Shown: one piece after another, positions 1 through 64,000 of the stretch | Position numbering within the stretch: the stretch's first letter is position 1 | How the letters are laid out: the number at the start of each line of letters is the position of its first letter | NCBI GenBank assembly: GCA_965220325.1 | Contig: OZ244821.1 | Span: 1,331,820 to 1,395,819 of the forward strand | DNA length: 64,000 nucleotides | Origin: Candidatus Poribacteria bacterium | GTDB taxonomy: Bacteria; Poribacteria; WGA-4E; WGA-3G | Reading direction: 5' to 3' | Notes under the pieces: generated by a model | What the model was told of the DNA's origin: nothing | Seen by the model: the letters and a program-made list of their open reading frames with translations, nothing else | Databases searched by the model: none | Made by a program: the position numbers and the translations under genes

Positions 1-114
1 AGAACCCCTACGCTGATTAATTGGGAAGAACGTTTAGAAGCAGCTCGACAAAAATTGATCGCTGAGGGAAAGTACCCCGTGATGCCCAAATCAGCGTCAG
101 AGTCCCTGGATTAA
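1..114 (+). CDS. 3' end of an unidentified CDS entering from the left edge (partial)
   Basis: Frame +1 is open from base 1 and stops at TAA 112..114 (...RTPTLINWEERLEAARQKLIAEGKYPVMPKSASESLD*). It is convergent with the next gene. No family recognised. Confidence 0.3.
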   Translation, partial: RTPTLINWEERLEAARQKLIAEGKYPVMPKSASESLD

Positions 115-131
115 ACGGATTCGGATACAGG

Positions 132-2744
132 TTATTGTTTCCGCTTGGGGTTCCAGAAGGCGCAAATCACTGCGGTAATCGGAATTGCAAGCACTAAGCC
201 GAGCGTGCCAGCCAGCAGTCGTACAATCTCAGCGGATACAACGCCGATGCTCAGGAGCTGCACCGGTGGCGATTTGAAGAAATCTAAGTCCGGTGCTATA
301 ATCGTGACGACCAGCAACAACTCTACACCGAGATACGCGAAGACCAAGGTATTCACCATTGTCCCGAGGATATCCGTACCGACGTTGAGACCGGAGGCGA
401 TGAGTCGCCATGTTGGCATGTTCGGGTTGGCTTTACGAATTTCTTCCATGCTTGATGCCACCTCAATCGCGCCGTCAACAGCGACACCTAACACGCCCAT
501 CAACATCCCTGCTAAAAGGATCTGAACGAAATCGAAGGGTGGCGTGCGTGTTGCCTCTATAATGTCCGCCGAAATCGCGTTCTCTAAACCGGAGAAGTGG
601 AGATGCTGCTGCGCGAACAGGACAATCAGCCCCGCAACCAAAATACCGCCCATCGTACCCAGTACGGCTGAAAACGTTTTCCGACTCGGACCGATGACGA
701 ATACCAGAGACACAAACGCCACAGCGCCCGATGTCAGCGTAACGATGAACACTGCGTTCGCGCCGCCTGAAATTGATGGGAGCATAAAGAAATAGATAAC
801 AGCGGCAGAGATTAACATCGCACATGCTGTCCGGATGCCTTCAATCCGGCCGACGAGGATAATCAGCAGCAGCATCCCGCCAACCATCCAGATCAAGAAT
901 CCGTCTCTACCATAATCTTGGACGATGTTGACAAGACTCACCTGCTCAGGGATTCCGCCGACACGACAGAGAATAACGTCCCCCGGTTCTGCGGGGATGC
1001 TCAACAACGGCATGTTGTGATTCACGATGTTTCGGAACATCAAGCGTCTGCCTTTATACATCCCGCTCAGCATCTCTACTTCAAGGATATGATGCTCGCT
1101 TTTCGACTCATAGACGCTGAGAACGGTTTTCGCGGCGTGCTCCATTTCACGGACACTGTATGTCTGCTCGTATTTCTTATCCGAAAGCAGCCAACGACTG
1201 TCCTTCCACGGTTTGATTGCGACAATGACTTCGTGAGATAAAGGGATATTCTCGTTATTGAAGGCTTCACGCAGCGCAGCAGGAACGACGCCGTTGTTTA
1301 GATCGGTTACGGCACTGCTGTCAATGTTAAAGAGGAAATTCGCATTCGATTCAAGCAGTTGGACAACTCTTCCTTTCGCGTACTCCGATTTGTTGACCAG
1401 ATTTCCGTCTACATCCACTTGCTCCGAGATAGTCGCCGAAAGTTCATGCGTCCGAAAATAGACGAACGCTGTACCGAGCAGGACAACAAGCATCGCAATC
1501 GGGACGGCGATCCGTGCTGCGCTGCGAGGCGGATCGGCACGGAACAATTCCTCTAACTCTTCTTCGGAAGGCAGGTCCTCATGGATTTCGGATTTATCCA
1601 CTTTCGCGTATTGTGTCAGGAACCCTGCGACCGATGCAGCGATCGGGACCGTCAGCACCAGTCCGATAGTGCCTACCACCGCCTGAATAATCGCGACGGC
1701 TGTTGCTTCATCATTGACGAGTCGGAGAAATGGGTAGATGATACCGACTTCTGGGAAATCGATGCGCGGGAGTAGCATCGTCATCATGTGCGCGCCGAGG
1801 TAGGCGAAGATGAGTGTGTCTGCCATCGTTCCCATAATGTCGCGCCCGACATTCAACCCTGCACGAATCGCTTGCCGCACCGTGATGTTCGGATTCACCT
1901 GTTTGACTTCGTGAACACTTGAAGAGATGGACATGCTTACATCCATCATTGCACCGACTGCACCCAAGATGATGCCGGCGGACAGAATCCCTGTGAAGTT
2001 CCAGTGATGGGAGGCGGGGGTCCGCCACAGCGCGATTCCGAGTTCAAGGAAACCGAACTCTTGTGCCAATCCTGTCAGTGCCATGACGTGTTGACTGATG
2101 ATTGACAAGACACCGACAGCCGCCAATCCGCCGAGTGTGCCGAGTACACCGGAAATAACCTTGAAACTAAACCCCGTAATTAGCAGGAAGGTCGTTAAGG
2201 TCAGTAGTGCAGCGATGAGGAGAGCAACCGAGATCGGGTTATAACCACTGATCGTCAGCGGCACCAGCAAATAAAGCACAGCAAACGCAGTGACAAACAG
2301 CGTTAAGATCGCGCGGACACCTTTCATCCCAGCGACAAGGATCATCAGCACGCCTAACGCACCAGCGAGATACAGCAGGAACGGTGTCCGGAAGTACTCA
2401 CGCATCGATACGTTGTCAATTTTCGGATTCTTCGGATCACGGATCGGAATGTCAAGGAATAGGACATCGCCCTTTCGCAACACGCGGTCTCCGAAAGCGC
2501 GTCCTGTCCAGATGTTGTTTATCTGAACCGTCTCGCCACGAAACTGACCGGAGAGGATGCGAAACGACAACACTTGGTCGGCTTCATCACTCGTATCTAT
2601 ACCGGTAACACGTCCCAAACAGACGAGTACCTGTAACGCACCGTCGTACGTAACTTCCGCGAACCGATAAAGTCTCACATGGAACACCGCAACGCTCAGT
2701 AGAATAAGCACGATGCCGATGATTTTGATGTTTCTTTCTCGCAT
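132..2744 (-). CDS. Polytopic membrane protein built from two tandem YibE/F-like units
   Basis: 870-aa ORF. Both halves repeat the same layout: a soluble N-terminal segment followed by multiple TM helices. Matching motifs are ...AGLNVGRDIMGTMADTLIFAYLG... and ...SGLNVGTDILGTMVNTLVFAYLG..., typical of the YibE/F family. Confidence 0.7.
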   Translation of the reverse strand: MRERNIKIIGIVLILLSVAVFHVRLYRFAEVTYDGALQVLVCLGRVTGIDTSDEADQVLSFRILSGQFRGETVQINNIWTGRAFGDRVLRKGDVLFLDIPIRDPKNPKIDNVSMREYFRTPFLLYLAGALGVLMILVAGMKGVRAILTLFVTAFAVLYLLVPLTISGYNPISVALLIAALLTLTTFLLITGFSFKVISGVLGTLGGLAAVGVLSIISQHVMALTGLAQEFGFLELGIALWRTPASHHWNFTGILSAGIILGAVGAMMDVSMSISSSVHEVKQVNPNITVRQAIRAGLNVGRDIMGTMADTLIFAYLGAHMMTMLLPRIDFPEVGIIYPFLRLVNDEATAVAIIQAVVGTIGLVLTVPIAASVAGFLTQYAKVDKSEIHEDLPSEEELEELFRADPPRSAARIAVPIAMLVVLLGTAFVYFRTHELSATISEQVDVDGNLVNKSEYAKGRVVQLLESNANFLFNIDSSAVTDLNNGVVPAALREAFNNENIPLSHEVIVAIKPWKDSRWLLSDKKYEQTYSVREMEHAAKTVLSVYESKSEHHILEVEMLSGMYKGRRLMFRNIVNHNMPLLSIPAEPGDVILCRVGGIPEQVSLVNIVQDYGRDGFLIWMVGGMLLLIILVGRIEGIRTACAMLISAAVIYFFMLPSISGGANAVFIVTLTSGAVAFVSLVFVIGPSRKTFSAVLGTMGGILVAGLIVLFAQQHLHFSGLENAISADIIEATRTPPFDFVQILLAGMLMGVLGVAVDGAIEVASSMEEIRKANPNMPTWRLIASGLNVGTDILGTMVNTLVFAYLGVELLLVVTIIAPDLDFFKSPPVQLLSIGVVSAEIVRLLAGTLGLVLAIPITAVICAFWNPKRKQ

Positions 2745-3019
2745 ATTGTGTTTTTATTTTCAGTCCGAAAATGTGACACGTCTGTAAATATGACGTAACT
2801 GGAGTTCACATTTAATTGAATTGACAGGCACCATATCGTCAAATTCTTGAAATTCAGTAACCTTTCTTCGCAAATAATATGCCAACCAGAAACACTACAG
2901 GCCGCCGATCCGGGCGTTAAAACTGCCCAAATGAGTGCAGCGCACCGAAGGAATTGCACGCATCCGTGCAGAACAATGGACCGCGACGCTTCCGGTAGAA
3001 ACAACCGCCTAATCTCGAC

Positions 3020-4873
3020 TTAGAGGTGCTTCCGAATATTTTCAGCGACACTGCGTGGAATCCCTTTCACAGAGAGCAGACCGTCAAGACTCGCTTCACG
3101 GATTGCGTCAATAGAGCCGAAATGCTGAAGCAGTGCCTGTTTACGCTTTGGACCGACGTTCGGGATCTCATCAAGTACCGACTCACTCAATGACTTCTGA
3201 CGGAGCCGTCGATGATAAGTAACAGCGAACCGGTGAGCCTCATCTCGCAGGCGTTGGATCATGTGTAAGGTCGGGTTATCCTCTCGCAACACAATCGGTT
3301 CCGATTTATCTGGTACAAAAATTTCCTCAATCCGTTTCGCCAATGCGATCATCGGAATATCGGGGAGTTGAGAGGGCGCGAAGGTTTTCATAGCCGTCTT
3401 CGCCGCACTGAGCTGCCCTTTCCCACCATCAATCAGCATGAGGTCTGGCAGCTTATTAAATTTCTCATCGTCTGCAAGGGCGCGCCGGAAACGGCGGACG
3501 ATCACCTCTTGCATCATTGCAAAATCGTTCTGTCCGTCAACCGATCGGATCCTGAAGCGTCGGTATTCCGATGAAGCCGGTTTCCCGTCCTCCAAGACCA
3601 CCATCGACCCGACAGCGAACTGATCACCGAGATTGGAAATATCGTACGCCTCAATCCGTCTGAGCGGGTGTTTCAACGCAAGCAGTTCTTGGAGTTCAAC
3701 GAGTGCGGGTTCCACACCGCTGCTATAGACCACATTCTGCTCACGCTGGGTCAGGAGAATCTCGGCATTCTTTGATGCCAAAATCTGTAATTTCCGGAGT
3801 CTACCGGCTCTCGGCATAAGCAACCCGACACGGCTCCCCCGCTTTTCGCTCAGCCAATTTTCGATCAGTTCTACCGATTCAATCTGCATCGGTAAGACGA
3901 TTGTCTTAGGCACGAACACAGCGTTCTGATAATATTGCGAAATGAAAGCACTTAACGCCATTGCAAGCGATTCCGGATCTGCATCGTTAAGGTAGTAGTG
4001 TTCACGTTCAAGAAGTTTTCCATCACGTACACGCAACAGTTGAACACAGGCAATATCCGTTCGTGCTGCGATACCGATGACATCCTCATCTGCAGCGGAG
4101 ACGCTATCTATATTCTGTGTTGTAATCGCCTGTTGAACATCTTTAAGTGTGTCCCGATGCTTCGCTGCGGTCTCAAAATCGAGTGCCTCCGCAGCGGCTT
4201 GCATCTGTTCTGTCAACTCTTTAACAACGGCATCCGTATTCCCACCCAAGAACTGACACACCTTCCGAACGATATCGTCGTAATCTGCTGTATCTATTTT
4301 ATCTGCACAAGGCCCCGGACACCGCCCGATATGGTAATCCAAGCAGACTCGGTACCTGTTGCCTGTTTTCGTCAGCGGCAGGGTACAGGTACGGATCGGA
4401 AAGAATTTCGTCAACTGTTTAAGCACCTGTCGTGTTGAACGGACATGAACGAATGGACCGAAATATCGTGTCCCATCGTTCTTGGCAGTACGCGTAATAT
4501 GAATGCGCGGAAACGGCTCGTTCGTTGTCACGCGTAGGTACGGATAGCGTTTATCGTCCTTCAGTTTCACGTTGTAGCGGGGTTGGTGTGCCTTGATGAG
4601 ATTGTTTTCCAGAATCAGTGCTTCCACCTCTGTCTCGGTGGCGATATAATCGATCTCTGTGACATACCGCATCATCTGCGAAGTCAAGGCATGTGCAGAC
4701 TTTTCTTTGAAATAAGATCGCACCCGAGTCCGCAAACGGATCGCTTTCCCGACATAGATGACGCTGCCATCGGAGGCTTTCATCAGATAAACCCCGGGCA
4801 CATTCGGAAGCGACTGCCACAATTCAGGCGGTGCCTGTGTTTCTTTGGTGTTTTCTCGTTCTTCTGACTTCAT
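3020..4873 (-). CDS. uvrC: Excinuclease ABC subunit C (UvrC)
   Basis: N-terminal GIY-YIG motif (PGVYLMKASDGSVIYVGKAIRLRTRVRSYF), UvrBC-interaction region, and C-terminal RNaseH-like plus (HhH)2 end (NVGPKRKQALLQHFGS). The ATG at 4873 has an AAGGA upstream. The longer track ORF begins at a TTG at 4891. Confidence 0.9.
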   Translation of the reverse strand: MKSEERENTKETQAPPELWQSLPNVPGVYLMKASDGSVIYVGKAIRLRTRVRSYFKEKSAHALTSQMMRYVTEIDYIATETEVEALILENNLIKAHQPRYNVKLKDDKRYPYLRVTTNEPFPRIHITRTAKNDGTRYFGPFVHVRSTRQVLKQLTKFFPIRTCTLPLTKTGNRYRVCLDYHIGRCPGPCADKIDTADYDDIVRKVCQFLGGNTDAVVKELTEQMQAAAEALDFETAAKHRDTLKDVQQAITTQNIDSVSAADEDVIGIAARTDIACVQLLRVRDGKLLEREHYYLNDADPESLAMALSAFISQYYQNAVFVPKTIVLPMQIESVELIENWLSEKRGSRVGLLMPRAGRLRKLQILASKNAEILLTQREQNVVYSSGVEPALVELQELLALKHPLRRIEAYDISNLGDQFAVGSMVVLEDGKPASSEYRRFRIRSVDGQNDFAMMQEVIVRRFRRALADDEKFNKLPDLMLIDGGKGQLSAAKTAMKTFAPSQLPDIPMIALAKRIEEIFVPDKSEPIVLREDNPTLHMIQRLRDEAHRFAVTYHRRLRQKSLSESVLDEIPNVGPKRKQALLQHFGSIDAIREASLDGLLSVKGIPRSVAENIRKHL

Positions 4874-4979
4874 TTTTTTCGTCCTTTTCAAACGGATGGA
4901 AGGATGGGTCCCACTCTTCCACTCTTCTCTTCCATTCCTCCACTCCCTATTGGATTTTTTGCTCCATTTTTACTTGTGC

Positions 4980-5684
4980 TTAAAATAGGACCTTCTCATA
5001 CACCGCTCGATAGATCGGTCTGCCCTCCAAAACATACTTCATTTCATAGTGTGTGACAATATCGCTATCCGGTCTGAGACCTGCATTAATGGGACGAAGT
5101 ACCGATAAACCTGCAAGCCGTTCCTGAATCTCTTGAAAATATTCCTCGTGGTCTGTGACAATATAGAGTCTACCGCCCCCTGAATTGAGTGTGTGCGTCA
5201 AGGCTGCCAAAAAATCTTGGTTCCGAAAGATCCGTCGTTTCCGCTGTCGTTTTCTGGGCCACGGATCCGGGAAATAGATGTGATACGCCTGCACAGACAT
5301 CTCAGGCACATATCGTGTCAAAAAGTAGTTGGCATCCGTCCGCACGAGTCGGACATTCGAGAATGTGCCGGACGTTTTATCGATCCCGAAATGTCGGATA
5401 TGTTTTTCAAACCGCTCCCGCGTCAGTTCTACATATTTCTGTGCTCGCTCTACACCGATATAGTTAACCTTCGGATGCCGTTTTGATGCTTCAAGCAGAA
5501 AACGTCCTTTACCCGATCCGATTTCTATCTCCACTGGATAAGTGTTCCGAAAGAGTCGCTCCCAATTCATCGGTGCGTCTAATTCACTGAGCGGAATAAT
5601 CTGTTCTGTTACAATGTCAATCACTTGGGAGTGGGAAGTCGTATGCTGGTAGTAGATTTCGTTATAGTTCGGATTTTCACGCAT
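4980..5684 (-). CDS. trmB: tRNA (guanine46-N7)-methyltransferase TrmB
   Basis: SAM motif EIGSGKGRFLLE and the signature FPDPWPRKRQRKRR. Length of 234 aa is typical. Confidence 0.85.
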   Translation of the reverse strand: MRENPNYNEIYYQHTTSHSQVIDIVTEQIIPLSELDAPMNWERLFRNTYPVEIEIGSGKGRFLLEASKRHPKVNYIGVERAQKYVELTRERFEKHIRHFGIDKTSGTFSNVRLVRTDANYFLTRYVPEMSVQAYHIYFPDPWPRKRQRKRRIFRNQDFLAALTHTLNSGGGRLYIVTDHEEYFQEIQERLAGLSVLRPINAGLRPDSDIVTHYEMKYVLEGRPIYRAVYEKVLF

Positions 5685-5688
5685 TCTT

Positions 5689-6447
5689 TTAAGATTCCGA
5701 CAGATATTTATGGAGGTGCGTTTTAACCAAATTGTCCTGTGGTTGATACCCTAACACCTCAACGGCACCGCTGATATCGAGATAGCTCTGCTGATACCCG
5801 TCAGAGTTCGCCGAGCGTCCGTAGGTAATAAGATACTTAACTGGTCCATTGTAATCGACAGCCAAACCGAAGAGTTGAACGCAATCTCGGGGTGTCAGGA
5901 GTGTGCTACAGTGTCGGATTCCACTTGGCTCGTAAGTGCCGTTGAAGCTCCCGATACGGATACTGATGAATCGCATACCGTGTGCATCCACGAGATAGCG
6001 TCCTGCGATTTCCGCCATTCCCTTCATCGCACCGTACCAACCATCAGGTCGAAATTGATCTCCCGTTGAGAACCGGGGTGGCGAATTCAACCGCTCATTC
6101 CAACCTGAGACGTGATTCGTACTGGCGTATACAATCTTCTGAATCCCGCCCTCTCGTGCCGCTTCAAACAGCGTCATAGACGCGCCGATGTCACTAACTT
6201 CACCCGGCACCTTTCCAAGCGAATCTTGACGGATATAAGCGAGATGCAGCAACACATCGTGGTCACGGCAGAGTTCTTGCATCGCAGCGTAATCCCGAAT
6301 ATCTGCTTGGACGCCCCGTGAATTCGCCCCTACAATCGGATTGATATCCATCAATGTTAATGTGTAGGTATCCTGTTTTTCCCACGCTTTCCAGAGCGCG
6401 GTGCCGACGGTGCCGGCTGCTCCCGTAATCAATACGCGCTGTTTCAT
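5689..6447 (-). CDS. NAD-dependent epimerase/dehydratase family (extended SDR) protein
   Basis: N-terminal Rossmann motif VLITGAAGTVGTAL and a YGAMK catalytic-type motif. The stop lies 4 nt before the trmB start (operon-like). Confidence 0.7.
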   Translation of the reverse strand: MKQRVLITGAAGTVGTALWKAWEKQDTYTLTLMDINPIVGANSRGVQADIRDYAAMQELCRDHDVLLHLAYIRQDSLGKVPGEVSDIGASMTLFEAAREGGIQKIVYASTNHVSGWNERLNSPPRFSTGDQFRPDGWYGAMKGMAEIAGRYLVDAHGMRFISIRIGSFNGTYEPSGIRHCSTLLTPRDCVQLFGLAVDYNGPVKYLITYGRSANSDGYQQSYLDISGAVEVLGYQPQDNLVKTHLHKYLSES

Positions 6448-6467
6448 CTCGTTTCCTCAAATTGAAA

Positions 6468-9185
6468 CTATTTCCCATTTTCGGTGTCTAACGCCGCCAT
6501 AATATCAGCATGTACCGCTTTCGGGTCCGCCACTGGCTGGACGTAGAACCGATCAATCGCTCGTCCACCTAACCCCGAACATTTACACATCTCAACGTTC
6601 AATCCGAGCTTCGCCAAGATACCACTGAAGTAGTGGAGGAACCCGACCTTTTCCTCGCCAACGACGACAATCTCGGAGTAGCTGCGTGCTGTCTCAACGG
6701 TGACCTCGTCAACCTCCCACGTCTCATTGAGGTTTAGGTAGTGCTTCTGAAAAATCTGCTCAAGCGTACTTTCCTTTGCGAGGAGGCTCCGGATATCAAA
6801 ATCGATGTCACGCTTGAGTTCCTCGTCAAGCGGCATCGGTTCGCCGCGGTGATGCGGCGGTTGGTGCACAAGTCGATAAATTTCAAGTTCGATATTGGTG
6901 TCCTGTTTCGTGTAGACGCGGGCATCGCGAACATCTATACCATTGGCGTAAAAGAGTCCGCTTACTGTGTGCAATTTGCCGATTCGGCTGGGGCTACAGA
7001 GATGCAGTTCTGTAAACCCCGGGCGATCTACAAATTGGACGATCCCAGTAATTGCGGTTGTATCTTCCTCCGTAGTAGCCGCTTCGGCTTGTGTCGCCAT
7101 CTTTATATGCATGGCGATCTCCTCCGGAGAGACACTAATACGGTAAGAGACAGGCATGTGATGAAGGAATTGCTGAAATTCCTCAACCGGTGCGAAGGCT
7201 CCCCACTGTGTCTCCTCTTGCCCGACAAAACGGGTTCGCGCAGCCTCGTATAAACTCTTCAGGTTATGTTTAACAACGTGGCTGAAATTCTGTGAACCGT
7301 TGGCTTTGGAATCGCAATAAGTCAGTAGATAGAGTGCTGTCAAACGCTCCAACGAGTTAACCTTCTTACAGAATTCTGCGATCGTACGCTCGTCCCAATG
7401 GTGATAGCGTGCTAACTCTATCATTGCGAGATGTTCTCGAATGAGAAAACAGATATCGTCTGTCTGTTGCGAATTGAACCCAAATTCGGGTGCGATGCGT
7501 CTCGCTTTTTCTGCGCCGGTCGCGGGATGGTTTGGATCCGGCTTGTCTATATCGTGAATGAAAAGTGCCATATACAGTGGACTTGCATCTGAAAGCGAGC
7601 GGAATGCCGCGTTGAGCTCCTCTAATTCGGAAGTCGGGGACGGTGACACCGGCGAACCTAAACCGCCTGCCCCACCAAATGGACCGCTCGACTCAGTTTG
7701 ACGGATTTCATCGAGATAGCCAATCGCGACGAGCGTATGTTTGCCAACTGTATATGGATCGAGGCTCCGCTCACTGCGCGTCATCATTGCCCTTTCAAAA
7801 AGCCCGCCACCTTCTCCGAGACGCGAGAGAATGCTCAATCTGTGCAGACGGGTTAAAGTCTTGGCGACGTCACCAGGCATGTTTATCAATTCCGCCATTC
7901 GATGTTGGAAAGACCCCCAATCAAAGGCATCAACATAACGGAAGATGAACGTAGAAAGCGAGGCATCAATTTCAAAATCATACTGTTGGAAGTAGGTAAA
8001 CAGGGTAAAGAGATTATCTGCATCGAGTTCACCGAAGTTATTATCAATGCAATACAGCAGGTCTGTCCGGACGGCAAGGACATCGGAGATAGGAATCCCA
8101 TTGGCTAACATCTTTCGGATCAGAAGTTCCGCCTTGAGATGTAGATATTTCGCTTTGGCATAATATTCAGCCATGAACTCGTAACGCCCTTCGTCTGTTT
8201 CGTCCGTTAATCCGAGTACCCGTGCGATCTCTGCCTGCAATGTATCGCCCTTTTCCGGATGATAAGAGAGATCATCGTGCGGAGCATCGGCTAGGACATG
8301 CAGAAGATTCCGCACTTTAAACATGAAATCAAGCGAAGGCATCAGCTGTTCGTCGCTGTAGCGTTCGTAGAGTTCAGGAATCGACGTAAAGTTTGGCAGT
8401 CCACATATCCAGAGTGCGTACTGAAGCGTTCGCAGTCCACCTCTCCCGGTTTTTACATTCGGTTGGTTGAGGTAGATGGTATCCTCGGAAGCCTTGAAAG
8501 CATCCGCTTTCGATTTCAGGAGGTCCAGCACGAGCGAGATGTCCGATTTTTCGGAGTGCACGGCTTTCCGGAACCGCTCGGTTAGCGTCGAGTCGCCGGC
8601 AATAAAGCGCATATCAATCAACGCAGTCATATCCTGATAATTCCACTTCGAGATATCCGCAAGTGGACGATAGATAAAGCTGAACTCAAACCCCGGAATC
8701 ACCGAGTGAAGACTATCAAAAAAATCGTAGAACCATCGGATCAGTTCAAGCGTACTCTCATCGTAGATATCCTCTAAATCGACCGAGGATGTGTAGATGA
8801 CATCTACATCCGAAAAATAGCAGAGTTCGTTTCTACCGTAACTGCCGACCCCATAAAGTGCGACATCCGGTGCCCACCCTTCCAATTCTGCCGTTAAGTC
8901 GCTGGTATCAACGTCTGGAAGCTGGCTCAGGACATCGATCTGCTTCTGGAATTCATCGCGAATCTGAAAGGAGGCGACCTCATAAACTTTCTGAATAACG
9001 ACATCCCACATCTGCGTATGGGTCTGACATGCACCGAAGCCACTTTCACCCTTCAAGATACAGGTTTTTAGCCGCTCCCGTTCGGATTGGATGAAAGCAG
9101 CGAGTTGTTTTTGCAAGGCTTCAAAAGTTACATCCAGGTCCGGCACATAGGTATTGAGTCGTTTTTGAATATGTGTGGTATCCAT
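6468..9185 (-). CDS. glnD: GlnD-like [protein-PII] uridylyltransferase/uridylyl-removing enzyme
   Basis: 905 aa. Nucleotidyltransferase motif GSYGRNELCYFSDVDV, HD-domain motif FIHDIDKP, and two ACT-like segments at the C-terminus. SD GGAGAGGA precedes the ATG. Confidence 0.7.
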   Translation of the reverse strand: MDTTHIQKRLNTYVPDLDVTFEALQKQLAAFIQSERERLKTCILKGESGFGACQTHTQMWDVVIQKVYEVASFQIRDEFQKQIDVLSQLPDVDTSDLTAELEGWAPDVALYGVGSYGRNELCYFSDVDVIYTSSVDLEDIYDESTLELIRWFYDFFDSLHSVIPGFEFSFIYRPLADISKWNYQDMTALIDMRFIAGDSTLTERFRKAVHSEKSDISLVLDLLKSKADAFKASEDTIYLNQPNVKTGRGGLRTLQYALWICGLPNFTSIPELYERYSDEQLMPSLDFMFKVRNLLHVLADAPHDDLSYHPEKGDTLQAEIARVLGLTDETDEGRYEFMAEYYAKAKYLHLKAELLIRKMLANGIPISDVLAVRTDLLYCIDNNFGELDADNLFTLFTYFQQYDFEIDASLSTFIFRYVDAFDWGSFQHRMAELINMPGDVAKTLTRLHRLSILSRLGEGGGLFERAMMTRSERSLDPYTVGKHTLVAIGYLDEIRQTESSGPFGGAGGLGSPVSPSPTSELEELNAAFRSLSDASPLYMALFIHDIDKPDPNHPATGAEKARRIAPEFGFNSQQTDDICFLIREHLAMIELARYHHWDERTIAEFCKKVNSLERLTALYLLTYCDSKANGSQNFSHVVKHNLKSLYEAARTRFVGQEETQWGAFAPVEEFQQFLHHMPVSYRISVSPEEIAMHIKMATQAEAATTEEDTTAITGIVQFVDRPGFTELHLCSPSRIGKLHTVSGLFYANGIDVRDARVYTKQDTNIELEIYRLVHQPPHHRGEPMPLDEELKRDIDFDIRSLLAKESTLEQIFQKHYLNLNETWEVDEVTVETARSYSEIVVVGEEKVGFLHYFSGILAKLGLNVEMCKCSGLGGRAIDRFYVQPVADPKAVHADIMAALDTENGK

Positions 9186-9333
9186 TTCATCCTCTCCAAT
9201 GTATCAGAGCAGCCTAATTGTCGCGGCGTTCAATTTTCTTAAAAGAATAACCAACGTTTGAATCAAACCTATTATACAGCAACCCCGAAAAAAAGACAAG
9301 CCCGAATTAGGAGAAAAAAAACGCAAATTTAAT

Positions 9334-9363
9334 TTGACAACCTACTGTGTAATATTGTATAAT
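9334..9363 (+). promoter_or_regulatory. Sigma70-type promoter candidate for the RHH gene
   Basis: TTGACA (9334..9339), an 18-nt spacer, then TATAAT (9358..9363). It lies about 50 nt upstream of the ATG at 9415. Confidence 0.45.
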
Positions 9364-9414
9364 AATTACATGTAATTAAATTAAGTTGTATTTCAACAGA
9401 AAGGAGATTAGAAA

Positions 9415-9759
9415 ATGCCAAAATTTGGTCCAAAACAACAAGCCAGAAGACCGCGTGAGAGACGCGGCCCCCGACGCGCGAGAGGTCAGGGAAGAAGGAA
9501 TAATGTGGTTATGGTCAGGGTTGATGAGGAAAATCTCAGTCGGATTGATGAACTCGTGGCATCCGGACAATTTAACAGTCGGTCCGAAGCGACTGCGTTC
9601 CTCATCGGCGAGGGTATCAAATCCAAGCAGGAAATGTTCGATAAGATAGCCGAAAAAATTTCTCAGATAAAAAATTTGAGAACCGAGCTTGGGGAAATGA
9701 TTGCTGAAGATACCAAACCGTCCGAAACTGCTGATCAGAGCACCGATAGCGCACAATAG
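9415..9759 (+). CDS. Small ribbon-helix-helix (CopG/Arc-like) DNA-binding protein with an Arg-rich N-terminal tail
   Basis: The segment VVMVRVDEENLSRIDELVASGQFNSRSEATAFLIGEGI fits a beta-strand/helix/helix RHH pattern. Strong SD AAGGAG. No partner toxin gene is adjacent. Confidence 0.5.
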   Translation: MPKFGPKQQARRPRERRGPRRARGQGRRNNVVMVRVDEENLSRIDELVASGQFNSRSEATAFLIGEGIKSKQEMFDKIAEKISQIKNLRTELGEMIAEDTKPSETADQSTDSAQ

Positions 9760-9773
9760 TACAGAGGTAGTTG

Positions 9774-10694
9774 ATGCAAAAGCCAACAATACAGATGACA
9801 GTTTCTGTGACTTCAGTTCTGTTTTTTCTTCTCACGATTCCGATGTCGGCACAACGCCAAGGGACCCCCGATCCGCTAAAGGTTCCTGAAGGTATTACGG
9901 GGCATCGTGACATTGCTTACGTTACGGACGGGCACGAACGTCAGAAACTCGATCTCTATATCCCAGATGAAGGCGAGAATCTACCGCTTATTATCTGGAT
10001 ACACGGGGGAGCCTGGCGCGGCGGAAACAAGACGCACTATGTCCCGAAAGCATATCTCAATGCTGGCTATGCGGGGGCGAGTATCAACTACCGTTTAAGC
10101 CAGCACGCCATCTTTCCAGCACAAATTGAGGATGTGAAAGCCGCTGTGCGGTGGTTACGCGCCAATGCGGAAACTTACCGCATCGACCCAAGCCGTTTTG
10201 CAGTGTGGGGTTCGTCTGCCGGTGGACACCTCGGCGCTATGCTCGGCACGACAGGCGACATGAATGAATTTGAGGTGGGAGAAAACTTAGAAGTCTCCAG
10301 TCGAGTCCAAGCCGTCGTCGATTACTACGGTCCCACAGACTTCCTGCAGATGGACGCACATCGACTTCCTGATGGGTTGGTGCACGATGCCCCTGACTCG
10401 CCAGAATCAAAATTGGTCGGCGGACCGATTCAAGAACATAAGGATCGCGTCGCGAAAGCGAACCCAATCACTTATGTGTCCAAGGACGATCCACCTTTCC
10501 TTATCATCCACGGTGATCAAGACAAGCTTGTTCCGTATCACCAGAGTGTGTTGTTGAACGATGCATTGGAGAAAGCGGGTGTCCCGGTTACGTTCTACAA
10601 GGTAGAAGGCGGTGGGCACGGCTGGTTCAGGGATCCGAAAGTGCCAGAGTTGACAAAAGCGTTCCTTAAAAAGCACTTAAAACCGGTGCAATAG
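9774..10694 (+). CDS. Secreted alpha/beta-hydrolase (esterase/lipase-like)
   Basis: Oxyanion-type motif IWIHGGAWRGG, nucleophile elbow GSSAGGH, C-terminal HGDQD...GGGHG, and an N-terminal signal-like segment. ATG at 9774; the track begins at a TTG at 9771. Confidence 0.75.
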   Translation: MQKPTIQMTVSVTSVLFFLLTIPMSAQRQGTPDPLKVPEGITGHRDIAYVTDGHERQKLDLYIPDEGENLPLIIWIHGGAWRGGNKTHYVPKAYLNAGYAGASINYRLSQHAIFPAQIEDVKAAVRWLRANAETYRIDPSRFAVWGSSAGGHLGAMLGTTGDMNEFEVGENLEVSSRVQAVVDYYGPTDFLQMDAHRLPDGLVHDAPDSPESKLVGGPIQEHKDRVAKANPITYVSKDDPPFLIIHGDQDKLVPYHQSVLLNDALEKAGVPVTFYKVEGGGHGWFRDPKVPELTKAFLKKHLKPVQ

Positions 10695-10726
10695 GCGTGT
10701 TTCCCAACCGCATCTACGCAGCTACT

Positions 10727-11407
10727 TCAACGTTTCATTGCGACCGAGACCCCATCACGCAGCGGAATGATCGTCGTGAATACATCCGGTGAACTGTAGA
10801 GGAGTCGTGTTACCTCTTTGACACCGAGTGTCGCAGCGTGGAACCATTGCTCCCGCTCATCAAGTTCTTCTGGAGGACTACCCGGTTCCTGCGTAACAAC
10901 GCGACCACCCCAGATCATATTATCCGTAATAAACAGTCCACCACTCCTAATCCGTGGAATCGCCTTGTGAAAAGCTTCGGGATACCCGTCCTTGTCGATG
11001 TCGTTGTAGATGATGTCGAACTCACCTTCGGTTTCGTCAATGATTTCCAGAGCATCACCAACTTTATAATCAATACGATCTGCGATACCACCACGGGCAA
11101 GATACCCCGCTGCGCGCTCGGCGTTCTCCTGCGAACCATCGGTACAGATGATACGTGCCTCCGGTTTTTGGAGTGCCTTCGCCATCCAATACGCCGAATA
11201 ACCGAATCCTGACCCCATCTCGAAAATCCGTGTCGGATTCGTCAGCAGCACCAATTGATGTAAGACCCGCCCGACAAGTGGACCCACAATTGGAAAACGA
11301 TTTGCGCGTGCGTGTGCCTCCATCTCTGTGAGTACTTCATCTCGTTCAGGAATAATGTCAAGTAAGTAGTTGTCAATCGATGGGTGAAGAATATCCAAAC
11401 GTTGCAT
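10727..11407 (-). CDS. Class I SAM-dependent O-methyltransferase (caffeoyl-CoA OMT-like)
   Basis: SAM-binding motif EMGSGFGYSAYWMA and acidic-loop motifs (DGS..., NDIDKD) typical of cation-dependent OMTs. Confidence 0.75.
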   Translation of the reverse strand: MQRLDILHPSIDNYLLDIIPERDEVLTEMEAHARANRFPIVGPLVGRVLHQLVLLTNPTRIFEMGSGFGYSAYWMAKALQKPEARIICTDGSQENAERAAGYLARGGIADRIDYKVGDALEIIDETEGEFDIIYNDIDKDGYPEAFHKAIPRIRSGGLFITDNMIWGGRVVTQEPGSPPEELDEREQWFHAATLGVKEVTRLLYSSPDVFTTIIPLRDGVSVAMKR

Positions 11408-11464
11408 AGATCACTCCTATTTTGTCTGATGATGGATCAGTGCGCTTACAAAGTGCCTACCGAG

Positions 11465-12595
11465 TTAGGGGATGCCCACCTCTCTTTTCCACCTTTCAAG
11501 CGGATGTTCGCGTGGTGTGAGCGGCATAGGCACACGAGTCTTCTGACGATGCGATTCCCACGTCGCATGGATCATCTCAAGGCAATCTCGACCATCCCTA
11601 CCGCTCGCGAATGGATCTCGGTCTTTTTCAATCGCTTCAACGAGATCGCGTAGCATGAGGCGTTGTAATAGCAATCGTATTGATGCCTTATCCCGTGGAT
11701 TCCCCTGTCCGTCAAGGTCCTCGGAGGCAAGATGCACCGGTTCCCACGCTTCTGCCGGGGTCTTATGTTGTCCTTTGTGGATGAACATCGTTGTCCCGAC
11801 ACTTTCCCGGATCGCAATCCTGCCTTCAGTGCCGATAATGTCGATGCCGTAGGCGTTATCGTTGGTCTGTGGTTGCGCGAGGAACTGGACATCAGCATGG
11901 ATACCGTTCTTGAAGCGGAAAGAGGCATGCCCACGCTCTCCGAGCACAAGCCCCGCATCTCGGTCATGCGGGTGAACTTCTTGGGTATGTTTGATGTCGT
12001 CAACGGTTGACTCGCGTCCGTCCATCTGCACGAGGTGTGCGTGTGCCCATTCGACATCGCCGCCGAAGAGGCGCAACCAATCGTAGAGATGTGTGCCCAT
12101 TTCCATCAATGAGTTGCCGACCTTGCGTCCGCCTTTGTCGGTTGCCTTCATCAGCACGACATCGCCAATCTCGCCTTTCTCAATCAGTGAGAGGACGTGA
12201 CGGTTGTAAGGACTGGCGCGTTTGATGTGATTAATGGCAAACTTGACGTGATGCTGATCGCAGGTTTCGACCATCTCATCGGCTTCAATAAGGTTTAGGG
12301 CAGTCGGTTTTTCACAGAAGACGTGGATACCGCGCTGTGCTGCGGCAATCGTTGGTGGGTAATGCATGGGTGCCTGCGTTGGGACAATAACGATATCGGG
12401 TTGTTCTTCATCAAGCATCTTTTCGTAGTCGTCATAGATGGCTTTGACCCCGAACCGTTCGCTCCATGCTTTCGCTCGTTCAGGGTTGATTTCTGCTCCA
12501 GCGATGAGTTTGCAGTTCGTCTCTAACTCTACCGCTTGGGCATGAGATCCGCCCATGCCACCTAAGCCGATAATCGCGATACGATAGTTGTTCAT
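11465..12595 (-). CDS. Gfo/Idh/MocA family oxidoreductase
   Basis: N-terminal Rossmann motif IAIIGLGGMGGSHA and the conserved EKP motif (FCEKPTA). SD GGAGG. Confidence 0.8.
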   Translation of the reverse strand: MNNYRIAIIGLGGMGGSHAQAVELETNCKLIAGAEINPERAKAWSERFGVKAIYDDYEKMLDEEQPDIVIVPTQAPMHYPPTIAAAQRGIHVFCEKPTALNLIEADEMVETCDQHHVKFAINHIKRASPYNRHVLSLIEKGEIGDVVLMKATDKGGRKVGNSLMEMGTHLYDWLRLFGGDVEWAHAHLVQMDGRESTVDDIKHTQEVHPHDRDAGLVLGERGHASFRFKNGIHADVQFLAQPQTNDNAYGIDIIGTEGRIAIRESVGTTMFIHKGQHKTPAEAWEPVHLASEDLDGQGNPRDKASIRLLLQRLMLRDLVEAIEKDRDPFASGRDGRDCLEMIHATWESHRQKTRVPMPLTPREHPLERWKREVGIP

Positions 12596-12918
12596 GCCTG
12601 CCTCCGAAGTCTGCCAAGAAGAGTGTGCTATTTTATACCCATCATAGCAATTTCAGCGTTGGAGTGCAAGAAAAAATTGAAGAAAATTCTGTAAATATAG
12701 TTGAATAGAAGAAAGGGAGACAAATTCGGAAAAGGATGGGATGGAAGGAAGGAAGAATGGAAGGATAGGTCCCTTCAATCTTCAGTGCTTTGCCTTCCAG
12801 CGACCGATCTAATAGATAAGGAATATAGCAAATGACGAAAGAACGAATTCGGATTTTAGTTGATACTTCACGCGATACAGGCTGGTCGGGTGGATTAATA
12901 CGAGAAGTTTTACAAGTA

Positions 12919-13995
12919 TTATTGGATTTTCAGGTTTGCCCAAGTCGTTGTCGCCTTATTTGTATCGGGGGTAACATCGTAAAATCCGTCAGTGTCTAAA
13001 GCGATATCAAATGGGAAGTCCAGTCCAGTAAGAACATCTGTGACGTTTGAACCGTCAAGGTTTGCCCGCTGGATTTTGCCTATCTCGGTATTTACATCTA
13101 TGTCTATCCAGTACATTTTGCGTGAGTGGAGATCTAAAACGATATCGGCTGGATAGCGTAATCCGGTGGCGAGGTCTTTAACCCTATTTCCCTTAAGAGA
13201 TGCCCGCTGAATTTTCCCTGTACCAGTGTTTGTCCAGTACATCTGACGCGCGCCTAGGTCCAATGCTAAACCGCGTGCCATACGAATTCCGGTCACAAGG
13301 TCTTTAGCGTTGGATCCGTCGAGGTTTGCCCGTTGGATTTTGCCGCCATCTGCGTCAGTCCAGTAAATCTTACCTGCTTCTAAATCCAATGTCATGTTCA
13401 GCGGACGAATAAATTGTTTCATCTTAGCATCAAAAAAAGGTAAAGCCCGTTCTTCAATCGTAAGATCTTCAATATCGGATCCATCGAAGTTTGAACGCTG
13501 AAATATCTTTAAGTGCCCATTCCCCCAGTAGACTTTGCTTGCGTCGGTATCTATGGCGAGGCAGTTTGGATCAATGAGTTGTTCATGCGTTAATTCAATT
13601 GGGGCCCCACCTTTTGGAATCGCTGTGCCTTCACACCTCCGATTCCGGCACCGTATACTCATTTTTCCACCTTCAGGCGGCAGATCATATCCGGTGACGA
13701 TGTTTTCGATATTTGAACCATCAAGGTTTGAACGTTGGATTTTAGCTGTAAAGTTTTCCGCCCAGTACATCTTACGGTTGCGTAAATCCAAAGCGATATC
13801 TGTTGCTGGGGGTATTTCCGTAAGAACGTCTTCAATGGCGGATCCGTCAAGGTTCGCCCGTCTAATTTTGCCTATTTCTGTCCAGTAAATTTTGCCCCTT
13901 CCCTGTCCGTAACATATTTCTTGAACAACAGAAAACAACAAAACCCCAACCAAAATAAGGACGATCCACTTTTGCGTCAAAACTCGATTTTTCAT
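12919..13995 (-). CDS. Secreted six-bladed YWTD (LDL-receptor class B) beta-propeller protein
   Basis: Six repeats of (K/Q)(I/M/V)YW(T/A/G/I)(E/D/N)...IQR(A/S)NLDGS, plus a signal peptide. The ATG at 13995 is preferred because AAGGAG lies 8 nt upstream. The track ORF begins at 14013. Confidence 0.75.
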   Translation of the reverse strand: MKNRVLTQKWIVLILVGVLLFSVVQEICYGQGRGKIYWTEIGKIRRANLDGSAIEDVLTEIPPATDIALDLRNRKMYWAENFTAKIQRSNLDGSNIENIVTGYDLPPEGGKMSIRCRNRRCEGTAIPKGGAPIELTHEQLIDPNCLAIDTDASKVYWGNGHLKIFQRSNFDGSDIEDLTIEERALPFFDAKMKQFIRPLNMTLDLEAGKIYWTDADGGKIQRANLDGSNAKDLVTGIRMARGLALDLGARQMYWTNTGTGKIQRASLKGNRVKDLATGLRYPADIVLDLHSRKMYWIDIDVNTEIGKIQRANLDGSNVTDVLTGLDFPFDIALDTDGFYDVTPDTNKATTTWANLKIQ

Positions 13996-14084
13996 GCCAT
14001 AGACTCCTTGCATGTGAAAGTTTGCAAATCCGTTAGAATCTTCTCATACCATTTCTGATTATAAAATTCTCGTGATTGCCATAT

Positions 14085-17000
14085 TTAGAACCCGACCATC
14101 GCTCGAACAAACGTTGCATTACTGGTCGTCCGTTGAAACAGATTCGTGATTCTACGGTGTCCCGCAAGAATGACCATATAGAAACCGATCCAATTGCCTC
14201 TGTTGATGGCTTGGATTTCAAGGATACGGGTTCGCAGGTCGGGCCGATATAGGTTTGGAACGCTAACGTCAGCAGGAAAAGTGCGCAGATAGTTCCTGAA
14301 GTTTTGATCCCGATTGGAAAACTTCCGATATTGGAATCCGCCAATGATGTTTAACCGTTGTGTAAACTGATAATCGAGACGAACACCGAGCACATCCTCT
14401 CGACTGCGACGATTGAATCGCAAATATTCAACCGGTTCATTGTCAGTCGGAAGAAACAGGTCTGGGTCGAGTGTTTTCGGAATTTCTTCGGCAGTCCGGT
14501 CGAAAGCGCGGTCCCAGACGTATTTAACCATCGGTGTTAGCGTTAAATCGTTGACAATTTTGTTGACGAGCGGGAGTTTCGCAAATGGAATCTCATATTT
14601 CGCCTTCAGAATAGTGAGTTGACTCCGGATGTTCCGTTCGGGGTAACGGCGTTTTTTCCAATTCGCAGCATCATAGATTAAACCGGTGTCAGTCGGATCA
14701 AGTGCGTTAATCCCATGATCAGGATAGAACGGGGATGTCCGTCCCTCTACGTTAAGCCGGACCTGATCAATTGGCACCATAAAGTCAACGCGTTCATCGG
14801 GTTTAAAGTTCTCTGATACTGGGTCGTATTCAACATCCCTGAAAAGTGCCTTCTCTCCATCCTGTTCAAACTGTTTTTGCATGAGAACGAACAATTTGGC
14901 TTCAAGCGTCAAGTTTGATACTGCGGTATAGAGGCATTGAAGCGTTGTTGTATTCACACGTGCGTTGTAAAAATCGAGTGCGTCGTTAATGTGAATCACC
15001 TGCAATTCGCCAACAGGCAAGACGACAGCGTAATCCGGGATATCGTCTTGTACTCGGACAAATCGGTTTTGGAAGCGAATGCTGCCGAAATCGGGGATGT
15101 CGCGCTTATAAGTGACGTGTATGTATTTAGCGTTATTTTTTCGGCGACTCGAAATTTCGCTCTCATTTAACCAACCGGCTTCAACAGCGAGGTTATCAAA
15201 CACGTCGTATTTCGCTTTGAGGTGATACCCCTGACGGTCTATGCCATATTCGTATTCCGGTTCAAAGTCATCCTCAATCGGATCAACAGTCCCATTATTA
15301 TTCAGATCCATAAGGTTCGTAAATACAGGTGGGTCGGCTTCAAAAATAAGAAAATCTTCTTGGAAGTCTAATACGCCGTTCTGGTTTCGGTCGTCAGCGC
15401 GTGGAATTACGCCATCGAAGTCATTGTCATCGGGCGAGTCATCGTCATCATCGTCATCCTCAATGAGTGTATAAGTGGTTGCGTCCCATGGAACGAGTTC
15501 CTCCGCGATTCGTTCTTCCAAAGGTATATTGAGGCGTCCGCGTTCCAGTGTGTAAATTTGACCTCGGTTCGGATGTGCCCCAAAATTGAGGTAGTTGGTG
15601 GTGTAGCCCGGATCAATGTGGTACAAGACGCCTTCTAAGTGGAGTTTGCTAAACCGAGACTTCAGTTGGATGAACCATGCGGTTTCCCTACCGAGTTTTC
15701 CGTCGCCATTTTCATCTGTGCCGTCCCCGCCTAAAAAAGCCTCGAAACGTTCACCTTCGGTTTCCGAGTATGTCGGAATGCCATTTGCGTCGACCGGGAG
15801 TCCGTTCCTAAAATTAATAGAGATACCTGTCGGCTCCTCACCACCTGGTCCTTGAACAGTCGTTTTGATGCGACTAAATCCAACCTTATCTTTCGGTATG
15901 GTCGGATACTGTTTGTATTTACCGTTAACAGAATAGTGTGTCCTGATAAAAACATTGCCGACAGTCCCCTCAAGGTCAAATCCGTAGAGTGCTGCGGCAC
16001 GGGCGGCGCCATAGCGGTATCGGATTTTCCGAGGTCTCCCTTCACCTGTCCATTGCGTCGGGTTGTTTATAAGTTTTTTCCTATTTCTGATATAATCCGG
16101 AGATTGACCGTAATTCCCGGGTGCCTCAATGATATCGCGATACGGCATCTGAATGTGACCATCTGTCGTTTTAATCCACTCTTGCAGGTCCGGGTTTTCC
16201 GCTGCGCGATTTGCTGCACTAAAGCCGATAACAGCGATATTGTAATCGCCGGCGACAACCATATCAAATACAACAGATTTGACGGTTCGCGGGTCAATGT
16301 TAATCTCCGCATCGGTCAGAATAAGGTCGTATTTCATTTTATTGAAACCGTTGACGATCTTCCATTTCCCATCAACGGAATCGCGTATTTCGGAAGGCCC
16401 TCCGATGTGGTCAACCGGCACAAGTTCGTCAGCGAAGACTTCAAATCGGTGCGTCATTTCAGGGAGCGGTTCGGGTTCAATGCCTTGTTCTATATCTGTG
16501 GGGATTAATTCTTCAAGTTCTTGTGTGACGATCGTAACCTTCATGCTTTTGAAGGCTGCACCGACACCCTCTTGGATATGATGCCTATGCCTGTCTGGAT
16601 CATACCCATCAAAATCTGTGAAGACACCCGTGTGGTTATCTTCAGGCGAGTCATCACGGAAAACAACGGATATTGTTTCAGGGGGTGTATTGGCAACCGT
16701 CCCCATCAATGAGTTTATCAGGCGTTCAGGATGTTCTTTGTGCAAATTGACGTAAGTAAATCCGACGCGGAACAATCCACCTAAAACCCCTTGTCCGCGA
16801 AAACCGACGAGGCGTGCGTTTTCAATGTTCCTAACACCTGACACTGCGTTCAACCCGTTTCGCCGCCCAAGTTCCTGTCCGAGTCTTTGCCCTGGTGGAT
16901 CATCTGTTATATAGATAGGGTTAGAGATACGTGAGTGGATGAGGCTAAAAAGATGGTGCTCTTGCGCAAAAGAGATGTCCCACCGAAGTCCATCAAACTC

Positions 17001-17438
17001 GCTTTTGTATAGAATATATCGGTTTGGAAACAGGGTAGCCGGTTTCAACCGCAGGTGGTCGCCAATAATAAACTCGGTATGTCTACCGAGAAAGGTTTCT
17101 TCAGCTATAATCGTCCGGTCCAATTGAGCCGTGAAACGAAGACTATCGAGTTGTCCGCCCCAGCCAACAACTAATTTACCGTTTTGATCAAATTCTTTCT
17201 GATCGGTGTATGAATTGAGTTCGTTGCCTTCCACGATTTCTTTACCGTAAAGATCGTAGAAGAATTGGGGTTCTTCTTCCAGTTGGAATCTGTTTGAGAA
17301 CTTAGCCTCGCTTTCAACGGTAGGCAAAAGCGGTTGATAGGGTCCGAGACTGCTCGCACCACAACCGTAGAACACAGATATACTTAGAACGCAAGTCCCG
17401 ACAAGTATAAAATGAATCGCTCGTTTTAACGCGTTCAT
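14085..17438 (-). CDS. Large outer-membrane beta-barrel candidate with an Asp-rich Ca-binding-like insert (paralog of 52196..54148)
   Basis: The start at 17438 (MNALKRAIHFILVGTCVLSISVFYGCG, lipoprotein-like) avoids overlap with the upstream gene. Asp-rich stretch: EDDDDDDDSPDDNDFDG...DDRNQNGVLDFQEDFLIF...DLNNNGTVDPIEDD. C-terminal aromatic beta-signal-like end: ...TFVRAMVGF. Confidence 0.55.
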   Translation of the reverse strand: MNALKRAIHFILVGTCVLSISVFYGCGASSLGPYQPLLPTVESEAKFSNRFQLEEEPQFFYDLYGKEIVEGNELNSYTDQKEFDQNGKLVVGWGGQLDSLRFTAQLDRTIIAEETFLGRHTEFIIGDHLRLKPATLFPNRYILYKSEFDGLRWDISFAQEHHLFSLIHSRISNPIYITDDPPGQRLGQELGRRNGLNAVSGVRNIENARLVGFRGQGVLGGLFRVGFTYVNLHKEHPERLINSLMGTVANTPPETISVVFRDDSPEDNHTGVFTDFDGYDPDRHRHHIQEGVGAAFKSMKVTIVTQELEELIPTDIEQGIEPEPLPEMTHRFEVFADELVPVDHIGGPSEIRDSVDGKWKIVNGFNKMKYDLILTDAEINIDPRTVKSVVFDMVVAGDYNIAVIGFSAANRAAENPDLQEWIKTTDGHIQMPYRDIIEAPGNYGQSPDYIRNRKKLINNPTQWTGEGRPRKIRYRYGAARAAALYGFDLEGTVGNVFIRTHYSVNGKYKQYPTIPKDKVGFSRIKTTVQGPGGEEPTGISINFRNGLPVDANGIPTYSETEGERFEAFLGGDGTDENGDGKLGRETAWFIQLKSRFSKLHLEGVLYHIDPGYTTNYLNFGAHPNRGQIYTLERGRLNIPLEERIAEELVPWDATTYTLIEDDDDDDDSPDDNDFDGVIPRADDRNQNGVLDFQEDFLIFEADPPVFTNLMDLNNNGTVDPIEDDFEPEYEYGIDRQGYHLKAKYDVFDNLAVEAGWLNESEISSRRKNNAKYIHVTYKRDIPDFGSIRFQNRFVRVQDDIPDYAVVLPVGELQVIHINDALDFYNARVNTTTLQCLYTAVSNLTLEAKLFVLMQKQFEQDGEKALFRDVEYDPVSENFKPDERVDFMVPIDQVRLNVEGRTSPFYPDHGINALDPTDTGLIYDAANWKKRRYPERNIRSQLTILKAKYEIPFAKLPLVNKIVNDLTLTPMVKYVWDRAFDRTAEEIPKTLDPDLFLPTDNEPVEYLRFNRRSREDVLGVRLDYQFTQRLNIIGGFQYRKFSNRDQNFRNYLRTFPADVSVPNLYRPDLRTRILEIQAINRGNWIGFYMVILAGHRRITNLFQRTTSNATFVRAMVGF

Positions 17439-17506
17439 CGGTTTGTGCCTCTCCTTCGCCTTCACCAGCCCGATAGGATATTTCCGCGGATTTCCAAACC
17501 ATAAAT

Positions 17507-18298
17507 CTACTGACTTGATTGCTTTATGGCTGCCCATGTGGTTGCCAGTTTCCGTTGCGCTTCAACTGCCCAAACACCACTTCTCCAGAGGTCATAGCCA
17601 TTATCGGACGCATCTTTGAAAAGGATTGATCCGGGTGCTTCGTTGAAGTGCCAGAGTGAAATGGTATGTTCATCGACTTTGAATTTCTCTTTTGGGACTT
17701 CCCACTCCGGTCCTACATATCGCACGAGGTTGGAAATCCGAACTTCATCAATATACCCTTGTACTTTCACATTGTCCCCGACGAAATGGCTCCGATTGAG
17801 ATTTTGTGGCACGATTCCACCAATCCGAAGCGGCTTGTCTGACTTAATGAGGTGTCCGCCCGGGCAGCACCAGTTGCCACCTTTTCCGTTAAACCCCATT
17901 CCTGCTCCGGCATCGTAAATCGCTGTGACGTGTACCCATTTCTTTGTAGGTAAGGAGGCGCCTCCACTGGTCAGCGATCCCGCTGCACCTTCGGCGTATC
18001 CCCATGCCCCTAACGTGTTTCTATTCCCATGAATAATCAAATTAAATCGTCCCTCTTGCCCAATAATTGACCAGAAAGCGCCGGGTACAGGTGGCTCTTC
18101 ATAATAGATCCATGCTTCAGCGGTCAATCCTTCAAACTGTTCATCGGGAAACCACGCCTCAGCCGTCGCCACAAAATCGTGTTTTTCATCCAGCCTCAAT
18201 ATACCGCCGCCTGCTGGTGAAGGCGGTGGTAGTGCTTTGATACTGAATGGCATAAATATGAGTAAAAAGAGACATACAAAAATTGGTCGATCTATCAT
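17507..18298 (-). CDS. Secreted LamG/concanavalin-A-like lectin-fold protein
   Basis: Signal peptide plus a Laminin_G_3-like pattern (...WVHVTAIYD...LRIGG...GYIDEVRISN). Strong SD AAGGAGGT. Confidence 0.65.
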   Translation of the reverse strand: MIDRPIFVCLFLLIFMPFSIKALPPPSPAGGGILRLDEKHDFVATAEAWFPDEQFEGLTAEAWIYYEEPPVPGAFWSIIGQEGRFNLIIHGNRNTLGAWGYAEGAAGSLTSGGASLPTKKWVHVTAIYDAGAGMGFNGKGGNWCCPGGHLIKSDKPLRIGGIVPQNLNRSHFVGDNVKVQGYIDEVRISNLVRYVGPEWEVPKEKFKVDEHTISLWHFNEAPGSILFKDASDNGYDLWRSGVWAVEAQRKLATTWAAIKQSSQ

Positions 18299-18347
18299 TT
18301 TTACCTCCTTGGAATTCGATCTATTTCCGAATAAGCATTCTTGGCAT

Positions 18348-19292
18348 TTAATCGCTGTCAGATTTCTTCAGTCTGCCCCATAAAGTCGTTTGTGTGTTCG
18401 CAGTTGGAGAAACCGAGAGAAAACCGGCAGGGACCCACGCCGGAAAACTATCCATTGCAGGATGATCTGTTAATCGGCGTGATTTGCCGCCAATGGGACT
18501 GATGAGATAGATATTTGAATCTCGGTTCAGGTTACCCCACGGGTTTTCAAGCTCTGATTCATAGGCAATCCATTGACCGTCCGGCGACCACGCAGGGCTC
18601 TCGCTCCATATTTTCTCCGGTGTCAACCGCCGACTGTTTTTGCCTTCTGCGTTCATAACATAAACGCCGCTTCCCGCAATGTCTAAAGTATAGACAATCT
18701 GTTTCCCATCGGGAGACCACATCGGACTGCTCCCGTCTGCCAACCTTCTTTGCCTTCTCCCATCGGCAGTCATCACGTAGACCGACAAAAATATCTCCTG
18801 ATCCCGATTGGAACTGAAGATAATCGATTCGCCATCCGGCGACCACGACGGATTGCCATTACTCGCCTCGTTTGTCAGTTGTTGAACCGCTTCGCCGTTG
18901 ACATCTATTTTGTAGATATTGGACTGACCTGATCGACTGGAAGTAAAAACAATGGATTCACCGTCTGGAGACCAGTCAGGACTCCTACCTTCTGTGAGCC
19001 GGTGACGTTCTTTTCTTGCTAAATTCATCAGATAAATATCTCGGTCAGATACATAAGCCATCCATCGTCCATCCGGTGAGAACGTTGGCGAAAAATCCCA
19101 GGATGGGTGGTTTGTGAAGTTTTCGATATGTTTTCCTTCTATATCCATAATATAGATATCACTATTCCCTGTTCGCCGGGAACTGAAGGCAATATGCGTA
19201 ACATCAGATGCGTATACGCAAGGGTTTACGGCAAGCAGAGCACCCACTAACAGCATTATTGTTCCGAAAATATAGGTAAATTTTTGTTTCAT
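18348..19292 (-). CDS. Periplasmic PD40 (TolB-like) beta-propeller protein
   Basis: Signal peptide, then repeated PD40 motifs: FSPDGRWMAYVS, WSPDGESIVFTS, WSPDGESIIFSS, WSPDGKQIVYT, WSPDGQWIAYES. Confidence 0.75.
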   Translation of the reverse strand: MKQKFTYIFGTIMLLVGALLAVNPCVYASDVTHIAFSSRRTGNSDIYIMDIEGKHIENFTNHPSWDFSPTFSPDGRWMAYVSDRDIYLMNLARKERHRLTEGRSPDWSPDGESIVFTSSRSGQSNIYKIDVNGEAVQQLTNEASNGNPSWSPDGESIIFSSNRDQEIFLSVYVMTADGRRQRRLADGSSPMWSPDGKQIVYTLDIAGSGVYVMNAEGKNSRRLTPEKIWSESPAWSPDGQWIAYESELENPWGNLNRDSNIYLISPIGGKSRRLTDHPAMDSFPAWVPAGFLSVSPTANTQTTLWGRLKKSDSD

Positions 19293-19397
19293 TTTATAAT
19301 CCTATCACTACGCCTCCGAACTTCTATACTTCCAACCTTCCAACCCATCCGAAGATCAAAACGTCCATTTAATATCGGCACTTGCTTATAGAAAAAC

Positions 19398-19787
19398 TTA
19401 ATCTTCTTTTTCTACAGCCGTGTAAAACTGAATTGTCTCAATGCGGCTGTTGACTGTTCTTGAGAGTTTTATGATTTTGACAGCATCTGTCTCAGCAGTG
19501 AGCGGGATTTCAAACGGAAGCCTTCCGCCGGGTACTTTCTTAACGAGTTCCCACTGTCTGCTCTCATCACGAACATGGATTTCGAGGTTTCGCAATAGTC
19601 CAGAACCGAGCAGTACAATTTTGTGAATGTCTGCGCTTTCGGGGAGCCAGTAAATTTCGCCGTGGAAAGTTACCATCCCGTCCACTGGACGATCAATCAA
19701 AGTATACTCCGGCCCCGTAAAAAATGTTGCGCAGCCGATCTGTGATAGACATAAGAGCATAAAAAGTAGACATTTCCATTTCTTCAC
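19398..19787 (-). CDS. Small lipoprotein, copy A of a tandem paralog pair (family not recognised)
   Basis: GTG start with SD AAGGAGGT. Signal/lipobox-like MKKWKCLLFMLLCLSQIGCA. Aligns along its full length with the product of 20061..20453. Confidence 0.6.
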   Translation of the reverse strand: MKKWKCLLFMLLCLSQIGCATFFTGPEYTLIDRPVDGMVTFHGEIYWLPESADIHKIVLLGSGLLRNLEIHVRDESRQWELVKKVPGGRLPFEIPLTAETDAVKIIKLSRTVNSRIETIQFYTAVEKED

Positions 19788-19850
19788 GGTTTTACCTCCT
19801 TAGGTAGAGGACACCAGGTTAATGGATGGATCGATCCAAGCAATCGAGAG

Positions 19851-19904
19851 ATGGGAAAGCCGTTACATCGCTCCGTATTTACCCAAGGAGGAAGGCTTTC
19901 CCAT
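19851..19904 (-). promoter_or_regulatory. Conserved 54-nt leader hairpin, copy A
   Basis: On the transcript, AUGGGAAAGCC pairs perfectly (11 bp) with GGCUUUCCCAU. The 32-nt loop contains CCUCCUUGGG. It sits between the sigma54 promoter and the RBS. Confidence 0.5.
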
Positions 19905-19943
19905 AGGTTACTCAGCGTTCTAATATTTCTAATATACTGACTG

Positions 19944-19959
19944 AGCAATTTTCGTGCCA
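19944..19959 (-). promoter_or_regulatory. Sigma54 (-24/-12) promoter, copy A
   Basis: The reverse complement reads TGGCACGAAAATTGCT, an exact fit to TGGCACG-N4-TTGCW. Confidence 0.7.
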
Positions 19960-20060
19960 ATGCCAAATACGTTAAATATGCTCATAATCTTGGTATTACA
20001 GTTGTTAAGTTGCACAAAAAGGAACAAGACTGACTAAAAATGCCCGAAGAGGTGCAGCCT

Positions 20061-20453
20061 TTAATCTCCTTTATCAGCAACGGTGTAAAATTGAACCCGC
20101 TCAATGCGACCGGATCCAGTCATTGCGTGTTTTACGATTTTGACAGCATCTGTCTCAGCGATCAGTAGGATTTCAAACGGGAATTCGATTCCGCCGGGTA
20201 CTTTTTTGACCGGTTCCCATCGATTTCTTTTGTCCCGTGCATGAATTTCAATGTTTCGGATTTTCCCAGAACCGAGCAGCACGATTTTCCGAACATCCGC
20301 TCTCTCTGGGAGTGAATAAATTTCGCCATGGAAAGTCATCTTTTCACTGACTGGGCGATCAATCAAAACATACGTCTGCTCTGTTAAAAGCGCGGCGCAG
20401 CCAATCTGTGATAAACACGCGAGTATAAAGAGTAAACACATCCACCTATTCAT
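20061..20453 (-). CDS. Small lipoprotein, copy B of the tandem paralog pair
   Basis: ATG at 20453 with SD AAGGAG. Signal/lipobox-like MNRWMCLLFILACLSQIGCA. The 44-codon upstream extension in the track ORF runs through the leader and promoter and is not coding. Confidence 0.6.
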   Translation of the reverse strand: MNRWMCLLFILACLSQIGCAALLTEQTYVLIDRPVSEKMTFHGEIYSLPERADVRKIVLLGSGKIRNIEIHARDKRNRWEPVKKVPGGIEFPFEILLIAETDAVKIVKHAMTGSGRIERVQFYTVADKGD

Positions 20454-20498
20454 AATCTTTTCTCCTTTGCACACGGCACAGACAAGTAAGTAAGTGAA

Positions 20499-20552
20499 AT
20501 GGGAAAGCCTTTGCATCGCCCCATATTCACCCAAGGAGGGAGGCTCTCCCAT
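20499..20552 (-). promoter_or_regulatory. Conserved 54-nt leader hairpin, copy B
   Basis: Same 11-bp stem as copy A. Its single stem difference gives a G.U pair (AUGGGAGAGCC / GGCUUUCCCAU). The loop again carries CCUCCUUGGG. Confidence 0.5.
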
Positions 20553-20572
20553 TGGTTTACTAAGCAATTTCC

Positions 20573-20588
20573 GTGCCAAAGACAATTC
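20573..20588 (-). promoter_or_regulatory. Sigma54 (-24/-12) promoter, copy B
   Basis: The reverse complement reads TGGCACGGAAATTGCT. A 12-bp perfect palindrome TTCACGCGTGAA (20596..20607) lies immediately upstream. Confidence 0.7.
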
Positions 20589-20697
20589 ACGCGTGAAATC
20601 GTGTTTTAATACATATTTCCCGCACTTTTATCCAACAATACACTTTTCAGTGTTCAATTTCTGGACAGTTTTGTTCAAATGGATTCTGTAGAACTTC

Positions 20698-20726
20698 TTG
20701 ACATTCGCGAATCCTCCAAGTATACT
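20698..20726 (+). promoter_or_regulatory. Sigma70-type promoter candidate
   Basis: TTGACA (20698..20703), a 17-nt spacer, then TATACT (20721..20726). The TTG that opens the track ORF is the -35 hexamer. Confidence 0.45.
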
Positions 20727-20751
20727 TAGCGGTAGAAAGAATGTTTATCTT

Positions 20752-21846
20752 ATGAACGGAACACCAAGCACAATGGCAGACTTTTACACGGTTAAGAAAC
20801 AGGATGGACGTTGGTGGTTCATCACACCCGACGATGCGCGGTTCTGGTCCATCGGCATGAACCATATCGACTCGGCTGCGTTGCGGTATATAGAGTCGGA
20901 TGGCGTGTGGAACCGAGAGTTCGGCAATAGCCATGAACAGTGGCTGCGCACAGTCGCCGATGATCTGCGTGACTGGGGCTTTAACACGATCGGCTGGACC
21001 CAGGAAGTCGTAATTATCACGCCAGGCTACCACCGCCATTCGCGACCCTTCACTTATGAGGAATACCAATGGGCGGATATGCCTTACTGCCACCTGTTAC
21101 CTTTTACCGAGGCGCATCAGTGGCAGGTCGAGGTACGTATGCCCGACCTAATGCGTGCTGACTTCGAGGAATGGTGCGACTACGTCGCCCGTGATGAATG
21201 CAAACGCTTGCGCGACGATCCGAAGCTTATCGGTTACTTCTACTGTGATTGTCCGCAGTGGGTGCACACCTCGCCTGACACGAAGTGGCGCGGGTCGTTA
21301 GTCGATCCAGAGTTGCTCGAATCGGAGGCAGGGCGGCGCGAACTCTCGGCGATTGCCGAACGCTACTATAGGGTTACCCGGGACGCTATCCGCCGCTACG
21401 ACCCGAACCACCTAATCCTCGGTGACCGGTGGGAGGCAAACGCACTGTTGCCCGAGGAAGTCGTCCAAGCCGCGCTGCCCTACGTCGATGTGCTTAGTTT
21501 TCAATGTTTTGGGACGGTGGGGAACATCACCACGAAGATGCAGCGCTGGGCAGGCTTTGCAGACAAACCGGTTCTGCTGGCAGACGCGGCGGGACATATA
21601 CGCGCCCATGGCGACACTAAATGGCCACCGACAGCGGACCGCTTGCACGATACAGACCACTACCGTCAAGTGATGGACGCGCTCTGGGATATCCCACAAT
21701 GCGTCGGATACCACCTCTGTGGTGCTTACATTAAGAATAACGCCCGCAAGTACGGATTTCGCGACCACAAAAACAATCAGATTAACGAGACGATCGCTGG
21801 TATTTGCGCCGTCAACACCGAAATGCAACGGAGACAAAACCGGTGA
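20752..21846 (+). CDS. Glycoside-hydrolase-like (TIM-barrel type) protein; family uncertain
   Basis: The N-terminus ...FYTVKKQDGRWWFITPDDARFWSIGMNH... resembles the start of many GH catalytic modules. No signal peptide. The first ATG downstream of the promoter candidate is at 20752. Confidence 0.4.
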   Translation: MNGTPSTMADFYTVKKQDGRWWFITPDDARFWSIGMNHIDSAALRYIESDGVWNREFGNSHEQWLRTVADDLRDWGFNTIGWTQEVVIITPGYHRHSRPFTYEEYQWADMPYCHLLPFTEAHQWQVEVRMPDLMRADFEEWCDYVARDECKRLRDDPKLIGYFYCDCPQWVHTSPDTKWRGSLVDPELLESEAGRRELSAIAERYYRVTRDAIRRYDPNHLILGDRWEANALLPEEVVQAALPYVDVLSFQCFGTVGNITTKMQRWAGFADKPVLLADAAGHIRAHGDTKWPPTADRLHDTDHYRQVMDALWDIPQCVGYHLCGAYIKNNARKYGFRDHKNNQINETIAGICAVNTEMQRRQNR

Positions 21847-21914
21847 TAATTTTCACGGCTGCGTTTTTCCCAAGTATAGTGTCTACCGCGGATGCACAAA
21901 ATTCGGAGGTGAAT

Positions 21915-24245
21915 ATGATTGAACGCTGGAATATATTTGAAGTGACTTTGAATGGATCAGATACAGAAAATCCGTTCACCGAGGTTGAATTAACAGCAGA
22001 ATTTAAACAAAACAATCGGACTTTTGAACCACACGGATTCTACGACGGAAACGGAATATACAAAATCCGATTCATGCCTGATGAAGTTGGCGAATGGACG
22101 TACACGACGAAAAGTAATCGCGCCGAACTCGATGGTCAGACTGGGCAATTTACGTGCATCGAACCGTCTGAGGGGAACCACGGACCCGTACGTGTCTATA
22201 AAGATTTCTATTTGCAATACGCTGATGGCACACCGTATCACCAATTTGGGACGACCTGCTATGCTTGGGCGCATCAAGGGAGTGTGATGGAGGAACAGAC
22301 CGTCAAAACGCTCGCCGAGGCACCCTTCAACAAGATGCGGATGTGCATTTTCCCAAAAGATTATGTTTACAACAAAAATGAACCCGTCTACTACCCGTTT
22401 GAAGGCAAACCGCTAAAGGATTGGGACTTCACAAGATTCAACCCTGAATTCTGGCAACACTTTGAGCAACGCGTTCAAGACCTCTTGAATCTCGGTATCG
22501 AGGCGGACATCATCTTATTTCATACCTATGATCGATGGGATTTTGAGAATATGGATGCCGAAAGCGATGACCGCTATATCCGATATGCTGTCGCGCGATT
22601 GGCAGCTTTTCGGAACGTCTGGTGGTCCCTCGCAAATGAATTTGACATCATGCCTGCGAAAGAAGAATCCGACTGGGACCGGTTTTTCCAAGTTATCCGA
22701 GATCACGATCCCTATCAACGTTTACGCGGGATCCATAACTGCAGACGTTGGTATGACCACAGCAAGCCTTGGGTGACGCACACGAGCATTCAGACCTCTA
22801 ACATGGCACAGGGTATCCGCTATCGTACGCAATACGGAAAGCCTGTTATTTATGATGAGTGTCGTTACGAGGGTAACATTCCGCAGGGTTGGGGCAATAT
22901 CACTGCGGAAGAGATGGTGCAAAACTTCTGGGCAGGCACACTTTCCGGGTGCTACGTCGGGCACGGAGAGACATACGAACACCCAGAAGATCTTCTCTGG
23001 TGGGCGAAAGGTGGCATCCTTCGGGGTGAAAGTCCACCGCGGATTGCGTTCCTCAAGGACTTCATGGCGGACGCACCCCCGTTTGATACGCTTGAACCGA
23101 TCGGTGATGACAAGGGACAATATATCCTAGCGAAACACGGAGAGTACTACCTAACTTACACAACCGCACCGCAGACGATAACACTGGATTTGCAAGGCGA
23201 ACAGCCGTATAAAGTTGATCGTGTGGATACCTGGAACATGAAGATCGTCCCCGTCGGCACGGCGCAACCTGGGGAATATACGTTTGCTTCGCCGTATGGC
23301 GGAGTTGCGTATCGCTTTACACCGTATGCACCGGGCGAGAAATTCCGTCCGGAAGCGAAAGCCTCCGCCAATGTGCTTCAAGGCAGCGCACCGCTGACAG
23401 TGAAATTCTCTGCAGCAGGGGATCTGGCACACCATTGGACTTTCGGAGATGGCACAACGTCCACTGAATCGAATCCGACGCACATCTATGAAAGCCTTGG
23501 TCAATACCTTGCAACGCTCACGGTGATGGACCCAGAGGGTGACACGGCAACGACATCCCTCGCAATCCATGTATCACCGGAAGCACCGGCTGACATCGAA
23601 ACGCACACAGAATTCCCCGGCTCGCGCGAGGGACTTGTGTTTCTCTGGCACGGCACGCTTGCGGACAGCGCGGAAATTGAATCCCGCGGCGATGCGACAA
23701 TCGGTGAAGATGGACAGATGGATTTGACAGGCGGTGCCTTTCTCACTAAGCGTGTGAATGAAACGCTTCTCGCAGCGTGTCAAGCGAGCAACCAGTTGAC
23801 GCTTGAGTGTCTCGTTACGACGGATAATCTGAATCAGAGCGGGCCCGCGCGGATTATCTCGTTCTCGAAGGACATTACGCATCGCAACTTCACCTTTGGG
23901 CAGGATGGCAACCGTTTTACCATGAGAATCCGTACACCGCAGACGGGAGCAAATGGGTTAGGTGGCGAGTTTTCTTTCGGGAAAATTGAGGCGGGGAAAC
24001 CGACGCACGTTATCGTCAGTTATTTTGATGGGAATGTCTACTGTTATATTAATGGCGAACTCGTCTATGTTAGTAACGGCACGCAAGGCGATTTCAGCAA
24101 TTGGCAGCTCTACTCGTTGCTTTTCGGAGATGAAGCAAGTGGTGGTCGAAATTGGGAAGGCAAACTCAGTCGTATAGCAATCTACAGTCGATTCGTCGGT
24201 GTAGAAGAAGCCATGAATAAGTTCAAACTAATTCAAGCCGAGTGA
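21915..24245 (+). CDS. DUF5060-type glycoside-hydrolase-like protein with C-terminal PKD and LamG domains
   Basis: N-terminal Ig-like segment (WNIFEVTL...GFYDGNGIYKIRFMPDEVGEWTY), a TIM-barrel-like core (MRMCIFPKDYVYNKNEP), a PKD motif (WTFGDGTTS...NPTHIY) and a LamG-like end (GKLSRIAIYS). The ATG at 21915 has GGAGGTG upstream. Alternative starts at 21804 or 21843 would add a hydrophobic N-terminus. Confidence 0.6.
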   Translation: MIERWNIFEVTLNGSDTENPFTEVELTAEFKQNNRTFEPHGFYDGNGIYKIRFMPDEVGEWTYTTKSNRAELDGQTGQFTCIEPSEGNHGPVRVYKDFYLQYADGTPYHQFGTTCYAWAHQGSVMEEQTVKTLAEAPFNKMRMCIFPKDYVYNKNEPVYYPFEGKPLKDWDFTRFNPEFWQHFEQRVQDLLNLGIEADIILFHTYDRWDFENMDAESDDRYIRYAVARLAAFRNVWWSLANEFDIMPAKEESDWDRFFQVIRDHDPYQRLRGIHNCRRWYDHSKPWVTHTSIQTSNMAQGIRYRTQYGKPVIYDECRYEGNIPQGWGNITAEEMVQNFWAGTLSGCYVGHGETYEHPEDLLWWAKGGILRGESPPRIAFLKDFMADAPPFDTLEPIGDDKGQYILAKHGEYYLTYTTAPQTITLDLQGEQPYKVDRVDTWNMKIVPVGTAQPGEYTFASPYGGVAYRFTPYAPGEKFRPEAKASANVLQGSAPLTVKFSAAGDLAHHWTFGDGTTSTESNPTHIYESLGQYLATLTVMDPEGDTATTSLAIHVSPEAPADIETHTEFPGSREGLVFLWHGTLADSAEIESRGDATIGEDGQMDLTGGAFLTKRVNETLLAACQASNQLTLECLVTTDNLNQSGPARIISFSKDITHRNFTFGQDGNRFTMRIRTPQTGANGLGGEFSFGKIEAGKPTHVIVSYFDGNVYCYINGELVYVSNGTQGDFSNWQLYSLLFGDEASGGRNWEGKLSRIAIYSRFVGVEEAMNKFKLIQAE

Positions 24246-24267
24246 AAGTTAAAACTCCGTACCGTTG

Positions 24268-24292
24268 CTGGCGAGGTTCACAACTTCGCCAG
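24268..24292. terminator. Hairpin between convergent genes (weak terminator candidate)
   Basis: CTGGCGA, an 11-nt loop, then TCGCCAG. No clear U-tract on either strand. Confidence 0.25.
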
Positions 24293-24331
24293 TGATAAAC
24301 TTCGGTCGTAGATTCGGATATCCCAGTATTT

Positions 24332-25228
24332 TCAGATATGTTTTACAATTTCGTCTGTACCATTGACTGGGTCGAGGTTATAGCCACCTAACGCGATTAA
24401 GTCGGCATTGCCTTTCGGTGGGTTGTTAAGGCAGTTTGGATTGAGCACGAAAAGCGGTAGACTCATGTCCAGCGCCGTTTTTGCGGTGTAAAACGTTCCA
24501 CTCATTTTACCGTGAGCATCCCGCTCAGGTCCGGATTCAATAACGACAACTGCCTTAGAGAGAGCACACACAAGTTGATTTCGCGCCAGTGCATACCACA
24601 AGTGCCGCTTGGTCTCTGGGTCAAATTGCGAAACTGTAAGTACATCTCGATCCCAATTGAATTTCTTAAAGGCACTTTTTTGACGCAGGTGCTTGATGCC
24701 GTTGGACAGCACGAGTGTCGTTGTTCCGCCCGCTGCTAACGCCGCTAAGTGTGCCTCTGCGTCAACACCTTCGGCATATCCAGAGACGATATTTATGCCG
24801 TTATCTACAAGTTCACCAGATAGGTTTCTCGTAATCTGAACCCCATTGTCCGATACATCCCGCGCTCCAACAATCGTTACGCTATCTGACATGAGACGTT
24901 TTTGCTGCCCCTTAACAAACAGAACCGGTGCAATTTCAAGGAGATGCGGCGGAAAATATGGGTGACCGGGGTAGATAATATTGATTCCGTAATCTGTCAG
25001 TTGATCGTATGCTGTAGATACCTTCTCTCTATCCTCTGCTCGAATTTTTCCTGTAAAGATTTTCGCCAATTCCGGAAATTGTGCCGAGAGATCGCTTTGG
25101 TTGCGCGGCAATATTTCTGGATTTAGGTTTTTTGCTTCCAATATTTTGGCAATAGAACCCAGAAGCTTGGGACCTATACCCTGTGTCTTAAAGAGTCGAA
25201 ACCAAAAATAACCGCTGTCGAGGCTCAT
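24332..25228 (-). CDS. dprA: DNA-processing protein DprA (Smf)
   Basis: Motifs GIGPKLL and IVSGYAEGVDAEAHLAALAAGGTTTLVLSNGI (Rossmann-like DprA core). The ATG at 25228 has GGAGGA upstream. The track ORF starts 10 codons earlier. Confidence 0.85.
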   Translation of the reverse strand: MSLDSGYFWFRLFKTQGIGPKLLGSIAKILEAKNLNPEILPRNQSDLSAQFPELAKIFTGKIRAEDREKVSTAYDQLTDYGINIIYPGHPYFPPHLLEIAPVLFVKGQQKRLMSDSVTIVGARDVSDNGVQITRNLSGELVDNGINIVSGYAEGVDAEAHLAALAAGGTTTLVLSNGIKHLRQKSAFKKFNWDRDVLTVSQFDPETKRHLWYALARNQLVCALSKAVVVIESGPERDAHGKMSGTFYTAKTALDMSLPLFVLNPNCLNNPPKGNADLIALGGYNLDPVNGTDEIVKHI

Positions 25229-25287
25229 CTTTTCCTCCTCTACTTTCTTGTGTGCCAAACGGTTCAGCTTGGCGCATCACTTCATGT

Positions 25288-25342
25288 AACCCCGCCTGTC
25301 ATTGCGTATTACATGGGTCCTCATGAAAAATACGTAAGTCCT
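25288..25342 (+). repeat. 55-nt intergenic repeat, copy 1
   Basis: AACCCCGCCTG, 27 variable nt, then AAAAATACGTAAGTCCT. Same length and conserved ends as 26061..26115 and 57208..57262 (reverse orientation). Confidence 0.6.
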
Positions 25343-26060
25343 ATATTAACTTGTTTTTTTCCTAAAAAGGTTATATAATTTGGGCTTGTTGTATATAGGC
25401 ATTTAAATTTAATTTGATTAATAATAGAATTATGTCATATCATAACTTAATTATACTAAAGTTTGGACAATTTTAGAAAATCCGAGCGTGAGAGTTGATG
25501 TAAGTTGGGTTGAGCGGTAAATACGCAGATACCTCTCGTTTCTACCGAAAAGGTACACGACTAAAGTGCTGTTTTAATAACCAGTGATAGCGAAACCCAA
25601 CAAGCATACGATACACTTATACTTGCGTTTTTTCTACGAGTTCACCTCCTCTCAAAACTCATAGAAAAATAGAACGGTTTCCCTTGAAAACACGACACGA
25701 AACAGGCAGAAACTGTCCAAACTATTGTTTGCTATAGTTGACAAAGCATTAGGTTTTCATACAAGCAGACCGCACGCTGATTTAACTGGCAGGTATCCTC
25801 CAGAGGTCATCTTGACTCTGTTAGCCTGTTAGCCAAGCGGCACGTCGGGTACTCACTGAACCTGCTTTTGTAGGTTGTGCAGGGATATTATAAACAACCT
25901 ACTTTTATTTTAACTTAAGCACGTCTCGCTGCAGGCGGGGTTTGATGAAGATTAATTTATTAACTCGGTAATTCCATATTCTGCACAAGGCGGGTGCCCT
26001 TCGCTGCAGGCGAGGATTGTATCCTCCCCCAATTACCGATTTATTTTCTTAAACTTCATT

Positions 26061-26115
26061 AACCCCGTCTGTAAAGCTTATTATGTCAGGATTCATAAAA
26101 AAATGCGTAAGTCCT
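26061..26115 (+). repeat. 55-nt intergenic repeat, copy 2
   Basis: AACCCCGTCTG ... AAAAATGCGTAAGTCCT, lying 77 nt upstream of the 26192 start. Confidence 0.6.
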
Positions 26116-26191
26116 AAACTAAATATTTCGGCAATTTTGGTAGGAATAGTATTAGATTATCTATCGCAACGGAAATCAACAAAAGGAGTTC

Positions 26192-29100
26192 ATGATGAAA
26201 TCGCTATTTGGAAATGGAAAAAGCATTGTATCTATTTTAGCGATCCTTATATTCGTTTTAGGTATCGATGTGACGGGTTATGCGTTACCTGTCAGTCAAC
26301 GTACGCCACAGGTGCGGGATGCTATCGTTGCTGCAGTGCCCGGTGTGAATAATGCCAATAATGTGACCACAGCGCATCTTGCGGCAATTACATATTTGGA
26401 TCTATCAGGCCCATACCAGGGGCGTAACATCTCACTGAAAGCCGGAGATCTCGATGGACTCACCGTACTGACATCTCTCACATTGCGCAAGAACGGTTTG
26501 ACTTCATTGCCATCTGGCATATTTGACGACCTAACTACCCTGACAGACCTCGACTTGACCGCTAACGAGTTGACTTCATTGCCATCTGGCATATTTGAAA
26601 ATCTCACCACACTGACACATCTCAACTTGGGTAGTAACGATTTGACCGCATTGCCCTCCAATATATTTGACAACCTTATCAAACTAACACATCTCTACAT
26701 AGATCATAACGATTTGACCTCAATACCAGCAGGGATTTTTGACAATCTTACCACACTGACACATTTCAGTTTGCATGATAACGGCATAACCTCATTGCCA
26801 GCCGATATATTTAAAAATCTCACCAAACTGCTAATATTTAGCTTGCGTAGCAATAAAATCGATGATGTCTCTGAACTTGAAAGTTTGACTTCGCTAACAA
26901 CGTTATATATCGATCATAATCCGATTTCAGATTATGGACCGCTCCGTAGACTCAAAGCAGCGATTGAGGCGATTGAAGATCATCCGGGTTTAACCTTAGA
27001 TATTACAATTCCTCCTGAGGCTACTAACACTGCCCCTGTATTCACAGACGGCACCAGCACAACGCGCACCATCGCAGAGAACACGGCATCGGGTGAACAC
27101 ATCGGCACGGCTATAACTGCTACTGATGCAGACAATGATACCTTAACCTACACCCTCAGTGGCACGGATGCCACAGCGTTCGAGATTGATGCGACAACCG
27201 GACAACTAAAAACCAAGGCAGTACTCGACTACGAAACCAAGGCCATCTATACAGTAACTGTTACTGTCTCTGATGGTAGTTTGACAGATACGATCACTGT
27301 TACAATCAACATCACCAATATAAATGAATTGTCCACAACTACAGCAAGTTGTAAAGTTGGTGATGTCCTTAAGCCCGGTCAAAGCTGCACTTACCCCGGC
27401 ACGGATGCGGTATTTTCTGTGCTTGGTAATGGGACAGCACAATGGCATATCCCGAATTTGCCAGCCTGGCTTGAATGGATTAACCAAACACCTGTTAGCC
27501 GTTCACTGCGTGTCTCTACGACTGTCAACGGGCAGGCGTATCACTTCGTTGCTGAACAGGTCGGCACCTCTTGGGAAATCAAGGAGATTGGTGACGACAA
27601 AAGCGATCCCCAACCTGAGACACCTGAAGTTCCTGAGCCCCCTATAGTAACTGAGAAATCGATAGAGAGCGATTATGATTATATAGAAGGCCCCTGGCTA
27701 TGGATGATTGCACCGGGTGGAGATATAGACACGGATAATCTCTCCGAAGCAAGTGAAGGCGTGATTACGGAACCGCAAATCGCTCAAAATGGTGTTAATG
27801 AGGGGGATCACTTCGACACACTGCAATGGACAAGCGGACGTTTACTGCCTACCACCGTTTGCGGTATTTTCTTATGTTCGTCAGATAATGTCATCAACGT
27901 GGTCAGAGAGATTGGACTCACGAATAGTCGTCAACTCAGTCAATATTCTGCTTATGCTTTGATTAACATTTCCTCGCCACGCGATCAAAACGATGTTTTG
28001 ATGGGTGTTGGGAGTGATGATTCTATCAAAGTTTGGCTCAACGGTTCAGTTGTTTACAAAAATGATGTTACAAGAAGAACAAAAGGCATACAAAACCATT
28101 TTCCTGTAAATCTGAATGCTGGTAACAATCTACTGTTAATTAAAGTTTGCAATCACGGTACGCTGATCTCCAATAACGATTGGGGCATGTTTTTTAAGAT
28201 ATATCTTGACACGCAGGATTACGCTCTATCTATTCCAATGGGAGATGGCAATAATTGGCAACCCGTAACACCTGAAGTACCTGAAACGCCAGAACAGCCA
28301 CAACAGCTCGGAAATACGGGTGGTACACCAACGCTTACCCCATCAACTGCAGCCCCATTGACTGAAGCCACACTCCACAGTAGCATTGTGACACTTACAC
28401 TCAGCGGTGGTACTTATGAGTCCTCCAGTTGGAGAATTAGAGAGGCAGTGACCGTTTCTGGTATTACCGGGGTGACTGTTGACACATTCGATGTGGATCG
28501 CGTGAACGATATTAAGATTACGGTTGAACTGACGTATGCCGGTAACATAAACTCCAACGGCACACTCACCTTCACCGTTGACTCGGATGGGATTAAAGAC
28601 TATGATGGAGCAGCACTTACCGCACAAATACAGGTTACTGCCAACACGGAATCCGTAGCTGCGTCAACTCCATCACCGTTGAAAGAGGCTACATTGGATG
28701 GCAGCGTTGTCACACTTACGCTCAGTGGTGCTAAATACGCAGAGTCTATCTGGGACATAAGAGAGGCGGTTTCAGTATCCGGTATTGATGGCGTAACAAT
28801 CCCTTGGCACCAACCCCGGCGAAAAAGTGATACTCAAATTACGATTGAACTGGAATTTGATGGAGACATGACCACAGATGGTACGCTCACATTCACTGTC
28901 GGGGCAGACGCTATTGCAGGCTATAATGCTGCACTTACCGCACAAGTGACTGTTACTGCTGACAGAGAGAACATCCTTTTGGCAAACTTCCCGAACCCGT
29001 TCAATCCTGAGACGTGGATACCCTATCAACTCGCAAAACCCGCTGACGTTACGCTGACTATCTACGCCGTGAATGGACAGGTAGTTCGGACGTTGGCACT

Positions 29101-29257
29101 CGGACATCAACCCGTGGGTGTGTATCAGACCCGCAGCCGTGCGGCGTATTGGGATGGTAAAAACGCATTCGGCGAACCCGTGGCGAGTGGTGTCTATTTT
29201 TACACACTCACAGCAGGCGACTTCACCGCAACCCGCAAGCTGTTAATACGGAAGTAA
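26192..29257 (+). CDS. Secreted surface protein: LRR, cadherin, jelly roll, 2 novel ~100-aa modules, T9SS-type C-terminal domain
   Basis: Signal peptide. About 7 LRRs of 24 residues (LTxLxLxxNxLTSLPSGIFDNLTT). One cadherin repeat (APVFTDG...DADND...LDYE). A jelly roll (GSDDSIKVWLNGSVVY...NAGNNLLLIKV). Two PLTEATL... modules. Tail: NFPNPFNPETWIPY...SGVYFYTLTAGDFTATRKLLIRK. Confidence 0.8.
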   Translation: MMKSLFGNGKSIVSILAILIFVLGIDVTGYALPVSQRTPQVRDAIVAAVPGVNNANNVTTAHLAAITYLDLSGPYQGRNISLKAGDLDGLTVLTSLTLRKNGLTSLPSGIFDDLTTLTDLDLTANELTSLPSGIFENLTTLTHLNLGSNDLTALPSNIFDNLIKLTHLYIDHNDLTSIPAGIFDNLTTLTHFSLHDNGITSLPADIFKNLTKLLIFSLRSNKIDDVSELESLTSLTTLYIDHNPISDYGPLRRLKAAIEAIEDHPGLTLDITIPPEATNTAPVFTDGTSTTRTIAENTASGEHIGTAITATDADNDTLTYTLSGTDATAFEIDATTGQLKTKAVLDYETKAIYTVTVTVSDGSLTDTITVTINITNINELSTTTASCKVGDVLKPGQSCTYPGTDAVFSVLGNGTAQWHIPNLPAWLEWINQTPVSRSLRVSTTVNGQAYHFVAEQVGTSWEIKEIGDDKSDPQPETPEVPEPPIVTEKSIESDYDYIEGPWLWMIAPGGDIDTDNLSEASEGVITEPQIAQNGVNEGDHFDTLQWTSGRLLPTTVCGIFLCSSDNVINVVREIGLTNSRQLSQYSAYALINISSPRDQNDVLMGVGSDDSIKVWLNGSVVYKNDVTRRTKGIQNHFPVNLNAGNNLLLIKVCNHGTLISNNDWGMFFKIYLDTQDYALSIPMGDGNNWQPVTPEVPETPEQPQQLGNTGGTPTLTPSTAAPLTEATLHSSIVTLTLSGGTYESSSWRIREAVTVSGITGVTVDTFDVDRVNDIKITVELTYAGNINSNGTLTFTVDSDGIKDYDGAALTAQIQVTANTESVAASTPSPLKEATLDGSVVTLTLSGAKYAESIWDIREAVSVSGIDGVTIPWHQPRRKSDTQITIELEFDGDMTTDGTLTFTVGADAIAGYNAALTAQVTVTADRENILLANFPNPFNPETWIPYQLAKPADVTLTIYAVNGQVVRTLALGHQPVGVYQTRSRAAYWDGKNAFGEPVASGVYFYTLTAGDFTATRKLLIRK

Positions 29258-29295
29258 GTTTCTATCAAACCTAAAAAAATAAGGTGCGCGAACCT

Positions 29296-31050
29296 ATGAA
29301 CCGAAAAATCGTAGTCTCAATTTTAGCAACTGTTTTCCTCGGTACATTGCTTACCATTATCGGCTGTGGCTTGTTTGACAACAACAGCCAGCCAGAAATT
29401 GAACCAATAACTGATAAAACGCTTGATGTAGGAGATGAAACAACAGTGGATATCAACATCACCGATGCTGATGTTGACGACACACATATCATCAATGCGT
29501 TTTCTGACAACATAAACGTTGCTGCCGTTTCAGTAAACGATACATCTATTACCATCACAGGTAAAGCAGCGGGGGTGACAGCCATCACAGTTACCGTCAT
29601 AGACGACAGTGATCAGGAAAACAACACCTCAATACCCGTAACGTTTCAGGTTATTGTCAATGAACCCCCACCTATAGAAATAGATCCACTGGAAGATGAC
29701 AACTATGATCATATAGAAGGCCCCTGGCTCTGGATGATTACACCCGGTGGACATATAGATGTTGATAATCTCTCTAAAACAAGTGACGGTGTTATTACGG
29801 AGACACAGATTGCTCGAAAAGGTGTAAATGAAGGGAATCACTTTGATACGCTGCAATGGACAAGTGGACGTTTACTTCCTACCACCGTTTGCGGTATTTT
29901 CTTATGTTCCTCAGATAATGTCATCAACGTCGTTAGAGAGATTGGACTTACCAATAGCTATAATCTCAGTCAATATTCTGCTTATGCGTTGATTAACATT
30001 TTCTCTCCACATGATCAAAACGATGTTTTGATGGGCGTAGGGAGCGATGATTCTATCAAAGTTTGGTTTAATGGCGCAGTTGTTTACAAAAACAATGCTG
30101 ACAGAAGAACAACAGGGATACAAAACCGGTTCCATGTAGATCTGAATGCTGGTAACAATCTACTGCTCATTAAAGTCAGCAACTTCTTTGGGGATTGGGG
30201 TATGTTTTTTAAAATCTACCTTGACCCAGAAGCGTATACTATATCTCTTCCAGTAGGACATAACAATAACTGGCGACCTGTGACACCTGAACCTCCACAA
30301 CAACCAGAAGAACCACAGCAACCAGAAGAACCACAGCAACCAGAAGAACCACAGCAACCAGAAGAACCACAGCAACCAGAAGAACCACAGCAACCAGAAG
30401 AATCTTTTCCAATTACCATCAGTGAAATCATGTATGGTTCTGAAGCGCGGTTTTCGCCACCCCAATGGATAGAATTATCCAATACTGGAACAGATCCAGT
30501 GAATATGACTGGATGGAAACTAACGATTCAGAACGTGGACTCGGCGGATTTAACCGGACCCGTGAATGGGACAATTGTCTTTAGAGACGAATTTTGGGGG
30601 GAAGCCCCTAAGATTTGGCCAAACGAAACCCTCCTCATAGTAGCAGATGAAGACGATACTAACTCCGGTGGATTCTTGGAGGAGCAAATATTCGCCCTTA
30701 TGTGGCGAGGCGGATTAAAAATAGGCTTATGGGATACATTTTTGAGTGCAGAGGGATTCTACATAAAGTTGACCGATAAAAATGGCAACTTGGTAGATGA
30801 AGTCGGAAACTACGACGGAAGTAAGACGCTTTGGGATTTACCTTACGGCTTTAACAGAGGTAGAATTTGGGAAGGCAATCGGACATCACTCCTTCGCCGT
30901 TATGCCAATAGTGTTGCCCTTGACGGCAGAAAAAAAGAGAGTTGGGTGTCCGCAGTTGACGCGAATCTCACCGAGGACCAAAAAACCTATTATGGAGATA
31001 AGAACGATGTCAGTTCACCCGGCATCCTCGGCCCAGAAACAGGTGAATAA
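29296..31050 (+). CDS. Lipoprotein: Ig-like domain, jelly roll, (PEEPQQ)6 linker, lamin-tail domain
   Basis: ATG at 29296 with a lipobox-like LLTIIGCG. The jelly roll is near-identical to that of the upstream gene. LTD pattern: ITISEIMYG...PQWIELSNTGTDPVNMTGWKL. No T9SS-type tail. Confidence 0.75.
   Translation: MNRKIVVSILATVFLGTLLTIIGCGLFDNNSQPEIEPITDKTLDVGDETTVDINITDADVDDTHIINAFSDNINVAAVSVNDTSITITGKAAGVTAITVTVIDDSDQENNTSIPVTFQVIVNEPPPIEIDPLEDDNYDHIEGPWLWMITPGGHIDVDNLSKTSDGVITETQIARKGVNEGNHFDTLQWTSGRLLPTTVCGIFLCSSDNVINVVREIGLTNSYNLSQYSAYALINIFSPHDQNDVLMGVGSDDSIKVWFNGAVVYKNNADRRTTGIQNRFHVDLNAGNNLLLIKVSNFFGDWGMFFKIYLDPEAYTISLPVGHNNNWRPVTPEPPQQPEEPQQPEEPQQPEEPQQPEEPQQPEEPQQPEESFPITISEIMYGSEARFSPPQWIELSNTGTDPVNMTGWKLTIQNVDSADLTGPVNGTIVFRDEFWGEAPKIWPNETLLIVADEDDTNSGGFLEEQIFALMWRGGLKIGLWDTFLSAEGFYIKLTDKNGNLVDEVGNYDGSKTLWDLPYGFNRGRIWEGNRTSLLRRYANSVALDGRKKESWVSAVDANLTEDQKTYYGDKNDVSSPGILGPETGE
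30295..30402 (+). repeat. 18-bp tandem repeat x6 encoding (PQQPEE)n
   Basis: CCACAGCAACCAGAAGAA occurs five times perfectly, plus one variant first unit (CCACAACAACCAGAAGAA). Confidence 0.95.
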
Positions 31051-31374
31051 TTCTATAACGCGAGTCCCGTATTTGTACGATGGTTTGGACAATTTGTATC
31101 CTATCAACCCAACCTACAGGATCAATGATAGATGATTGCTACAAGAAATTGTCCAAAGTTTAGTATCGTGTATAGAACCGGAGTTATTTTTGATTGTTTA
31201 GGTTCACGATAGCAAGTATAATATTGTGTTCAATGGGCATATTGAGATCAACAAATATCACACTGTTTTTTCTTCCTTTGTCTATAAGGTGGACAATCCA
31301 CTTGTATGACGTGAAGGAACAAATGTATCCCGCAAAGGCAATCGGGCAATAGAAAAGAATGAAAAGGAGACATT

Positions 31375-34300
31375 ATGAAAATGCTAATCCTGAACCGAAA
31401 AATTATGCTGTCAATCGTCACAGCAATGTTATTAATATACGGAATACAAGGCACAAACTACGCGCAGGCGCAAAACAACGCCCATGAATTGACCCCCGTC
31501 GGCGACCGGACGCAGCAGATCCGCGATATGATTGTTGCCCTGGTGCCGGGCGTAGATTCTGCCAACGATGTGACCGCCGCACATCTCGCTTTAATTACCC
31601 GTCTTAATCTGAGTGATCAGAAAATTACGGCACTGAAATCCGGCGATTTTGACGGATTGTCGGCGTTGCGTTCTCTCTCCTTAGCGAAAAACGCGCTCAG
31701 CAGCCTACCTGCCGACATCTTTTCGGGACTCTCTGCTATGGACAGTCTTGACTTAGGGAGTAACGAACTCAGCAGCCTGCCAGCAGAAATCTTTTCGGGA
31801 CTCTCTGCCATGAATAGACTCAACTTGGCATACAACAACCTGGATAACTTATCAGCAAATACATTCTCCGAGATGTCTTCGTTGACTGGGCTGGACTTAG
31901 GTAATAACGAACTCAGCAGTCTGCCAGCTGGTCTATTTTCCGGACTCCCTTCACTGAATTGGCTCAGCTTGTCTTCCAATCAACTCAGCAGTCTACCTGA
32001 CGGTCTATTTTCCGGACTCCCTTCGTTAAATTCGCTTTACCTCAGTGACAACACCATCAACTTATCTATCACTGTGTCCCTGGAGAAGGTTAGCGGAAAC
32101 CAGTTCAAGGCAATCGCACCTACCGGCGCGCCCTTTAATATGGTGCTGCCGATTGCCGTTACGAATGGGAGCATTGCTGACGGGGTAACTACCATTACAA
32201 TTCCGGCTGGCAGCGCCCAAAGCGGACCCCTCACTGTGATTCCTATCCCCGGTACGACTGCCCATGTCACCGCAAATATTGGAACGTTGCCTGAGCTGCC
32301 GACAAGTCATTACGGTTATAGTCTTGTGAAACCGAGCAGCGATGATAACACCCTCAGTTTCGCTCTCGGTTTCCCCAAACCTACAGGCGATTCAAACGTG
32401 AACCATGCCCCGATTTTTACAGAGGGGAGCAGCACGACACGCTCTATAGCGGAGAACACGCCGGCTGGAAAAAACATCGGCAGCCCCGTCACCGCTACAG
32501 ATGAAGATGAAGATGTCCTGACCTATAGTCTCAGTGGGGCAGATGCAGTGTCCTTCAGCATCGTCAGCACCACAGGACAATTACAAACGCATGCACCGCT
32601 TGACTATGAAGAAAAGAACACCTATGCCGTTACTGTCACCGTCTCCGATGGCAGTGCCACTGACACCATCAGTGTCACGATTGATGTCACGGACGTAAAT
32701 GAGAACAATGCACCCGTTTTCGTAGAAGGTAGCAACACAACGCGATCCATAGCAGAAAACACGCCGGCTGGAACAAAAATCGGCAGCCCTGTTACAGCCA
32801 GAGATGCAGATGAAGATACTTTAACTTACACCCTCGGCGGCACAGATGCAGCATCCTTTGGTATCGTCAGCACAACCGGGCAACTGCAAACACGCGACCC
32901 ACTTGACTATGAACAGAAGAACACTTACGCTGTCACCGTCCATGTTTCCGATGGCAATGGCGGCACAGATACCATTGCTGTTGCTATCAACGTCACTGAT
33001 GTAAATGAGAACAACGCACCCGTCTTCGTAGAAGGTAACAGCACAACGCGAGCCGTAGCGGAGAACACGCCGGCTGGAAAAAACATCGGCAGCCCCGTCA
33101 CCGCTACAGACGAAGATGAGGATGTCTTAACCTACAGTCTCAGTGGCAAGGATGCAGCATCCTTTGGTATCGTCAGCACGACCGGGCAACTGCAAACACG
33201 GGATCCGCTCGACTATGAACAAAAGAATACCTACGCTGTGACGGTCACCGTCTCTGATGGCAATGGCGGAACAGATACTATTGCCGTTGCTATCAACGTC
33301 ACGGATGTAAATGAGAACAACGCACCCGTTTTCGTAGAAGGTAGCAGCACAACGCGAGCCGTAGCAGAAAACACGCCTGCCGGAACAAACATCGGCAGCC
33401 CCGTCACGGCTACAGACGAAGATGAAGATACTTTAACTTACGCCCTCGGTGGCACGGATGCAGTGGACTTCGGTATCGTCAGTGCCACTGGACAGTTAAG
33501 AACTCGTGCACCCCTCGACTATGAACAGAAGAACGTCTATTCGGTGGCGGTTATTGTCTCCGATGGCAATGGTGGAACGGATACCATCGGTGTCGCTATC
33601 AACGTCACGGACATAGATGAAACACCCACGGCACATGCGCCGGTTTTCGTAGAGGGGAGTGCTACGGAACGCTCTATTCCTGAGAACACACCCGCTGGAA
33701 AAAACATTGGCGGGCCAGTCATCGCTACGGATGAGGATGAAGAAGATGTCTTGACTTACAGCCTTTCAGGTGTAGACGCACCCTCCTTTGGCATCGTCAG
33801 CAACATTGGACAGTTGCAGACGCGCGCACCGCTTGATTATGAACAGAAGAATGCCTATTCGGTAGTAGTTACCGTCTCCGATGGCACACTCACGGATACC
33901 ATCAGTGTTGCTATCAATGTCACGGATGTCGCGGAGAACCGCGCACCTGTGTTCGTTGAAGGGAGTAGCACGACACGCACTATCGCAGAGAACACACCCG
34001 CTGGGGAAAACATCGGCAGTCCTGTTGCAGCTAGAGATGCAGATGAAGATACTTTAACTTATACCCTCGGCGGCACGGATGCAGCGTCCTTTGGCATCGT
34101 CAGCACAACCGGGCAGCTGCAAACACGGGACCCGCTCGACTATGAAGAAGAGAACACCTATGCGGTGACCGTCATCGCCTCTGATGGCAACGGTGGGATA
34201 GACACCATTGCCGTTGCTATCAACGTCACTGATGTAAATGAGAACAGGGCACCTGTGTTTGTGGCCGGTCTCACGAAGCGTTCAGTGTCAGAAAACACAC

Positions 34301-36228
34301 CGGCTGGTGTAAACATCGGTAACCCTGTGGTTGCTAGAGATAAGGATAACGACAAATTGACATACATCCTCGGTGGTATAGATGCAGTGTCCTTCAGCAT
34401 CGTCAGCACCACCGGACAATTGCAAACGCGGGCACCACTGGATTATGAACAGAAGAACGCCTATTCGGTAGTAGTTACCGCCTCCGATGGAATGCTCACG
34501 GATACCATCAATGTGGCTATCAATGTTACCGATGTCAACGAGAACAACGCACCCGTTTTCGCCAGCAGTAGCACAACGCGAACTATCGCGGAAAACACAC
34601 CGGCTGGCAGAAACATCGGCAGCCCTATCACCGCTACGGATGCGGATGGTGATCCTCTGACATATACACTCGGCGGTCCAGATGCAGCAACCTTCAGCAT
34701 CATCAGCACCACCGGACAGTTGCAAACGCGGGCACCGCTGGATTATGAAACGAAGAAGGCTTATGCGGTAACGGTCACCGTCTCTGATGGTAAGGGTGGC
34801 ACAGACATCATCAGCGTGACTATCAATGTCACTGACTTAAACGAAGCGCCGCCGACTGTAGAGGAAGCGCCAGTGACGGTAAACGAAACGCCAGTGACGG
34901 TAAACGAAACGCCGCCGACTGTGGATGTCCCCCCACAACCCGCGCAGATACAGAGCGCCGTCAGCATTAGTGAAATTATGTATGCTGCAGAATCCCGATT
35001 CACACCGCAGCAATGGATAGAATTACACAATGCCAGTTCAGATATAATCAGTCTCAACGGATGGACAGTGACCATCCAAAACAAAAATACATCAGATTTG
35101 ACCGACCCAGAGAATGTGAATGTGACATTCACTTTTGAGGATGATTTCTGGGGGGATGCCCCCACGCTTTGGCCAAATGAGACTGTCCTGATTGTTTCAT
35201 CAGACGTGAGTGATCACGAACACAATACCGACCTTCGTGAAAACCAATTTTACGATCTACGGTGGCGGACAGATTTACCCTTTAGTTTGTGGGACACAAT
35301 GCTGAGTGTAGAAGCATTCTCTATAAAACTGATGGATGGTGATGGAAATTTGGTAGACGAGGCTGGAAACTTTGATGGAAATATTCAACTATGGAAATTT
35401 AATCTGGGGCATAGAGGTAAGACCAAAGATGAATTCCGTAGTTCCGTGATACGCCGTTATCGCGATGGAATCGCACTGGATGGCACCCTAAAAGATAGCT
35501 GGATTCCTGCTGTGTTCGCGAATTTAACAGAAGATCAACTCACCTATGTTGGGGCGGAGACTGACATCAGCACCCCTGGTATCGGGATCGTCATCAACGA
35601 CATCTCTCAACGGAACACAGCATACGATGTTAACAAGGATGGAGTCGTTGATGTCTCCGATCTGGTAATTGTTGCCGGACGGGTCGGTCAATCCGGGCCC
35701 AATATCGCAGACGTTAACGGTGATGGCGTTGTCAATATCCAAGATTTGATACTCGTGGCGGGGGCAATCAGTGAAGCACAAGCGGCACCCTCACTGTATC
35801 CCGCATCACTCGCAATGTTTACCGCTGCCGATATTCGCGGGTGGCTGACCGAAGCACACGGATTAGATTTCAGGGATCCGAAACTCCAAAGCGGCATCCA
35901 CTTCTTAGAACAACTCCTGTTAGTCTTAGTCCCGAAAGAGACAGAACTGCTGCCGAACTATCCAAATCCGTTCAACCCGGAAACGTGGATACCGTATCGG
36001 TTGGCGGAAGATGCTTTCGTCGCGGTGACGATCTACGATCAACGCGGGCGTGTCGTCCGTAGACTCAACGTCGGATACCGGATCGTCGCAGCTTACGAGA
36101 GCCGGTCAAAAGCGATCTATTGGGACGGCAGAAACGAGGTCGGCGACAAGGTCGCCAGTGGAATTTATTTCTACACCCTCACCGCAGGCGACTATTCCGC
36201 CACACGAAAGATGCTAATCGTCAAGTAA
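31375..36228 (+). CDS. Giant surface protein (1617 aa): LRR, 8 cadherin repeats, lamin-tail domain, dockerin-like pair, T9SS-type C-terminal domain
   Basis: Signal peptide. LRRs (LxxLxLxxNxLSSLPAxxFSGL). Eight ~100-aa units (APVFVEG..T.R...ENTPAG.NIG.PV.A.D.DED.LTY.L.G.DA..F.I...TGQLQTR.PLDYE). LTD (SISEIMYA...QQWIELHNAS). Dockerin-like pair: DVNKDGVVDVSDLVIV...DVNGDGVVNIQDLILV. Tail: NYPNPFNPETWIPY...GIYFYTLTAGDYSATRKMLIVK. Confidence 0.85.
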   Translation: MKMLILNRKIMLSIVTAMLLIYGIQGTNYAQAQNNAHELTPVGDRTQQIRDMIVALVPGVDSANDVTAAHLALITRLNLSDQKITALKSGDFDGLSALRSLSLAKNALSSLPADIFSGLSAMDSLDLGSNELSSLPAEIFSGLSAMNRLNLAYNNLDNLSANTFSEMSSLTGLDLGNNELSSLPAGLFSGLPSLNWLSLSSNQLSSLPDGLFSGLPSLNSLYLSDNTINLSITVSLEKVSGNQFKAIAPTGAPFNMVLPIAVTNGSIADGVTTITIPAGSAQSGPLTVIPIPGTTAHVTANIGTLPELPTSHYGYSLVKPSSDDNTLSFALGFPKPTGDSNVNHAPIFTEGSSTTRSIAENTPAGKNIGSPVTATDEDEDVLTYSLSGADAVSFSIVSTTGQLQTHAPLDYEEKNTYAVTVTVSDGSATDTISVTIDVTDVNENNAPVFVEGSNTTRSIAENTPAGTKIGSPVTARDADEDTLTYTLGGTDAASFGIVSTTGQLQTRDPLDYEQKNTYAVTVHVSDGNGGTDTIAVAINVTDVNENNAPVFVEGNSTTRAVAENTPAGKNIGSPVTATDEDEDVLTYSLSGKDAASFGIVSTTGQLQTRDPLDYEQKNTYAVTVTVSDGNGGTDTIAVAINVTDVNENNAPVFVEGSSTTRAVAENTPAGTNIGSPVTATDEDEDTLTYALGGTDAVDFGIVSATGQLRTRAPLDYEQKNVYSVAVIVSDGNGGTDTIGVAINVTDIDETPTAHAPVFVEGSATERSIPENTPAGKNIGGPVIATDEDEEDVLTYSLSGVDAPSFGIVSNIGQLQTRAPLDYEQKNAYSVVVTVSDGTLTDTISVAINVTDVAENRAPVFVEGSSTTRTIAENTPAGENIGSPVAARDADEDTLTYTLGGTDAASFGIVSTTGQLQTRDPLDYEEENTYAVTVIASDGNGGIDTIAVAINVTDVNENRAPVFVAGLTKRSVSENTPAGVNIGNPVVARDKDNDKLTYILGGIDAVSFSIVSTTGQLQTRAPLDYEQKNAYSVVVTASDGMLTDTINVAINVTDVNENNAPVFASSSTTRTIAENTPAGRNIGSPITATDADGDPLTYTLGGPDAATFSIISTTGQLQTRAPLDYETKKAYAVTVTVSDGKGGTDIISVTINVTDLNEAPPTVEEAPVTVNETPVTVNETPPTVDVPPQPAQIQSAVSISEIMYAAESRFTPQQWIELHNASSDIISLNGWTVTIQNKNTSDLTDPENVNVTFTFEDDFWGDAPTLWPNETVLIVSSDVSDHEHNTDLRENQFYDLRWRTDLPFSLWDTMLSVEAFSIKLMDGDGNLVDEAGNFDGNIQLWKFNLGHRGKTKDEFRSSVIRRYRDGIALDGTLKDSWIPAVFANLTEDQLTYVGAETDISTPGIGIVINDISQRNTAYDVNKDGVVDVSDLVIVAGRVGQSGPNIADVNGDGVVNIQDLILVAGAISEAQAAPSLYPASLAMFTAADIRGWLTEAHGLDFRDPKLQSGIHFLEQLLLVLVPKETELLPNYPNPFNPETWIPYRLAEDAFVAVTIYDQRGRVVRRLNVGYRIVAAYESRSKAIYWDGRNEVGDKVASGIYFYTLTAGDYSATRKMLIVK
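32401..34846 (+). repeat. Tandem array of 8 cadherin-repeat coding units (~300 bp each)
   Basis: Units delimited by the recurring ...DVNEN(N/R)APVF(V)EG... junctions. Long near-identical nucleotide runs occur between units. Confidence 0.85.
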
Positions 36229-36426
36229 CATGAGAAGGACAGAACTTATGTAAACAGCTGTGCTTGGATATTTCTGCGGACTTCTTCAAGGGCACCGCCG
36301 TAGGGGTTGGTCACCTAACCCCTACGAAATGTCCACATATTTTTAGATTTTGCTATATATCAAGCTTATGTTTATATAAGTTCAGCCTTTATCAAGAAGA
36401 TATATTGTCCAATACAAAGGGTTAGA

Positions 36427-39400
36427 GTGGCCGTGCAAATTATAAAACTGACAATTTCCTTTTTGATATGTATGCTACTTGGATTGACCCCTCGCGCCAT
36501 GAGTCGAGATGCAGTACCGGGACAACGGTCAGGGACACTTGAAGATCCGTCAACAGTAAACCCAACGCCCCGAGACAAAACACTGAAGCGGATGAGCGTT
36601 TTATACGGAACCAATGAAAACGCGAATACAAGCATTCCGCCACCTCTGATGCAGCAGCTATACCCAAACGGTGACTTTCTCGCGACAGAACACTCCCAAT
36701 TTATCGTAACTTACGACGGTTTTACAGATGAAGCCATGGCAGCATTCCAATATGCAGTCGATATTTGGAACTCGTTCATCCGATCGCCTGTGCCAATCCG
36801 GATTGACGCATCTTTCACGGACTTGGGCGGTTTTGACGGTACCGCTATTATTTTAGGCGGCGCGCGCCCGGCAGACTGGCAATCACCCAGATCCTTGGGT
36901 TTGTGGTTCCCAGAAGCACTCGCGGATAAGAGAGCCGATAGAGACATCGCAGCGGGTGAACCCGATATCATCACAAGATTCAACAGTCACGAAGACGCAA
37001 ATTGGTACTTTGGCACGGATGGAAATACACCAGCAGGAAAACAGGACTTCGTTAGTACTGTACTTCATGAGATCGCTCACGGCCTTGGGTTTACCAGTTT
37101 TGCTACCGTCCGGACATTTTCCGCGTCTGTTGGTCAAGGGAAACTTAGGGATGGCGATCCCAGGTTACCCCAGATTTACGATTTTTTTGTAGAAAACGGC
37201 TCTGGAAAAACTATTATGTCTCTAACGGACCCGTCTGTTGACCTTGAAAACCAACTCACGAGCAATGACCTCTTCTGGAATGGAAAAAGAGGCGTTGCAG
37301 CAAACAGTGGTATTCTCCCACATCTCTACACCCCCAGTTCATGGGCAGAAGGTTCAAGCTACGTCCACTTGAATGAAATGACTTTTCCGGTCGGCGATGC
37401 GAACTCCCTAATGACCCCATACCTTGACAACCAGGAAGCGATTCACGACCCTGGCCCCATCGCACTCGGCATGCTTGAAGATATGGGATGGATAATCAAT
37501 AAAGCCCCCGTGTTCACCGACGGTTCGAGTACCGACCGTACAGTGGTGAACGGAAGTGTTGGAAGACCAGTGGCGGCGACAGATGCTAACAACGATCCGC
37601 TCACCTATTATCTAAACCGAAATCCAGAGGCAGCAGCTTTTGATATTGATAACATCACCGGACAACTGAAAACCAAGGTAGCGCATACCTACAACAAGGC
37701 ATCTTATACCGTAACTGTCGCTGTTTCCGATGGCACCTTGATGGATGAAATCACTGTCACCATCCATATCACCAGCACAGCAACTGAAACGCCTCCGAAT
37801 AGCAGACCGAACTTCGTGGATGGCAATCACACCCGTCGCACCATAGCAGAGAATACAGCGAAAGGCGTAGATATCGGCAAACCCGTCGCAGCGACGGATG
37901 CAGACAACGATGCTCTCACCTACACCCTCAGCGGTCCCGACGCGGCAGCTTTTGACATTGATAGCACCACCGGACAACTGAAAACCAGTGCCGAGCTGGA
38001 TTATGAAACCAAGAACACCTACACCGTAACGGTTACCGTCTCCGATAGCGATCTCGCGATTACCATCACCGTCATTATCATTATCATCAATCTGGACGAT
38101 CAGAAAAGTCCAACGCTAATGTTAACTTCACAACCGCTAACGGAAGCAACGCTAAACGGAAGCGTTGTGACACTGACTTTGAACAACCGAATCTATGAAA
38201 ACTGGCTCAGTGATCCCGTAACAGTGTCTGGTATTCCCGGTGTAACCGTTAGACCGTTTGATGTCCTTCGTCTGAGCGATACAGGGTTGTCAGTCCAACT
38301 GACATTTTACGGAACATCCCTCAATACGGATACCACCCTTACCCTCACAGTAAAAGCGGATGCCATTGAGAACTATGAGGGTCCTGCACTGATCGCAACA
38401 GCACGCGTCACGGCGAATGCGGAATCGGTGGCCGCATCAACGATAACACCCTTAACAGAAGCCACACTTAATGGAAGTGTTGTCACATTAACGTTAAACG
38501 GTGGTATTTATGAATCTCAGTATACTGTCGGCAACAGTGTGACGGTATCCGGTATTTCCGGTGTCACTGTTAACGTCTATAATGTGGAACGCCTCAGTGG
38601 GACGCAGGTGAATGTTGAACTCATATTTGACGGGACCGACTTTGATACGGATGCCACGCTGACCTTCACAGTCGGAACGAATGCCATAGTAGAATACAAG
38701 GGTACGGCACTCACCGCACAATTACGCGTTAGTGCCGTAATAGAGGAGATCCCAATAGTAACGGCTTATGCGACACACCCCTTGACAGAGGCAACCCTTG
38801 ATGAGCGTATCGTCACACTCACCCTATCAAGCGGCGTGTATACACACTCCAGTGCTGACATTAGCAGCGCAGTGCAAGTATCGGGTGTTGCAGGTGTTAC
38901 GTTTCGCCGGTCCGATGTCGTACGCGTCAGTGATACAAAAGTAACCGTTCAACTGACATTCAAAGGTCCGGACTTTGATACGGATGCCATGCTGACCTTC
39001 ACAGTCGGATCGGATGCTATCGTGAACTACCATGGTTCCGCACGCATCACGAGGCTACCTATCATCGCTGTGGTCGAAGAAAGACCTACAATAACGGCTT
39101 ATGCGACACACCCCTTGACGGAGGCAACCCTCAATGGCAGCGTTATCCGGTTAACACTTAATAATGGAACTTACGTACGATCTAACTTCGATATTGAAGA
39201 TGCTGTGACAGTATCCGGTATTGCAGGCGTTACCGTTGGATTCTTCGGGGTGGAACGCGTGAGCAACACAATAATTACCTTTGAACTGGAATTCAATGGT
39301 AACCTTGACACTAATACCACACTCACTTTCATAGTGGGCGCGGATGCTATTGCCGAATACGAGGGTCCCGCACGCATCGCGCAGCTACCTGTTACCGGTG

Positions 39401-40332
39401 GACAGGAATCGATCGTCGCATCAACTGAGGCTCCCTTGACAGAAACAACACTAAATGGTAGTATCGTTACATTCACGCTCAACGGTGCCATTTACGAGCA
39501 ATCTACCTTTGATCTCAGGGACGCTGTTGAGGTATCTGGCATTGAGGGGGTCACTTTTCATTGGTTTGATTTGGACCGCGTCAGTGATACGGAACTAACG
39601 GTTGCATTGACATTCAGAGGCAACATTGACACGGATACCATCCTCACTTTTACAGTGGGCGCGGATGCTATTGCCGAATACGAAGGGCCCGCACGCATCG
39701 CACAAATAATTGTCGCTGGTAGCAAAGAGTCGGTTGCTATTTCAACAGAAGCACCGTTGGTGGAAGCGACGCTGGACGGTAGCCTCGTCACATTGACACT
39801 CAGCGGACGCATTTATGAACGATCCTATTTCAGACTCAGAGAAGCTGTCTTAGTCTCCGGTATTGACGGCGTGACCGTAGACGATATAGATCGTATCAGC
39901 GACGCAAAGATTACCCTTGAACTGGCATTCAATGGGGATTTTGATACCGACACCACACTCACCTTTACTGTCGGTGCAGATGCATTATTGAGATATAGCG
40001 GACCCGCCCTCACAGCGCAACTCCCTGTCATCGCAGATAGAGAGAACGCACTTTTGACAAACTTCCCGAATCCGTTCAACCCGGAAACGTGGATACCCTA
40101 TCAACTCGCAAAACCCGCAGATGTTAGCATCTCCATCCATGCTATAGACGGCAAGTTGGTACGCGCTTTGGATTTAGGACATCAACCCGCAGGGAGGTAT
40201 CACAACCGTAGCCGTGCAGCGTATTGGGACAGTAAAAACGCATTCGGCGAACCTGTCGCAAGCGGCGTATATTTCTATACCATCACAGCAGGCGACTTCA
40301 CCGCTACACGCAAAATGTTAATACGCAAATAG
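36427..40332 (+). CDS. Surface protein (1301 aa): metzincin-like Zn-protease head, 2 cadherin repeats, 6 novel ~100-aa modules, T9SS-type C-terminal domain
   Basis: GTG start. Signal-like N-terminus. Zinc motif VLHEIAHGLGF (37066..37080 encodes HEIAH) with a downstream SLMTPY Met-turn-like motif. Cadherin units (APVFTDG..., PNFVDG...). Six PLTEATLNGS... modules. Tail: NFPNPFNPETWIPY...YFYTITAGDFTATRKMLIRK. Confidence 0.8.
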   Translation: MAVQIIKLTISFLICMLLGLTPRAMSRDAVPGQRSGTLEDPSTVNPTPRDKTLKRMSVLYGTNENANTSIPPPLMQQLYPNGDFLATEHSQFIVTYDGFTDEAMAAFQYAVDIWNSFIRSPVPIRIDASFTDLGGFDGTAIILGGARPADWQSPRSLGLWFPEALADKRADRDIAAGEPDIITRFNSHEDANWYFGTDGNTPAGKQDFVSTVLHEIAHGLGFTSFATVRTFSASVGQGKLRDGDPRLPQIYDFFVENGSGKTIMSLTDPSVDLENQLTSNDLFWNGKRGVAANSGILPHLYTPSSWAEGSSYVHLNEMTFPVGDANSLMTPYLDNQEAIHDPGPIALGMLEDMGWIINKAPVFTDGSSTDRTVVNGSVGRPVAATDANNDPLTYYLNRNPEAAAFDIDNITGQLKTKVAHTYNKASYTVTVAVSDGTLMDEITVTIHITSTATETPPNSRPNFVDGNHTRRTIAENTAKGVDIGKPVAATDADNDALTYTLSGPDAAAFDIDSTTGQLKTSAELDYETKNTYTVTVTVSDSDLAITITVIIIIINLDDQKSPTLMLTSQPLTEATLNGSVVTLTLNNRIYENWLSDPVTVSGIPGVTVRPFDVLRLSDTGLSVQLTFYGTSLNTDTTLTLTVKADAIENYEGPALIATARVTANAESVAASTITPLTEATLNGSVVTLTLNGGIYESQYTVGNSVTVSGISGVTVNVYNVERLSGTQVNVELIFDGTDFDTDATLTFTVGTNAIVEYKGTALTAQLRVSAVIEEIPIVTAYATHPLTEATLDERIVTLTLSSGVYTHSSADISSAVQVSGVAGVTFRRSDVVRVSDTKVTVQLTFKGPDFDTDAMLTFTVGSDAIVNYHGSARITRLPIIAVVEERPTITAYATHPLTEATLNGSVIRLTLNNGTYVRSNFDIEDAVTVSGIAGVTVGFFGVERVSNTIITFELEFNGNLDTNTTLTFIVGADAIAEYEGPARIAQLPVTGGQESIVASTEAPLTETTLNGSIVTFTLNGAIYEQSTFDLRDAVEVSGIEGVTFHWFDLDRVSDTELTVALTFRGNIDTDTILTFTVGADAIAEYEGPARIAQIIVAGSKESVAISTEAPLVEATLDGSLVTLTLSGRIYERSYFRLREAVLVSGIDGVTVDDIDRISDAKITLELAFNGDFDTDTTLTFTVGADALLRYSGPALTAQLPVIADRENALLTNFPNPFNPETWIPYQLAKPADVSISIHAIDGKLVRALDLGHQPAGRYHNRSRAAYWDSKNAFGEPVASGVYFYTITAGDFTATRKMLIRK
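38127..40035 (+). repeat. Array of 6 copies of the unrecognised ~100-aa module (coding)
   Basis: Each unit reads ...PLTEATL(N/D)GS(V/I)VTLTL(N/S)G..Y.......(A)V.VSGI.GVT......R(V/L)S.T...V.L.F.G...TD..LTFTVG.DAI..Y.G.A....L.V.A. Confidence 0.85.
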
Positions 40333-40388
40333 TAGTCAGTAGAAAAACCGTACTGAAAACTGACATCCATTATAATAAGGAATTCATT

Positions 40389-42722
40389 ATGAAAACCCTA
40401 ATCATGAAGCAGAAATACCTTGTGTCCATATTAGTTACCATCTTCACAATCTTGGGAATACAAAGCAGTTACGCACAGACGATAACCGCTTCAACGCCAC
40501 ACCCCTTGACAGAGGCAAACCTACACGAAAGTGTAGTCACCCTCACGCTCAGCGGGCGTAGTTTTACTGGGTGGTCATCAGACATCGGAGAGGCAATGAC
40601 GATATCCGGCATTGACGGTGTCACTTTTGATAATTATTGGGATGTGGATCGTATAAGCGACACAAAAGTGACCGTAGAACTCACATTCTCTGGCAATATT
40701 GATGCAGACACACCGCTTGTCTTTACCGTAGGAGCAGGGGGAATAGCTAACTATGATGGTGAGGCACTCACCGCACAACTCCCTGTGACTGCTGTTGAAG
40801 AGTCGTTAGTCCCAACAACAGAAGCACCTTTGACAGAGACAACGCTTAGCGGCAGCCTTGTGACACTCACACTCAGTGGCCGTAGTTTCGCGAGTTGGGA
40901 ATCTTCCATTCAATCGGCTCTGACAATATCCGGTGCTGAGGGTGTCACTTTTGATTCGTGGGACGTGAATCGTATAAGCGACACAAAAGTGACCGTAGAA
41001 CTCACATTCTCTGGCAATATTGATGCAGACACGCCGCTTATCTTTACGGTAGGAGCAGGGGGAATAGCTGACTATGATGGTGATGCACTCACCGCACAAA
41101 TACCTGTCACAGCTGTAGCGGAGACACTTGTCGCAACAACAGAAACGCCTCTGACAGAGACAACGCTTAGCGGAAGTGTCGTAACCCTTACACTCAGCGG
41201 GCGGCATTTTACAGATGAATGGGACATTGAGCGTGCGTTGACTATATCCGGTATTGAAGGCGTGACCATACACGATGTTGATCGCAACAGTAATATGGAG
41301 GCAACTGTTGATATAAGGTTCTCCGGCAACATAGACATAGATGCGACACTCATTATCACCGTGGGGGCGGGCGCAATAGTGAACTACAATGAGGCGTTCA
41401 CTGTTCAAGTTCCTGTCACAGCTGTAGAGGAGACGTTAATCGCAACTACGACGGCACCTCTAACAGAGGCAACGCTGAGTAGTAGTGTTGTGACACTCAC
41501 ACTCAACGGGCGTGTTTTCAACACCTCTGGCACTGTGTCTGTATCTGGCATTGATGGTGTAACCATAAGTAGGATCAGCCGCGTCAGTAACACACAGATG
41601 ACGGTGTCACTTACTTTCTCCGGGAATATTGACGCGGATAGCACGCTTACAATCACCGTAAGTGCAGCCCGTATAGCCGGCTACAATGATGCATTCACTG
41701 TCCAACTCCCTGTCACAGCTGTTGAAGAGTCGTTAGTCGCAACAATAGAGGCACCCTTGACAGAGACAACACTTAGCGGCAGCGTTGTGAAACTCACGCT
41801 CAGTGGACGGTCTTTTGTTGCTCACTCTTCCAACATTGCACGTGCTTCGTCAATATCTGGCATTGAAGGCGTAACAGGTAGCTTCAGACGCGTAAGTAAT
41901 ACAGAGGCTAAAATTACATTGGGTTTCTCCGAGAACATAGACGCAGATAGTACACTCACAATCACCGTAGGTGCGGATGCGATAGTAGGCTACAACGAGG
42001 CGTTCACTGTCCAGTTACCTGTTACGGCAGTAGTGGAGACGCTTGTCGCAACAACAGAAGCACCTTTGACAGAGACAACACTTAGCGGAAGTGTAGTAAC
42101 GCTTACGCTCAGCGGGCGGTCTTTCAATGATAGATACGATGTCTATAATGCTCTGACGGTCTCCGGCATTGAAGGCGCATCATTTTACAAGTTTGGTGTA
42201 GATCGCATAAGTAATACGAAGGTAACCGTGCCACTGACATTCTTTGGTAACATAGACGCAGATAGTACACTCACTCTCACCGTGGGAGCAAATGCTATCG
42301 TAGGCTACAACGAGGCGTTCACTCTTCAACTCCCTGTCACAGCAGTAGCGGAGTCATTAGTCGCAACTACGGAAGCACCTTTGACAGAGACAACACTTAG
42401 CGGCAGCGTTGTAACACTCACACTCAACGGGCGGTCTTTCGATTCGTCACGTCATGACATTGAGCGTGCGCTAACTATTTCCGGTATTGAAGGTGTCACG
42501 GTTTATAGGGCAAACCGCGTGAGCGATACCAAAGTGACAGTTGTGTTGATTTCTACCGAAGATTTTGATACAGATAGTGTGCTGACTCTCACCGTCGGTG
42601 CGGATGCTATTGTAGGCTACAATCAAGAATTTTCCTTTGAATTCCCTGTGACTGGTGTAGAAGAGTCGCTTATTGCAACAACAGAAACCCCTTTGACAGA
42701 AGCGAACCTTACGGGTGTGTAA
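40389..42722 (+). CDS. 5' part of an IS-disrupted surface-protein gene (signal peptide plus 7.2 copies of the ~100-aa module)
   Basis: The reading frame runs into the left IS end and stops at a TAA inside the inverted repeat (42720..42722). As it stands, the product lacks the cohesin/dockerin region and the T9SS-type tail. Confidence 0.8.
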   Translation: MKTLIMKQKYLVSILVTIFTILGIQSSYAQTITASTPHPLTEANLHESVVTLTLSGRSFTGWSSDIGEAMTISGIDGVTFDNYWDVDRISDTKVTVELTFSGNIDADTPLVFTVGAGGIANYDGEALTAQLPVTAVEESLVPTTEAPLTETTLSGSLVTLTLSGRSFASWESSIQSALTISGAEGVTFDSWDVNRISDTKVTVELTFSGNIDADTPLIFTVGAGGIADYDGDALTAQIPVTAVAETLVATTETPLTETTLSGSVVTLTLSGRHFTDEWDIERALTISGIEGVTIHDVDRNSNMEATVDIRFSGNIDIDATLIITVGAGAIVNYNEAFTVQVPVTAVEETLIATTTAPLTEATLSSSVVTLTLNGRVFNTSGTVSVSGIDGVTISRISRVSNTQMTVSLTFSGNIDADSTLTITVSAARIAGYNDAFTVQLPVTAVEESLVATIEAPLTETTLSGSVVKLTLSGRSFVAHSSNIARASSISGIEGVTGSFRRVSNTEAKITLGFSENIDADSTLTITVGADAIVGYNEAFTVQLPVTAVVETLVATTEAPLTETTLSGSVVTLTLSGRSFNDRYDVYNALTVSGIEGASFYKFGVDRISNTKVTVPLTFFGNIDADSTLTLTVGANAIVGYNEAFTLQLPVTAVAESLVATTEAPLTETTLSGSVVTLTLNGRSFDSSRHDIERALTISGIEGVTVYRANRVSDTKVTVVLISTEDFDTDSVLTLTVGADAIVGYNQEFSFEFPVTGVEESLIATTETPLTEANLTGV

Positions 42723-44152
42723 AGTTTTTGGCAGCGTATTTTTGAAGATATGAGTTGAAGTTTGTCAATAAAAATGGTATCCTCTCGCAAAGATGATAAA
42801 GTTGAGTATCGTAAGGAGAAGATACCATGTCTAACATTGTAGCAGAAATTCAGCAAGAAATGGAAGATATTTTTCAAGAGTTAAGTGATACCGAGGACGT
42901 TTCGGTTTCGACCGTAGAGGCGCGTGTGTCTAAGGCTGCCGATTCTTGGGCACAAAGGTTATCCGAGTCGGTTCTATCAGAGACAGCGAGTTGTAAGGAG
43001 ACATCGCCTGTGAGTGTTGCGTGTCCATCTTGTCAAGGGCATAGTCATAGGTATCGGTGCCGGGCGCGCAACTTCACGACGGTTTGTGGTGTTCTGCGTA
43101 TCTCAAGATGGGCGTATAAATGTCAATGTGGTTATATTCATGTGCCTTGGGAGGCTAAGCAAGGGTTGAAAGGACGGTATACACAGGCGGTTGCCAAAGC
43201 GATGATGCGTGTCGCTGCACAGTTGAACTATCGTGCGGCGGCGGCGGAGTTGAAGCATCAAGGCATTGAAGTGAGTCATACGACGCTGCATCAGAAGGTT
43301 CAGGAGTGGTCAGCAGGCGAAGTTATCTCTGATTATGTGGCATCGGAATGCTTGGAGTCTGATGCGCGTTGGTATGTCAGTTTTGATGGGTGCCACACGA
43401 ACTCACCTGTCGGTTGGCAGGAGGTGAAAGTCGGGTGCATCGGTAAAGATTATCCGCACCAGAACGCGACCTCGGTGATGAAAATCCGTCCACCGAGTCT
43501 CCGTTATATCGCTTCTCGGAGTTGTGCGTCGGATTTCGGAGAGCAGTTGTCTGCGTTAGCGACACAGACCGGTATTTATCAAGACGAAAAAACGATAGAC
43601 ACCGAAGAAGTCGTTGTTATCGGTGATGGGGCAGTGTGGATATGGAACTTGGCAGATGAACACTTCCCGGGTGCCACCGAAATCGTTGACTTTATGCATG
43701 CCAAGAAACATTTACATGATGTTGCCAAACTTGCTTTCGGCGAAGATGACTCAGACCGTGTAGAGACTTGGGTGCGGACAACCGAGACCCCCCTTTACAA
43801 TGGAGAGACATCGCAAGTCGTCGCACGCATACGAGAGTTGGCAACAGAAAACCCAGCGATAGGAGATGTCCTCGAAAAAGAAGTCCGCTATTTTCAAAAA
43901 AATGCTCATCGCATGCAATATCGGACGTTCAACGAAAAAGGCTATCAGATCGGCAGTGGTGTCATTGAGAGTGCTTGTAAACACGTCGTCGCTGAACGCT
44001 GTAAACAAGCAGGCATGCGATGGAGCACACCCGGGATAAATGCCATACTCTTTTGGCGATGTTTGCTAAAGAATGACGCAGCAGATACTTATTGGGATAC
44101 ACAAACTATGCCAAACGCAGCATAAATACGCTGCCAAAAACTTTACACACCC
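42713..44152 (+). mobile_element. Insertion sequence, 1440 bp, single DDE-type transposase (ISKra4/ISLre2-like)
   Basis: Perfect 29-bp terminal inverted repeats: GGGTGTGTAAAGTTTTTGGCAGCGTATTT at 42713..42741, and its reverse complement at 44124..44152. Flanked by a 9-bp direct repeat GAACCTTAC (42704..42712 and 44153..44161). Confidence 0.9.
42827..44125 (+). CDS. IS transposase (432 aa; ISKra4/ISLre2-like, family assignment tentative)
   Basis: N-terminal Cys-rich segment (CPSCQGHSHRYRC...CQCG). Motifs VIGDGAVWIWN, DFMHAKKHL and YQIGSGVIESACKHVV..RCKQAGMRWS. SD AAGGAG. The stop lies inside the right inverted repeat. Confidence 0.8.
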   Translation: MSNIVAEIQQEMEDIFQELSDTEDVSVSTVEARVSKAADSWAQRLSESVLSETASCKETSPVSVACPSCQGHSHRYRCRARNFTTVCGVLRISRWAYKCQCGYIHVPWEAKQGLKGRYTQAVAKAMMRVAAQLNYRAAAAELKHQGIEVSHTTLHQKVQEWSAGEVISDYVASECLESDARWYVSFDGCHTNSPVGWQEVKVGCIGKDYPHQNATSVMKIRPPSLRYIASRSCASDFGEQLSALATQTGIYQDEKTIDTEEVVVIGDGAVWIWNLADEHFPGATEIVDFMHAKKHLHDVAKLAFGEDDSDRVETWVRTTETPLYNGETSQVVARIRELATENPAIGDVLEKEVRYFQKNAHRMQYRTFNEKGYQIGSGVIESACKHVVAERCKQAGMRWSTPGINAILFWRCLLKNDAADTYWDTQTMPNAA

Positions 44153-46115
44153 GAACCTTACTGGCAGCGTGGTGACACTCACGCTCAGCGGGCGGCATTT
44201 TACAGACGAATGGGACATTGAGCGTGCTTTGACGTTCTCTGGTATTGAGGGTGTTTCTATTCCAAGCTACGACGGTGTAGAACGTGTAAGTAACACGGAA
44301 GCAAAGGTTACCTTGTCATACTCTGGCAATATAGACACAGATAGCACGTTTACTTTGGAAGTAGGCGCGGGTGCTATAACCAGCTACAATGAAGGATTTA
44401 CCTTTGAATTTCCCGTCACTGCTGTTGAAGAGAGGTTGGAAATCTCAACAGAATCTCCTTTGACAGAAGCAGCACTGAATGGTGGCACTATCACACTCAA
44501 GCTCATCGGACGTCAATTCACATGGTGGCGACAGGATATTGAAGAGGCAGTGACATTAACTGGCATTGAAGGTCTGAGCATCGGCAGATTCAGTGTTGAT
44601 CGTGAAACTGGAGATGTGGTGCTAATTCCGCTTGTCTTTAATGGCAATATAGACACAGATGCTACACTTACCATTGAGGTCGGAGCAGGTGCAATCGCAG
44701 GCTATAACGAAGCATTCACCACACAAATACCTGTTACGTCGGTAGAGGAGTCACTGGATATATCATCTAAGTTTAACTTGAATGAGGCAACGCTTAACGG
44801 AACTGAAGTTATATTAAAACTGAATGGTCGTTCTTATGTGTCGTCATTCTCTGACATCCGCAATGAAGTGTCAGTTACTGGTATTGAAGGTGTCACTTTC
44901 GATGATTTCTTTGATGTGGACCGTGTCAATGACAATGAGGTGGTGGTTGAACTGAGTTTTGACGGAACAGATTTTGATATTGACAGCACGCTCACCTTTA
45001 CTGTCGGTGCAGAGGCAATTTCTGGTTACGGCGAAGCATTGACTGCCCAACTTCCGGTTACTGCGATAAAGCAATCCAACGGGACAATCAGCATCTCGCC
45101 GAACCCGGTCGTATCTCCACCACTTTTTGAACAGTTGACTGTCAGTCTAAATATTACAAGCGGGGAGAATGTTGCTGGGTTTCAAGCTATCGTTTGGTAT
45201 GATGATGACACACTCAGATATGTGGAAAGTGCTAAAGGCAATTATCTGCCAGCGGATGCGTTCTTTGTGGCCCCAACTGTTCCAGAGTATGAATATTATC
45301 CGTATCCTTATGTGCCAATTGCTACAACCGCTCTTGACGGCGTAAGTAATGGTAACGGCACACTCGCCACCGTCACCTTTGAAGTTTATGATGATATTAA
45401 AGAATCTGAGATAACCTTGACGAATGTCTACATTGTAGACCGTGAGGGTATTCGGTGGGAAGTTGAGATTGAAGGCACTGATGTGACTGAACCGGCGCAC
45501 GATGTCGTTGGAGATATTAACCGTGATGGTCTGGTGAACATCCGCGATTTAGTGCTTGTGAGTTGGCGTTTTGGTTTACGTGACGAAAATCGCGCGGATA
45601 TTAACGGAGACGGCATTGTTGATATAGCTGACCTTGTGCTCGTTGCAAATGCGTTGGGTGCGGATGCAGCTGCGCCATCCTTAAATCCACAGATATTGGA
45701 ACAGCTCACCGCCGCAGATGTGAAAGAATGGCTAACCCAAGCGCAGAAAATCACACTGACCGACCCCGATTATAAGCGCGGAATTAGTGTGCTGGAGCAA
45801 CTCCATAAGGCGCTGACCCCTAAAACGACAGCACTCTTGCCAAACTTCCCTAATCCGTTCAACCCGGAAACGTGGATACCCTACCACTTATCAAAAGATG
45901 CGGATGTCACACTGCACATCTATGCTGTGAACGGCATATTGGTGCGAACGCTGGTACTTGGGCATCAAGCTGCAGGTCGGTATCAAAGTCGTTCCCGTGC
46001 GGCATATTGGGATGGCAGAAACGAACGCGGTGAACCCGTCGCAAGCGGTGTTTACTTCTACACACTCACGGCAGGCGATTTCACTGCTACACGTAAGATG
46101 TTGATACGCAAGTAG
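44153..46115 (+). pseudogene. 3' part of the IS-disrupted gene: 2.8 modules, cohesin-like domain, dockerin-like pair, T9SS-type C-terminal domain
   Basis: Removing 42713..44161 rejoins ...PLTEANLT|GSVVTLTLSGRHF... in frame, giving a ~1425-aa protein with 10 modules. The 27 N-terminal codons of the 44073 track ORF are IS sequence. Confidence 0.8.
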
Positions 46116-46446
46116 GACCGGTAGGTGCGGTTTTGCGGTGTACTTGAAGAAATCCGCAGAAACACCCAAGCAAAAACCGCATAAGCGATCTGCATTCCTA
46201 ACCGCACCTAACCCCATCTAAAAAGGAATATTTATTCTGACAACAACACATTCCTAATACCATTTCTAAATAAACGCCTGTCATTAATCAAAAACTGGAA
46301 ACCCGTAGTAGGGCAATTCATTGCCCGTCTTACATGCGGATGTCCCATAGCGTTTCAAAATCTCTATAATGCAGCTTTATTTTTTAGATTTGGTATAAGA
46401 TCAATTTTCGGGAAAAACTGCATTATAGTAGATCCGGTAATTTACT

Positions 46447-47472
46447 TCATACATCTATCCGATAAACGCGAACAGCAGTATCGTGGAACAGCGCATCGCG
46501 TTCATCAGCCGAGTATCCTGATGACAACCGTTTGAAGGCGTTATACATCACGTTGTAGGAAAACGAGACCTTGTCGACGGGGAAATTGCTTTCAAACATA
46601 CAGCGTTCTGGACCGAACTGCTCAATACAATAATTCATAATGGGTGCTATAGATTCCGCCAACTCTTCAGAACCGATCGGTTTTTCGCGTTCGTGCCAAT
46701 CAAAACCGGTGCGCGGCATCCCGATGCCACCGAGTTTGATGTTAACATTCGGGCATGCTGCTACAGCAGCGATACCGCTTCGCCAAGTCGCTAACACTTC
46801 ATCATCCCTTCCACCGTAAGGACCGACCCGCAGCAACCCACCAATATGATTAAGAATAATCGTCAAATCCGGTACAGTTTTCGCAAAATCGGCGAGTTCC
46901 GGGAGTTGAGGGAAGAACAACCACGCCTCAAAAGACATCCCCATACCTTCCAGCACCCGCGCACCCGCCCGGAAATCATCGCGCGCCAATTGTCCCGCTG
47001 TCTTGTATGCAGAAGGACCTCCGATCTCTGGGTACGGATCCGAGGTGACAGAATGCCGGATACCGCGAAACCGATTCGAACTTGCTGCCTGCAAGGCTTC
47101 CAGTACAGGCTCTACGCGTTCACCTAAGTTCAGGTTGGCGTGTCCAACAATCGCAGCGGCAGCGCGGCTCGTGCCGTATAGACCGCTTGCACTCGCAGCG
47201 GCTAACCCTTGCACAAATTCCACTTCACCGACAGGACGCATCTCTTCCGGTCCGTCAGCGCGATACATCGCTCGCGCCTCAACAAACACAGTAGAGCGCA
47301 CATTGTGCCCGCTATCAATGTCTGCAATTAACTCATGGAGCAGATAGCGTTGGTAAGGAATACGCTCGGTTCGGAAATCCCAAAAATGGTGGTGCGGATC
47401 GCAGATTGGGATGTCTGGTTCCAGCGTCGGTTCTTCGGTTAAAGCGAGCCAGTCGTTGCCTCCATAAGGCAT
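46447..47472 (-). CDS. Amidohydrolase-2 family (TIM-barrel metal-dependent hydrolase)
   Basis: The N-terminal CDPHHHFWD metal-binding motif is typical of PF04909-like enzymes. The ATG at 47472 has GGAGGT upstream. The track ORF is 27 codons longer. Confidence 0.7.
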   Translation of the reverse strand: MPYGGNDWLALTEEPTLEPDIPICDPHHHFWDFRTERIPYQRYLLHELIADIDSGHNVRSTVFVEARAMYRADGPEEMRPVGEVEFVQGLAAASASGLYGTSRAAAAIVGHANLNLGERVEPVLEALQAASSNRFRGIRHSVTSDPYPEIGGPSAYKTAGQLARDDFRAGARVLEGMGMSFEAWLFFPQLPELADFAKTVPDLTIILNHIGGLLRVGPYGGRDDEVLATWRSGIAAVAACPNVNIKLGGIGMPRTGFDWHEREKPIGSEELAESIAPIMNYCIEQFGPERCMFESNFPVDKVSFSYNVMYNAFKRLSSGYSADERDALFHDTAVRVYRIDV

Positions 47473-47583
47473 TATGAATACCTCCATATCTATAGTTACT
47501 CGATTTGTTCCATTTCGCAAGTACACTGTAGGGCATCCGTGCCTTTTTGTCAAACAAGTTTTGATTCTTTAATTCTGCTTTTC

Positions 47584-47612
47584 TTGCTTATGAAATGTAT
47601 TTATGCGATAAT
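47584..47612 (+). promoter_or_regulatory. Sigma70-type promoter candidate for the Reg_prop gene
   Basis: TTGCTT (47584..47589), a 17-nt spacer, then GATAAT (47607..47612). It lies about 60 nt upstream of the ATG at 47671. Confidence 0.35.
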
Positions 47613-47670
47613 AGTTGTCAAATCATAAAACAACGCTTGGATTAACTCCCATGAAGGGGTAACTTTAGAA

Positions 47671-50600
47671 ATGATGAACCGATTAGATGACAACGATCCT
47701 CCGATTATGCTTGAAAGTGTAGGATTCAAGGGCAAACGCTCGTCCATCGTTCTAGTTGTATGTCTTTTATTTTTATTTTCTCTCTTCGTAATTACGAGTT
47801 GCGGTCCACTGGTAACCACCGATCCGCAATCTGGCATTCCGCTTAAGGATTCTGATACAAACTCGCGTCCTAAAAAGATGTGGCCCGTGAAACGGACGCT
47901 CGTCAGCAACGAAGTCAACTGTATTGCAGCAGATTCGGAGAACGTATGGATTGCAACAGCACACGGGATTTCGCGTTGGGAACGCACCGAAGATAAATGG
48001 CTGCACTACACGATGGAAGACGGACTGGCGAACGATATGGTGAACGCCGTTGCGATTGATGGGCAGTGGGTCTGGTTCGCTACGGATGAAGGCGTGAGTC
48101 GCTACGATATACAAACGGATACCTTTGCGACCTTCCGAACTATTGACGGCTTAGCGAGCGACCAGGTCTCCTCTATTGCTATTGATGGAAATTACGTCTG
48201 GTTCGGAACGTCTAATGGACTCAACCGCTATGACAAAACAATTGACAGTTGGGCGGTACGTACCCGGAAAGACGGGTTGGTCAGCAAAATAATTACAACC
48301 ATCGCTGTTGAGCCGGAGTACGTCTGGGTCGGCACCGATAGGGAAATCAACCCCGATCCGCATGGATGGGATCGGGATCCGAGGTTCAGCAAAGGCGGTG
48401 TGAGCCGCTACCATCGAGATACGGATTCATGGAATAATTATACAAAATCAGATGGTTTGATAGGCAGCGAAATCGCTACTATTGCCGTGGACGATGACAG
48501 CGTTTGGTTTGGGACAGAAAAAGAAGGGGTCAGTCAATACAATCAGGTCGATCAGACCTTCATTAAGACGTATACGAAAACCGACCTGTTGAAAAGCAAT
48601 ATGATGACCTGTATCCGTACAGATGGCTTCCAAGTCTGGTTCGGGACCGCCAACGCCGGTGTACACCGATTTATCAAACCCGTCAATACCTGGGTGCATT
48701 ACACCAAAGCAGACGGACTGTCAAGCAATCATGTGAGTTGGATTACCACACACGGTAATGATGTCTGGTTTGCGAGTAAAGAGGATGGGGTGAGCCGCTT
48801 TGATAAAGTAACCGGTGAATGGATAATTTACAAACAAGCCGATTTTCTTGCAGATAACGATGTCCGAGCGATAACACGTGATACCGATGGGAACCTCTGG
48901 ATGGCAACAGTCGGCGGAATCTCGGTTTACGTGCCTCAAACGCGGAGTTGGGAAATTATATCCAAAGAAGATGGACTGCCAACGCCATACATCACGTCAA
49001 TACTTATTAGCCAGAATAGTCAACAGCCATCAGGTAAAAAGGCTGGTCAGTTAAGAGATGGATCCACTGAACCAGATTCCTCTTTGCTGATAGCCGACAA
49101 CCGACAGCAGACAGCCATTTGGATCGGCAGCGATCGAGGGCTTGGTACAGCTACAGATATAAGCACCGAATGGACTTTTCATACGCCGCGAAATAGCAAT
49201 CGGCAGTCAGCAGACAGCAGACAGCAAGAGGCTGTCGGAGCATCGAAAACATCTTCGCCGACAGCAGACAGCAGACAGTTTCCGACAGCCATTCACAGCG
49301 AAGCGTTTGTGACCGCCCTTGATACCGATGCGGCACGCGCAAACTCTGTTATCTGGCTCGGTACCAGTTTAGGACCCGCCATGTATGATCCAATATCTCA
49401 AAAATGGACCCAGCTTGACGTGCCGGATGCCCCCAAAGATCCGCTTATATTATCTGTGCTTGTTCACGATGGGAGTGTTTGGTTCGGGGGTGCTGAGGGG
49501 GTTTGGCGATATTTGATCGCCGATAAGCAGATGCACCCTGCTATCGATGGGCTTCCCGACCTGTATGTTAATGTCCTCTTCTCCACGGGTGAAAAAGGGA
49601 AAGAGGAGACACTTTGGGCAGGAACACGCCGTGGGCTTGCCAGGTATGACATCAACCGCCAGCGTTGGGTCCCGTTATCCTTTAACGCACAATTACCCTC
49701 CCCCAATGTTACTGCGCTCGCTTTTCGAGATGGCACGCTCTGGATTGGCACACCACAAGGTCTCGGAAGCTACACGATTGTTTCCGATTCTTGGAATTCG
49801 CTCTCAAACGTACCGTATAACATTCGCGACATACTGTGTGCGGAAACCGATGAAATACTTTGGCTAGCGACGGACATCGGTCTCGTTGAATATCATAGCC
49901 GTGAAAAAACCGAAAACGTAGTCCGTAATGTAATGAAGGACGGGTCCACGGAGAAGCACTTGAAAACACTGGGGAAACACCCCAGCAAAAACACCCGCCT
50001 CACCGAACCGCAAGGTACTATAAAAATACATCAATCCCGTCCCGTGCGGGAACCGTTCTTTGAGACCAGAGTCTCACACATCAAATTTGATGGCGCTTAC
50101 ATCTGGTTTAATAATTGGAGAGCTTCGCCGAACGGTAGTATCGTGCGTTTTCATCGCCCAACAGCAACGTGGCGACGTTTCACGCGTTTAGATATTCTGC
50201 AATCCACGCAGAAGAGATCCATGACCTTTATCCGTTGGACCTACGTCGATACTAATGCCGTCTGGTTCACCACGGACTACGGTGTTCTCCGTTATAATAA
50301 AACTACGGATACGTGGCAGCATTTTACGACAGAAGATGGACTCTCTACAGACGATGTGGATAAAATTGCTGTCAGTGAGCAGAGCGTCTGGGTTATTCCG
50401 ATGATAGGTTTGGAATTAAACCGTTATGATAAAGCAACTGGAACGTGGGAAGTGGTAGAAGAAGAGGGGCACCGTGAGATTGAGACTATAAAATCACTCG
50501 GGGTTGATGGCCCGAACGTCTGGTTCGCGTCTGGGCGCGGACTCACGCGTTACAATGAGGTCACCGGTGAATGGAAAAATTTCGGACCCAGGGACGGATT

Positions 50601-52146
50601 GGCAGGTAGAGGCGCCGAATGGATTACTGTGGATGACGATTTTATTTGGGTTGCGCGTTCGGAATGGGACAGAGGCAGCAACCGTCCATTATCCCGATAC
50701 GATAAGAAAACAAAAAAGTGGACAACTTTCTCAACGAATGACGTACTTGCTGCTAGGACCATTAGACGCATTATCGCTACAGAGAACGATGTCTGGATAC
50801 TCTACAGACCCTGGGATGACGCCGGTGTCACCCGATACGATCGGCGTACAAAAGAGTGGACGACAATCCGCTCTGGCCGCGGAACGCTCGAACTCGCAGC
50901 CGATGACGATTATCTCTGGTTAGCTGCACCCAACGAAGGGCTTCGACGATTTCATTTTGCCTCCGGCACCTGGACAACGTTTAAAGATATCGAGGGGCTG
51001 CTCCATAATCACGTCGGTGAGTACGGGCTTGCAGTCGATCAAGACTATGTATGGGTCGGAACCTTACGAGGGCTTTCGCGTTATGACAAGCGGAAGGAAT
51101 CCTGGACACCTCTGACATCACTGCCAACCCTTTTGGGACGCACCATCCGGACGGTAGATACAGATGAACGTTTCGTCTGGATCGGTTCCGATAAAGGGAT
51201 GTCCCGCTACGACAAGGTTTTAGGTACCTGGAAAAATTATCGACAGAAGGGTGGGTCTGAAAACATAGAAACCCACGGCGGTCATTGGCACCGACATGGC
51301 AGGAAAAAGAGGGACTCCCTCTCCGATAACGTTGTGAGTTCTATCGTTGTTGATGAACAATACGTCTGGATCGGGACACGCGATGGCGCGAACCGTTTTG
51401 ATAAGATAGCATTGCGGTGGGACCAATACAAAACTGAGCATGGGTTGCCTGCGAATAATATAACTTCTGTTAGTAGCGATGGCAGTAGCATCTGGGTGGG
51501 AACTAATTCCGGGATTGGGAAGTATCCGCGCACAGCGGATGACCTCAACGCATGGATTACTTACACATCTGGCACTGAAATCCAACCGTCTGCCGTATCT
51601 AAAGAGTTCGCAGAATCATTGGTTACCGATCAAATCTGGTGTATCACGGCGAGTAAGAGACACGTCTGGGTCGGCACACGCCGCGGGGTGAGCAAATACG
51701 ATGTGGGTAAAGACATCTGGAAAACAATCACAGTGGAAGATGGACTCGCAAGCGATGAAGTCAGTTGTATCGCTATCGATGGCGATCGCGTCTGGTTTGG
51801 CAGTGATCGTGGTGTAACGCTCTATAATGAAAAGGCAGACGTTTGGGCTGCCTATACAACAGAAGATGGACTCGCAAGCAACAAGGTTACCACCATCGGT
51901 GTTGATGGCACAGAAGTCTGGATCGGTACTTACAATGCCGGGGTCAGCCGGTTCGATCAGTTGACGAATACCTGGACAACTTACACACGAGATGATGGTT
52001 TGGCACATAATGGTATCCTTTCCATGGCTATTGATAGTAACTATGTCTGGTTCGGCACCTATCGCGGGTTGAGCCGCTTCGATAAACGCACAGGCATCTG
52101 GACGGTCTTCACAGAGGTCTATGGACCAGAAGACATTTTGAGGTAG
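47671..52146 (+). CDS. Membrane-anchored/lipoprotein giant (1491 aa) made almost entirely of two-component-regulator propeller (Reg_prop) repeats
   Basis: N-terminal hydrophobic segment ending ...FVITSCG. More than 25 repeats of the pattern V..IA.D...VW(F/I/V)(G/A)T..G(L/V)SRYD....W..YT..DGL. No kinase, HTH or other output domain. Confidence 0.75.
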   Translation: MMNRLDDNDPPIMLESVGFKGKRSSIVLVVCLLFLFSLFVITSCGPLVTTDPQSGIPLKDSDTNSRPKKMWPVKRTLVSNEVNCIAADSENVWIATAHGISRWERTEDKWLHYTMEDGLANDMVNAVAIDGQWVWFATDEGVSRYDIQTDTFATFRTIDGLASDQVSSIAIDGNYVWFGTSNGLNRYDKTIDSWAVRTRKDGLVSKIITTIAVEPEYVWVGTDREINPDPHGWDRDPRFSKGGVSRYHRDTDSWNNYTKSDGLIGSEIATIAVDDDSVWFGTEKEGVSQYNQVDQTFIKTYTKTDLLKSNMMTCIRTDGFQVWFGTANAGVHRFIKPVNTWVHYTKADGLSSNHVSWITTHGNDVWFASKEDGVSRFDKVTGEWIIYKQADFLADNDVRAITRDTDGNLWMATVGGISVYVPQTRSWEIISKEDGLPTPYITSILISQNSQQPSGKKAGQLRDGSTEPDSSLLIADNRQQTAIWIGSDRGLGTATDISTEWTFHTPRNSNRQSADSRQQEAVGASKTSSPTADSRQFPTAIHSEAFVTALDTDAARANSVIWLGTSLGPAMYDPISQKWTQLDVPDAPKDPLILSVLVHDGSVWFGGAEGVWRYLIADKQMHPAIDGLPDLYVNVLFSTGEKGKEETLWAGTRRGLARYDINRQRWVPLSFNAQLPSPNVTALAFRDGTLWIGTPQGLGSYTIVSDSWNSLSNVPYNIRDILCAETDEILWLATDIGLVEYHSREKTENVVRNVMKDGSTEKHLKTLGKHPSKNTRLTEPQGTIKIHQSRPVREPFFETRVSHIKFDGAYIWFNNWRASPNGSIVRFHRPTATWRRFTRLDILQSTQKRSMTFIRWTYVDTNAVWFTTDYGVLRYNKTTDTWQHFTTEDGLSTDDVDKIAVSEQSVWVIPMIGLELNRYDKATGTWEVVEEEGHREIETIKSLGVDGPNVWFASGRGLTRYNEVTGEWKNFGPRDGLAGRGAEWITVDDDFIWVARSEWDRGSNRPLSRYDKKTKKWTTFSTNDVLAARTIRRIIATENDVWILYRPWDDAGVTRYDRRTKEWTTIRSGRGTLELAADDDYLWLAAPNEGLRRFHFASGTWTTFKDIEGLLHNHVGEYGLAVDQDYVWVGTLRGLSRYDKRKESWTPLTSLPTLLGRTIRTVDTDERFVWIGSDKGMSRYDKVLGTWKNYRQKGGSENIETHGGHWHRHGRKKRDSLSDNVVSSIVVDEQYVWIGTRDGANRFDKIALRWDQYKTEHGLPANNITSVSSDGSSIWVGTNSGIGKYPRTADDLNAWITYTSGTEIQPSAVSKEFAESLVTDQIWCITASKRHVWVGTRRGVSKYDVGKDIWKTITVEDGLASDEVSCIAIDGDRVWFGSDRGVTLYNEKADVWAAYTTEDGLASNKVTTIGVDGTEVWIGTYNAGVSRFDQLTNTWTTYTRDDGLAHNGILSMAIDSNYVWFGTYRGLSRFDKRTGIWTVFTEVYGPEDILR

Positions 52147-52195
52147 TTGTCAGCATGTAGAGACGAGGTCCCCTCGCCCCTACGACTCATAAAAT

Positions 52196-54148
52196 ATGAA
52201 GATAAAAACAGATGCCCGAAAGTACCTGATCCTTGGCTCGCTCCTCTTGTTGTTCAACGGTTCTCTGGTGTTCTATGCTGAGGCAGAGGACGTTTACAGT
52301 CTATTTGGTAAGTTGTTCTTGTCCGGACGGGTCGAATACGATTTCACAAACCGACGCAACTTCCTCGCTGGCACAGAGGAGGAACAGGTTAGGCAAGATA
52401 ATTTCGATTTTGATCGCCTTTTTCGACGCGGTTTCCACAGCGTTATGGTGATTGAAGAGACCGCAGGGAGCGTCAAAAATATCCTGAGTCTCGGAGAAGT
52501 TCCGACAACCTTCACCAAATTTACCTTCGATCAGATTGACCTAAGCGGCGTCCGCTGGGAGGTCCGCTCCAACCGCACCGATTGGACAATTCTAATGGTA
52601 CCCGGTTTGCTGAACCGACTGAACGGTCAAGAGGAACAGACTGAAGGTTCGGGGATCGGTTTGCGCGAAGTAACAAAGTTCGGTAGGTCGCAGCTGGGGC
52701 TTTCTTGGTATTTCCGTGAAGTCCCCGTATGGGCAGTGGACTTGGAAACCAATTTCACAAACTACGGTGTGAAAGCGGAGATAGCTATCACTCCCAAAAA
52801 TGCATTGCAAAAGAACTTGGGCTCACGGTTCGATGCAATGACGACAGTTTTCAAAGCCTTCCAAACCGTTGGTGATACCATTTTTCAGGCAGAAGCGTTT
52901 CGCGTCGGTCCACGATTTGATGCCTCCCGATCCGTCGGCGATAACGATGACCAAGACCGCTACTCCGATAACACGTTTCCTGACCCACCATCTCTGATTA
53001 TTCCTGGCGACCTTGATAAAAATAACAACGGCATCTTCGACTATGAGGATGACATCCTCCTTTTCGATGTCGATGAGGATTTCCTTGACGAGAGTGACCG
53101 GAATAACAACGGTATTCGGGATGAGGAGGAAAATGATAAGGACCCCAATTACGAATTCGATGTCGGACTCCGAGGCATTCGGCTTTTTATGAACCGTAAG
53201 ATAAGTCAACAGGCGAGCGTTGTTGACCTTGATCTCGGATTGCAGATAGAAGAAAACCTCAGACTCAGAAATACGCCCACCTCAACGAAAGCACTCGCTA
53301 ACCTCGTTTACCAGAGACAACTTGCACAAGCTTCCTCGCTCATTTTCGAGAACGAACTCAAATTGGTGAAGGATCGGATTCCCGACGAAACGTGGTATTA
53401 CGCCGGATTTTTGGGGAGACAGGATGAACGGCTCTATCGATCGCAACCAGAAATCCAGAAAATGGTGAGAGAGGGAGACCTGCAGTTCTTTTATGTTGAT
53501 GGGGGTGTCGAAGTCGAAAAAAGGCGCAGGGATCCCCGATTGATGCAGAACGATCTCATTAACACGGCTAAAGTCACATGGGAATATCGCGGAATTGAAC
53601 GAATGGTTACGACCGCTCGTGCCAAAATTCAGTACGATTATGATTTCGACAAAGATAACGAACATTACGAAGTCGGCATTTTCAAGACGCTGTACCGCCT
53701 ACGTCCCTCCAAATCTCTGGAGATCAGTCCCATGTTCAAGTATACTATTCGGAACGGTTTTCGGATGGCAGAGGACCGAGTCGAATATCTTCCGCTAAGT
53801 GCGGAAATTGACGGCGAAGAGGTATCGCGCAGGCTTCGATTGCGTGAGATTGAACAGACGCACGTACGCGATATGACACCAGCACTTATCCTTAAGGTCG
53901 TCTATCAGTTCACGAAAACCATCAAGCTCACCGGTGGTGGTCAAATCCTTTTGTTCAACGATATGCGTGATGATGCGAACGATTTTGTCCGTCAAGCACT
54001 TTTAGCAGAGATGGAGAAGAGTTTTGTCGCTTACGAGAAGCAGCTTTTTCTGCATATCGGCGCACGGTACATAGACCAACGCGCAATCGGAGATGTTAAC
54101 GATCAGAATTATATGGAAACTTTTGTCAGAGTTTTTGGGAAATTTTAA
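52196..54148 (+). CDS. Outer-membrane beta-barrel candidate with Asp-rich Ca-binding-like insert (paralog of 14085..17438)
   Basis: Signal peptide. Asp-rich stretch: DNDDQDRYSDN...DLDKNNNGIFDYEDDILLFDVDEDFLDESDRNNNGIRDEEENDKDPNYEF. C-terminal ...TFVRVFGKF matches ...TFVRAMVGF of the paralog. Confidence 0.55.
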   Translation: MKIKTDARKYLILGSLLLLFNGSLVFYAEAEDVYSLFGKLFLSGRVEYDFTNRRNFLAGTEEEQVRQDNFDFDRLFRRGFHSVMVIEETAGSVKNILSLGEVPTTFTKFTFDQIDLSGVRWEVRSNRTDWTILMVPGLLNRLNGQEEQTEGSGIGLREVTKFGRSQLGLSWYFREVPVWAVDLETNFTNYGVKAEIAITPKNALQKNLGSRFDAMTTVFKAFQTVGDTIFQAEAFRVGPRFDASRSVGDNDDQDRYSDNTFPDPPSLIIPGDLDKNNNGIFDYEDDILLFDVDEDFLDESDRNNNGIRDEEENDKDPNYEFDVGLRGIRLFMNRKISQQASVVDLDLGLQIEENLRLRNTPTSTKALANLVYQRQLAQASSLIFENELKLVKDRIPDETWYYAGFLGRQDERLYRSQPEIQKMVREGDLQFFYVDGGVEVEKRRRDPRLMQNDLINTAKVTWEYRGIERMVTTARAKIQYDYDFDKDNEHYEVGIFKTLYRLRPSKSLEISPMFKYTIRNGFRMAEDRVEYLPLSAEIDGEEVSRRLRLREIEQTHVRDMTPALILKVVYQFTKTIKLTGGGQILLFNDMRDDANDFVRQALLAEMEKSFVAYEKQLFLHIGARYIDQRAIGDVNDQNYMETFVRVFGKF

Positions 54149-54197
54149 GAAAAAATAGTGAAATTGTAGAGAATTATGCATTTTTTTGTAAATTAAC

Positions 54198-54226
54198 TTG
54201 ACAAACAGTTTTATAGGGTGTATAAT
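54198..54226 (+). promoter_or_regulatory. Consensus sigma70 promoter with candidate BlaI-type operator just downstream
   Basis: TTGACA (54198..54203), a 17-nt spacer, then TATAAT (54221..54226). Downstream are the dyad ATTACG (54233..54238) / CGTAAT (54263..54268) and direct GTATTTA repeats. Confidence 0.55.
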
Positions 54227-54335
54227 ACTATTATTACGTATTTAGAATTAGTATTTACAGATCGTAATTCGCAACATGAACATTAACCTTCTGGTTCATG
54301 AGTCAAAGTCACCTTATATCTAAGGAGCATATCCG

Positions 54336-54722
54336 ATGAAAACCAAAAGATTACACCCATTAGAACTTGAAGTGATGAAAGTGGTATGGAAACTGACGCG
54401 TGCCACGGTCAACGATGTCCTTGATAATATTAACCGTAAGCTCGCCTATACTACTGTCGCTACAACGATGAAAAGTCTCGAAAAGAAGGGTTTTTTGTCG
54501 CATCAAGTGGATGGTAGGACGTTCGTTTACCAGCCTTTGGTCAAAGAGGCAGAGATTACGCATTCCATGCTCAGCGATTTACTGGAACGCCTTTTTGACA
54601 ACTCTGCCGAAAAACTGGTGAACACACTCCTTGAAGTGCGACAAACCAGCGCAGATGAACACAATCGCTTACAAGCGTTGATTAACAACTACCAGCCTGA
54701 AGGAGAAGAAACCGATGACTAA
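54336..54722 (+). CDS. BlaI/MecI/CopY family transcriptional repressor
   Basis: Winged-helix N-terminus: LHPLELEVMKVVWKLTRATVNDVLDNINRKLAYTTVATTMKSLEKKGFLSHQVDGRTFVYQP. Overlaps the next gene by 8 nt. Confidence 0.85.
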   Translation: MKTKRLHPLELEVMKVVWKLTRATVNDVLDNINRKLAYTTVATTMKSLEKKGFLSHQVDGRTFVYQPLVKEAEITHSMLSDLLERLFDNSAEKLVNTLLEVRQTSADEHNRLQALINNYQPEGEETDD

Positions 54723-57105
54723 GCAAATTTTCCTTTCTTTACTAAATTGCTCGTGGCAGTGGGTGCTATTGGGTGGTTTGACATGGTTCATCACCGGTGC
54801 TGTGTTTCGCAAAAAGCGTCGTTCTAACACCACTGTTCACCTGTTATGGTTGTTGTCTTTACTCAGTTTACCGATCCTGTTCGGTTTAAATCAGTTTGTG
54901 CCAGCACTCTCTATAGGCGGAAACCCGGTGTCAGAATTAACACAGGTGGAATTAACACAGGTGGAGCCAGTAAACATGTCGGGTTTAGCTGTGCCAGCTA
55001 CAGACCTACCGCAGGTTTCATCCGTGGGCAGCGACACGCAAACCGGAAATCAACGCCTTACAGCGGATAAGTCCTTTTTCAGTTGGGAAACCAAGACGGA
55101 ACTGCTCTTGGGCATCTGGGCAATCGGGGCGTTCACTATGCTCGTCCGTTTCGTGTTCGGCTTGTGCCGAATCTATCAACTCCGACGCAATGCCGTAGTC
55201 GCTGATGATTCATATCAGGCAATCTGTCGAGGCTTGGCGCGGCAGCTGGACATAAAACGGACGGTCACCGTGTGCATCTCGGATCGGATAGCATCACCGA
55301 TCTCATTTGGTTGGTTATCACCGTCCATCCTGATTCCACGAAAGCTGAATTTGGAGCAGTTTGAGTTGGTAGCGGCCCATGAATTAGCACATCTACAACG
55401 ACTTGATTGGTTAACGACCCTCTTTTCGCACGTGATTGGGGTTGTTTTCTTTTTTCATCCAATTTACTACTTCCTCAATCGCGAACTCGTCCGCCTACGG
55501 GAACGCATCTGTGACGATTGGGTTATCCGATTGACAGGTGCCAGAAAAAACTACGCGCAGTGTCTATTGGATCTGGTTCGCCACAGAGATAGAACTATTC
55601 CACTCGCTTTGTCCCTCAATCAGCCGTCGCAGTTGGAATCTCGGATTGACGCTATTTTGAAAGACAATCGGCAGTTAGACGTACAATTGAAGCCGCGCTT
55701 GCGGCTGATAGCAGCAACCTTGCTCCTTACCTGTCTGCCCTTATTGGCAATGGCACAACTGGTTCCGCTGAAAACTTTCCAGGTCTCGCTGTTCGCTCAG
55801 ACACCTGAGAAATCAGAAGAAGCGGTTGAAAAGCAGCACGGACAAGAAGCGAAAGTTGAGAAAATCGGTGAGAAAGCGGACACCGAGGATTCGGGCATTG
55901 AAGTGGAAGACCCGACGCTATTTGACGGGTCCGAGGAAAACGGAATCGTCTCCGGACCACAGCCCGGGGAAAAATTGCCGCCGTTGAAAGTAACTGGCAT
56001 TCGTGGCGACCTCGACGGTGAAACGTTTGATATCACCGCTAAAGCAGATGGAAAACCGATCATCTTATTCTTGCAAGACCCCGATGAAGCTGGCATAAAG
56101 GGACTTGTTCACGTGTTCGAGTGGCTGAAAAAAATTGGTGATTTCAAGAAAAAACAGAACAACGCGTCTGGTCTTGAATTTCAGATAGGCGTTGTGTTCC
56201 TTACAGATGATGCTGATGCGTTGCCTGAATCGGCTCGGGATGTTTTTGAAAAGCACCTTCCAGACGAGATTATAGTAGGGATCTCTCCCGATGGGCGTGA
56301 AGGGCCAAGCAGCTACCGGTTGAATCGGAGTGTTGCACAGACCGTTCTTATCGCTGAGGATGGGCAAGTGCTGCACAACTTCGCGTTCACAGAACCGATG
56401 CGCTCTCTCGGTTCACGCGTCGTTGGTACTATCGCCGATACGATCGGCGTAGTGTTTGTGCCGAAGCCTGTCGTCATTACCGAGATTGAGAGAGACAACG
56501 CTTCTGATCTTCCTGAGTGGGTAGAACTCCGCAACCTAAACGATAGCGAACTGAACTTGGAAGGTTGGACACTGGGCTCTACCACTACTATATTGAATGG
56601 CACGGAGTGGACTATCCAATTCAATGAAGATGTTAAAATCCCTGCTAACGGTTATCTGCTCCTTGACGCGGAATCGGTGAAAAAATTAGACATTACTGAG
56701 GGTGGATATGTGGTACTCCTGAGAAGAAAAGGGGAACGCAGTCCGACAATGGAGAAGGGCGCTGCTCACAATCGGGACCAAGACCCCTCGCTGGAAGAAA
56801 TCATTAAAAAGTTGGAGGAAAACGGGGTATTGATTCAACGATTCCTCATGGAGAAAGATGGGGCGCGTAATCATAAGCAGGGTCTCTCGCTGGAAGAAAC
56901 CATCAAAGAAGTGACGAAGGACACAGAGTTGATCCAACAACTCCTCGAGCAGCTGAAGGAAGGTGAGGGTGCGCGCAAGCGTTTGCGGGATCTCTCGCTG
57001 GAAGAAACCATCAAAGGGTTGAAGGAAGACATCGCACAACTCAAAGAACACCTCAAGCAACTCGAGGAAAAACACAAGCGAGTTTTTTCACCAAAAGAGG
57101 ACTAA
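54715..57105 (+). CDS. BlaR1/MecR1-like M56 membrane metalloprotease with a non-canonical extracytoplasmic region (thioredoxin-like segment, lamin-tail domain, coiled-coil repeats)
   Basis: N-terminal TM helices. M56 zinc motif AAHELAHLQRLDW. A further TM helix (LIAATLLLTCLPLLAMA). LTD pattern VVITEIERDNASDLPEWVELRNLNDSELNLEGWTL. Three LSLEE(T/I)IK-containing heptad-rich segments at the C-terminus. No penicillin-binding-type sensor domain recognised. Confidence 0.75.
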   Translation: MTKQIFLSLLNCSWQWVLLGGLTWFITGAVFRKKRRSNTTVHLLWLLSLLSLPILFGLNQFVPALSIGGNPVSELTQVELTQVEPVNMSGLAVPATDLPQVSSVGSDTQTGNQRLTADKSFFSWETKTELLLGIWAIGAFTMLVRFVFGLCRIYQLRRNAVVADDSYQAICRGLARQLDIKRTVTVCISDRIASPISFGWLSPSILIPRKLNLEQFELVAAHELAHLQRLDWLTTLFSHVIGVVFFFHPIYYFLNRELVRLRERICDDWVIRLTGARKNYAQCLLDLVRHRDRTIPLALSLNQPSQLESRIDAILKDNRQLDVQLKPRLRLIAATLLLTCLPLLAMAQLVPLKTFQVSLFAQTPEKSEEAVEKQHGQEAKVEKIGEKADTEDSGIEVEDPTLFDGSEENGIVSGPQPGEKLPPLKVTGIRGDLDGETFDITAKADGKPIILFLQDPDEAGIKGLVHVFEWLKKIGDFKKKQNNASGLEFQIGVVFLTDDADALPESARDVFEKHLPDEIIVGISPDGREGPSSYRLNRSVAQTVLIAEDGQVLHNFAFTEPMRSLGSRVVGTIADTIGVVFVPKPVVITEIERDNASDLPEWVELRNLNDSELNLEGWTLGSTTTILNGTEWTIQFNEDVKIPANGYLLLDAESVKKLDITEGGYVVLLRRKGERSPTMEKGAAHNRDQDPSLEEIIKKLEENGVLIQRFLMEKDGARNHKQGLSLEETIKEVTKDTELIQQLLEQLKEGEGARKRLRDLSLEETIKGLKEDIAQLKEHLKQLEEKHKRVFSPKED

Positions 57106-57207
57106 ATTATAACCCAAGTTGCCACTTTGTGACGCGACAAAGTCAACGATATGGCACATCTCTGAGAACCCAAGCAAAATTAACTGGCACAAGCCGTAAA
57201 TTTTGTC

Positions 57208-57262
57208 AGGACTTACGCATTTTTCCGTGATAACGGACATCCGATACACTGCAGGCGGGGTT
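57208..57262 (-). repeat. 55-nt intergenic repeat, copy 3 (reverse orientation)
   Basis: The reverse complement reads AACCCCGCCTG, 27 nt, then AAAAATGCGTAAGTCCT. Same length as copies 1 and 2. Confidence 0.6.
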
Positions 57263-57421
57263 TCAAACCCTGAAGAAACGCCCAAGCAAAAACCCTGCAG
57301 TGGGCTGCGTAAGTCCTGTTATTGCGTTTTTTGGATAGAATTATGCACCCGTTCCATCCATAAGTAGCGTCACCAGAAATGAAAGCACAATTATGCAACC
57401 ATCTATTTGTGGAGACGACCA

Positions 57422-60400
57422 ATGAAAAACAACGATGCCGAACTCATCCAACGCGTCCTTGAAGGCGACGATGATGCCTTCACTGTGCTGGTGAGAAAAT
57501 ACCAGAAGCAGGTGCACGCACTCGCATGGCGGAAAATCGGGGATTTCCATATCGCTGAGGAAATCACGCAGGACACTTTTCTGAAAGCATACAAACGGCT
57601 TTCCACACTCAAGAAACCGCAGCGGTTCGCAAGTTGGCTTTATGTCATCGCAGCGAATCGTTGTAGCTCATGGCTCCGGAAAAAGCGGTTGTGGACGCAG
57701 CCACTTGAGAACCTTGAGGAAACAGACGACAAGCAGCTACAACAATCGACGTATTCTGGATACGTCGCTGCGGAAAACGAACGCACAACCGTAGAGGCAC
57801 AACGCGATGTTGTTAAAAGGCTGCTTGCGAAACTACAGGAAAGTGAACGAACTATCATGACACTACACTACTTCGGTGAAATGTCCTGCACAGAGATCGG
57901 CACCTTTTTGGGAGTATCCAAAAATACTATCAAGAGCCGCCTCCGCCGCGCACAACAGCGCTTAAAGAAGGAGGAACCGATGATTCGAGAGGCTTTAGAA
58001 AACTTCCAGATCACGCCGAACCTCACAGAGAGTATCATGCAAGAGATCGCTCGCATTAAACCCGCTGCACCGTCGGGGAGTAAGCCATTCATGCCGTGGG
58101 CAGTCGCAGCTTCCACGGTGGCGGTGGTGTTACTAATGCTGGGCATCGGAAACCAACAACACGCACTCCGTTTCCAGAAACCCTATAACCTCGATGCCGC
58201 ATCGGAGATGACGGTTGAACTTATTGAAGCACCTGTTGTGCTGAACGTCGTATCTAAACCAGATACACGCACACAAATAGGGAGCACCAATACACCGGGC
58301 AAAAGTAGCAAGTCCGAACGACCACCAGATGATGCACCAGCACTCGTCGCAGAAGCACACGCGGATGAGCTTGTCGATGATTATACAAAATGGCATCTCC
58401 CAAAAGAAGCGAAAGCGCGGTTTGGAAAGGGAGGAATTAATGTCCTTCAGTTTTCACCGGATGGTACACAAATCGCTGTCGGAAGCAGCATCGGTGTGTG
58501 GCTATATGACCTAAATACTGGAAAAGAGATTACTATGTTCCCGGGAATGTGTGAATCTATCGCTTTTTCACCTGATGGGCAATTTATCGCAAGCGGTGGC
58601 GGGAAATATACATTTCATGCAGGATTCAGACTGTGGGAGATTGCGACTAGTCAAAAAGTGGCACTTATTGATGGCCCTCCTGCTGTCTCAGCACTGCAAT
58701 TTTCTGAAGATGGCGAAACACTACTCGGTTTGGGGAACTGGGGAGATTCAATCAGCAAGTTAAACGTTGAAACTGGAGAGGGAAATGTGAAAAATATTGA
58801 AGACCGTTCTTGGGAAAAAATACCAAGGAGAAGTATGCCGGAACCGTATGCCCTCACGGACGATAAATTTGCCGTTGGTGGCGAGAACGGAAAAATTCAG
58901 TTGTGGGGCACAACGATTGGTGAACAACTATCTACCCTCAGCGGACATGGAGAGGATTTAAAGAATCCGTTAATTGAGAAGCTTCAAGAGATGATTCAGG
59001 GTCAGCCGCCTGTTCCAGAGGGAAATAACCATGTTTTAGTCTTGGAATTTTCGCCTGATGGCACTAAACTCGCCAGCGGAAGCAAAGACAAAACAGTGCG
59101 ATTATGGAACACTACTACCGGCAACGAATTGGCTATTCTACGAAAACACACAGGATGGACAAACGTGTTAGCATTCTCTCCAAACGGGGAAAGGCTCGCA
59201 AGTGGAGGCACCGATAAAACAGTGCATTTGTGGGATACTGACACAGGTAAACTGATCACGACACTCAACAAACATCTCAGTAGTATTGCTGCACTCTCGT
59301 TTTCGCCTGATGGTAGAACACTTGCAAGTGGAAGCGCGGATGGCACTATTCGGTTCTGGAACACAGAAACCGGAGATTTACTACCCCTCAATATTACGGA
59401 ACACACGGAGTGGGTGAAAGCAGCCTCTTTCGTTAAAGATAGTTCTACACTTGCAAGCATCGCTTTTAATGGCGTAATTACTTTTTGGGATCTGCAGACA
59501 TCTCAAAAAACCGATGTTCAGATGACAGGACATCGAGATTTCTTACCGGCTTTGGCGTTTTCATCGGATGGGATTAAACTCGCAAACGTTAGCGCAAAAG
59601 CCACTATGTTCTTTGATCAAAGTTCCGGTATTTCAACATGGAGTGCAGACCATCTGGTTCGGCTGACGGATGTGACGACAGGGCGTGAGTTAGGGACATT
59701 AAATGAGACAAATGCTGGTGTTAATCCAGGCGCAAGTATGACTTTTTCGCCTGACAAAAAAACGGTGGCATTCGGAGAACAAGGCAAAATTCATTTATGG
59801 AATACGGAGACTGGTGCCAGCTTTGAAATCCCTCTTGTAGATAAACACAATGCTGATGGAAATGACGAGTTGGCACCTCCACCAGATATGATGATGCTTC
59901 TCCCAGTCCCTCAAATCGGTGCCCTGGTGTTCTCACCAGATGGGAAAAAACTTGTCAGTGGAACCATGGGCGGAAAGGTCCAGATGTGGGACGCTGAAAC
60001 TGGCGTTGAATTAGCCCCTTTCTTTGACGATGAAACCAAAAAAGAACCCGGTAAACTGAAGGCTACGGTCTCGTATCAGGATGGTATCACAGCGTTGGCA
60101 TTCTCTCCAAATGGTGCCTTGCTTGCTGTCGGAAGTTATAAACGTATCCGTTTACTCGGAAGCCATAAACAGAGTCGTCTTAAGGAAGTCCCCCACGGCG
60201 TCGAAACGTTAGTGTTTTCACCTGATAGTACTATGTTTGTTACTGGGCTCAGAAACGGAGGGATTGAATTATGGGATTTGCCAACCGGAGATAAACTCAC
60301 AATACTTGATGGGCATTCAGAACCAGTGGGAACCTTGGTATTTTCACCTGATGGAAAAACACTCGTCAGCACGGGACAAGACGGAACTATCCTCGTTTGG

Positions 60401-60448
60401 GATTGGAACGAAGTGCTCAAAAACTCGACTGTACAGGAAAAAGAGTGA
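57422..60448 (+). CDS. ECF sigma factor fused via one TM helix to a large extracytoplasmic WD40 repeat region
   Basis: Sigma70 region 2 (HIAEEITQDTFLKAYKRL...WLYVIAANRCSSWLRKK) and region 4 (IMTLHYFGEMSCTEIGTFLGVSKNTIKSRLRRAQQRLKK). TM helix WAVAASTVAVVLLMLGI. About 14 WD40-type repeats (FSPDG..LASGS.D.T(V/I)(R/H)(L/F)W(D/N)). ATG at 57422 with GGAG upstream. Confidence 0.8.
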   Translation: MKNNDAELIQRVLEGDDDAFTVLVRKYQKQVHALAWRKIGDFHIAEEITQDTFLKAYKRLSTLKKPQRFASWLYVIAANRCSSWLRKKRLWTQPLENLEETDDKQLQQSTYSGYVAAENERTTVEAQRDVVKRLLAKLQESERTIMTLHYFGEMSCTEIGTFLGVSKNTIKSRLRRAQQRLKKEEPMIREALENFQITPNLTESIMQEIARIKPAAPSGSKPFMPWAVAASTVAVVLLMLGIGNQQHALRFQKPYNLDAASEMTVELIEAPVVLNVVSKPDTRTQIGSTNTPGKSSKSERPPDDAPALVAEAHADELVDDYTKWHLPKEAKARFGKGGINVLQFSPDGTQIAVGSSIGVWLYDLNTGKEITMFPGMCESIAFSPDGQFIASGGGKYTFHAGFRLWEIATSQKVALIDGPPAVSALQFSEDGETLLGLGNWGDSISKLNVETGEGNVKNIEDRSWEKIPRRSMPEPYALTDDKFAVGGENGKIQLWGTTIGEQLSTLSGHGEDLKNPLIEKLQEMIQGQPPVPEGNNHVLVLEFSPDGTKLASGSKDKTVRLWNTTTGNELAILRKHTGWTNVLAFSPNGERLASGGTDKTVHLWDTDTGKLITTLNKHLSSIAALSFSPDGRTLASGSADGTIRFWNTETGDLLPLNITEHTEWVKAASFVKDSSTLASIAFNGVITFWDLQTSQKTDVQMTGHRDFLPALAFSSDGIKLANVSAKATMFFDQSSGISTWSADHLVRLTDVTTGRELGTLNETNAGVNPGASMTFSPDKKTVAFGEQGKIHLWNTETGASFEIPLVDKHNADGNDELAPPPDMMMLLPVPQIGALVFSPDGKKLVSGTMGGKVQMWDAETGVELAPFFDDETKKEPGKLKATVSYQDGITALAFSPNGALLAVGSYKRIRLLGSHKQSRLKEVPHGVETLVFSPDSTMFVTGLRNGGIELWDLPTGDKLTILDGHSEPVGTLVFSPDGKTLVSTGQDGTILVWDWNEVLKNSTVQEKE

Positions 60449-60584
60449 CCAACCCTATCTGCTTGGCAATCCTCCGCTCTAATGGTGTATAATTAATTGA
60501 ACGAAAGTTTACAGTTAATGTGATTTGAAAATAAGCGTGTGTCTTCTACAATAGCTCTGATTCAAAAACGTGAGCGGAGGAATA

Positions 60585-62855
60585 ATGAACAGGTTTTATA
60601 GGGTTCTACTTATATCTACACTGCTAATCGGTTCGGTTGTATTCGCAATCGAAGCACAAAAGGACGAAGCAACCGAAAATTATACAAAATGGGAACTTCC
60701 AAAAGCAGCGAAAGCACGATTCGGAAAAGGTGGGATTAATGCCATTCAATTCTCACCAGATGGCACACAAATCGCTGTCGCAAGTAGCATCGGTATATGG
60801 ATTTACGACCTAAAAACTGGAAAAGAGATAGACATACTACCGGGAAGATCTCAATCCATCGCTTTTTCACCGGATGGCAGATTTATCGCAAGTGGCGGCG
60901 GAAAATTCGCATTTCGTGGCGGCGGACTTCAATTGTGGGAAACAGCCACCGGTCAGAAACTTCAACTTATTGATGGGCATCACTCGGCATCAGAACTGCA
61001 CTTCTCTGAAGATGGAAAAACACTTGTCACTTTAGAAGGCTGGGGAGATGCAATCGGTAGATTAGATGTTGAAACTGGAGAAGGGAATGTCAAAAATATT
61101 GAAGACCGTTCTTGGGAAAAGATGACGCAGCGGAGCAGTCCTGAACCTTATGCACTCACGCACGACAAATTTGCGATCGGAGGTCAGGTCGGGAAGATTG
61201 AATTGTGGGATACAACGACAGGCGAAAAACTGTCTATGCTCAGTGGTCACGGCGGACCTTTACCGGCAGTAGATAGAGAGATCGTAATTCCGGAGGGGGT
61301 TCGTGATCAGATGTTTTTCCCGGACGCGGGTGTTCACGTGTTAGTCTTGAAATTTTCGCCGGACGGAACAAAACTCGCAAGCGGAAGTAAAGATAAAACC
61401 GTCCGATTATGGGATACAAACACTAACGAAGAATTGGTTATCCTACAAAAACATACTGGATGGATAAATGCATTAGCATTCTCCTCCGATGGTAAACAAC
61501 TCGCCAGTGGCTGCACCGACAAAACAGTGAATATATGGGATACCGATACGGGTGAACTCATCGCAACATTCACCGGACATCTAAACGGTATTGTCGCACT
61601 ATCGTTTTCACCCGACGGTAGCATGCTCGCAAGTGGTAGCACGGATGGAACGATAAAATTCTGGAACACCCAAACAAAAGATTTGCTACCTATCAGCATT
61701 ACAGAACATACGAAGTGGGTCAAAACGGTGTCCTTCTCTGAAGATAATTCCGCGCTCGTAAGTGTCGCATTTAACGGCATCATTGACTTTTGGAACCTGA
61801 AGACATGGCAAAAAACCGGTTCTCAAAATGCTGTACATGGGGATTTATTGCGCGGCTCAGTACTTTCACCCGACGGAACAAAACTCGCAAGCGCTGGCGC
61901 AAAAGCCACTATGTTTTTTGAGGCAGGCAGTTCAGGTGCAACCCTCTCCTCTCAAATGGCGGATCGACGAGTTCAGCTAACGGAGGTGGGGACAGGACAT
62001 GAATTAGCAGCCCTAAATGAGACAGATGGTGTAATGGATCCAGGCAACAGTATGGCTTTTTCGCCGGATGGAAAAACAGTAGCCTTTGATGGCTCGGGCA
62101 AAATTTATGTGTGGAATACAGAGACAGGGAACAGCGTTAACATCTCGCTTATAGATGAAGAAAATGTGCCAGAAAATCCAAACAATGCCGATGGAAACGG
62201 TGATTTCGAGTTTCCACCCGGCCTGATGCAGCGTCATATTATACCTTCCATCAGCGCCTTGGTGTTCTCGTCTGACGGAAAGAAACTTATTAGTGGAAAT
62301 ATGGGCGGGAAGGTACAGATGTGGGACGCTGAAACCGGTGTCGCGTTAGCTCCTTTTCTTGCGGGACAGGATATGGAGAAAGCTGTAAAAGGCGGCCCTG
62401 GTAATTTTACTGTTACATATAGTGATATTGTTAGGGCACTTGCGTTCTCTTCAAACGGCACGTTGCTCGCTGTCGGAAGTAACCAAAAAATCCGTTTGTT
62501 GGGGAACAGCAAGCAGCCTCCTCTTAAAGATGCACCACGCGGTGCTGAATCGTTAGTGTTTTCTCCTGATGATACCATCCTCGTTGTGGGACTTAGAATG
62601 GGCGGAATCGAATTATTCGATTTGACAACGGGTAAGAAAATTACCACGCTCAATGGACACACAGCAACAGTAGAGACGTTAGTCTTTTCACCCGATGGAA
62701 AACACTCGTCAGCACAGGACAGGACGGAACTATCCTTGCGTGGGATTGGAACGAAGCCGTTAAATAGTTATAAGTTAAGAACTTGTGTCTGGTACATTTT
62801 CTATTACTGCCACAATAATACTCTTAACCTACCACTTATAACTTACCACTTATAA
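60585..62855 (+). CDS. Secreted WD40 repeat protein, paralog of the sigma-fused WD40 region; 3' end frameshifted
   Basis: ATG at 60585 with GGAGG upstream. Signal peptide MNRFYRVLLISTLLIGSVVFAIEA. Collinear with residues ~330-1008 of the upstream protein. After 62702 the frame departs from the paralog, at an A4 versus A5 run. The paralog-like frame would stop at 62765..62767. Confidence 0.75.
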   Translation: MNRFYRVLLISTLLIGSVVFAIEAQKDEATENYTKWELPKAAKARFGKGGINAIQFSPDGTQIAVASSIGIWIYDLKTGKEIDILPGRSQSIAFSPDGRFIASGGGKFAFRGGGLQLWETATGQKLQLIDGHHSASELHFSEDGKTLVTLEGWGDAIGRLDVETGEGNVKNIEDRSWEKMTQRSSPEPYALTHDKFAIGGQVGKIELWDTTTGEKLSMLSGHGGPLPAVDREIVIPEGVRDQMFFPDAGVHVLVLKFSPDGTKLASGSKDKTVRLWDTNTNEELVILQKHTGWINALAFSSDGKQLASGCTDKTVNIWDTDTGELIATFTGHLNGIVALSFSPDGSMLASGSTDGTIKFWNTQTKDLLPISITEHTKWVKTVSFSEDNSALVSVAFNGIIDFWNLKTWQKTGSQNAVHGDLLRGSVLSPDGTKLASAGAKATMFFEAGSSGATLSSQMADRRVQLTEVGTGHELAALNETDGVMDPGNSMAFSPDGKTVAFDGSGKIYVWNTETGNSVNISLIDEENVPENPNNADGNGDFEFPPGLMQRHIIPSISALVFSSDGKKLISGNMGGKVQMWDAETGVALAPFLAGQDMEKAVKGGPGNFTVTYSDIVRALAFSSNGTLLAVGSNQKIRLLGNSKQPPLKDAPRGAESLVFSPDDTILVVGLRMGGIELFDLTTGKKITTLNGHTATVETLVFSPDGKHSSAQDRTELSLRGIGTKPLNSYKLRTCVWYIFYYCHNNTLNLPLITYHL

Positions 62856-62858
62856 CTA

Positions 62859-63887
62859 TTAAAACCTAATCCTAAGAGACATGCGGTGGCTGCCGCCTAA
62901 TGCGGGGTGATTCGCGAACGCGTAGTCTAACCCAGCACCGGCACCGGTAACGAAGCTTAGGTTCAATCCTGCACCTGCTGTCAAACGTCGAATGCTTTCG
63001 ATACCCTTGCGTTCATCAAAACCGATGCGCAGCGAAAGCAGATCAAAGAGAGTCCATTCAGCACCGCCATGCAACTCAACACCCTCCTGAATATAGGTAT
63101 CCAAAGCGAAAATGAGTGTGCTTTGGAAAATAGCGAGTGCATGTGTCGTCGCAATGCCGATTTTCAGATTCGGCGATATTGTCTCGGTGTGCGAGGCCAA
63201 GTCTGCTGATGGCGGAGGCGTGTTCCAATAAATTTTTGTTTGAAATGCGTCGCTCGCTTGCAATCCGAGCGTCAGGCGATGCGGTCTCTCGGCAGATGTC
63301 GTTGCAACGAAACCGATATCAGCACCCCCACCGATAGCGTTTGTGGTCCGATAGCCACTCATGTAGAGAAGTTTAAGGGTACCGCCGAGATGGAAATTGA
63401 CACCACTGAAGGAAGGGATCGTCCAACCAGAGGAGAGCAGGAACGCGTTGTCTGTATTGTTGAAAGTTCCCATTACCTGTGGACGGTTTGTTGGTCCGAC
63501 AGGACGACTCACGACTGGCAGGCTGGTGATCGGAATATCGTTAACACCGACACGTAGCCAACTGACACCAATCGCGCCACGATTTTTCAGGGGATGGATG
63601 TAACTCACAAAATCGTAAGCATCCTGTCCGTTGAGTGTGGAATGCATGAAACTGACCTCATATCGGGTAAGTTGCCCCAACCCAGCAGGGTTCCAGTAAG
63701 CCGCGTAAGCGTTATCACTCAACGCAGTACCCGCGCCTCCCATAGCGAGCGCGCGCGCACCGACACCAAGCGTCAGGAAGTCCGCCGTATATCTTGCATC
63801 CACAGATTGGATGGTCCCCGCAAAGAAGGTTATTATGGTCACAAAGAAGTAGACAATATTTTTTTTAAGATGTTTCATTTTTTTCAT
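62859..63887 (-). CDS. PorV/PorQ-like outer-membrane beta-barrel protein (T9SS-associated family; tentative)
   Basis: Signal peptide, then FLTLGVGARALAMGGAGTALSDNAYAAYWNPAGLGQL, a motif characteristic of PorV/PorQ-type proteins. C-terminal ...HRMSLRIRF. The ATG at 63887 has GAGGTG upstream. Confidence 0.5.
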   Translation of the reverse strand: MKKMKHLKKNIVYFFVTIITFFAGTIQSVDARYTADFLTLGVGARALAMGGAGTALSDNAYAAYWNPAGLGQLTRYEVSFMHSTLNGQDAYDFVSYIHPLKNRGAIGVSWLRVGVNDIPITSLPVVSRPVGPTNRPQVMGTFNNTDNAFLLSSGWTIPSFSGVNFHLGGTLKLLYMSGYRTTNAIGGGADIGFVATTSAERPHRLTLGLQASDAFQTKIYWNTPPPSADLASHTETISPNLKIGIATTHALAIFQSTLIFALDTYIQEGVELHGGAEWTLFDLLSLRIGFDERKGIESIRRLTAGAGLNLSFVTGAGAGLDYAFANHPALGGSHRMSLRIRF

Positions 63888-64000
63888 GATTAACACCTCA
63901 GTACTGATCCATTTCATTACACGGTGGTTTCCAACGTGTTCAAACCCCTTCGGATGCTTCTAAACCAGCTGGAACTGACCAAAAACCATCGTGAAACGTA

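What the first reader, a model, noticed from the sequence alone, without database searches (positions are those of the whole stretch)
26192..46115. 20-kb same-strand island of five giant mosaic surface proteins with T9SS-type sorting tails
Five consecutive plus-strand genes encode proteins of 1021, 584, 1617, 1301 and (restored) ~1425 aa. They shuffle a shared domain set.
- Animal-type 24-residue LRRs.
- Cadherin repeats in 1, 8 and 2 copies.
- A galactose-binding-like jelly roll and lamin-tail domains.
- A metzincin head and a cohesin/dockerin region.
- An unrecognised ~100-aa module.

Four of the five end in a near-identical ~90-aa tail, N(F/Y)PNPFNPETWIPY...AYWDG.N..GE.VASGVYFYTLTAGDF.ATRK(M/L)LI(R/V)K. 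This fits the Por_Secre_tail (T9SS type A sorting domain) pattern.

The tails and several internal cassettes are also similar at the nucleotide level, so the island is full of direct repeats that can recombine. The combination reads like a dedicated, rapidly reshuffling adhesin or host-interaction locus rather than ordinary cell-envelope genes.
Basis: partly seen in the sequence, partly recalled or inferred. Interest (0 to 1): 0.75.

Follow-up and report, generated by a model that had tools for sequence, protein, structure and literature searches.

The report
Sponge-symbiont surface adhesin gene cluster
This is a real cluster of five giant, modular cell-surface proteins in a sponge-symbiont bacterium (Candidatus Poribacteria), carrying type IX-style sorting tails; it is a new example of a known kind of surface-protein locus, not a new kind of system.

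Summary
Five consecutive plus-strand genes (26192-46115) encode 1021, 588/584, 1617, 1301 and 1425 aa (restored) proteins. Four end in a tail that passes the TIGR04183 (T9SS type A) cut-off.

The fifth gene is not frameshifted. A 1440-bp ISKra4-family insertion sequence with a 9-bp target duplication splits it.

The host is a Candidatus Poribacteria genome. A PorV-family gene lies in the window. In relatives a C25/PorU-like gene sits directly upstream of PorV. The motor and translocon genes could not be tested.

The "unrecognised module" is an unannotated Ig-like repeat of about 105 aa, present in 18 copies. The jelly roll has a GH2-N/PA14-like lectin fold.

"Rapid reshuffling through near-identical DNA repeats" is not supported. 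Tails are 61-78% identical at DNA level, dS is saturated and dN/dS is about 0.1.

The g3-g4 pair is syntenic in about 25 Poribacteria genomes. What varies is:
- repeat number: 4-19 cadherins, 6-12 Ig modules in g4 orthologues, 9-17 in g5 homologues;
- the peripheral genes: 2, 3 or 5 members in close relatives;
- the chromosomal site.

Tails on poribacterial eukaryote-like proteins were reported in 2014. Verdict: new member of a known kind, moderate interest.

The parts
26192..29257 (+). g1, 1021 aa. Signal peptide; 24-residue LRRs (about aa 69-260); 1 cadherin (aa 282-384); unassigned segment (aa 385-490); lectin-like jelly roll (aa 495-705, nt 27674-28306); 2 Ig-like stalk modules (aa 722-929); T9SS type A tail (aa 933-1021, nt 28988-29254).
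29284..31050 (+). g2, 588 aa (584 from the first ATG). Lipoprotein-type signal with lipobox IIGC (Cys28); unassigned beta-rich segment; jelly roll (aa 141-346), 78% identical to that of g1; PQQPEE x6 linker (nt 30295-30402); lamin-tail domain (aa 376-508). No sorting tail.
   Evidence: The lipobox was read from the sequence, not predicted by a tool.
31375..36228 (+). g3, 1617 aa. Signal peptide; LRRs (aa 69-230); unassigned segment (aa 230-345); 8 cadherin repeats (aa 346-1162, 306-nt period); lamin-tail domain (aa 1193-1331); dockerin with two DxNxDG calcium loops (aa 1418-1458); conserved linker; T9SS type A tail (aa 1529-1617).
36427..40332 (+). g4, 1301 aa. Signal peptide; zinc-metalloprotease-like head with HEIAHGLGF at aa 214-222 (nt 37066-37092); 2 cadherins (aa 361-563); 6 Ig-like stalk modules (aa 570-1209); T9SS type A tail (aa 1213-1301).
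40389..42712 (+). g5, 5' part: signal peptide and Ig-like modules 1-7, plus the start of module 8. It is cut by the insertion sequence; the ORF runs 10 nt into the element and stops at 42722.
42713..44152 (+). ISKra4-family insertion sequence, 1440 bp. Terminal inverted repeats of about 31-33 nt (97% complementary). Transposase ORF 42827-44125 (432 aa). Flanked by the 9-bp direct repeat GAACCTTAC at 42704-42712 and 44153-44161.
   Evidence: NF033572 scores 233 bits against a cut-off of 205. Inverted repeats. Sequence.
44153..46115 (+). g5, 3' part: rest of module 8, then modules 9-10; cohesin-like domain (nt 45078-45506); dockerin (nt 45510-45656); conserved linker; T9SS type A tail (nt 45846-46112). 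Joined to the 5' part it gives 1425 aa with 10 Ig-like modules.
62859..63917 (-). PorV/PorQ-family outer-membrane beta-barrel, the likely shuttle for tail-bearing cargo. In relatives a C25/PorU-like gene lies directly upstream, which here would fall just beyond the window end.
24332..25258 (-). dprA, the left conserved flank of the cluster.
46447..47553 (-). Amidohydrolase gene, the right flank. It is adjacent to dprA in many relatives and absent from this interval in L219 and L220.

Best explanation
The region is a chromosomal cluster in a Candidatus Poribacteria (marine-sponge symbiont) genome. It encodes modular cell-surface proteins built as head, stalk and anchor.

Proposed steps:
1. Each protein has an N-terminal Sec signal (read from the sequence).
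2. Four end in a T9SS type A C-terminal domain (shown by model scores).
3. After export to the periplasm, the tail is most likely recognised and carried by the PorV-family barrel encoded in the window. It is then removed by a PorU-like C25 sortase, and the mature C-terminus is fixed to the outer-membrane surface (inferred by analogy with Bacteroidota).
4. The stalk is a tandem array of a so far unannotated Ig-like module of about 105 aa, plus cadherin repeats.
5. The distal heads are binding or enzymatic: 24-residue LRRs, cadherin arrays, a GH2-N/PA14-like lectin jelly roll, and a zinc-metalloprotease-like domain.
6. A cohesin-like domain in g5 and dockerins in g3 and g5 could link the proteins to each other (inferred).
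7. g2 would be held by a lipid anchor instead of a tail (inferred from the lipobox).

The probable role is adhesion to, or recognition by, the sponge matrix or cells (inferred from domain types and from the literature on symbiont eukaryote-like proteins).

The locus is old. The g3-g4 pair is conserved across the phylum. It evolves mainly by gain and loss of tandem modules, turnover of peripheral genes and relocation. In this genome g5 has been inactivated by an insertion sequence.
For: - Tails pass TIGR04183 in four of five proteins and sit exactly at the C-termini.
- The tail keeps NPFNPETW, GVYFYT and a terminal K-x-x-x-x-K. My own knowledge, not tested here, is that these correspond to the conserved motifs of known CTDs.
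- A PorV-family gene in the window is above cut-off. It is conserved in 53 Poribacteria loci.
- A homologous ORF of about 2,000-2,170 aa carrying the same tail lies directly upstream of PorV in about 50 of those loci.
- The one tested (L088) has Peptidase_C25 at 283 bits, Propeptide_C25, and PorU NF033707 at E 9e-117.
- Ig-like module: 18 copies. The model has pLDDT 91.6 and is a beta sandwich. Its best PDB match is the Ig-like domain of chitinase ChiW (TM 0.63).
- In other proteins the module sits before the same tail, together with cadherins and LRRs.
- Jelly roll: pLDDT 86.8. Matches are GH2 N-terminal sugar-binding domains and PA14 lectin domains of adhesins.
- Both dockerins have duplicated DxNxDG loops.
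- All 13 weak PDB profile hits of the g5 region are cohesins.
- Conservation and variation.
- Insertion sequence.
Against: - The T9SS motor and translocon (PorK/L/M/N, Sov/SprA) were not seen and could not be searched.
- Kamke et al. 2014 (PMC3909097) found no Por structural genes in partial single-cell genomes.
- The PorU-like protein scores 391 bits, just under the 420-bit equivalog cut-off, and is about twice the length of the model.
- Pfam's Por_Secre_tail model is below its gathering score for all four tails; FlgD_ig scores higher.
- Signal peptides and the lipobox were read by eye.
- No expression, localisation or binding data exist.
- The cohesin is below Pfam's cut-off and the metalloprotease head is below NCBIfam's.
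Confidence: 0.7

Rival explanations
1. The tails are not type IX signals in this phylum. They are ordinary Ig-like (FlgD_ig-type) domains, and the proteins reach the surface or the medium by another route, or by a reduced PorU/PorV-only sorting step without the canonical T9SS.
For: - FlgD_ig scores above its Pfam cut-off while Por_Secre_tail does not.
- No porK/L/M/N or sov was seen.
- Kamke 2014 reported no Por structural genes.
- Reviews place the T9SS in the Bacteroidota/FCB group.
- NCBIfam holds separate 'PorU2/PorV2 putative type IX sorting' models, and these also hit weakly.
Against: - TIGR04183 is above cut-off in all four tails.
- The PorU-like/PorV pair is conserved, and PorU-like itself carries the tail, as PorU does in Bacteroidota.
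- The tails are under strong purifying selection at the extreme C-terminus.
Confidence: 0.15
2. The cluster is mainly a nutritional, cellulosome-like machine. Cohesin-dockerin links assemble lectin and protease modules on the surface to break down sponge matrix or captured particles, rather than to adhere or signal.
For: - Dockerins in g3 and g5 and a cohesin-like domain in g5.
- Jelly-roll homologues elsewhere are joined to dockerin or cohesin.
- The g4 head resembles a metalloprotease.
- A glycosidase gene lies at 21804-24245.
Against: - Only one possible enzyme among five proteins.
- No glycoside hydrolase domains inside the cluster.
- LRR and cadherin arrays are binding modules, not catalytic ones.
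- The head motif is untested for activity.
Confidence: 0.1
3. One reading: a recently assembled, fast-recombining island kept in flux by near-identical DNA repeats, possibly acquired horizontally.
For: - Membership differs even among close relatives: 2 genes in L219, 3 in L220, 5 here.
- Module numbers differ in steps of about 105 aa among more than 100 g4 orthologues.
- Within-gene exact repeats reach 55-64 nt.
- The interval next to dprA carries toxin-antitoxin-like, restriction-type and TnpB-like genes in other genomes, judged by eye from ORF translations.
Against: - Similarity between genes is 61-80% in DNA, with exact matches of at most 32 nt.
- dS is saturated.
- g3-g4 order and domain order are conserved across the phylum.
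- No tRNA or integrase lies at the borders, and GC (0.473) is like the flanks.
Confidence: 0.05

Closest known systems
T9SS type A CTD cargo proteins of Bacteroidota, for example Tannerella forsythia BspA (LRR surface protein) and the Porphyromonas gingivalis gingipains
   Same: N-terminal signal, multi-domain body and a C-terminal sorting domain of about 90 aa matching TIGR04183. A PorV-family barrel and a C25/PorU-like peptidase are encoded in the lineage. LRR heads as in BspA; the LRR_5 'BspA type' model also hits.
   Different: The phylum is Poribacteria, outside the group where the T9SS has been characterised. The core motor and translocon are not shown. The PorU-like protein is about 2,080 aa, twice the usual size. 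The cargo combines cadherin, LTD and cohesin/dockerin domains with a module family that has no annotation.
Poribacterial eukaryote-like repeat proteins with TIGR04183 domains (Kamke et al. 2014, PMC3909097)
   Same: Same phylum and the same observation that LRR, cadherin and WD40 proteins carry the Por C-terminal sorting domain.
   Different: That paper worked on partial single-cell genomes, found no Por structural genes, and did not describe this locus, its conserved g3-g4 core, the Ig-like module or the PorU-like/PorV pair.
Giant repetitive bacterial adhesins with Ig-like extender regions and a PA14 lectin domain, for example Marinomonas primoryensis MpIBP
   Same: A long tandem array of Ig-like modules acting as a stalk, with a PA14/galactose-binding-like lectin module. 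PA14 domains of MpIBP are among the fold matches.
   Different: MpIBP is a type I secretion (RTX) substrate anchored by its N-terminus. Here the anchor is a C-terminal T9SS-type tail. The module sequences are unrelated.
Cellulosomal scaffoldins and dockerin-bearing subunits of Clostridia
   Same: Type I dockerin with duplicated calcium loops, and a cohesin-like domain whose only PDB hits are cohesins.
   Different: No carbohydrate-active enzymes are attached. The cohesin is below the Pfam cut-off. The host is a Gram-negative symbiont and the anchor is a T9SS-type tail rather than SLH or sortase.
NF038122 'LGF' family metalloproteases (HExxHxLGF motif)
   Same: The g4 head has HEIAHGLGF and matches NF038122 (E 3e-13). 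It has relatives of 38-51% identity in Bacteroidota, Chloroflexota and cyanobacteria.
   Different: The score of 50 bits is below the 80-bit cut-off. The third zinc ligand and the Met-turn are not verified. There is no PDB sequence match.

Membership tests
T9SS type A sorting domain (TIGR04183) cargo | C-terminal domain scoring at or above the curated cut-off of the TIGR04183 model | tested here: met
   36.1, 29.6, 28.4 and 28.1 bits against a cut-off of 23 for g1, g3, g4 and g5. g2 has none. Pfam PF18962 is below its cut-off (17-26 against 27).
T9SS type A sorting domain (TIGR04183) cargo | The domain lies at the extreme C-terminus, and the protein has an N-terminal Sec signal | tested here: met
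   Each tail ends at the stop codon. Hydrophobic N-terminal signals were read from the sequence; no signal-peptide predictor was available.
T9SS type A sorting domain (TIGR04183) cargo | The genome encodes attachment-complex components PorV and PorU | tested here: met
   PorV/PorQ family: NF033709 at 107.9 bits against 90, in the window. PorU-like in relatives, directly upstream of PorV: Peptidase_C25 at 283 bits against 23; NF033707 at 391 against 420, just under the cut-off. PorU of this genome lies beyond the window.
T9SS type A sorting domain (TIGR04183) cargo | The genome encodes the core machinery PorK/L/M/N and the Sov/SprA translocon | not testable with these tools
   Only 64 kb of this genome is held and no query sequences for these proteins were available. 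A scan of 90 ORF families from fetched loci returned a truncated list with none visible.
Cadherin repeat (PF00028) | Pfam model above the gathering score; tandem repeats of about 100 aa | tested here: met
   g1 50.8 bits (1 repeat), g3 320.7 (8), g4 60.2 (2), against a cut-off of 28.8. Boundaries.
Leucine-rich repeat, 24-residue 'typical' class (LRR_8) | Pfam LRR_8 above the gathering score; 24-residue period with LxxLxLxxNxL | tested here: met
   99.4 and 114.7 bits against 27. Spacing of 24 residues. 72-nt tandem period.
Cohesin-dockerin system | Dockerin_1 above cut-off, with duplicated calcium-binding loops | tested here: met
   28.2 and 29.2 bits against 22.9. Two DxNxDG loops in each.
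Cohesin-dockerin system | Cohesin domain above cut-off | tested here: inconclusive
   22.4 bits against 24.1. A profile of seven orthologous segments hits only cohesins in the PDB, best E 0.0029.
Metzincin / NF038122 metalloprotease | HExxHxxG zinc motif, and a family model above cut-off | tested here: inconclusive
   HEIAHGLGF is present. NF038122 scores 50.4 bits against 80. No PDB sequence match. No structure model was made.
ISKra4-family insertion sequence | Transposase above the family cut-off, terminal inverted repeats, target-site duplication | tested here: met
   NF033572 at 233 bits against 205. 33-nt inverted repeats at 97%. 9-bp direct repeat; removal restores the reading frame.
Horizontally acquired genomic island | Border tRNA or integrase, flanking repeats, deviating base composition | tested here: not met
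   No tRNA in the window. No integrase. The left and right junctions share no repeat. GC is 0.473 against 0.48-0.49 in the flanks. The lower tetranucleotide correlation is explained by the repeats.

The most novel reading that the evidence does not exclude
Poribacteria, a phylum outside the Bacteroidota/FCB group, use a type IX-like sorting step built around an oversized PorU-like sortase and PorV, possibly without the canonical motor. With it they fix a coat of animal-like LRR and cadherin adhesins to the cell surface. These adhesins are cross-linked by cohesin-dockerin pairs and raised on a new Ig-like stalk module. The length of the stalks, which varies from strain to strain, would tune recognition by the sponge host.
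Probability: 0.2. Interest if true: 0.7.

Novelty: new member of a known kind. Interest (0 to 1): 0.42.

Why it matters
Poribacteria are among the most abundant sponge symbionts and cannot be cultured. How they present their many animal-like proteins to the host has been open since 2014, when the sorting tails were noted but no secretion genes were found.

- **Concrete candidates.** This locus gives tail-bearing LRR/cadherin proteins, a PorV gene next to them, and a conserved PorU-like/PorV pair in the phylum.
- **A marker locus.** The g3-g4 pair is found across the phylum, and its repeat numbers differ between strains.
- **Domains to define.** The Ig-like stalk module has about 730 sequence clusters in public data and no annotation. 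It and the lectin-like module could be described as new domain families.

Tried and rejected
- **Exact-sequence look-ups** of g1, the transposase and the amidohydrolase found nothing on record.
A single protein was used instead.
- **Metagenome scans** for the uninterrupted g5 site and for the insertion-sequence end found nothing. Whether the insertion is polymorphic is therefore unknown. Only one weak relative of the element was found in the fetched loci.
- **Search for T9SS core genes:** 858 ORFs from the fetched Poribacteria loci were clustered, and 90 representative families were scanned against NCBIfam. The output lists only the 25 most frequent families, so this was uninformative.
- **PDB sequence searches** of the Ig-like module, the g4 head and two unassigned neighbours (14085-17537, 52196-54148) gave no useful hit.
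- **Rfam and tRNA scans** were empty.
- **Promoter and terminator scan:** promoter-like sites were below, and terminator-like sites 1.8 sd above, the shuffled controls; neither was informative.
- **Tetranucleotide comparison:** the island correlates less with the flanks (0.61-0.65) than the flanks do with each other (0.88). I rejected this as evidence of transfer because the island is repeat-rich with skewed amino-acid content and has the same GC.
- **An earlier conclusion, overturned:** I first concluded that the whole 21 kb was a lineage-specific insertion between dprA and the amidohydrolase. The g4-head scan and two look-ups showed the g3-g4 core is phylum-wide, and that it sits next to dprA in the closest genomes.
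- **Assembly artefact** was rejected. The repeats are too diverged to collapse. The g5-amidohydrolase junction is echoed in an independent assembly (L001).

Full report
**1. What is there**

The interval holds five consecutive plus-strand reading frames:
- g1, 26192-29257, 1021 aa.
- g2, 29284-31050, 588 aa from GTG or 584 aa from the first ATG.
- g3, 31375-36228, 1617 aa.
- g4, 36427-40332, 1301 aa.
- g5, in two pieces at 40389-42722 and 44073-46115, with a 432-aa ORF (42827-44125) between them.

That middle ORF is an ISKra4-family transposase (NF033572, 233 bits against a cut-off of 205). The element spans 42713-44152 (1440 bp). It has 33-nt terminal inverted repeats that are 97% complementary. 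It is flanked by the 9-bp direct repeat GAACCTTAC. Removing one repeat copy and the element restores an in-frame gene of 1425 aa. The gene is therefore broken by an insertion sequence, not by a frameshift, and the insertion lies at the start of the eighth repeat module.

**2. Domains**

- LRR_8 in g1 and g3. The period is 24 residues with consensus LxxLxLxxNxLxxLPxGIFxxLxx.
- Cadherin in 1, 8 and 2 copies in g1, g3 and g4.
- Lamin-tail domain in g2 and g3.
- Dockerin_1 in g3 and g5, each with two DxNxDG loops.
- A cohesin-like segment in g5 scores 22.4 bits against a cut-off of 24.1. A profile of seven orthologous segments hits only cohesins in the PDB, best E 0.0029.
- The g4 head has HEIAHGLGF (aa 214-222) and matches the NF038122 'LGF' metalloprotease model at E 3e-13, but below its cut-off. 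It has no PDB sequence match.

**3. The two unannotated modules**

*The 'unrecognised ~100-aa module'.* It occurs 18 times: 2 in g1, 6 in g4 and 10 in g5.
- It has no Pfam, NCBIfam or PDB sequence match.
- AlphaFold2 on the 17-copy alignment gives a confident beta sandwich (pLDDT 91.6).
- The best structural neighbour is the Ig-like domain of the cell-surface chitinase ChiW (TM 0.63, 19% identity, E 7e-3).
- A profile search of 1.84 billion representative proteins finds 730 clusters. Some proteins carry up to 25 copies and reach 6,594 aa.
- The members examined combine the module with cadherins and LRRs and end in the same tail. None of the 120 best hits listed carries an informative name (three are 'hypothetical protein') and one carries EF-hand Pfam domains.
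- I read it as a stalk or spacer module.

*The 'IEGPWLWMI' module* (g1 aa 495-705; g2 aa 141-346; 78% identical to each other).
- It has 28 homologues, which are joined to LRR, dockerin or cohesin domains.
- Its model (pLDDT 86.8) matches GH2 N-terminal sugar-binding domains and PA14 lectin domains of adhesins at E about 1e-4.

**4. The tails**

A six-frame scan finds exactly four NPFNPETW motifs, each 90 codons before the stop of g1, g3, g4 and g5.
- TIGR04183 scores are 36.1, 29.6, 28.4 and 28.1 against a cut-off of 23.
- Pfam's Por_Secre_tail is below its cut-off, while FlgD_ig is above it for three tails.
- g2 has no tail but has a lipoprotein-type signal ending in IIGC (read by eye).
- All five proteins have hydrophobic N-terminal signals.

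**5. Organism and sorting machinery**

The flanking amidohydrolase is 97% identical to a Candidatus Poribacteria MAG, and dozens of Poribacteria genomes share the neighbourhood.

The window itself encodes a PorV/PorQ-family barrel at 62859-63917 on the minus strand (NF033709, 107.9 bits against 90). It has a weak direct match to Flavobacterium PorV, PDB 6H3I. The gene is found in 53 Poribacteria loci.

In about 50 of those loci, an ORF of about 2,000-2,170 aa lies directly upstream. These ORFs are homologous to each other and carry the same tail. The one analysed (L088 3603-9848) has:
- Peptidase_C25 at 283 bits;
- Propeptide_C25;
- the PorU model NF033707 at E 9e-117 (391 bits against a cut-off of 420).

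In this genome that gene would begin just past base 64000.

Kamke et al. 2014 had noted TIGR04183 domains on poribacterial eukaryote-like proteins. They stated that no Por structural genes were found and that the pathway 'remains to be revealed' (PMC3909097). I found no later paper in the library that links Poribacteria with the T9SS machinery.

The motor and translocon genes could not be tested here.

**6. Is it an island, and does it reshuffle?**

My first comparison suggested a 21-kb insertion. In many relatives dprA and the amidohydrolase are 0.1-0.3 kb apart, or separated by 1-6.5 kb of unrelated small genes. Several of these look, from their translations, like toxin-antitoxin, restriction-type or TnpB genes.

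A scan with the g4 head changed this picture.
- 31 Poribacteria loci carry an orthologue (49-77% identity).
- In about 25 of them a g3-like gene lies directly upstream of the g4-like gene.
- Domain order is kept: LRR, cadherins, LTD, dockerin, tail for g3-like; head, cadherins, Ig modules, tail for g4-like.
- Most of these clusters sit in a different conserved context, c9-c10-c5-[2 to 6 or more tail genes]-c2-c0-c1-c4-c8. None of that context is in the window.

Two closer genomes, found through the homologue search, share the window's context.
- L219: glycosidase, dprA, g3-like, g4-like, beta-propeller, 650-aa gene. Two members and no amidohydrolase.
- L220: g3-like, g4-like, a 533-aa dockerin protein, then the beta-propeller. 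Three members.
- The window has five members plus the amidohydrolase.
- In another close MAG, g2-like, g3-like and g4-like are colinear at 73-77% identity (L139). In the same MAG the gene next to the amidohydrolase is a different 868-aa protein that shares only the dockerin-linker-tail cassette with g5 (L001).

Repeat number varies.
- Cadherins in g3 orthologues: 4-19.
- Ig modules in g4 orthologues: 6-12. More than 100 orthologues have lengths that step by about 105 aa: about 1300, 1414, 1522, 1628, 1730 and 1835 aa.
- Ig modules in g5 homologues: 9-17.

So the locus has an old, stable core. Its periphery, its chromosomal site and its repeat numbers are variable.

**7. DNA-level repeats**

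All-against-all blastn finds 44 repeat pairs in the window, and 42 of them lie inside the island. Identities are only 64-80%.
- The best pair between genes is g1 27674-28305 against g2 29704-30320, 80% over 632 nt.
- The tails are 61-78% identical in DNA and 57-82% in protein.
- Synonymous divergence is at or beyond saturation (dS >= 1) and dN/dS is 0.07-0.14.
- The longest exact match between different genes is 32 nt. Within genes it is 55-64 nt.
- The only near-perfect repeat is an 18-nt x 6 PQQPEE tract in g2.

These are old paralogues under purifying selection. Recombination between genes through them is unlikely to be frequent. Slippage or unequal exchange inside the tandem arrays fits the observed stepwise length variation.

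There is no tRNA, integrase or shared junction repeat at the borders, and GC is like the flanks.

**8. How it most likely works**

*Shown:*
- the domain content;
- tails that pass the T9SS type A model;
- a PorV-family gene in the window;
- the conserved PorU-like/PorV pair in the phylum;
- the insertion sequence in g5;
- conservation of g3-g4 and variation in repeat number.

*Inferred:*
- Sec export, then tail-dependent passage and PorV-mediated delivery.
- Tail removal and surface attachment by the PorU-like sortase.
- Ig-like and cadherin arrays act as calcium-stiffened stalks that hold the LRR, cadherin, lectin and protease heads away from the cell.
- Cohesin-dockerin links form between members.
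- g2 is lipid-anchored.
- The role is binding sponge matrix or cells.

g5 as it stands cannot be sorted. The 5' part lacks a tail and the 3' part lacks a signal peptide.

**9. Comparison and verdict**

The nearest known things are listed below.
- T9SS type A cargo such as the LRR protein BspA of Tannerella.
- The poribacterial eukaryote-like proteins of Kamke 2014.
- Giant Ig-repeat adhesins with PA14 lectin domains.
- Cellulosomal cohesin-dockerin assemblies.

Membership in 'T9SS type A cargo' is met for the tail and for PorV/PorU. It is untested for the core machinery.

I rate this a new member of a known kind. It adds an unannotated stalk module, a lectin-like module, and a phylum-wide marker locus. 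Interest is moderate. It would rise if Poribacteria prove to run a reduced type IX-like sorting system.

Noticed in passing
window 57407-60448 and 60570-62855 (+): Two paralogous WD40 beta-propeller proteins of 1013 and 761 aa (71% DNA identity over 2 kb). Their orthologues in L219 and L220 carry N-terminal ECF sigma-70 regions 2 and 4, which is an unusual sigma-factor/WD40 fusion.
   Followed up: partly
window 47671-52146 and 52196-54148 (+): A 1491-aa Reg_prop beta-propeller protein with weak PorZ-like hits (NF052228, 73 bits against 260), followed by a 650-aa protein with no family. The pair is conserved next to this locus in all relatives examined.
   Followed up: partly
window 31180-31374: The leader upstream of g3 is 85-91% identical in DNA to the leader of g3 orthologues in several genomes, which is more conserved than the coding sequence. 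It contains two hairpins (GGTGGA-CAA-TCCAC and CCCGC-AAAGGCAA-xCGGG), a CAATCGAAA motif and an AAAAGGAG ribosome-binding site. No Rfam match.
   Followed up: partly
window 25929-26061: A short dispersed repeat about 220 nt upstream of g1. A 45-nt core recurs, in either orientation, just upstream of g4-like and other tail-bearing genes in other Poribacteria (L146 9845-9889 at 98%; also L140, L143, L137). It could be a shared regulatory site or a small mobile repeat.
   Followed up: partly
window 46257-46396: A 140-nt segment between g5 and the amidohydrolase is 84% identical to a segment on the opposite side of the amidohydrolase in L006 (9777-9912). This suggests a small element that moves or is duplicated around this gene.
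   Followed up: no
window 54336-57105 (+): A BlaI-type repressor and a BlaR1/M56-type sensor. The sensor's C-terminal part carries a lamin-tail domain (36.4 bits against 34.3). The pair is absent from this position in L219.
   Followed up: no
window 12919-14013 (-): A 364-aa protein with LDL-receptor class B (YWTD) repeats (87 bits). This is another animal-like repeat protein in the same window.
   Followed up: no
window 30295-30402: An 18-nt unit repeated 6 times at 98% identity, encoding a PQQPEE linker in g2. It is the only near-perfect repeat in the island and a likely site of in-frame length change.
   Followed up: no
g3 aa 1464-1528; g5 (restored numbering) aa 1274-1336; L001 11538-12170: A dockerin, 60-aa linker and tail cassette is shared by g3, g5 and many otherwise unrelated tail-bearing genes of Poribacteria. 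In L001 it ends an 868-aa protein with a different head, at the same position next to the amidohydrolase. There the last 228 nt are 81% identical to g5.
   Followed up: partly
window 19398-19787 and 20061-20585 (-): Two small paralogous ORFs (71% DNA identity over 520 nt) with no family assigned. L219 has one copy.
   Followed up: no
window 14085-17537 (-): A 1150-aa ORF with no Pfam, NCBIfam or PDB match.
   Followed up: partly

Follow-up and report, generated by a model that had tools for sequence, protein, structure and literature searches.

Tandem arrays of a database-unnamed domain with a predicted Ig-like fold in putative surface proteins of Candidatus Poribacteria

Among exported bacterial proteins, head-to-tail arrays of beta-sandwich repeats of about 90-110 residues are well known from the tandem Big domains of adhesins, such as the Leptospira Lig proteins and the Big_1/Big_2 repeats of intimin and invasin. 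Within these arrays the copies have diverged to a moderate degree, the core being conserved and the loops evolving faster, and copy number varies. In T9SS cargo proteins, such as gingipains and Flavobacterium SprB/RemA, a signal peptide and functional domains are followed by one or more Ig-like modules and a TIGR04183-type C-terminal domain, while cellulosomal scaffoldin-type proteins bring together cohesins, dockerins and Ig-like X modules. Poribacteria rank with the most abundant symbionts of marine sponges that are uncultured, and the leading candidates for mediating contact with the host are their "eukaryote-like" surface proteins. Earlier analyses of poribacterial surface proteins relied on Pfam domains (e.g., PMC3909097) and, because the module described here is absent from Pfam, analyses of this kind miss it.

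The window analysed here is a stretch of 64,000 nucleotides (64 kb) of Poribacteria DNA. An HMM built from the repeat units and run against the six-frame translation of this window recovered 18 full-length modules, all on the plus strand and scoring 127-156 bits each, and no further module elsewhere in the window. Two modules lie in gene A, six in gene B and ten in a gene split by an insertion sequence (IS). The features of the locus are as follows.

26192-29257, plus strand: gene A (1021 aa); signal peptide, LRR, cadherin, an unnamed domain of ~200 aa, 2 modules, C-terminal sorting domain
28355-28981, plus strand: gene A modules; A1 at 28355-28675 and A2 at 28676-28981 (147 and 148 bits)
36427-40332, plus strand: gene B (1301 aa); signal peptide, NF038122-type metalloprotease-like region, 2 cadherin domains, 6 modules, C-terminal sorting domain at 40063-40323
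38134-40056, plus strand: modules B1-B6, head to tail, starting at 38134, 38449, 38779, 39112, 39433 and 39754 (127-152 bits)
40389-42712, plus strand: split gene, 5' part; signal peptide, modules 1-7 (40503-42689) and the first 8 codons of module 8
42713-44152, plus strand: ISKra4-family insertion sequence (1440 bp); transposase ORF at 42827-44125
44153-46115, plus strand: split gene, 3' part; rest of module 8 to 44456, module 9 at 44457-44771, module 10 at 44772-45071
~45135-45443, ~45510-45656 and ~45846-46106, plus strand: split gene, 3' part, continued; cohesin-like region, dockerin and C-terminal sorting domain, respectively
40503-42712 plus 44153-45071, plus strand: the 10 modules of the split gene, as delimited by the HMM

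The original prediction, which had placed 18 copies in three genes, agrees with the HMM positions to within about 20 nt. The scaffold motifs that it described are present in the copies, and none of the 18 varies at L7, L16, G36, G39, R49, V75 or Y83. The repeats are genuine copies of one domain of about 105 residues with a predicted Ig-like fold.

Pfam matches in gene A were to LRR_8, Cadherin and FlgD_ig, and module A2 abuts the sorting domain of this gene (28988-29248). All three array genes end in a T9SS type A sorting domain (C-terminal TIGR04183 / Por_Secre_tail), and TIGR04183 (cut-off 23) scores 36.1 bits in gene A, 28.4 bits in gene B and 28.1 bits in the 3' part of the split gene. [quoted passage not shown] 2014, PMC3909097), and the poribacterial sorting pathway may therefore differ. 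The cohesin match in the protein encoded by the split gene was below threshold (22.4 bits versus a cut-off of 24.1). By its transposase (NF033572, 233.1 bits versus a cut-off of 205), its terminal inverted repeats (33 nt, 97% complementary) and a perfect 9-bp target duplication (GAACCTTAC at 42704-42712 and 44153-44161), the IS in this gene is a member of the ISKra4 family. The 5' reading frame enters the IS and meets a stop at 42720-42722, and the ORF start listed at 44073, which falls within the IS, is probably not a real start. That the two parts represent one gene follows from the intact orthologue P0122 (1325 aa); excising the IS in silico gives an open frame of 1425 aa.

The module had been put forward as unrecognised, and it remains so after database searches. 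Scans of Pfam-A and NCBIfam with the whole proteins and with all 18 single units (24 ORFs were scanned for domains, including nearly all ORFs of at least 180 aa in the window) did not bring the modules to any curated gathering or cut-off score, those of Big_5, BT_3987-like_N, Cadherin, PKD and CopC included, a PDB sequence search with a 74-sequence profile found no chain at E<0.2, and literature searches on Poribacteria dockerins and cohesins, T9SS and eukaryote-like repeats turned up no description of the module. The suggested Ig-like beta-sandwich was predicted with high confidence by AlphaFold2 (pLDDT 94.2, pTM 0.80), in a model with seven to eight strands and a helix at residues 25-31, so that on the modelled structure the module belongs to the Ig-like class. 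The closest Foldseek match was ChiW of Paenibacillus (TMq 0.61-0.62, E = 7e-3, 18-21% identity), with no indication in the output of which part of ChiW was aligned. Other neighbours known to contain Ig-like domains included MHC II beta chains and titin Z1Z2; across these matches, ChiW among them, probabilities reach up to 1.0, TM is at most 0.62 and E at least 7e-3; a comparison with viral structures gave generic Ig-like matches only (E of at least 1.3e-3). It is improbable that the module, rather than forming its own family, is a strongly diverged offshoot of a known one, for example Big_5 (PF13205), BT_3987-like_N (PF08522) or a cadherin-like family. Such a relationship is suggested by sub-threshold PF08522 matches in 3 of the 18 units, by faint precomputed PF08522 matches in many relatives, by a summed Big_5 E-value of 2.6e-8 in the distant relative P0320, in which no single stretch is significant, and by the S-layer protein SbsC among the Foldseek neighbours of the first AlphaFold2 model (TMq 0.53). 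However, PF08522, the best Pfam match per unit, stays below threshold (E = 0.08, 14.1 bits versus a cut-off of 25.9), the profile search and the Pfam gathering scores gave no assignment, and even the best structural match is at only TM 0.62. The module is a domain family that no database names and otherwise an ordinary building block.

The family comprises at least 723 representative clusters at 50% identity (E<=1e-3), and all named relatives, as well as all five genome loci compared, belong to Candidatus Poribacteria. The distant relatives, of giant size and exemplified by P0308, P0351 and P0338, score 16-45 bits per module; for these proteins, a search with a 321-aa piece gave no match. Copies number from 2 to 17 or more per protein and stand head to tail, with junctions of 5 aa or less in 992 of 1073 cases. 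Arrays either follow the Sec signal peptide immediately or lie next to the sorting domain on its N-terminal side, the motif of that domain being found in 157 of the 237 full-length relatives sampled, and the domains beside them in these exported proteins are LRR, cadherin, metalloprotease-like, WD40, cohesin and dockerin. The arrays are inferred to lie at the cell surface and to have a spacer or presentation role; most likely, they would form the elongated body of cell-surface proteins, which spaces and presents the other domains, and they may add low-specificity adhesion. The split gene and many relatives carry the array as their N-terminal, distal part, and no further domain lies past it for a pure spacer to present; this arrangement speaks for the modules having a function of their own.

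As had been claimed, variation along the module is concentrated in two short stretches and not uniform. In the 18 copies these two segments are the highest-entropy, indel-bearing columns, the same variable columns (20-30 and 43-48) stand out in 104 non-redundant modules from other genomes, and the clustering of variable columns is non-random (scan-statistic p = 0.0017). The possibility that they represent buried core, raised with the original prediction, is not borne out, since they are hydrophilic (mean Kyte-Doolittle value of -1.5, versus +1.0 for conserved columns). In the modelled topology, segment 1 is the exposed B-C connection, consisting of a loop and a short amphipathic helix, and segment 2 is the next loop before strand D; judged from sequence and topology, both are probably at the N-terminal pole of the domain. 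Further variable positions were found in the outward-facing strand columns 58 and 60, in column 38 and in the inter-module linker.

Concentration of variation in two exposed segments is what would be seen if the modules were a diversified binding scaffold, in which each module type is a putative recognition unit with segments 1 and 2 as the site for a distinct ligand. Candidate ligands would be sponge matrix, cell-surface components or partner proteins, and shuffling of types would give combinatorial adhesin specificity. Weak covariation between columns of segments 1 and 2 (26-45 and 29-42) and the many proteins in which nearly everything distal to the cohesin, dockerin and sorting domains is modules also speak for this possible, though doubtful, reading. 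Against it, no ligand, no conserved pocket of the binding-site type and nothing homologous to known binding domains were found, the segments do not include the most conserved polar features of the module (E4 and the D/N-x-D-x-D loop), and faster loops around a conserved core are likewise seen in purely structural tandem Ig-like repeats.

Among paralogous modules, 69-75% of segment positions differ versus 40% of scaffold positions, and in the closest paralogue pairs omega is 0.46 and 0.74 in the segments versus 0.20, an elevation in keeping with a binding scaffold that could reflect adaptive divergence after duplication. Between orthologous modules of a sister strain, amino-acid differences amount to 12.7% and 16.9% in the segments versus 13.7% in the scaffold, with omega of 0.24 and 0.19 versus 0.18, and over five genomes omega is 0.40 in variable columns, 0.21 at other exposed positions and 0.09 in the core. 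In the dN/dS comparison proposed with the original prediction, omega of the segments between orthologous modules of other strains is 0.2-0.5; it never exceeds 1, which tells against diversified binding. Module types, as defined by their segment sequences, are common to 3-7 genomes; these types were obtained by single-linkage clustering, in which one large cluster was over-merged through chaining, and type counts are therefore illustrative only. Such maintenance of the segments of each type across genomes by purifying selection is compatible with a binding scaffold and equally with old paralogues of a structural repeat. At the same time, module-specific exposed segments kept across strains exceed the needs of a featureless spacer.

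The term "hypervariable", originally applied to the segments, is not supported, given that orthologous segments differ no more than the scaffold, that types recur in up to seven genomes and that the window is without diversification machinery. Programmed hypervariation within strains, for example by a diversity-generating retroelement (DGR) or cassette switching, has only the localised variation and one short conversion tract in its favour, and is extremely improbable. Neither a reverse transcriptase nor a template repeat was found in the 64-kb window (24 ORFs scanned), segment differences consist of indels and all kinds of substitution rather than the adenine-targeted changes of a DGR target, and the last three modules of the sister strain are 96-97% identical with near-identical segments. 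Accordingly, a DGR or other targeted mutagenesis was rejected, and the module family reveals no new diversification mechanism.

Gene conversion between modules was, on the other hand, confirmed for the one case that had been proposed, that of RHFTDEWDIERAL, which is common to module 3 and module 8 in the split gene. The tract is as follows.

41193-41240, plus strand: gene-conversion tract in module 3 of the split gene (48 nt, encoding LSGRHFTDEWDIERAL); donor type module 8 (44184-44231)

Identity of this tract is 96% with module 8 and 98% with the module 8 orthologue in locus L006, compared to 56-67% in its flanks, which instead resemble the module-3 type of loci L002 and L003 at 78-84% identity. 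In a run test, the observed run was reached in 0 of 2000 permutations. Arrays hold 9-17 modules per orthologue, and the gene B orthologue in locus L006 has 8 modules versus 6 in gene B. Adjacent modules are more alike than non-adjacent modules. Coupling across the inter-module interface was considered and rejected: when mutual information was computed for successive modules (i and i+1), with non-adjacent modules of the same protein as control, only same-column values exceeded that control; this signal is attributed to the similarity of neighbours that results from tandem duplication, not to an interface.

Overall, the modules are best regarded, with moderate confidence, as an unnamed Ig-like family that has expanded greatly in Poribacteria, that forms the structural array body of surface proteins and that has a history of drift followed by constraint. 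The modules would be old paralogues in which synonymous sites are saturated. After duplication, exposed stretches would drift or adapt faster than the rest, and each module type would then be held by purifying selection without active hypermutation, which would explain its recurrence across strains. Arrays gain and lose modules through tandem duplication and deletion and exchange short tracts by gene conversion, and one array gene in this window has been broken by an IS. A more specific extension, which is rather unlikely, is that the module types form a conserved repertoire, each binding a different sponge-host or partner ligand through the surface of helix-loop and second loop at its N-terminal pole, with E4 and the D/N-x-D-x-D loop binding calcium at the junctions and stiffening the array. 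If so, duplication, loss and conversion of modules would re-programme the specificity of host interaction, and the arrays would represent a combinatorial adhesin system that is specific to the symbionts and uses a new Ig-like scaffold. As hundreds of poribacterial surface proteins consist of this module over most of their length, defining the family would allow better annotation and account for long "unannotated" stretches. It would also provide a tractable, confidently modelled unit of ~105 residues for structural and binding studies, and a marker for tracking array dynamics between symbiont strains.

Comparison with the closest described systems shows both shared and distinct features. The structural neighbour ChiW (Paenibacillus sp. 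FPU-7, PDB 5GZT/5GZU/5GZV) is also a multi-modular cell-surface protein and superimposes on the module with an rmsd of 3.4-3.5 A over ~107 columns, but its two Ig-like domains are dissimilar and form no arrays, and HMMER finds no relationship to the module. [quoted passage not shown] Like cellulosomal scaffoldins, the split gene and many relatives join the module array with cohesin-like and dockerin domains; however, no glycoside hydrolases are attached here, and the organism is a sponge symbiont rather than a cellulolytic anaerobe. As in T9SS cargo, the last module in genes A and B directly abuts a TIGR04183-type domain, although the module belongs to another module family. With the arrays of Big domains, the Poribacteria module shares head-to-tail repetition, a conserved core with faster loops and changes in copy number. 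It differs from Big domains in that no sequence similarity is detectable and no Big_* model reaches threshold, in the short helix of its B-C connection and in having named relatives in Poribacteria only, and its arrays, unlike those of Big domains, are combined with cohesin, dockerin and T9SS-type sorting domains.

Three genes of the window, all on the + strand, carry a repeat module of about 105 residues:

26192-29257, + strand, gene A, repeat-bearing ORF
36427-40332, + strand, gene B, repeat-bearing ORF
40389-42722 and 44073-46115, + strand, split gene, annotated as two ORFs

Units were delimited by anchoring on the PLTE(A/T)TL motif and were cut one by one, which yielded two units from gene A, six from gene B and 7 + 3 from the split gene, with lengths of 99-111 residues. 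An HMM built from these units found the same 18 modules (127-156 bits each) in a six-frame translation of the entire window and no further score above noise, so that both the count and the positions in the original prediction were correct.

The two ORFs of the split gene belong to a single gene, which an insertion sequence has interrupted:

42713-44152, ISKra4-family insertion sequence, 1440 bp, apparently intact, interrupting the 10-module gene
42827-44125, transposase ORF of the insertion sequence, 432 aa, between both ORFs of the split gene

The 432-aa ORF matches NF033572, the NCBIfam model for ISKra4-family transposases, at 233 bits (cut-off 205) and is flanked by 33-nt inverted repeats that are 97% complementary. 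A perfect 9-bp direct repeat, GAACCTTAC, at 42704-42712 and 44153-44161 represents the target duplication, and when the 1440-bp element is excised with one copy of this repeat, the two parts join into one uninterrupted reading frame of 1425 aa. An unbroken orthologue, P0122 (1325 aa), lies in the same gene neighbourhood at L006, the corresponding locus of a sister strain in another Poribacteria assembly. The perfect target duplication and the intact orthologue suggest that the insertion is recent. The 5' fragment retains the signal peptide and has lost the cohesin, dockerin and sorting domains, and the 3' fragment is without a signal peptide.

The domains flanking the modules are recognised by Pfam-A and NCBIfam (LRR, cadherin, NF038122-type metalloprotease region, cohesin, dockerin and FlgD_ig / TIGR04183 C-terminal sorting domains). 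The module itself, searched in whole proteins and as 18 single units, had no match in Pfam-A or NCBIfam (best PF08522, E = 0.08), and no PDB chain with E<0.2 was found by HMMER with an 18-sequence or a 74-sequence profile; its description as unrecognised, with no strong E-value to a well-characterised family, thus holds for these sequence searches. NCBI names of close relatives ("T9SS type A sorting domain-containing", "cohesin domain-containing", "cadherin domain-containing") come from other domains only. Poribacterial eukaryote-like domain proteins and Por-type C-terminal domains have been characterised by Pfam content (PMC3909097), and the module is not mentioned in the searched literature on poribacterial eukaryote-like domain proteins, including that study.

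AlphaFold2 gave a pLDDT of 84 on the 18-unit alignment and of 94.2 (pTM 0.80) on the 74-sequence alignment, which includes distant modules. The latter model predicts a beta-sandwich with strands at about 2-3, 11-15, 32-35, 40-41, 47-49, 54-61, 69-75 and 88-95; in this model residues 25-31 form a short helix, and there are helical turns at 44-46 and 77-79. No PDB match at E<=1e-3 was found with Foldseek; many of the listed PDB neighbours are proteins containing Ig-like domains. The closest was Paenibacillus chitinase ChiW (TMq 0.61-0.62, 18-21% identity, E = 7e-3), whose Ig-like fold domains are supporting domains in a multi-modular cell-surface enzyme (PMC5132251), followed by DsbD-N, L,D-transpeptidase and MHC II beta chains; S-layer SbsC was among the matches of the first module model, and the viral structure library gave generic matches only. 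The model and its Foldseek neighbours support the Ig-like beta-sandwich proposed originally, and the module is predicted to have an Ig-like fold with no close solved relative. The most strongly supported interpretation is that the module represents a new family, at sequence level, of Ig-like repeats.

Each module has two variable segments, and entropy and indels among the 18 copies peak at alignment columns 21-31 and 43-50. In a set of 104 non-redundant modules drawn from many genomes, entropy reaches >=2.8 bits at 19 columns (20, 22, 23, 25-27, 29, 30, 38, 43-46, 48, 58, 60, 85, 96 and 97), with gaps or insertions at columns 22-27 and 44-46. Variation is not uniform along the unit, since eight of the 19 columns fall within one 11-column window (scan p = 0.0017); 13 lie inside the two segments by a post hoc count. 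Nor do these columns look like buried core, being hydrophilic (mean Kyte-Doolittle -1.5 versus +1.0 for conserved columns). Hydrophobic positions 21, 28, 31 and 32 of segment 1 remain conserved, as expected of a predicted amphipathic helix whose inner face packs on the sandwich while its outer face varies. The order of strands would put the connection between B and C at the N-terminal pole, together with the end of the down-going strand that follows, and weak covariation of column 26 with 45 and of column 29 with 42 is consistent with both segments lying at one pole.

Paralogous modules in the window differ at 69% of positions in segment 1, 75% in segment 2 and 40% in the scaffold, with synonymous sites saturated (dS about 2). 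Orthologous modules gave the following dN/dS ratios (omega).

Divergence and omega by module partition
Twelve orthologous module pairs, window versus L006:
segment 1, amino-acid difference 12.7%, omega 0.24
segment 2, amino-acid difference 16.9%, omega 0.19
scaffold, amino-acid difference 13.7%, omega 0.18
linker between modules, amino-acid difference 18.6%, omega 0.30
Last four modules, five genomes:
variable columns, both segments, omega 0.40
variable columns, segment 1, omega 0.52
variable columns, segment 2, omega 0.26
other exposed positions, omega 0.21
hydrophobic core, omega 0.09
linker, omega 0.11

By these values the segments are the fastest-evolving part of the module, yet under net purifying selection. 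Module types defined by segment sequence recur across genomes (e.g., RQFTWWR...LSIGR; RSY.SSF.DI...FDDFFDVDR; RHFTDEWDI; NTSGTVSVSG...ISRI.RVSNTQMTV; VRYSSDIARVSAISG...GSFRRVSNTEA). The term hypervariable is overstated, as the segment omega between the window and L006 orthologues is close to that of the scaffold and the types recur. In the closest paralogue pairs, segment omega was 0.46 and 0.74 versus 0.20 for the scaffold, as would be expected if divergence is relaxed or adaptive shortly after a duplication and constrained later. Programmed diversification was rejected, given segment omega below 1, the recurrence of types and the lack of an encoded reverse transcriptase or other diversifier in the window.

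Array length varies: six other genomes carry the split-gene orthologue with 9, 9, 9, 10, 15 and 17 modules, compared with 10 here, and the gene B orthologue has eight versus six in the window. Three to four C-terminal module types hold fixed positions, and the types further inside the array undergo duplication, loss or repetition in blocks of several modules (e.g., at locus L002 of another Poribacteria genome). Neighbouring modules are more alike than non-adjacent modules of the same protein, which fits local tandem duplication. Short conversion tracts also occur between modules; a GENECONV-like permutation test on 585 module pairs identified seven whose runs were not equalled in any of 2000 permutations. 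The clearest case is the originally suggested conversion between modules 3 and 8 of the split gene, where 48 nt within module 3 (41193-41240) share 96% identity with module 8 and 98% with the L006 orthologue of module 8, and the flanks of this tract share 56-67% with both. The same flanks match the module-3 type of L002 and L003 (a further Poribacteria locus) at 78-84% identity, and the tract of that type reaches only 67-69%. The module 8 type is the likely donor, because its RHFTDEWDI is carried in five of seven genomes (RNFTDEWDI in L003). The gene B orthologue at L006 ends its array, ahead of the sorting domain, with a module (9356-9670; ...IPWHDPDRKNDTQITIELEFDGD...) that is closer to module A2 of gene A (window 28676-28981) than to B6, which suggests that module-plus-sorting-domain blocks are swapped between paralogous genes.

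At E<=1e-3, an exhaustive profile search returned 723 representative clusters (50% identity level), of which 269 reached E<=1e-30, and all named matches and all five reference-genome loci were Candidatus Poribacteria. Weaker modules (16-45 bits) were found in giant proteins, alternating with cadherin-like, FN3-like or other domains, or following a subtilase. Seven such giants outside the window (P0308, P0311, P0338, P0351, P0354, P0373 and P0376) are 3000-6600 aa long, with 7-18 distant copies each, of 16-45 bits, interleaved with cadherin-like, FN3-like or other ~100-aa domains. Because of these distant copies, the superfamily may extend beyond Poribacteria. The full-length relatives (237 proteins) contain 1073 module junctions, of which 992 measure <=5 residues, and 157 of these proteins have a C-terminal sorting motif. 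Two layouts dominate this sample, which is skewed towards the first by query choice: a signal peptide with the array immediately after it, then cohesin, dockerin and sorting domain (split gene), and N-terminal functional domains followed by an array adjoining the sorting domain (genes A and B). The originally proposed binding scaffold, in which modules would act as recognition units, is kept alive by the distal position of the array in many proteins, with nothing beyond for it to present, and by exposed, module-specific segments that are conserved between strains. Under the best-supported reading of an Ig-like repeat family, the arrays would build the elongated body of Sec-exported, sorting-domain-bearing Poribacteria surface proteins.

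A second domain without a Pfam match, of ~200 aa, occurs at ~27660-28290 (gene A) and ~29695-30300 (gene 29284-31050), with the pattern EGPWLWMI...GVGSDDSIKVW.NG..VYKN...DWGMFFKIYL and 77% identity between these neighbouring surface-protein genes; its composition points to a domain of jelly-roll or lectin-like type. At 30295-30402 lies a perfect 18-bp tandem repeat (six copies, 98% match) that encodes (PQQPEE)n, the linker joining this domain to a lamin-tail domain in gene 29284-31050. Large "eukaryote-like" surface-protein genes, typical of Poribacteria, cluster at 26192-36228 and 57407-62855, and three sizeable ORFs matched no Pfam family at the thresholds used:

31375-36228, LRR, eight tandem cadherin repeats, lamin-tail, dockerin and sorting domain
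57407-60448 and 60570-62855, two WD40 proteins
12919-14013, LDL-receptor class B repeat protein, further off from the cluster
14085-17537, - strand, ORF of 1150 aa without Pfam family
52196-54148, + strand, ORF of 650 aa without Pfam family
20698-21846, + strand, ORF of 382 aa without Pfam family

As a building block the module is of a well-known kind, within which it constitutes a new domain family; it is useful for annotating Poribacteria, an important symbiont phylum. Its most conserved polar features, E4 (92-95%) and the D/N64-x-D66-x-D68 loop (70-80%), lie outside the variable segments and are also common to distant modules; speculatively, they could bind a metal ion where two modules meet, as is the case in other adhesin repeats. 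The evolution of tandem Ig-like arrays is already known from other bacterial adhesins, and the module arrays described here evolve like them.

Follow-up and report, generated by a model that had tools for sequence, protein, structure and literature searches.

Cohesin-dockerin cassettes on predicted surface proteins of Candidatus Poribacteria

Introduction

Why would a sponge symbiont place cohesin and dockerin modules on proteins built from leucine-rich, cadherin and immunoglobulin-like repeats, and could these modules join the proteins to one another? The question is raised by a 64-kb stretch of DNA, here called the window, from Candidatus Poribacteria, a bacterium that lives as a sponge symbiont. 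According to a widespread view, sponge symbionts use their eukaryote-like repeat proteins for host recognition or to escape phagocytosis. A preliminary description of the window, made from its sequence, saw in two adhesin genes the parts of a self-assembling, T9SS-anchored scaffold: a cohesin followed by a dockerin on one protein, and a second dockerin on the other. Whether that view holds depends on the identity of the modules, on the state of this copy of the locus, and on how the modules are distributed across the phylum.

Results

Large open reading frames on the + strand run across 26-46 kb of the window. A six-frame motif scan and custom HMMs applied to all 64 kb found two dockerins and one cohesin in total. 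The cohesin and one dockerin belong to gene E, the other dockerin to gene C, in which the custom HMM scan of the window found no cohesin. Gene C (31375..36228, + strand) encodes a 1617-aa protein with a signal peptide, followed in Pfam terms by an LRR region, eight cadherin domains and a lamin-tail domain, and then by a dockerin (35620..35772, +), a linker (35779..35940, +) and a sorting domain (35941..36225, +). Two neighbours serve as comparison cases, as they pass directly from their repeats to the sorting domain and carry neither cohesin nor dockerin: gene A (26192..29257, +), with LRR, cadherin and the Ig-like repeat of gene E, and gene D (36427..40332, +), with cadherin and the same Ig-like repeat.

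Gene E is interrupted. Its 5' fragment (40389..42712, +) opens on a Sec-type signal peptide (MKTLIMKQKYLVSILVTIFTILGIQSSYAQ), after which come seven-plus copies of an Ig-like repeat of ~105 aa, and its 3' fragment (44153..46115, +) encodes the rest of the repeats and then the cohesin-dockerin-linker-sorting domain cassette. Between the fragments lies a 1440-bp element (42713..44152, +) with perfect 29-bp terminal inverted repeats (GGGTGTGTAAAGTTTTTGGCAGCGTATTT), flanked by a 9-bp target duplication, GAACCTTAC, at 42704-42712 and 44153-44161. Its transposase ORF (42827..44125) scores 233 bits against NCBIfam transpos_ISKra4 (cut-off 205), and on all these counts the element is an ISKra4-family insertion sequence. 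Deleting it in silico together with one copy of the target duplication yields an in-frame ORF of 1425 aa that has a Sec-type signal peptide and about 13 Ig-like repeats ahead of the cassette. An intact 1436-aa orthologue in the poribacterial genome OZ244563.1 aligns with the restored protein end-to-end at 74% identity, including across the junction, which, with the target duplication, bears out the split gene of the preliminary description. A contig (L080) of a 97%-identical strain has the site unoccupied, with GAACCTTAC present once, and the insertion is recent. Contigs from public runs end precisely at 42713 and 44152. Read depth in the source sample is ~380 over the insertion sequence and 41-45 over its flanks, a ratio of about nine, and the element is thus multi-copy. 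Contigs that span the junctions stand at flank depth, and the interrupted allele has full depth in that sample, among whose contigs no joint free of the insertion was found (contigs can hide rare variants).

What remains of gene E at this locus is a 680-aa ORF (44073..46115) whose ATG at 44073 sits within the insertion sequence and is not the native start, and inspection of the sequence of the 3' fragment revealed no signal peptide. Since the 3' ORF takes its ATG from the element and lacks a signal peptide, export of the gene E cohesin encoded here is improbable in this genome, and the pairing of gene C with gene E that had been proposed for the window probably does not operate here. The locus is an inactivated copy of gene E, so the result for the locus itself is more modest than the one for the family to which it belongs.

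The cohesin of gene E (45078..45494, +) is a borderline case for Pfam. Scored within the full 680-aa 3' ORF, Cohesin PF00963 gives 22.4 bits (E 1.5e-4, aa 355-457), below the cut-off of 24.1; scored on an isolated 201-aa segment, it gives 26.5 bits and narrowly passes. The same Pfam model is matched by 48 of the 50 aligned relatives of the segment. A PDB sequence search with the single segment found nothing significant (best cohesin E 0.6), hence the need for a family profile, which matched solved cohesins, among them 3l8q (E 2.8e-9) and the Clostridium perfringens NagJ cohesin 2ozn (E 3.8e-5). An AlphaFold2 model of the cohesin-dockerin segment (pLDDT 89.2, pTM 0.81) shows nine main strands in the cohesin, and when this model was compared with the PDB by Foldseek, all of the best 50 matches were cohesins. 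The top match was 2xdh, a non-cellulosomal cohesin from Archaeoglobus fulgidus (E 1.5e-10, TM 0.81 target-normalised); the NagJ cohesin was matched with E 1.1e-8. The window encodes a genuine cohesin, and the borderline Pfam score is immaterial because the Pfam matches of the relatives, the family profile and the fold model agree.

After only a few residues the cohesin is followed by a dockerin (45504..45659, +), with two F-hand Ca loops, each succeeded by a helix. Pfam Dockerin_1 (PF00404, cut-off 22.9) scores 29.2 bits on the 680-aa ORF (aa 480-528) and 30.5 bits on the 201-aa segment alone, so that both module families exceed their cut-offs on that segment, and all 50 aligned relatives match it. 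On the 1617-aa protein of gene C it scores 28.2 bits (aa 1417-1463). With the family profile, the solved dockerin 2y3n_B is found at E 6.4e-10; the spacer between the two repeats is about five residues shorter in the family dockerin than in 2y3n_B. The Ca loops are DINRDGLVNIRD and DINGDGIVDIAD, spaced 28 residues apart, in gene E, and DVNKDGVVDVSD and DVNGDGVVNIQD in gene C, and in all four loops ligand positions 1, 3, 5, 9 and 12 are D, N, D, D/N and D. In the AlphaFold2 model of the cohesin-dockerin segment, helices lie at 156-164 and 184-198. Across 192 family dockerins the Ca ligands of both loops are conserved in 97-100%, and conservation is strong over both helices as well, beyond the loops. 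The gene E cohesin is adjoined by what is, judged from its sequence, a genuine two-loop dockerin predicted to bind Ca. The peptides on which the preliminary description had based its cohesin and its two dockerins lie at 45135-45248, 45351-45395, 45510-45560 and 45597-45644 in gene E and at 35626-35673 and 35710-35757 in gene C, in the frame given there, and all three assignments hold. A chance resemblance to cohesin or dockerin was considered and is ruled out by the Pfam, profile and Foldseek scores.

The dockerin is succeeded in gene E by a conserved linker module of ~55 aa (45666..45824, +) and by a C-terminal, FlgD_ig-like sorting domain of T9SS type A (45828..46112, +) with the motif NPFNPETWIPY. 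Over the last 200 aa, which comprise dockerin, linker and tail, genes E and C align without gaps at 57% identity. The preliminary description had given both proteins the same helical linker and T9SS tail, and the sharing is upheld by this alignment and by NCBIfam TIGR04183 (cut-off 23), which scores 28.1 bits on gene E and 29.6 bits on gene C and in both cases ends at the final residues. The linker appears helical by inspection; searches of Pfam and the PDB found no relative of it. Pfam FlgD_ig scores 37.4 bits on the gene E sorting domain, and PF18962 stays below threshold on the two tails (17.2 and 25.8 against a cut-off of 27).

How would such proteins reach the surface? Read from the sequence, the signal peptides of gene C and restored gene E have a hydrophobic core followed by SYAQ or NYAQ. 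None of the T9SS machinery (SprA/Sov, PorV, PorU, PorZ, GldKLMN) is encoded within the 64-kb window; a 1491-aa propeller protein (47671..52146) reaches 73 bits against the PorZ cut-off of 260. A Por-type C-terminal sorting domain is present on poribacterial eukaryote-like proteins, and no Por secretion structural genes were found in the incomplete poribacterial single-cell genomes (Kamke et al. 2014, PMC3909097). Because the Por/T9SS structural genes were reported absent from those genomes, we treat surface anchoring by a T9SS as an assumption taken from the sorting domain.

The modules in front of the cassette are mostly of a kind that would bind and not degrade. Pfam found no glycoside hydrolase or CBM on either window protein (genes C and E), and the passengers are indeed, as had been described, not glycoside hydrolases: LRR, cadherin and lamin-tail domains in gene C, and Ig-like repeats in gene E. 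The ~105-aa gene E repeat has no Pfam family. Its model is a beta-sandwich (pLDDT 93.8) with weak Ig-like Foldseek matches (best E 6e-3), among them the Ig-like domain of an L,D-transpeptidase, the S-layer protein SbsC and the invasin InvD; a family assignment was dropped, these matches being too weak for it. In a scan of 19 relatives, the passengers proved to be WD40, LRR, LDL-receptor propellers, Laminin_G_3, NPCBM, Big_1, CARDB or Spondin_N, or were unknown. Binding or repeat modules stood alone in 18 of the 19, and the other (L099), which has dockerin- and cohesin-like matches, carries an M36 metallopeptidase. The carbohydrate-binding module NPCBM was present on one related protein.

The family is poribacterial. 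All of the best 80 genome loci encoding relatives come from Candidatus Poribacteria MAGs, at least 374 stretches encode relatives, and the public runs that contain the sequence are sponge-associated. The 209 protein matches carry mostly PF00963, PF00404 and PF13860, with WD40, cadherin or repeat passengers. For a census of architectures, custom HMMs of all four modules, derived from the family alignment, were applied at E <= 1e-3 to stop-to-stop ORFs in two samples. The cohesin-selected sample consists of 79 loci chosen by cohesin-dockerin similarity among the matches listed. Here the complete cohesin-dockerin-linker-tail arrangement, found in 47 proteins, is the commonest context of a cohesin, and another 30 proteins have dockerin, linker and tail. 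Other arrangements place the cohesin elsewhere: nine orthologues in nine genomes have an N-terminal cohesin, about 500 aa (with Spondin_N in one) and the tail, without a dockerin, and WD40 proteins of ~1600 aa have an internal cohesin without an adjacent dockerin, as well as a tailless cohesin-dockerin pair at their end. Two cohesins occur in a few relatives; no long tandem cohesin array was present among the proteins seen.

The tail-selected sample was obtained by scanning the genome collection for NPFNPETWIPY, a motif nearly restricted to Poribacteria, and is independent of similarity to cohesin or dockerin. It comprises 145 proteins for which sufficient sequence upstream of the tail was available. 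A cohesin is present in 25% of them and a dockerin but no cohesin in 38%, and in the other 37% the tail stands by itself. In the Poribacteria sampled there are about 2.5 dockerins for each cohesin. The dockerins that have a neighbouring cohesin (n=148) and those that have none (n=44) share one consensus at essentially every position. Spacing within the cassette is tight: five residues separate the cohesin from the first dockerin Asp in 89 of 167 pairs, one to three residues separate dockerin from linker, and one or two separate linker from tail, within an overall range of 1-9. The cassette is modular and phylum-wide, with predicted cohesin, dockerin, linker and sorting domain in that order and with short fixed spacers.

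Discussion

What might cassettes of this kind do? We favour, as the probable account and with some reserve, a surface assembly in which cassettes of the gene E type, carried on secreted surface proteins, would join one protein to another by cohesin-dockerin binding. Cassette proteins would be exported by Sec and then delivered to the outer surface in a manner dependent on the sorting domain, where their dockerins would act as Ca-dependent plugs for the cohesin sockets of other surface proteins. Proteins with a dockerin only (that of gene C, for instance) would attach to those that bear a cohesin (for instance that of an intact gene E), proteins with both modules might chain head to tail, and the outcome would be a cross-linked layer showing binding domains instead of enzymes. 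We infer binding in trans because dockerin-only proteins, and cohesins without an adjacent dockerin, need partners elsewhere; the shared dockerin consensus points the same way, and indirect support comes from the coexistence of such proteins with two-cohesin ones in Poribacteria and from the excess of dockerins over cohesins. There is also the precedent of Ruminococcus bromii Amy4: its cohesin binds dockerins of other proteins as well as the one on its own polypeptide, and multimerisation was proposed for it (Ze et al. 2015, PMC4611034). Given a single consensus, the dockerins should compete for the same sockets. A bolder form of the proposal, in which a head-to-tail polymer of rigid cassettes with captured dockerin-only proteins would form a phylum-wide, largely non-enzymatic, Ca-dependent surface lattice that shows eukaryote-like WD40, LRR, cadherin and Ig-like domains to the sponge host, is one that we put forward tentatively and would not yet bet on.

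The same short spacer that gives the cassette its regularity could also serve a quite different end. If dockerin and cohesin of one and the same chain bound each other, they would form an intramolecular clasp: a stiff stalk, stabilised by Ca, that holds the passenger to its anchor and joins no proteins together. The very short cohesin-dockerin distance of fixed length would suit this arrangement, and an adjacent dockerin is the commonest context of a cohesin in the cohesin-selected loci (47 of 79). So would the model of the two domains, in which a pTM of 0.81, with the dockerin making up 27% of the modelled residues, implies, from how pTM is calculated, that their mutual orientation is confidently fixed. 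A clasp would, however, leave without a partner the 38% of tail proteins that have a dockerin and no cohesin, together with the conserved N-terminal cohesins of proteins that have no dockerin and those found internally in the WD40 proteins, and it sits badly with the indistinguishable consensus of dockerins with and without a neighbouring cohesin. As the whole explanation we consider it unlikely. It is compatible with assembly in trans, as a rigid didomain could present free faces. Less likely again is that the folds are real and do not pair at all, the dockerin being a Ca-dependent folding or stability element or a binder of host or polysaccharide, and the cohesin an Ig-like spacer. The habitat of the organism, Ca-rich seawater and sponge mesohyl, would agree with such a role, and many non-cellulosomal dockerin-like modules reportedly lack a known partner, according to the work of Peer and colleagues in 2009. 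Against it stands the systematic co-occurrence of the two modules within a single phylum, where they sit on one class of exported protein in a nearly constant arrangement; conservation is strong in both dockerin helices and is not confined to the Ca loops.

There is very little to recommend a degradative complex, in which a scaffoldin would assemble enzymes for the breakdown of polysaccharide or protein as in a cellulosome. One relative with an M36 metallopeptidase (L099), one with NPCBM and a few with two cohesins are what could be cited for it, whereas binding or repeat modules alone make up 18 of the 19 relatives scanned, and no long tandem cohesin array was present in any protein seen. A cellulosome in the strict sense was rejected, as the window proteins carry no glycoside hydrolases or CBMs and the cohesins are not in tandem. 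We regard the degradative reading as highly improbable, and assembly of surface proteins in trans remains the account that we prefer.

Assembly in trans, if it occurs, would concern a large part of the exported repeat proteins of the phylum: about two thirds of the sampled poribacterial proteins that bear the tail carry a dockerin, and a quarter a cohesin. It would extend cohesin-dockerin biology to the display of binding domains in a Gram-negative uncultured phylum, and the lattice, if real, would be the missing link between the "eukaryote-like proteins" and their presentation to the host. Plug-and-socket, Ca-dependent cross-linking in the display of these proteins becomes testable with small, easily expressed modules. 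The cassette also sharpens a question that dates from 2014, namely which pathway handles the Por-type sorting domains in Poribacteria.

How does the cassette compare with cohesins and dockerins elsewhere? The pairing principle is already known: non-cellulosomal pairs, pairs on one polypeptide and a scaffoldin anchored by a sorting domain have all been described. Surveys of non-cellulosomal cohesin and dockerin modules, reportedly including cases with both on one polypeptide, go back to Peer and colleagues in 2009. The best structural match of the gene E cohesin, A. fulgidus 2xdh, lies outside any cellulosome, and its parent protein presumably also carries a dockerin. It differs in being archaeal, in sharing 18% identity and in having no sorting domain, and A. 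fulgidus has few such genes per genome, whereas in Poribacteria they make up a large share of the exported repeat proteins. C. perfringens NagJ (2ozn/2jh2), matched by both the profile and the model, belongs to another non-cellulosomal cohesin-dockerin pairing; unlike the poribacterial proteins, those of this Gram-positive pathogen have glycoside hydrolase passengers, carry the two modules on separate proteins and have no sorting domain.

R. bromii Amy4 is similar in uniting a cohesin with a C-terminal dockerin on one secreted polypeptide (PMC4611034). It differs in coming from a Firmicute, in its GH13 amylase passenger and in being anchored via a sortase-linked scaffoldin, and it has neither the T9SS-type sorting domain nor the fixed short spacer of the poribacterial cassette; binding is experimental for Amy4, whereas for the poribacterial modules we infer it. 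Candidatus Stygibacter (Cloacimonadota), also of a Gram-negative uncultured lineage, has a cohesin protein attached via a T9SS-type C-terminal domain: a cellulosome-like complex is predicted for it, with a 3755-aa scaffoldin of tandem cohesins and CBMs and with dockerins on a chitinase, an amylase and peptidases (Williams et al. 2021, PMC8542988). In Poribacteria, by contrast, a single cohesin is joined to the dockerin, and most passengers are binding domains.

The proteins described by Kamke et al. 2014 are from the same phylum and of the same WD40/LRR/cadherin class with TIGR04183, but cohesin and dockerin are unmentioned there (PMC3909097). Nothing relevant on Poribacteria with cohesin, dockerin or T9SS was found in the searchable literature, the full-text search with dockerin returning only an unrelated salt-lake paper, and the poribacterial modules, the rigid cassette and the systematic link to eukaryote-like binding domains appear to be undescribed in it. 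With the Clostridium thermocellum type of cellulosome the poribacterial proteins share both folds and the Ca-loop pattern of the dockerin. They part from it in that the window has no multi-cohesin scaffoldin, CBM or glycoside hydrolase cargo, and in their construction: where the cellulosome has long flexible linkers, the poribacterial cassette has rigid short spacers.

Relatives of gene E in other poribacterial genomes

What might the cohesin and dockerin modules do when they occur outside the complete cassette that closes gene E, the surface protein interrupted by an insertion sequence? Nine poribacterial genomes (loci L041, L045, L047, L048, L054, L060, L064, L069 and L049) have in common a protein of 740-990 aa that consists of an N-terminal cohesin, a middle region and the sorting domain, with no dockerin. 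In the L041 member (5884-8283), the cohesin scores 52 bits and the middle region is Spondin_N. This dockerin-less protein is a candidate for a free socket anchored to the surface. A second arrangement is found in the proteins of about 1600 aa encoded at L056:2575-7479, L051:6552-11366 and L044:6345-11231, in which a WD40 propeller, a cohesin, another WD40 propeller and another cohesin are followed by a dockerin, where the protein ends, the linker and sorting domain being absent. These WD40 proteins are candidate soluble adaptors, whose retention on the cell would depend on a cohesin elsewhere. Among the 19 relatives scanned, the only enzyme is a fungalysin-type M36 metallopeptidase with a propeptide and a PPC domain (L099:2887-6924, minus strand), borne by a protein that also has the sorting domain and dockerin-like and cohesin-like matches to our home-made HMMs.

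Gene E and neighbouring genes of the window

In a strain that is 97% identical, gene E is free of the insertion sequence (L080:4854-8861) and is called as four consecutive ORFs, with a frame break at VPEYEYY within the cohesin. The contig is labelled as having 3x coverage, so these breaks may reflect sequencing errors and not genuine decay of the gene. The ISKra4-family element that interrupts gene E in the window (42713..44152) has a depth about 9x that of its flanks in the source sample. Copies of 95-99% identity, without the gene E flanks, are present in several other sponge metagenomes, and one full-length 1440-nt contig of a sponge metatranscriptome is the element, again without those flanks. 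The element appears to be a poribacterial insertion sequence that is both active and widespread.

The repeat of about 105 aa common to genes E (40485..42671 and 44436..45074), A (28337..28657) and D (38116..39735) has no Pfam family. It is confidently predicted to be a β-sandwich (pLDDT 93.8), shows weak Ig-like similarity to solved structures, and may represent a stalk domain that has not been described before. Gene B (29284..31050) encodes a PEEPQQ repeat, rich in Pro and Glu, together with a lamin-tail domain resembling that of gene C. It ends directly after the lamin-tail domain, lacking the dockerin, the linker and the sorting domain, and might be a soluble variant or a paralogue that has been truncated. 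Two large WD40 proteins adjoining the cluster (57407..60448 and 60570..62855) are without cohesin, dockerin and sorting domain, unlike many WD40 proteins of the relatives, which carry the full cassette. Two further eukaryote-like genes (54715..57105 and 12919..14013) encode a fusion of a BlaR1-type M56 peptidase/sensor with a lamin-tail domain, and an LDL-receptor class B repeat protein. Finally, no sorting domain was detected with the home-made HMM in the 1491-aa protein of Reg_prop β-propeller repeats (47671..52146). Compared with the T9SS protein PorZ, this propeller protein scores 73 bits, which is below the cut-off of 260, and it matches the Pfam family PorZ_N_b_propeller at 42.5 bits.

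Follow-up and report, generated by a model that had tools for sequence, protein, structure and literature searches.

Two independent signalling modules, probably brought together at a mobile-element end, in a sponge-symbiont Poribacteria genome

Positions 54198–62855 of the window (the whole 64,000-nucleotide stretch of DNA analysed, from a sponge-symbiont Poribacteria genome) likely hold two independent signalling modules that are adjacent only in the present genome, through a rearrangement where a small mobile element ends. A preliminary description had named four consecutive plus-strand genes here, and all four are present in the ORF listing of the window, with profile matches bearing out the domains assigned: a BlaI repressor, a BlaR1-like membrane protease, an ECF sigma factor tethered to a WD40 ectodomain (ORF3) and a sigma-less paralog of that ectodomain (ORF4). 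Their interpretation as one cassette did not survive comparison with orthologous loci.

Synteny of the two blocks and their junction

The left block comprises genes for a Reg_prop/PorZ-like protein and a 650-aa protein, blaI, blaR1 and a MITE-like element, and is kept in seven other Poribacteria species; the right block comprises an ECF-type promoter, the sigma–TM–WD40 gene, the sigma-less WD40 paralog and a PorV-like gene, and is kept at three to four other loci. All seven loci with a blaR1 ortholog retain blaI, as well as the 650-aa and Reg_prop genes where the flank permits, and none of them (0/7) carries a sigma–WD40 fusion. Likewise, blaI/blaR1 was found at none of the four loci with a sigma ortholog (L001, L002, L010 and L011), and no BlaI or M56 match lies near ~24 further sigma copies at 15 family loci. 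The sigma–WD40 gene is retained together with the PorV-like gene in L001, L002 and L011, the latter two additionally keeping the free WD40 gene, and at the closest sigma-ortholog locus (L010, 93% at the amino-acid level) sequence upstream of ~57328 no longer resembles the window. Since the two blocks are split in all compared ortholog loci, the linkage is particular to the present genome. The neighbourhood survey recommended in the preliminary description thus returned no BlaR1/BlaI genes beside sigma–WD40 fusions elsewhere, and a linkage unique to this genome is what that description had itself named as refuting its model.

Comparison with L004 and the four sigma-ortholog loci placed the synteny breakpoint at 57318–57328: similarity to L004 ends at the MITE or just past it, and similarity to L001, L002, L010 and L011 begins at ~57327–57337. 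A MITE-like palindrome of 112 bp (57207–57318) closes the left block, its right end 9 nt short of the breakpoint. It has perfect 13-nt inverted termini (CAGGACTTACGCA) and, as RNA, folds at -53 kcal/mol (z -5.3); L004 has an orthologous copy 3′ of blaR1. The termini (AGGACTTACGCA) also bound a 1091-bp IS with a DDE_Tnp_1 transposase in L001, where it occupies the expected position of ORF4. The palindrome is accordingly MITE-like in that its terminal inverted repeats match those of an autonomous IS while the element is small and without a transposase. This repeat is present at many intergenic sites, and among seven copies (100–135 bp) the interiors are unrelated, with only the 12–13-nt termini in common. 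No clear target-site duplication flanks the element in the window (TAAATTTTGT / TTATTGCGTT); the flanks of the L001 IS have ATAAG in common. GC content is equal to the left and right of the junction, and a terminator scan between blaR1 and ORF3 found only a weak canonical terminator.

The BlaI/BlaR1-type module

At the left of this block lies a gene for a 1491-aa Reg_prop/PorZ-like beta-propeller protein whose N-terminus has a hydrophobic segment (47671–52146, plus strand; Pfam Reg_prop 1.7e-31, PorZ_N 1e-10; NCBIfam T9SS_PorZ score under cut-off), which is in synteny with blaI/blaR1 in L004, L005 and L007. The adjacent gene (52196–54148, plus strand) encodes a 650-aa protein with a signal-like N-terminus, a C-terminal ...VFGKF and no Pfam match, possibly an outer-membrane barrel; it lies directly 5′ of blaI in L004, L005, L007 and L008 (86–91% identity) and is partial in L003.

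As the preliminary description had proposed, a consensus promoter and dyad operator precede blaI. The sigma-70-type promoter (TTGACA-17-TATAAT; 54198–54226, plus strand) matches at 12/12 positions, and operator-like dyads (AATACTA..TAGTATT, TACGTA and ATTACG..CGTAAT; 54224–54268, plus strand) overlap and then follow its -10, with a 21-nt core (54234–54254) that occurs once in the window against 0 expected. Promoter and dyads are kept at orthologous loci whose BlaR1 is merely 60–70% identical. The 128-aa repressor (54336–54722, plus strand) belongs to the BlaI/MecI/CopY family, its Penicillinase_R winged-helix domain spanning the full length (aa 8–117; E 6e-32, 110.8 bits vs. a cut-off of 22.6), and is 85–99% identical at seven other Poribacteria loci. 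The reported 8-nt overlap of blaI and blaR1 (ATGACTAA) was found at 54715–54722.

The BlaR1-like protein (796 aa; 54715–57105, plus strand) consists of a TM/M56 region (aa 1–354), a thioredoxin-fold domain (aa ~395–580), a lamin-tail domain (LTD match, aa 584–661) and a coiled-coil tail. As in BlaR1/MecR1, an M56 domain bearing HEXXH and EXXXD motifs (Peptidase_M56, aa 33–314; E 7e-34, 117.8 bits vs. a cut-off of 31) sits among TM helices (hydrophobic segments at aa ~39–67, 129–151, 236–254 and 328–354), and both motifs are intact (HELAH, aa 222; ERICD, aa 263). The designation as a BlaR1-like protease-sensor therefore holds for the protease and not for a penicillin-binding sensor: no transpeptidase domain, and hence no class-D beta-lactamase-like sensor, was found, and the NCBIfam model blaR1_generic reaches 71.8 (cut-off 400), over profile positions 21–326 alone. 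The C-terminal thioredoxin-fold domain is cysteine-free (AF2 pLDDT 85.7) and its predicted structure matches DsbE 3gl3 (Foldseek, E 7e-7, TM 0.74) and also ResA/Prx/Sco; the protein has no sequence match in the PDB. The same domain recurs in ExbD-domain proteins, which in other genomes are encoded downstream of blaI/blaR1.

This module (54198–57105) shares with the BlaI/BlaR1 and MecI/MecR1 systems of Staphylococcus, and with the atypical BlaIR systems of M. tuberculosis, M. abscessus and P. aeruginosa (PvmSR), the gene pair and its order, the Penicillinase_R repressor, the M56 HEXXH and EXXXD motifs and a putatively self-regulated dyad-operator promoter (bioRxiv 10.64898/2026.08.03.742534; PMC7593790). 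It differs in its sensor, where the cysteine-free thioredoxin fold, lamin tail and coiled coil replace the class-D beta-lactamase-like domain; the atypical systems are, unlike this module, without any sensor domain. By analogy with BlaR1/MecR1, the pair would be autoregulated: the C-terminal thioredoxin-fold and lamin-tail region would sense a periplasmic signal and activate the zinc protease (HELAH/ERICD) at the cytoplasmic face, which would cut BlaI and derepress the TTGACA-17-TATAAT promoter/operator. The upstream Reg_prop/PorZ-like and 650-aa genes are conserved companions of the module.

The membrane-tethered sigma family

ORF3 (57422–60448, plus strand) encodes a membrane-tethered ECF sigma factor of 1008 aa; its start was corrected from the listed 57407 to the ATG at 57422 (MKNNDAELIQ...), which is common to all homologs. 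The cytoplasmic part comprises sigma2/sigma4 (aa 1–185) and a conserved post-sigma4 segment (aa 186–220), beyond which lie a TM helix (aa ~222–245), a conserved periplasmic stalk (aa ~250–288) and a WD40 ectodomain of ~700 aa. The tethering to a WD40 ectodomain is confirmed by sigma profiles above their cut-offs (Sigma70_r2 2.8e-15, Sigma70_r4 7e-12, Sigma70_ECF 7e-8; TIGR02937 94.4 bits vs. a cut-off of 42.9), by one hydrophobic helix (aa 222–245), the sole such segment in 94/120 homologs, and by matches of aa ~340–1000 to WD40 (6.7e-75) and many beta-propeller families. With sigma2 and sigma4 alone, lacking sigma1 and sigma3, the protein falls within the ECF (group 4) class; its nearest PDB entry is SigW (2.8e-24), and no NCBIfam subfamily model reached its cut-off. 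Only ~35 aa link sigma4 to the TM helix, residues 181–325 have no Pfam match at E <= 10 and no recognisable anti-sigma domain, and the AF2 model is confident in the sigma domains only (pLDDT <50 past residue 190).

The N-terminal 330 aa of ORF3 have 1959 relatives; the best 120 of these are 62–93% identical, and the named ones among those 120 are all from Poribacteria. Conservation reaches beyond the TM helix to cover ~40 periplasmic residues; further on, the sequences diverge. Intact orthologs and paralogs measure 907–1089 aa. ORF3 typifies a family of membrane-tethered ECF sigma factors, single-pass and ~1000 aa long, that has expanded in Poribacteria and in which a constant sigma–tether–TM–stalk module carries swapped propeller ectodomains. 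The same chassis also bears non-WD40 ectodomains, and members occur in tandem arrays of four (L018) and three (L022). Nearly all are preceded by an ECF-type promoter (AGAATTATGCACCCGT-N13-AGCGTCACCAGA), here at 57337–57377 (plus strand), 45–85 nt 5′ of the ATG. Its PWM gave one match in the window (score 40.7) vs. ~0.1 in shuffles, and within 10 kb the motif lies almost solely 5′ of sigma genes, the exception being a small WD40 gene in L011. C81 (sigma2) is invariant in 45 family sequences; the column of C156 (sigma4) is not, with Ser or Tyr in many members.

The ectodomain paralog reported downstream is indeed adjacent: ORF4 (60570–62855, plus strand) aligns with ORF3 aa 316–996 at 62% identity over 698 aa. 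Compared with ORF3 and with its own L002 ortholog (81% identity), ORF4 is missing 1 nt from an A-run (~62699–62702), which puts the last ~45 residues out of frame; repaired, it spans 732 aa and ends at ~62767. Its earlier description as secreted needs softening, as the product may be either membrane-anchored or secreted, the latter suggested by a hydrophobic N-terminal segment (aa 8–30) and an A-x-A motif. Pairing of a sigma fusion with an ectodomain paralog is seen again in two other species (L002 and L011), and the L011 counterpart keeps the post-sigma4 helix and TM of a fusion gene (score 92 vs. shuffles 21 +/- 4). A conserved partner of this block, on the minus strand (62859–63917), encodes an outer-membrane protein of the PorV/PorQ family (NF033709 107.9 vs. 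a cut-off of 90, aa 44–352; the equivalog models PorV, PorQ and PorV2 score under their cut-offs), and lies beside the sigma–WD40 gene in L001, L002 and L011 (76–90% identity).

The statement that no system of this composition had been described needs qualifying, as WD40-extended and protease-released ECF factors are published (PMC8999054, PMC7826278, PMC7593790). ECF57 (formerly ECF01-Gob) of Planctomycetes resembles ORF3 in joining an ECF core to a long WD40-rich C-terminal extension, in its abundance of paralogs (5.3 in each planctomycete genome; PMC7826278) and in having no separate anti-sigma gene; it has no experimental characterisation (PMC8999054). Compared by features, ORF3 has the WD40 extension, and its family does not conserve both of the cysteines described for ECF57, in sigma2 and in sigma4 (PMC8999054). 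The ORF3 family differs in its phylum, in keeping just the sigma2 member of these two cysteines invariant and in its additional non-WD40 ectodomains. IutY (ECF243) of Pseudomonas putida is a fused sigma/anti-sigma factor freed by Prc and RseP (PMC8999054, PMC7593790) and, like ORF3, carries its ECF sigma N-terminally and a periplasmic domain C-terminally, with one TM helix in between; we propose that ORF3, too, would be activated by regulated intramembrane proteolysis. IutY contains an anti-sigma domain of the FecR type and has a TonB-dependent receptor partner, whereas ORF3 has a ~35-aa linker in which Pfam finds no FecR or ZAS domain between sigma4 and TM, a ~700-aa propeller ectodomain and no linked receptor gene. 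SCO4117 (ECF52), ECF48 and ECF53 of Actinobacteria likewise join an ECF to a TM and an extracytoplasmic domain, and proteolytic processing has been proposed for them (PMC8999054); they carry a ZAS anti-sigma domain, one or two TM helices, then proline-rich and carbohydrate-binding regions, and no ZAS, proline-rich or carbohydrate-binding region was detected in ORF3.

Origin of the adjacency and activation of the sigma factor

That the four genes act as one cassette, in which the neighbouring BlaR1-like M56 protease frees the tethered sigma factor, is highly improbable. The genes physically adjoin on one strand with just the weak canonical terminator between them, and both modules share, by analogy, a logic of membrane-proximal proteolysis; this is outweighed by the missing linkage at every blaR1- and sigma-ortholog locus and the further sigma copies, by the meeting of the blocks at a MITE end and by the conserved promoter that ORF3 itself carries. 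With no M56 neighbour at the family loci, the protease finds no support as the sigma releaser, and hundreds of members with the conserved tether need a processor, if any, besides a linked M56 protease. The M56 protease substrates known so far are repressors of the BlaI type. Unlikely, though less so, is a mis-assembly in which two Poribacteria contigs were fused where a MITE or IS terminus recurs: a widespread repeat sits within ~9 nt of the breakpoint, the junction is reproduced in no other assembly, ORF4 contains a homopolymer frameshift and related long-read assemblies are frameshift-rich, but the 12–13 nt common to the copies are short for a mis-join, GC content is unchanged across the junction, and real rearrangements often occur at the ends of IS elements or MITEs. 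Even if the junction were an artefact, both modules would stay independent. The adjacency could also have gained function in the present genome, with read-through out of blaR1 from the BlaI-controlled promoter giving the sigma gene a new input. The shared strand, the 300-nt gap and a sole barrier consisting of a MITE hairpin with a non-canonical T-run favour such capture, which we nonetheless consider improbable, as the hairpin is highly stable and a probable terminator or pause site for transcription, the native ORF3 promoter is intact, and the arrangement is not conserved and so shows no sign of selection.

Because no anti-sigma domain is recognisable in the tether, the sigma factor could work without proteolytic release, either in a ToxR/CadC-like manner or via ectodomain oligomerisation or partner binding, a possibility we rate as credible yet rather unlikely. 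The absence of an anti-sigma domain from the ~35-aa cytoplasmic linker accords with it, as does a review that lists WD40-extended ECF57 as ‘activated by protein interaction’ (PMC8999054), and the recurrent sigma-less paralog suits a partner-binding mechanism. A sigma factor has to join the RNA polymerase core and stay through promoter escape, however, and a permanent membrane tether is hard to square with a general regulon. The fused sigma factors studied by experiment are proteolytically released (PMC8999054), and the strong conservation of TM and stalk across differing ectodomains resembles a common processing substrate. Release of the ORF3 sigma is plausible by analogy with such precedents as IutY, cut by Prc/RseP, and SCO4117 (PMC8999054, PMC7593790). 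The right-hand module (57337–62855 plus the PorV-like gene) is one representative of this one-component ECF sigma family, with WD40 as its variable ectodomain. In the release model, which we consider the most likely, a ligand or partner on the ectodomain would lay the conserved stalk open to cleavage by a site-1 protease, whereupon a site-2 protease acting within the membrane would liberate the sigma domain, and the freed sigma would fire the family-wide ECF-type promoter, that of its own gene included (autoregulation). The ORF4 product probably pairs or competes with the tethered ectodomain. The interest of the region now lies in an extensive family of Poribacteria sigma factors that are anchored in the membrane and whose outer domains are swappable.

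Synteny of the two blocks and their junction

The region carries four plus-strand ORFs, as the preliminary description had it: a BlaI-type repressor (ORF1, 54336-54722; 128 aa, full-length Penicillinase_R, E 6e-32), a BlaR1-like protein (ORF2, 54715-57105; 796 aa, Peptidase_M56 at aa 33-314, E 7e-34, and a lamin-tail domain at aa 584-661), an ECF sigma factor tethered to a WD40 ectodomain (ORF3, 57422-60448) and a sigma-less WD40 paralog (ORF4, 60570-62855). Read there as one cassette in which the neighbouring M56 protease or a site-2 protease frees the sigma factor, the four genes would have amounted to a novel architecture for signalling by dual regulated proteolysis. Scanning a genome collection with ORF2 recovered seven loci from different Poribacteria species (59-87% amino acid identity). 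blaI lies directly upstream of blaR1 in all seven (85-99% identical), preceded wherever the flank allows by a 650-aa gene and a 1491-aa Reg_prop gene, and a sigma-WD40 gene follows blaR1 in none of them. Instead, blaR1 is followed there by one or two genes carrying copies of the domain at ORF2 aa 395-579, and then in one locus (L004) by DUF1501, PQQ-propeller and PSCyt/PSD genes.

The closest ORF3 relatives, at loci L010 (93% amino acid identity, sigma module), L001 (89%), L002 (80%) and L011 (78%), all lack blaI/blaR1 upstream. Three of these loci have a small 7-bladed (single-propeller) WD40 gene of 324-356 aa upstream of the sigma-WD40 gene (L011 8796-9832, L001 8813-9883, L002 8488-9558); the window lacks this gene and has the blaI/blaR1 block at its position. 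The same three loci keep the PorV-like gene, and L002 and L011 also keep the free WD40 paralog. A metagenome scan added 15 more family loci with about 24 sigma copies, in whose flanks tblastn found no BlaI or M56 genes. The linkage is thus confined to this genome in every comparison available, an outcome that the preliminary description itself had named as refuting its model, and the four genes do not stand as a real unit. No record of a protein identical to ORF2 was found.

The boundary between the two blocks falls beside a mobile element. Nucleotide similarity to L004 (92%) covers 54151-57272, and L004 also has both arms of a palindrome found at 57207-57318; similarity to the sigma-block loci starts at 57327-57337, and the blocks meet about 9 nt past the right end of the palindrome. 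Perfect inverted termini of 13 nt (CAGGACTTACGCA) delimit this palindrome, whose predicted fold is stable (-53 kcal/mol, z -5.3). The same termini (AGGACTTACGCA) bound a 1091-bp insertion sequence with a DDE_Tnp_1 transposase in L001 (13033-14123), exactly at the expected site of the ORF4 ortholog, and at least six other elements of 100-135 bp with unrelated interiors; the palindrome is therefore MITE-like. Besides 57207-57318, this Poribacteria IS/MITE family is represented on the minus strand at 26104-26116 in the window and by copies in other loci (L004 12532-12624 and 19966-20087; L003 7490-7610 and 12920-13040; L005 19227-19350; L009 8611-8732). An Rfam scan of the whole window gave no match. 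Because the blocks meet by a MITE-like end, their adjacency is best read as a rearrangement scar or, less likely, as an assembly join at a repeat, and both argue against a selected four-gene cassette. The synteny indicates that ORF1-ORF4 are a chance juxtaposition at a mobile-element end and not a signalling unit, which removes the cassette claim and averts a misleading annotation.

The four-gene region is flanked by a PorZ-like propeller protein on one side and a PorV/PorQ-family protein on the other. The stretch at 26192-46115 encodes a cluster of very large surface proteins (1021, 588, 1617, 1301 and 680 aa) whose domains are of the LRR, cadherin, lamin-tail, Big_9, dockerin and cohesin types; a ~300-nt FlgD_ig / Por_Secre_tail segment (T9SS sorting tail) is common to the ends of four of the genes, so that their products look like T9SS cargo. 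"Eukaryote-like" proteins of this kind are typical of sponge symbionts. The 650-aa protein (52196-54148), whose gene is always directly upstream of blaI in Poribacteria, matches no Pfam or NCBIfam entry; its N-terminus is signal-like, its C-terminus reads ...VRVFGKF, and it may form a barrel in the outer membrane.

The BlaI/BlaR1-like pair and its sensor domain

Two features reported earlier for the pair were borne out: ORF1 and ORF2 overlap by 8 nt (shared bases ATGACTAA), and a perfect TTGACA-17-TATAAT promoter lies at 54198-54226 with short dyads just downstream. Footprinting across eight genomes showed the -35/-10 hexamers, the downstream ATACTATTAtTACGTATTTagAAtTAGTATTTa...cGTAAT and the ribosome-binding site all to be conserved, even where BlaR1 identity is only 60-70%, and the 21-nt operator core occurs once in the window against an expectation of zero. 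The conserved dyad region looks like an autoregulated BlaI operator. Control of blaI by the sigma family was also considered, by way of an 11-mer, AGAATTATGCA, that lies upstream of the blaI -35 (54170-54181) and recurs in the sigma promoter (57337-57347). It was rejected on three grounds: no GCGTC -10 block stands at a suitable spacing, orthologs conserve the 11-mer poorly, and the window shows no enrichment of GAATTATG; the second copy ahead of the blaI -35 is probably a coincidence.

ORF2 has the catalytic motifs HELAH (aa 222) and ERICD (aa 263) and hydrophobic segments compatible with a BlaR1-like membrane topology; it has no penicillin-binding domain. Its periplasmic part starts past the last TM helix (aa ~328-354), and residues ~395-580 (55897-56454) gave a confident structure model (pLDDT 85.7, pTM 0.80). 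A PDB sequence search with the C-terminal region returned no match, and a fold search was needed instead; this matched the model to thioredoxin folds, with DsbE (3gl3, E 7e-7, TM 0.74) alongside ResA, peroxiredoxins and Sco. With no cysteine at all, the domain is redox-dead, a module for binding rather than for redox catalysis.

This cysteine-free domain, a Poribacteria-specific module, recurs in further M56+LTD proteins of Poribacteria and in numerous ExbD/TolR-domain proteins, where it is often duplicated (L004 12745-14508; proteins P0123, P0132 and others). In other genomes the ExbD/TolR-domain carriers are encoded downstream of blaR1, a hint that an ExbD-type energy-transduction protein is tied to this BlaIR system. 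If the pair works like BlaR1/MecR1 (PMC7593790), the zinc protease of ORF2 would respond to a periplasmic signal and then cleave BlaI. Atypical BlaIR systems without relation to beta-lactams have already been described (bioRxiv 10.64898/2026.08.03.742534); the Poribacteria pair is a new variant among them, and its redox-dead thioredoxin-fold sensor, present also in ExbD-domain proteins, widens the range of such systems that sense non-beta-lactam signals.

A Poribacteria family of tethered ECF sigma factors

ORF3 joins ECF sigma2 and sigma4 domains, one hydrophobic helix and about 700 aa of WD40 repeats; its start was placed at ATG 57422 and not at TTG 57407, as every homolog opens with MKN(N/D)D. 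With its N-terminal 330 aa as query, 1959 proteins were recovered, the best 120 of which are 62-93% identical, and all named relatives of ORF3, as of ORF2, belong to Candidatus Poribacteria. A 45-member alignment delimits a conserved module made up of the sigma domains, a post-sigma4 segment (consensus EEPMIREALxNFQITPNLTENIMREISRLKP), the TM helix and a periplasmic stalk of about 40 residues (consensus RFQKPYSFDAxSEMTVELIEAPxVLNLESKPDVRTQLG), beyond which the members diverge. Ectodomains vary in type: about a third of the matches listed carry WD40, and others carry PF25852, CarboxypepD_reg, LRR or BNR-type repeats or a "...DGNTLYVGT..." repeat. No Pfam family matched the tether, and an AF2 model of the sigma-tether-TM-stalk portion, built from the 45-sequence alignment, was confident only for sigma2/sigma4 (pLDDT below 50 past residue 190) and uninformative on any folding back of the post-sigma4 helix onto sigma.

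Intact members in short-read contigs measure 907-1089 aa, which makes ORF3 typical in size. Matches of 280-570 aa are mostly frameshift fragments from long-read assemblies, several of which break right after "...QQP|DE", and the sigma-WD40 orthologs of two long-read assemblies (L001 10001-13025 and L002 10001-13062) are each split into two ORFs by frameshifts. Programmed truncation, as a source of the short matches and of recurrent frameshifts just past the conserved module, was rejected and long-read assembly error judged most likely, since short-read contigs carry intact copies; the fragments are probably not biology, and a slippery site is possible.

Family genes also form head-to-tail arrays with ~3.3-kb spacing, of four copies in L018 (149-13100), three in L022 (2191-13000) and two in L019; the first two arrays come from one 552-kb contig with at least seven family copies, and every arrayed copy has its own family promoter. 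This promoter, which precedes nearly every family member, consists of a T-rich run, AGAATTATG(C/A)(A/G)(A/C)C, 12-13 nt and AGCGTCAC(T/C)A, and lies 45-85 nt upstream of the ATG. ECF-type promoters have as their hallmark a CGTC block spaced by about 17 nt. The two-block PWM has exactly one match in the 64-kb window, at 57337 (score 40.7; about 0.1 in shuffles); elsewhere it matches almost only upstream of family sigma genes, with one extra site ahead of the small L011 WD40 gene (score 28.7). From this unique match upstream of ORF3 we infer that the gene is an independent transcription unit, probably autoregulated. The sigma2 and sigma4 residues, near-invariant across paralogs in the 45-member alignment, would fit a promoter specificity common to them.

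ORF4 has a hydrophobic segment at its N-terminus and is 62% identical to the ORF3 ectodomain over 698 aa, the similarity beginning exactly at the start of the variable ectodomain. Its A-run at ~62699-62702 lacks one A relative to both ORF3 and the L002 ortholog, so that the last ~45 residues and the last WD40 blade are out of frame; once repaired, the protein has 732 aa and ends ...DGTILAWDWNEAVK. The deletion reflects a sequencing error or else a mutation that recently inactivated the gene. In ORF4 and its L002 ortholog (81% identical), the N-terminus is reduced to a hydrophobic segment with an A-x-A motif. The free copy of L011 (756 aa) starts at the conserved Met of "...PMIREAL..." and still has both the post-sigma4 helix and the TM helix, a short N-terminal similarity missed by BLASTP and found by shuffle-tested local alignment (score 92 versus 21 +/- 4 in 2000 shuffles). 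By its sequence, this copy is a fusion gene minus its sigma domain, with the topology of an anti-sigma factor.

Identity is 63% between the ORF3 ectodomain and ORF4 and 62% between the two L011 counterparts, compared with 49-54% between L011 and window copies, so the pair was either formed anew or homogenised through gene conversion. Conversion is favoured by the near identity of ORF3 and ORF4 over their final ~70 nt, the deleted A aside. Pairing of a sigma-WD40 gene with a free WD40 gene recurs in three species and is the sole part of the preliminary model to gain support; the decoy or co-receptor role given there to the free copy is one that it may have.

Activation and meaning of the sigma family

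ECF57 (formerly ECF01-Gob) comprises ECFs with WD40 extensions and is a described but uncharacterised group, abundant in Planctomycetes (PMC7826278, PMC8999054). Compared by ECF57's stated features, the Poribacteria family shares the WD40 extension but lacks the conserved cysteine pair, only C81 being invariant in its 45-member alignment. The literature searched held no paper connecting Poribacteria with ECF sigma factors, and on these sequence features the family is best called a new variant of ECF sigma factors with a regulatory C-terminal extension.

If the module is a working sensor, proteolytic release of the sigma factor would be the most likely mechanism, with a roughly even chance of being correct. 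It is favoured because the TM helix and stalk are conserved whatever the ectodomain, and because the studied fused sigma factors IutY and SCO4117 work in this way (PMC8999054, PMC7593790); site-1 cleavage would fall within the periplasmic stalk and site-2 cleavage within the TM helix. The chief alternative, in which partner binding activates the sigma factor and release never occurs, matches both the lack of an anti-sigma domain and the treatment of ECF57 in the literature.

Read jointly, the near-invariant chassis, interchangeable ~700-aa propeller ectodomains, tandem arrays, common promoter and sigma-less partners or decoys could describe a modular plug-in sigma system, a reading that we consider rather unlikely. 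The chassis would consist of the ECF core, a ~35-aa cytoplasmic segment, the TM helix and the ~40-aa stalk, and would accept WD40 plus at least one other repeat type. With all copies behind one ECF-type promoter, many different inputs from the surface or the host would feed into a single promoter class, and sigma-less copies, keeping either tether and TM helix or a signal sequence only, would serve as in-built partners resembling anti-sigma factors, or as decoys.

The main value of these results rests on the sigma family, not on the cassette. Poribacteria are an uncultivated phylum of sponge symbionts known for eukaryote-like repeat proteins, and their very large family of tethered ECF sigma factors connects WD40 expansion with transcriptional signalling and, with its common promoter, provides a concrete, testable promoter/sigma pair. 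If true, the plug-in system would represent an undescribed ECF group and a new way for an uncultivated animal symbiont to wire an array of sigma-factor sensors.
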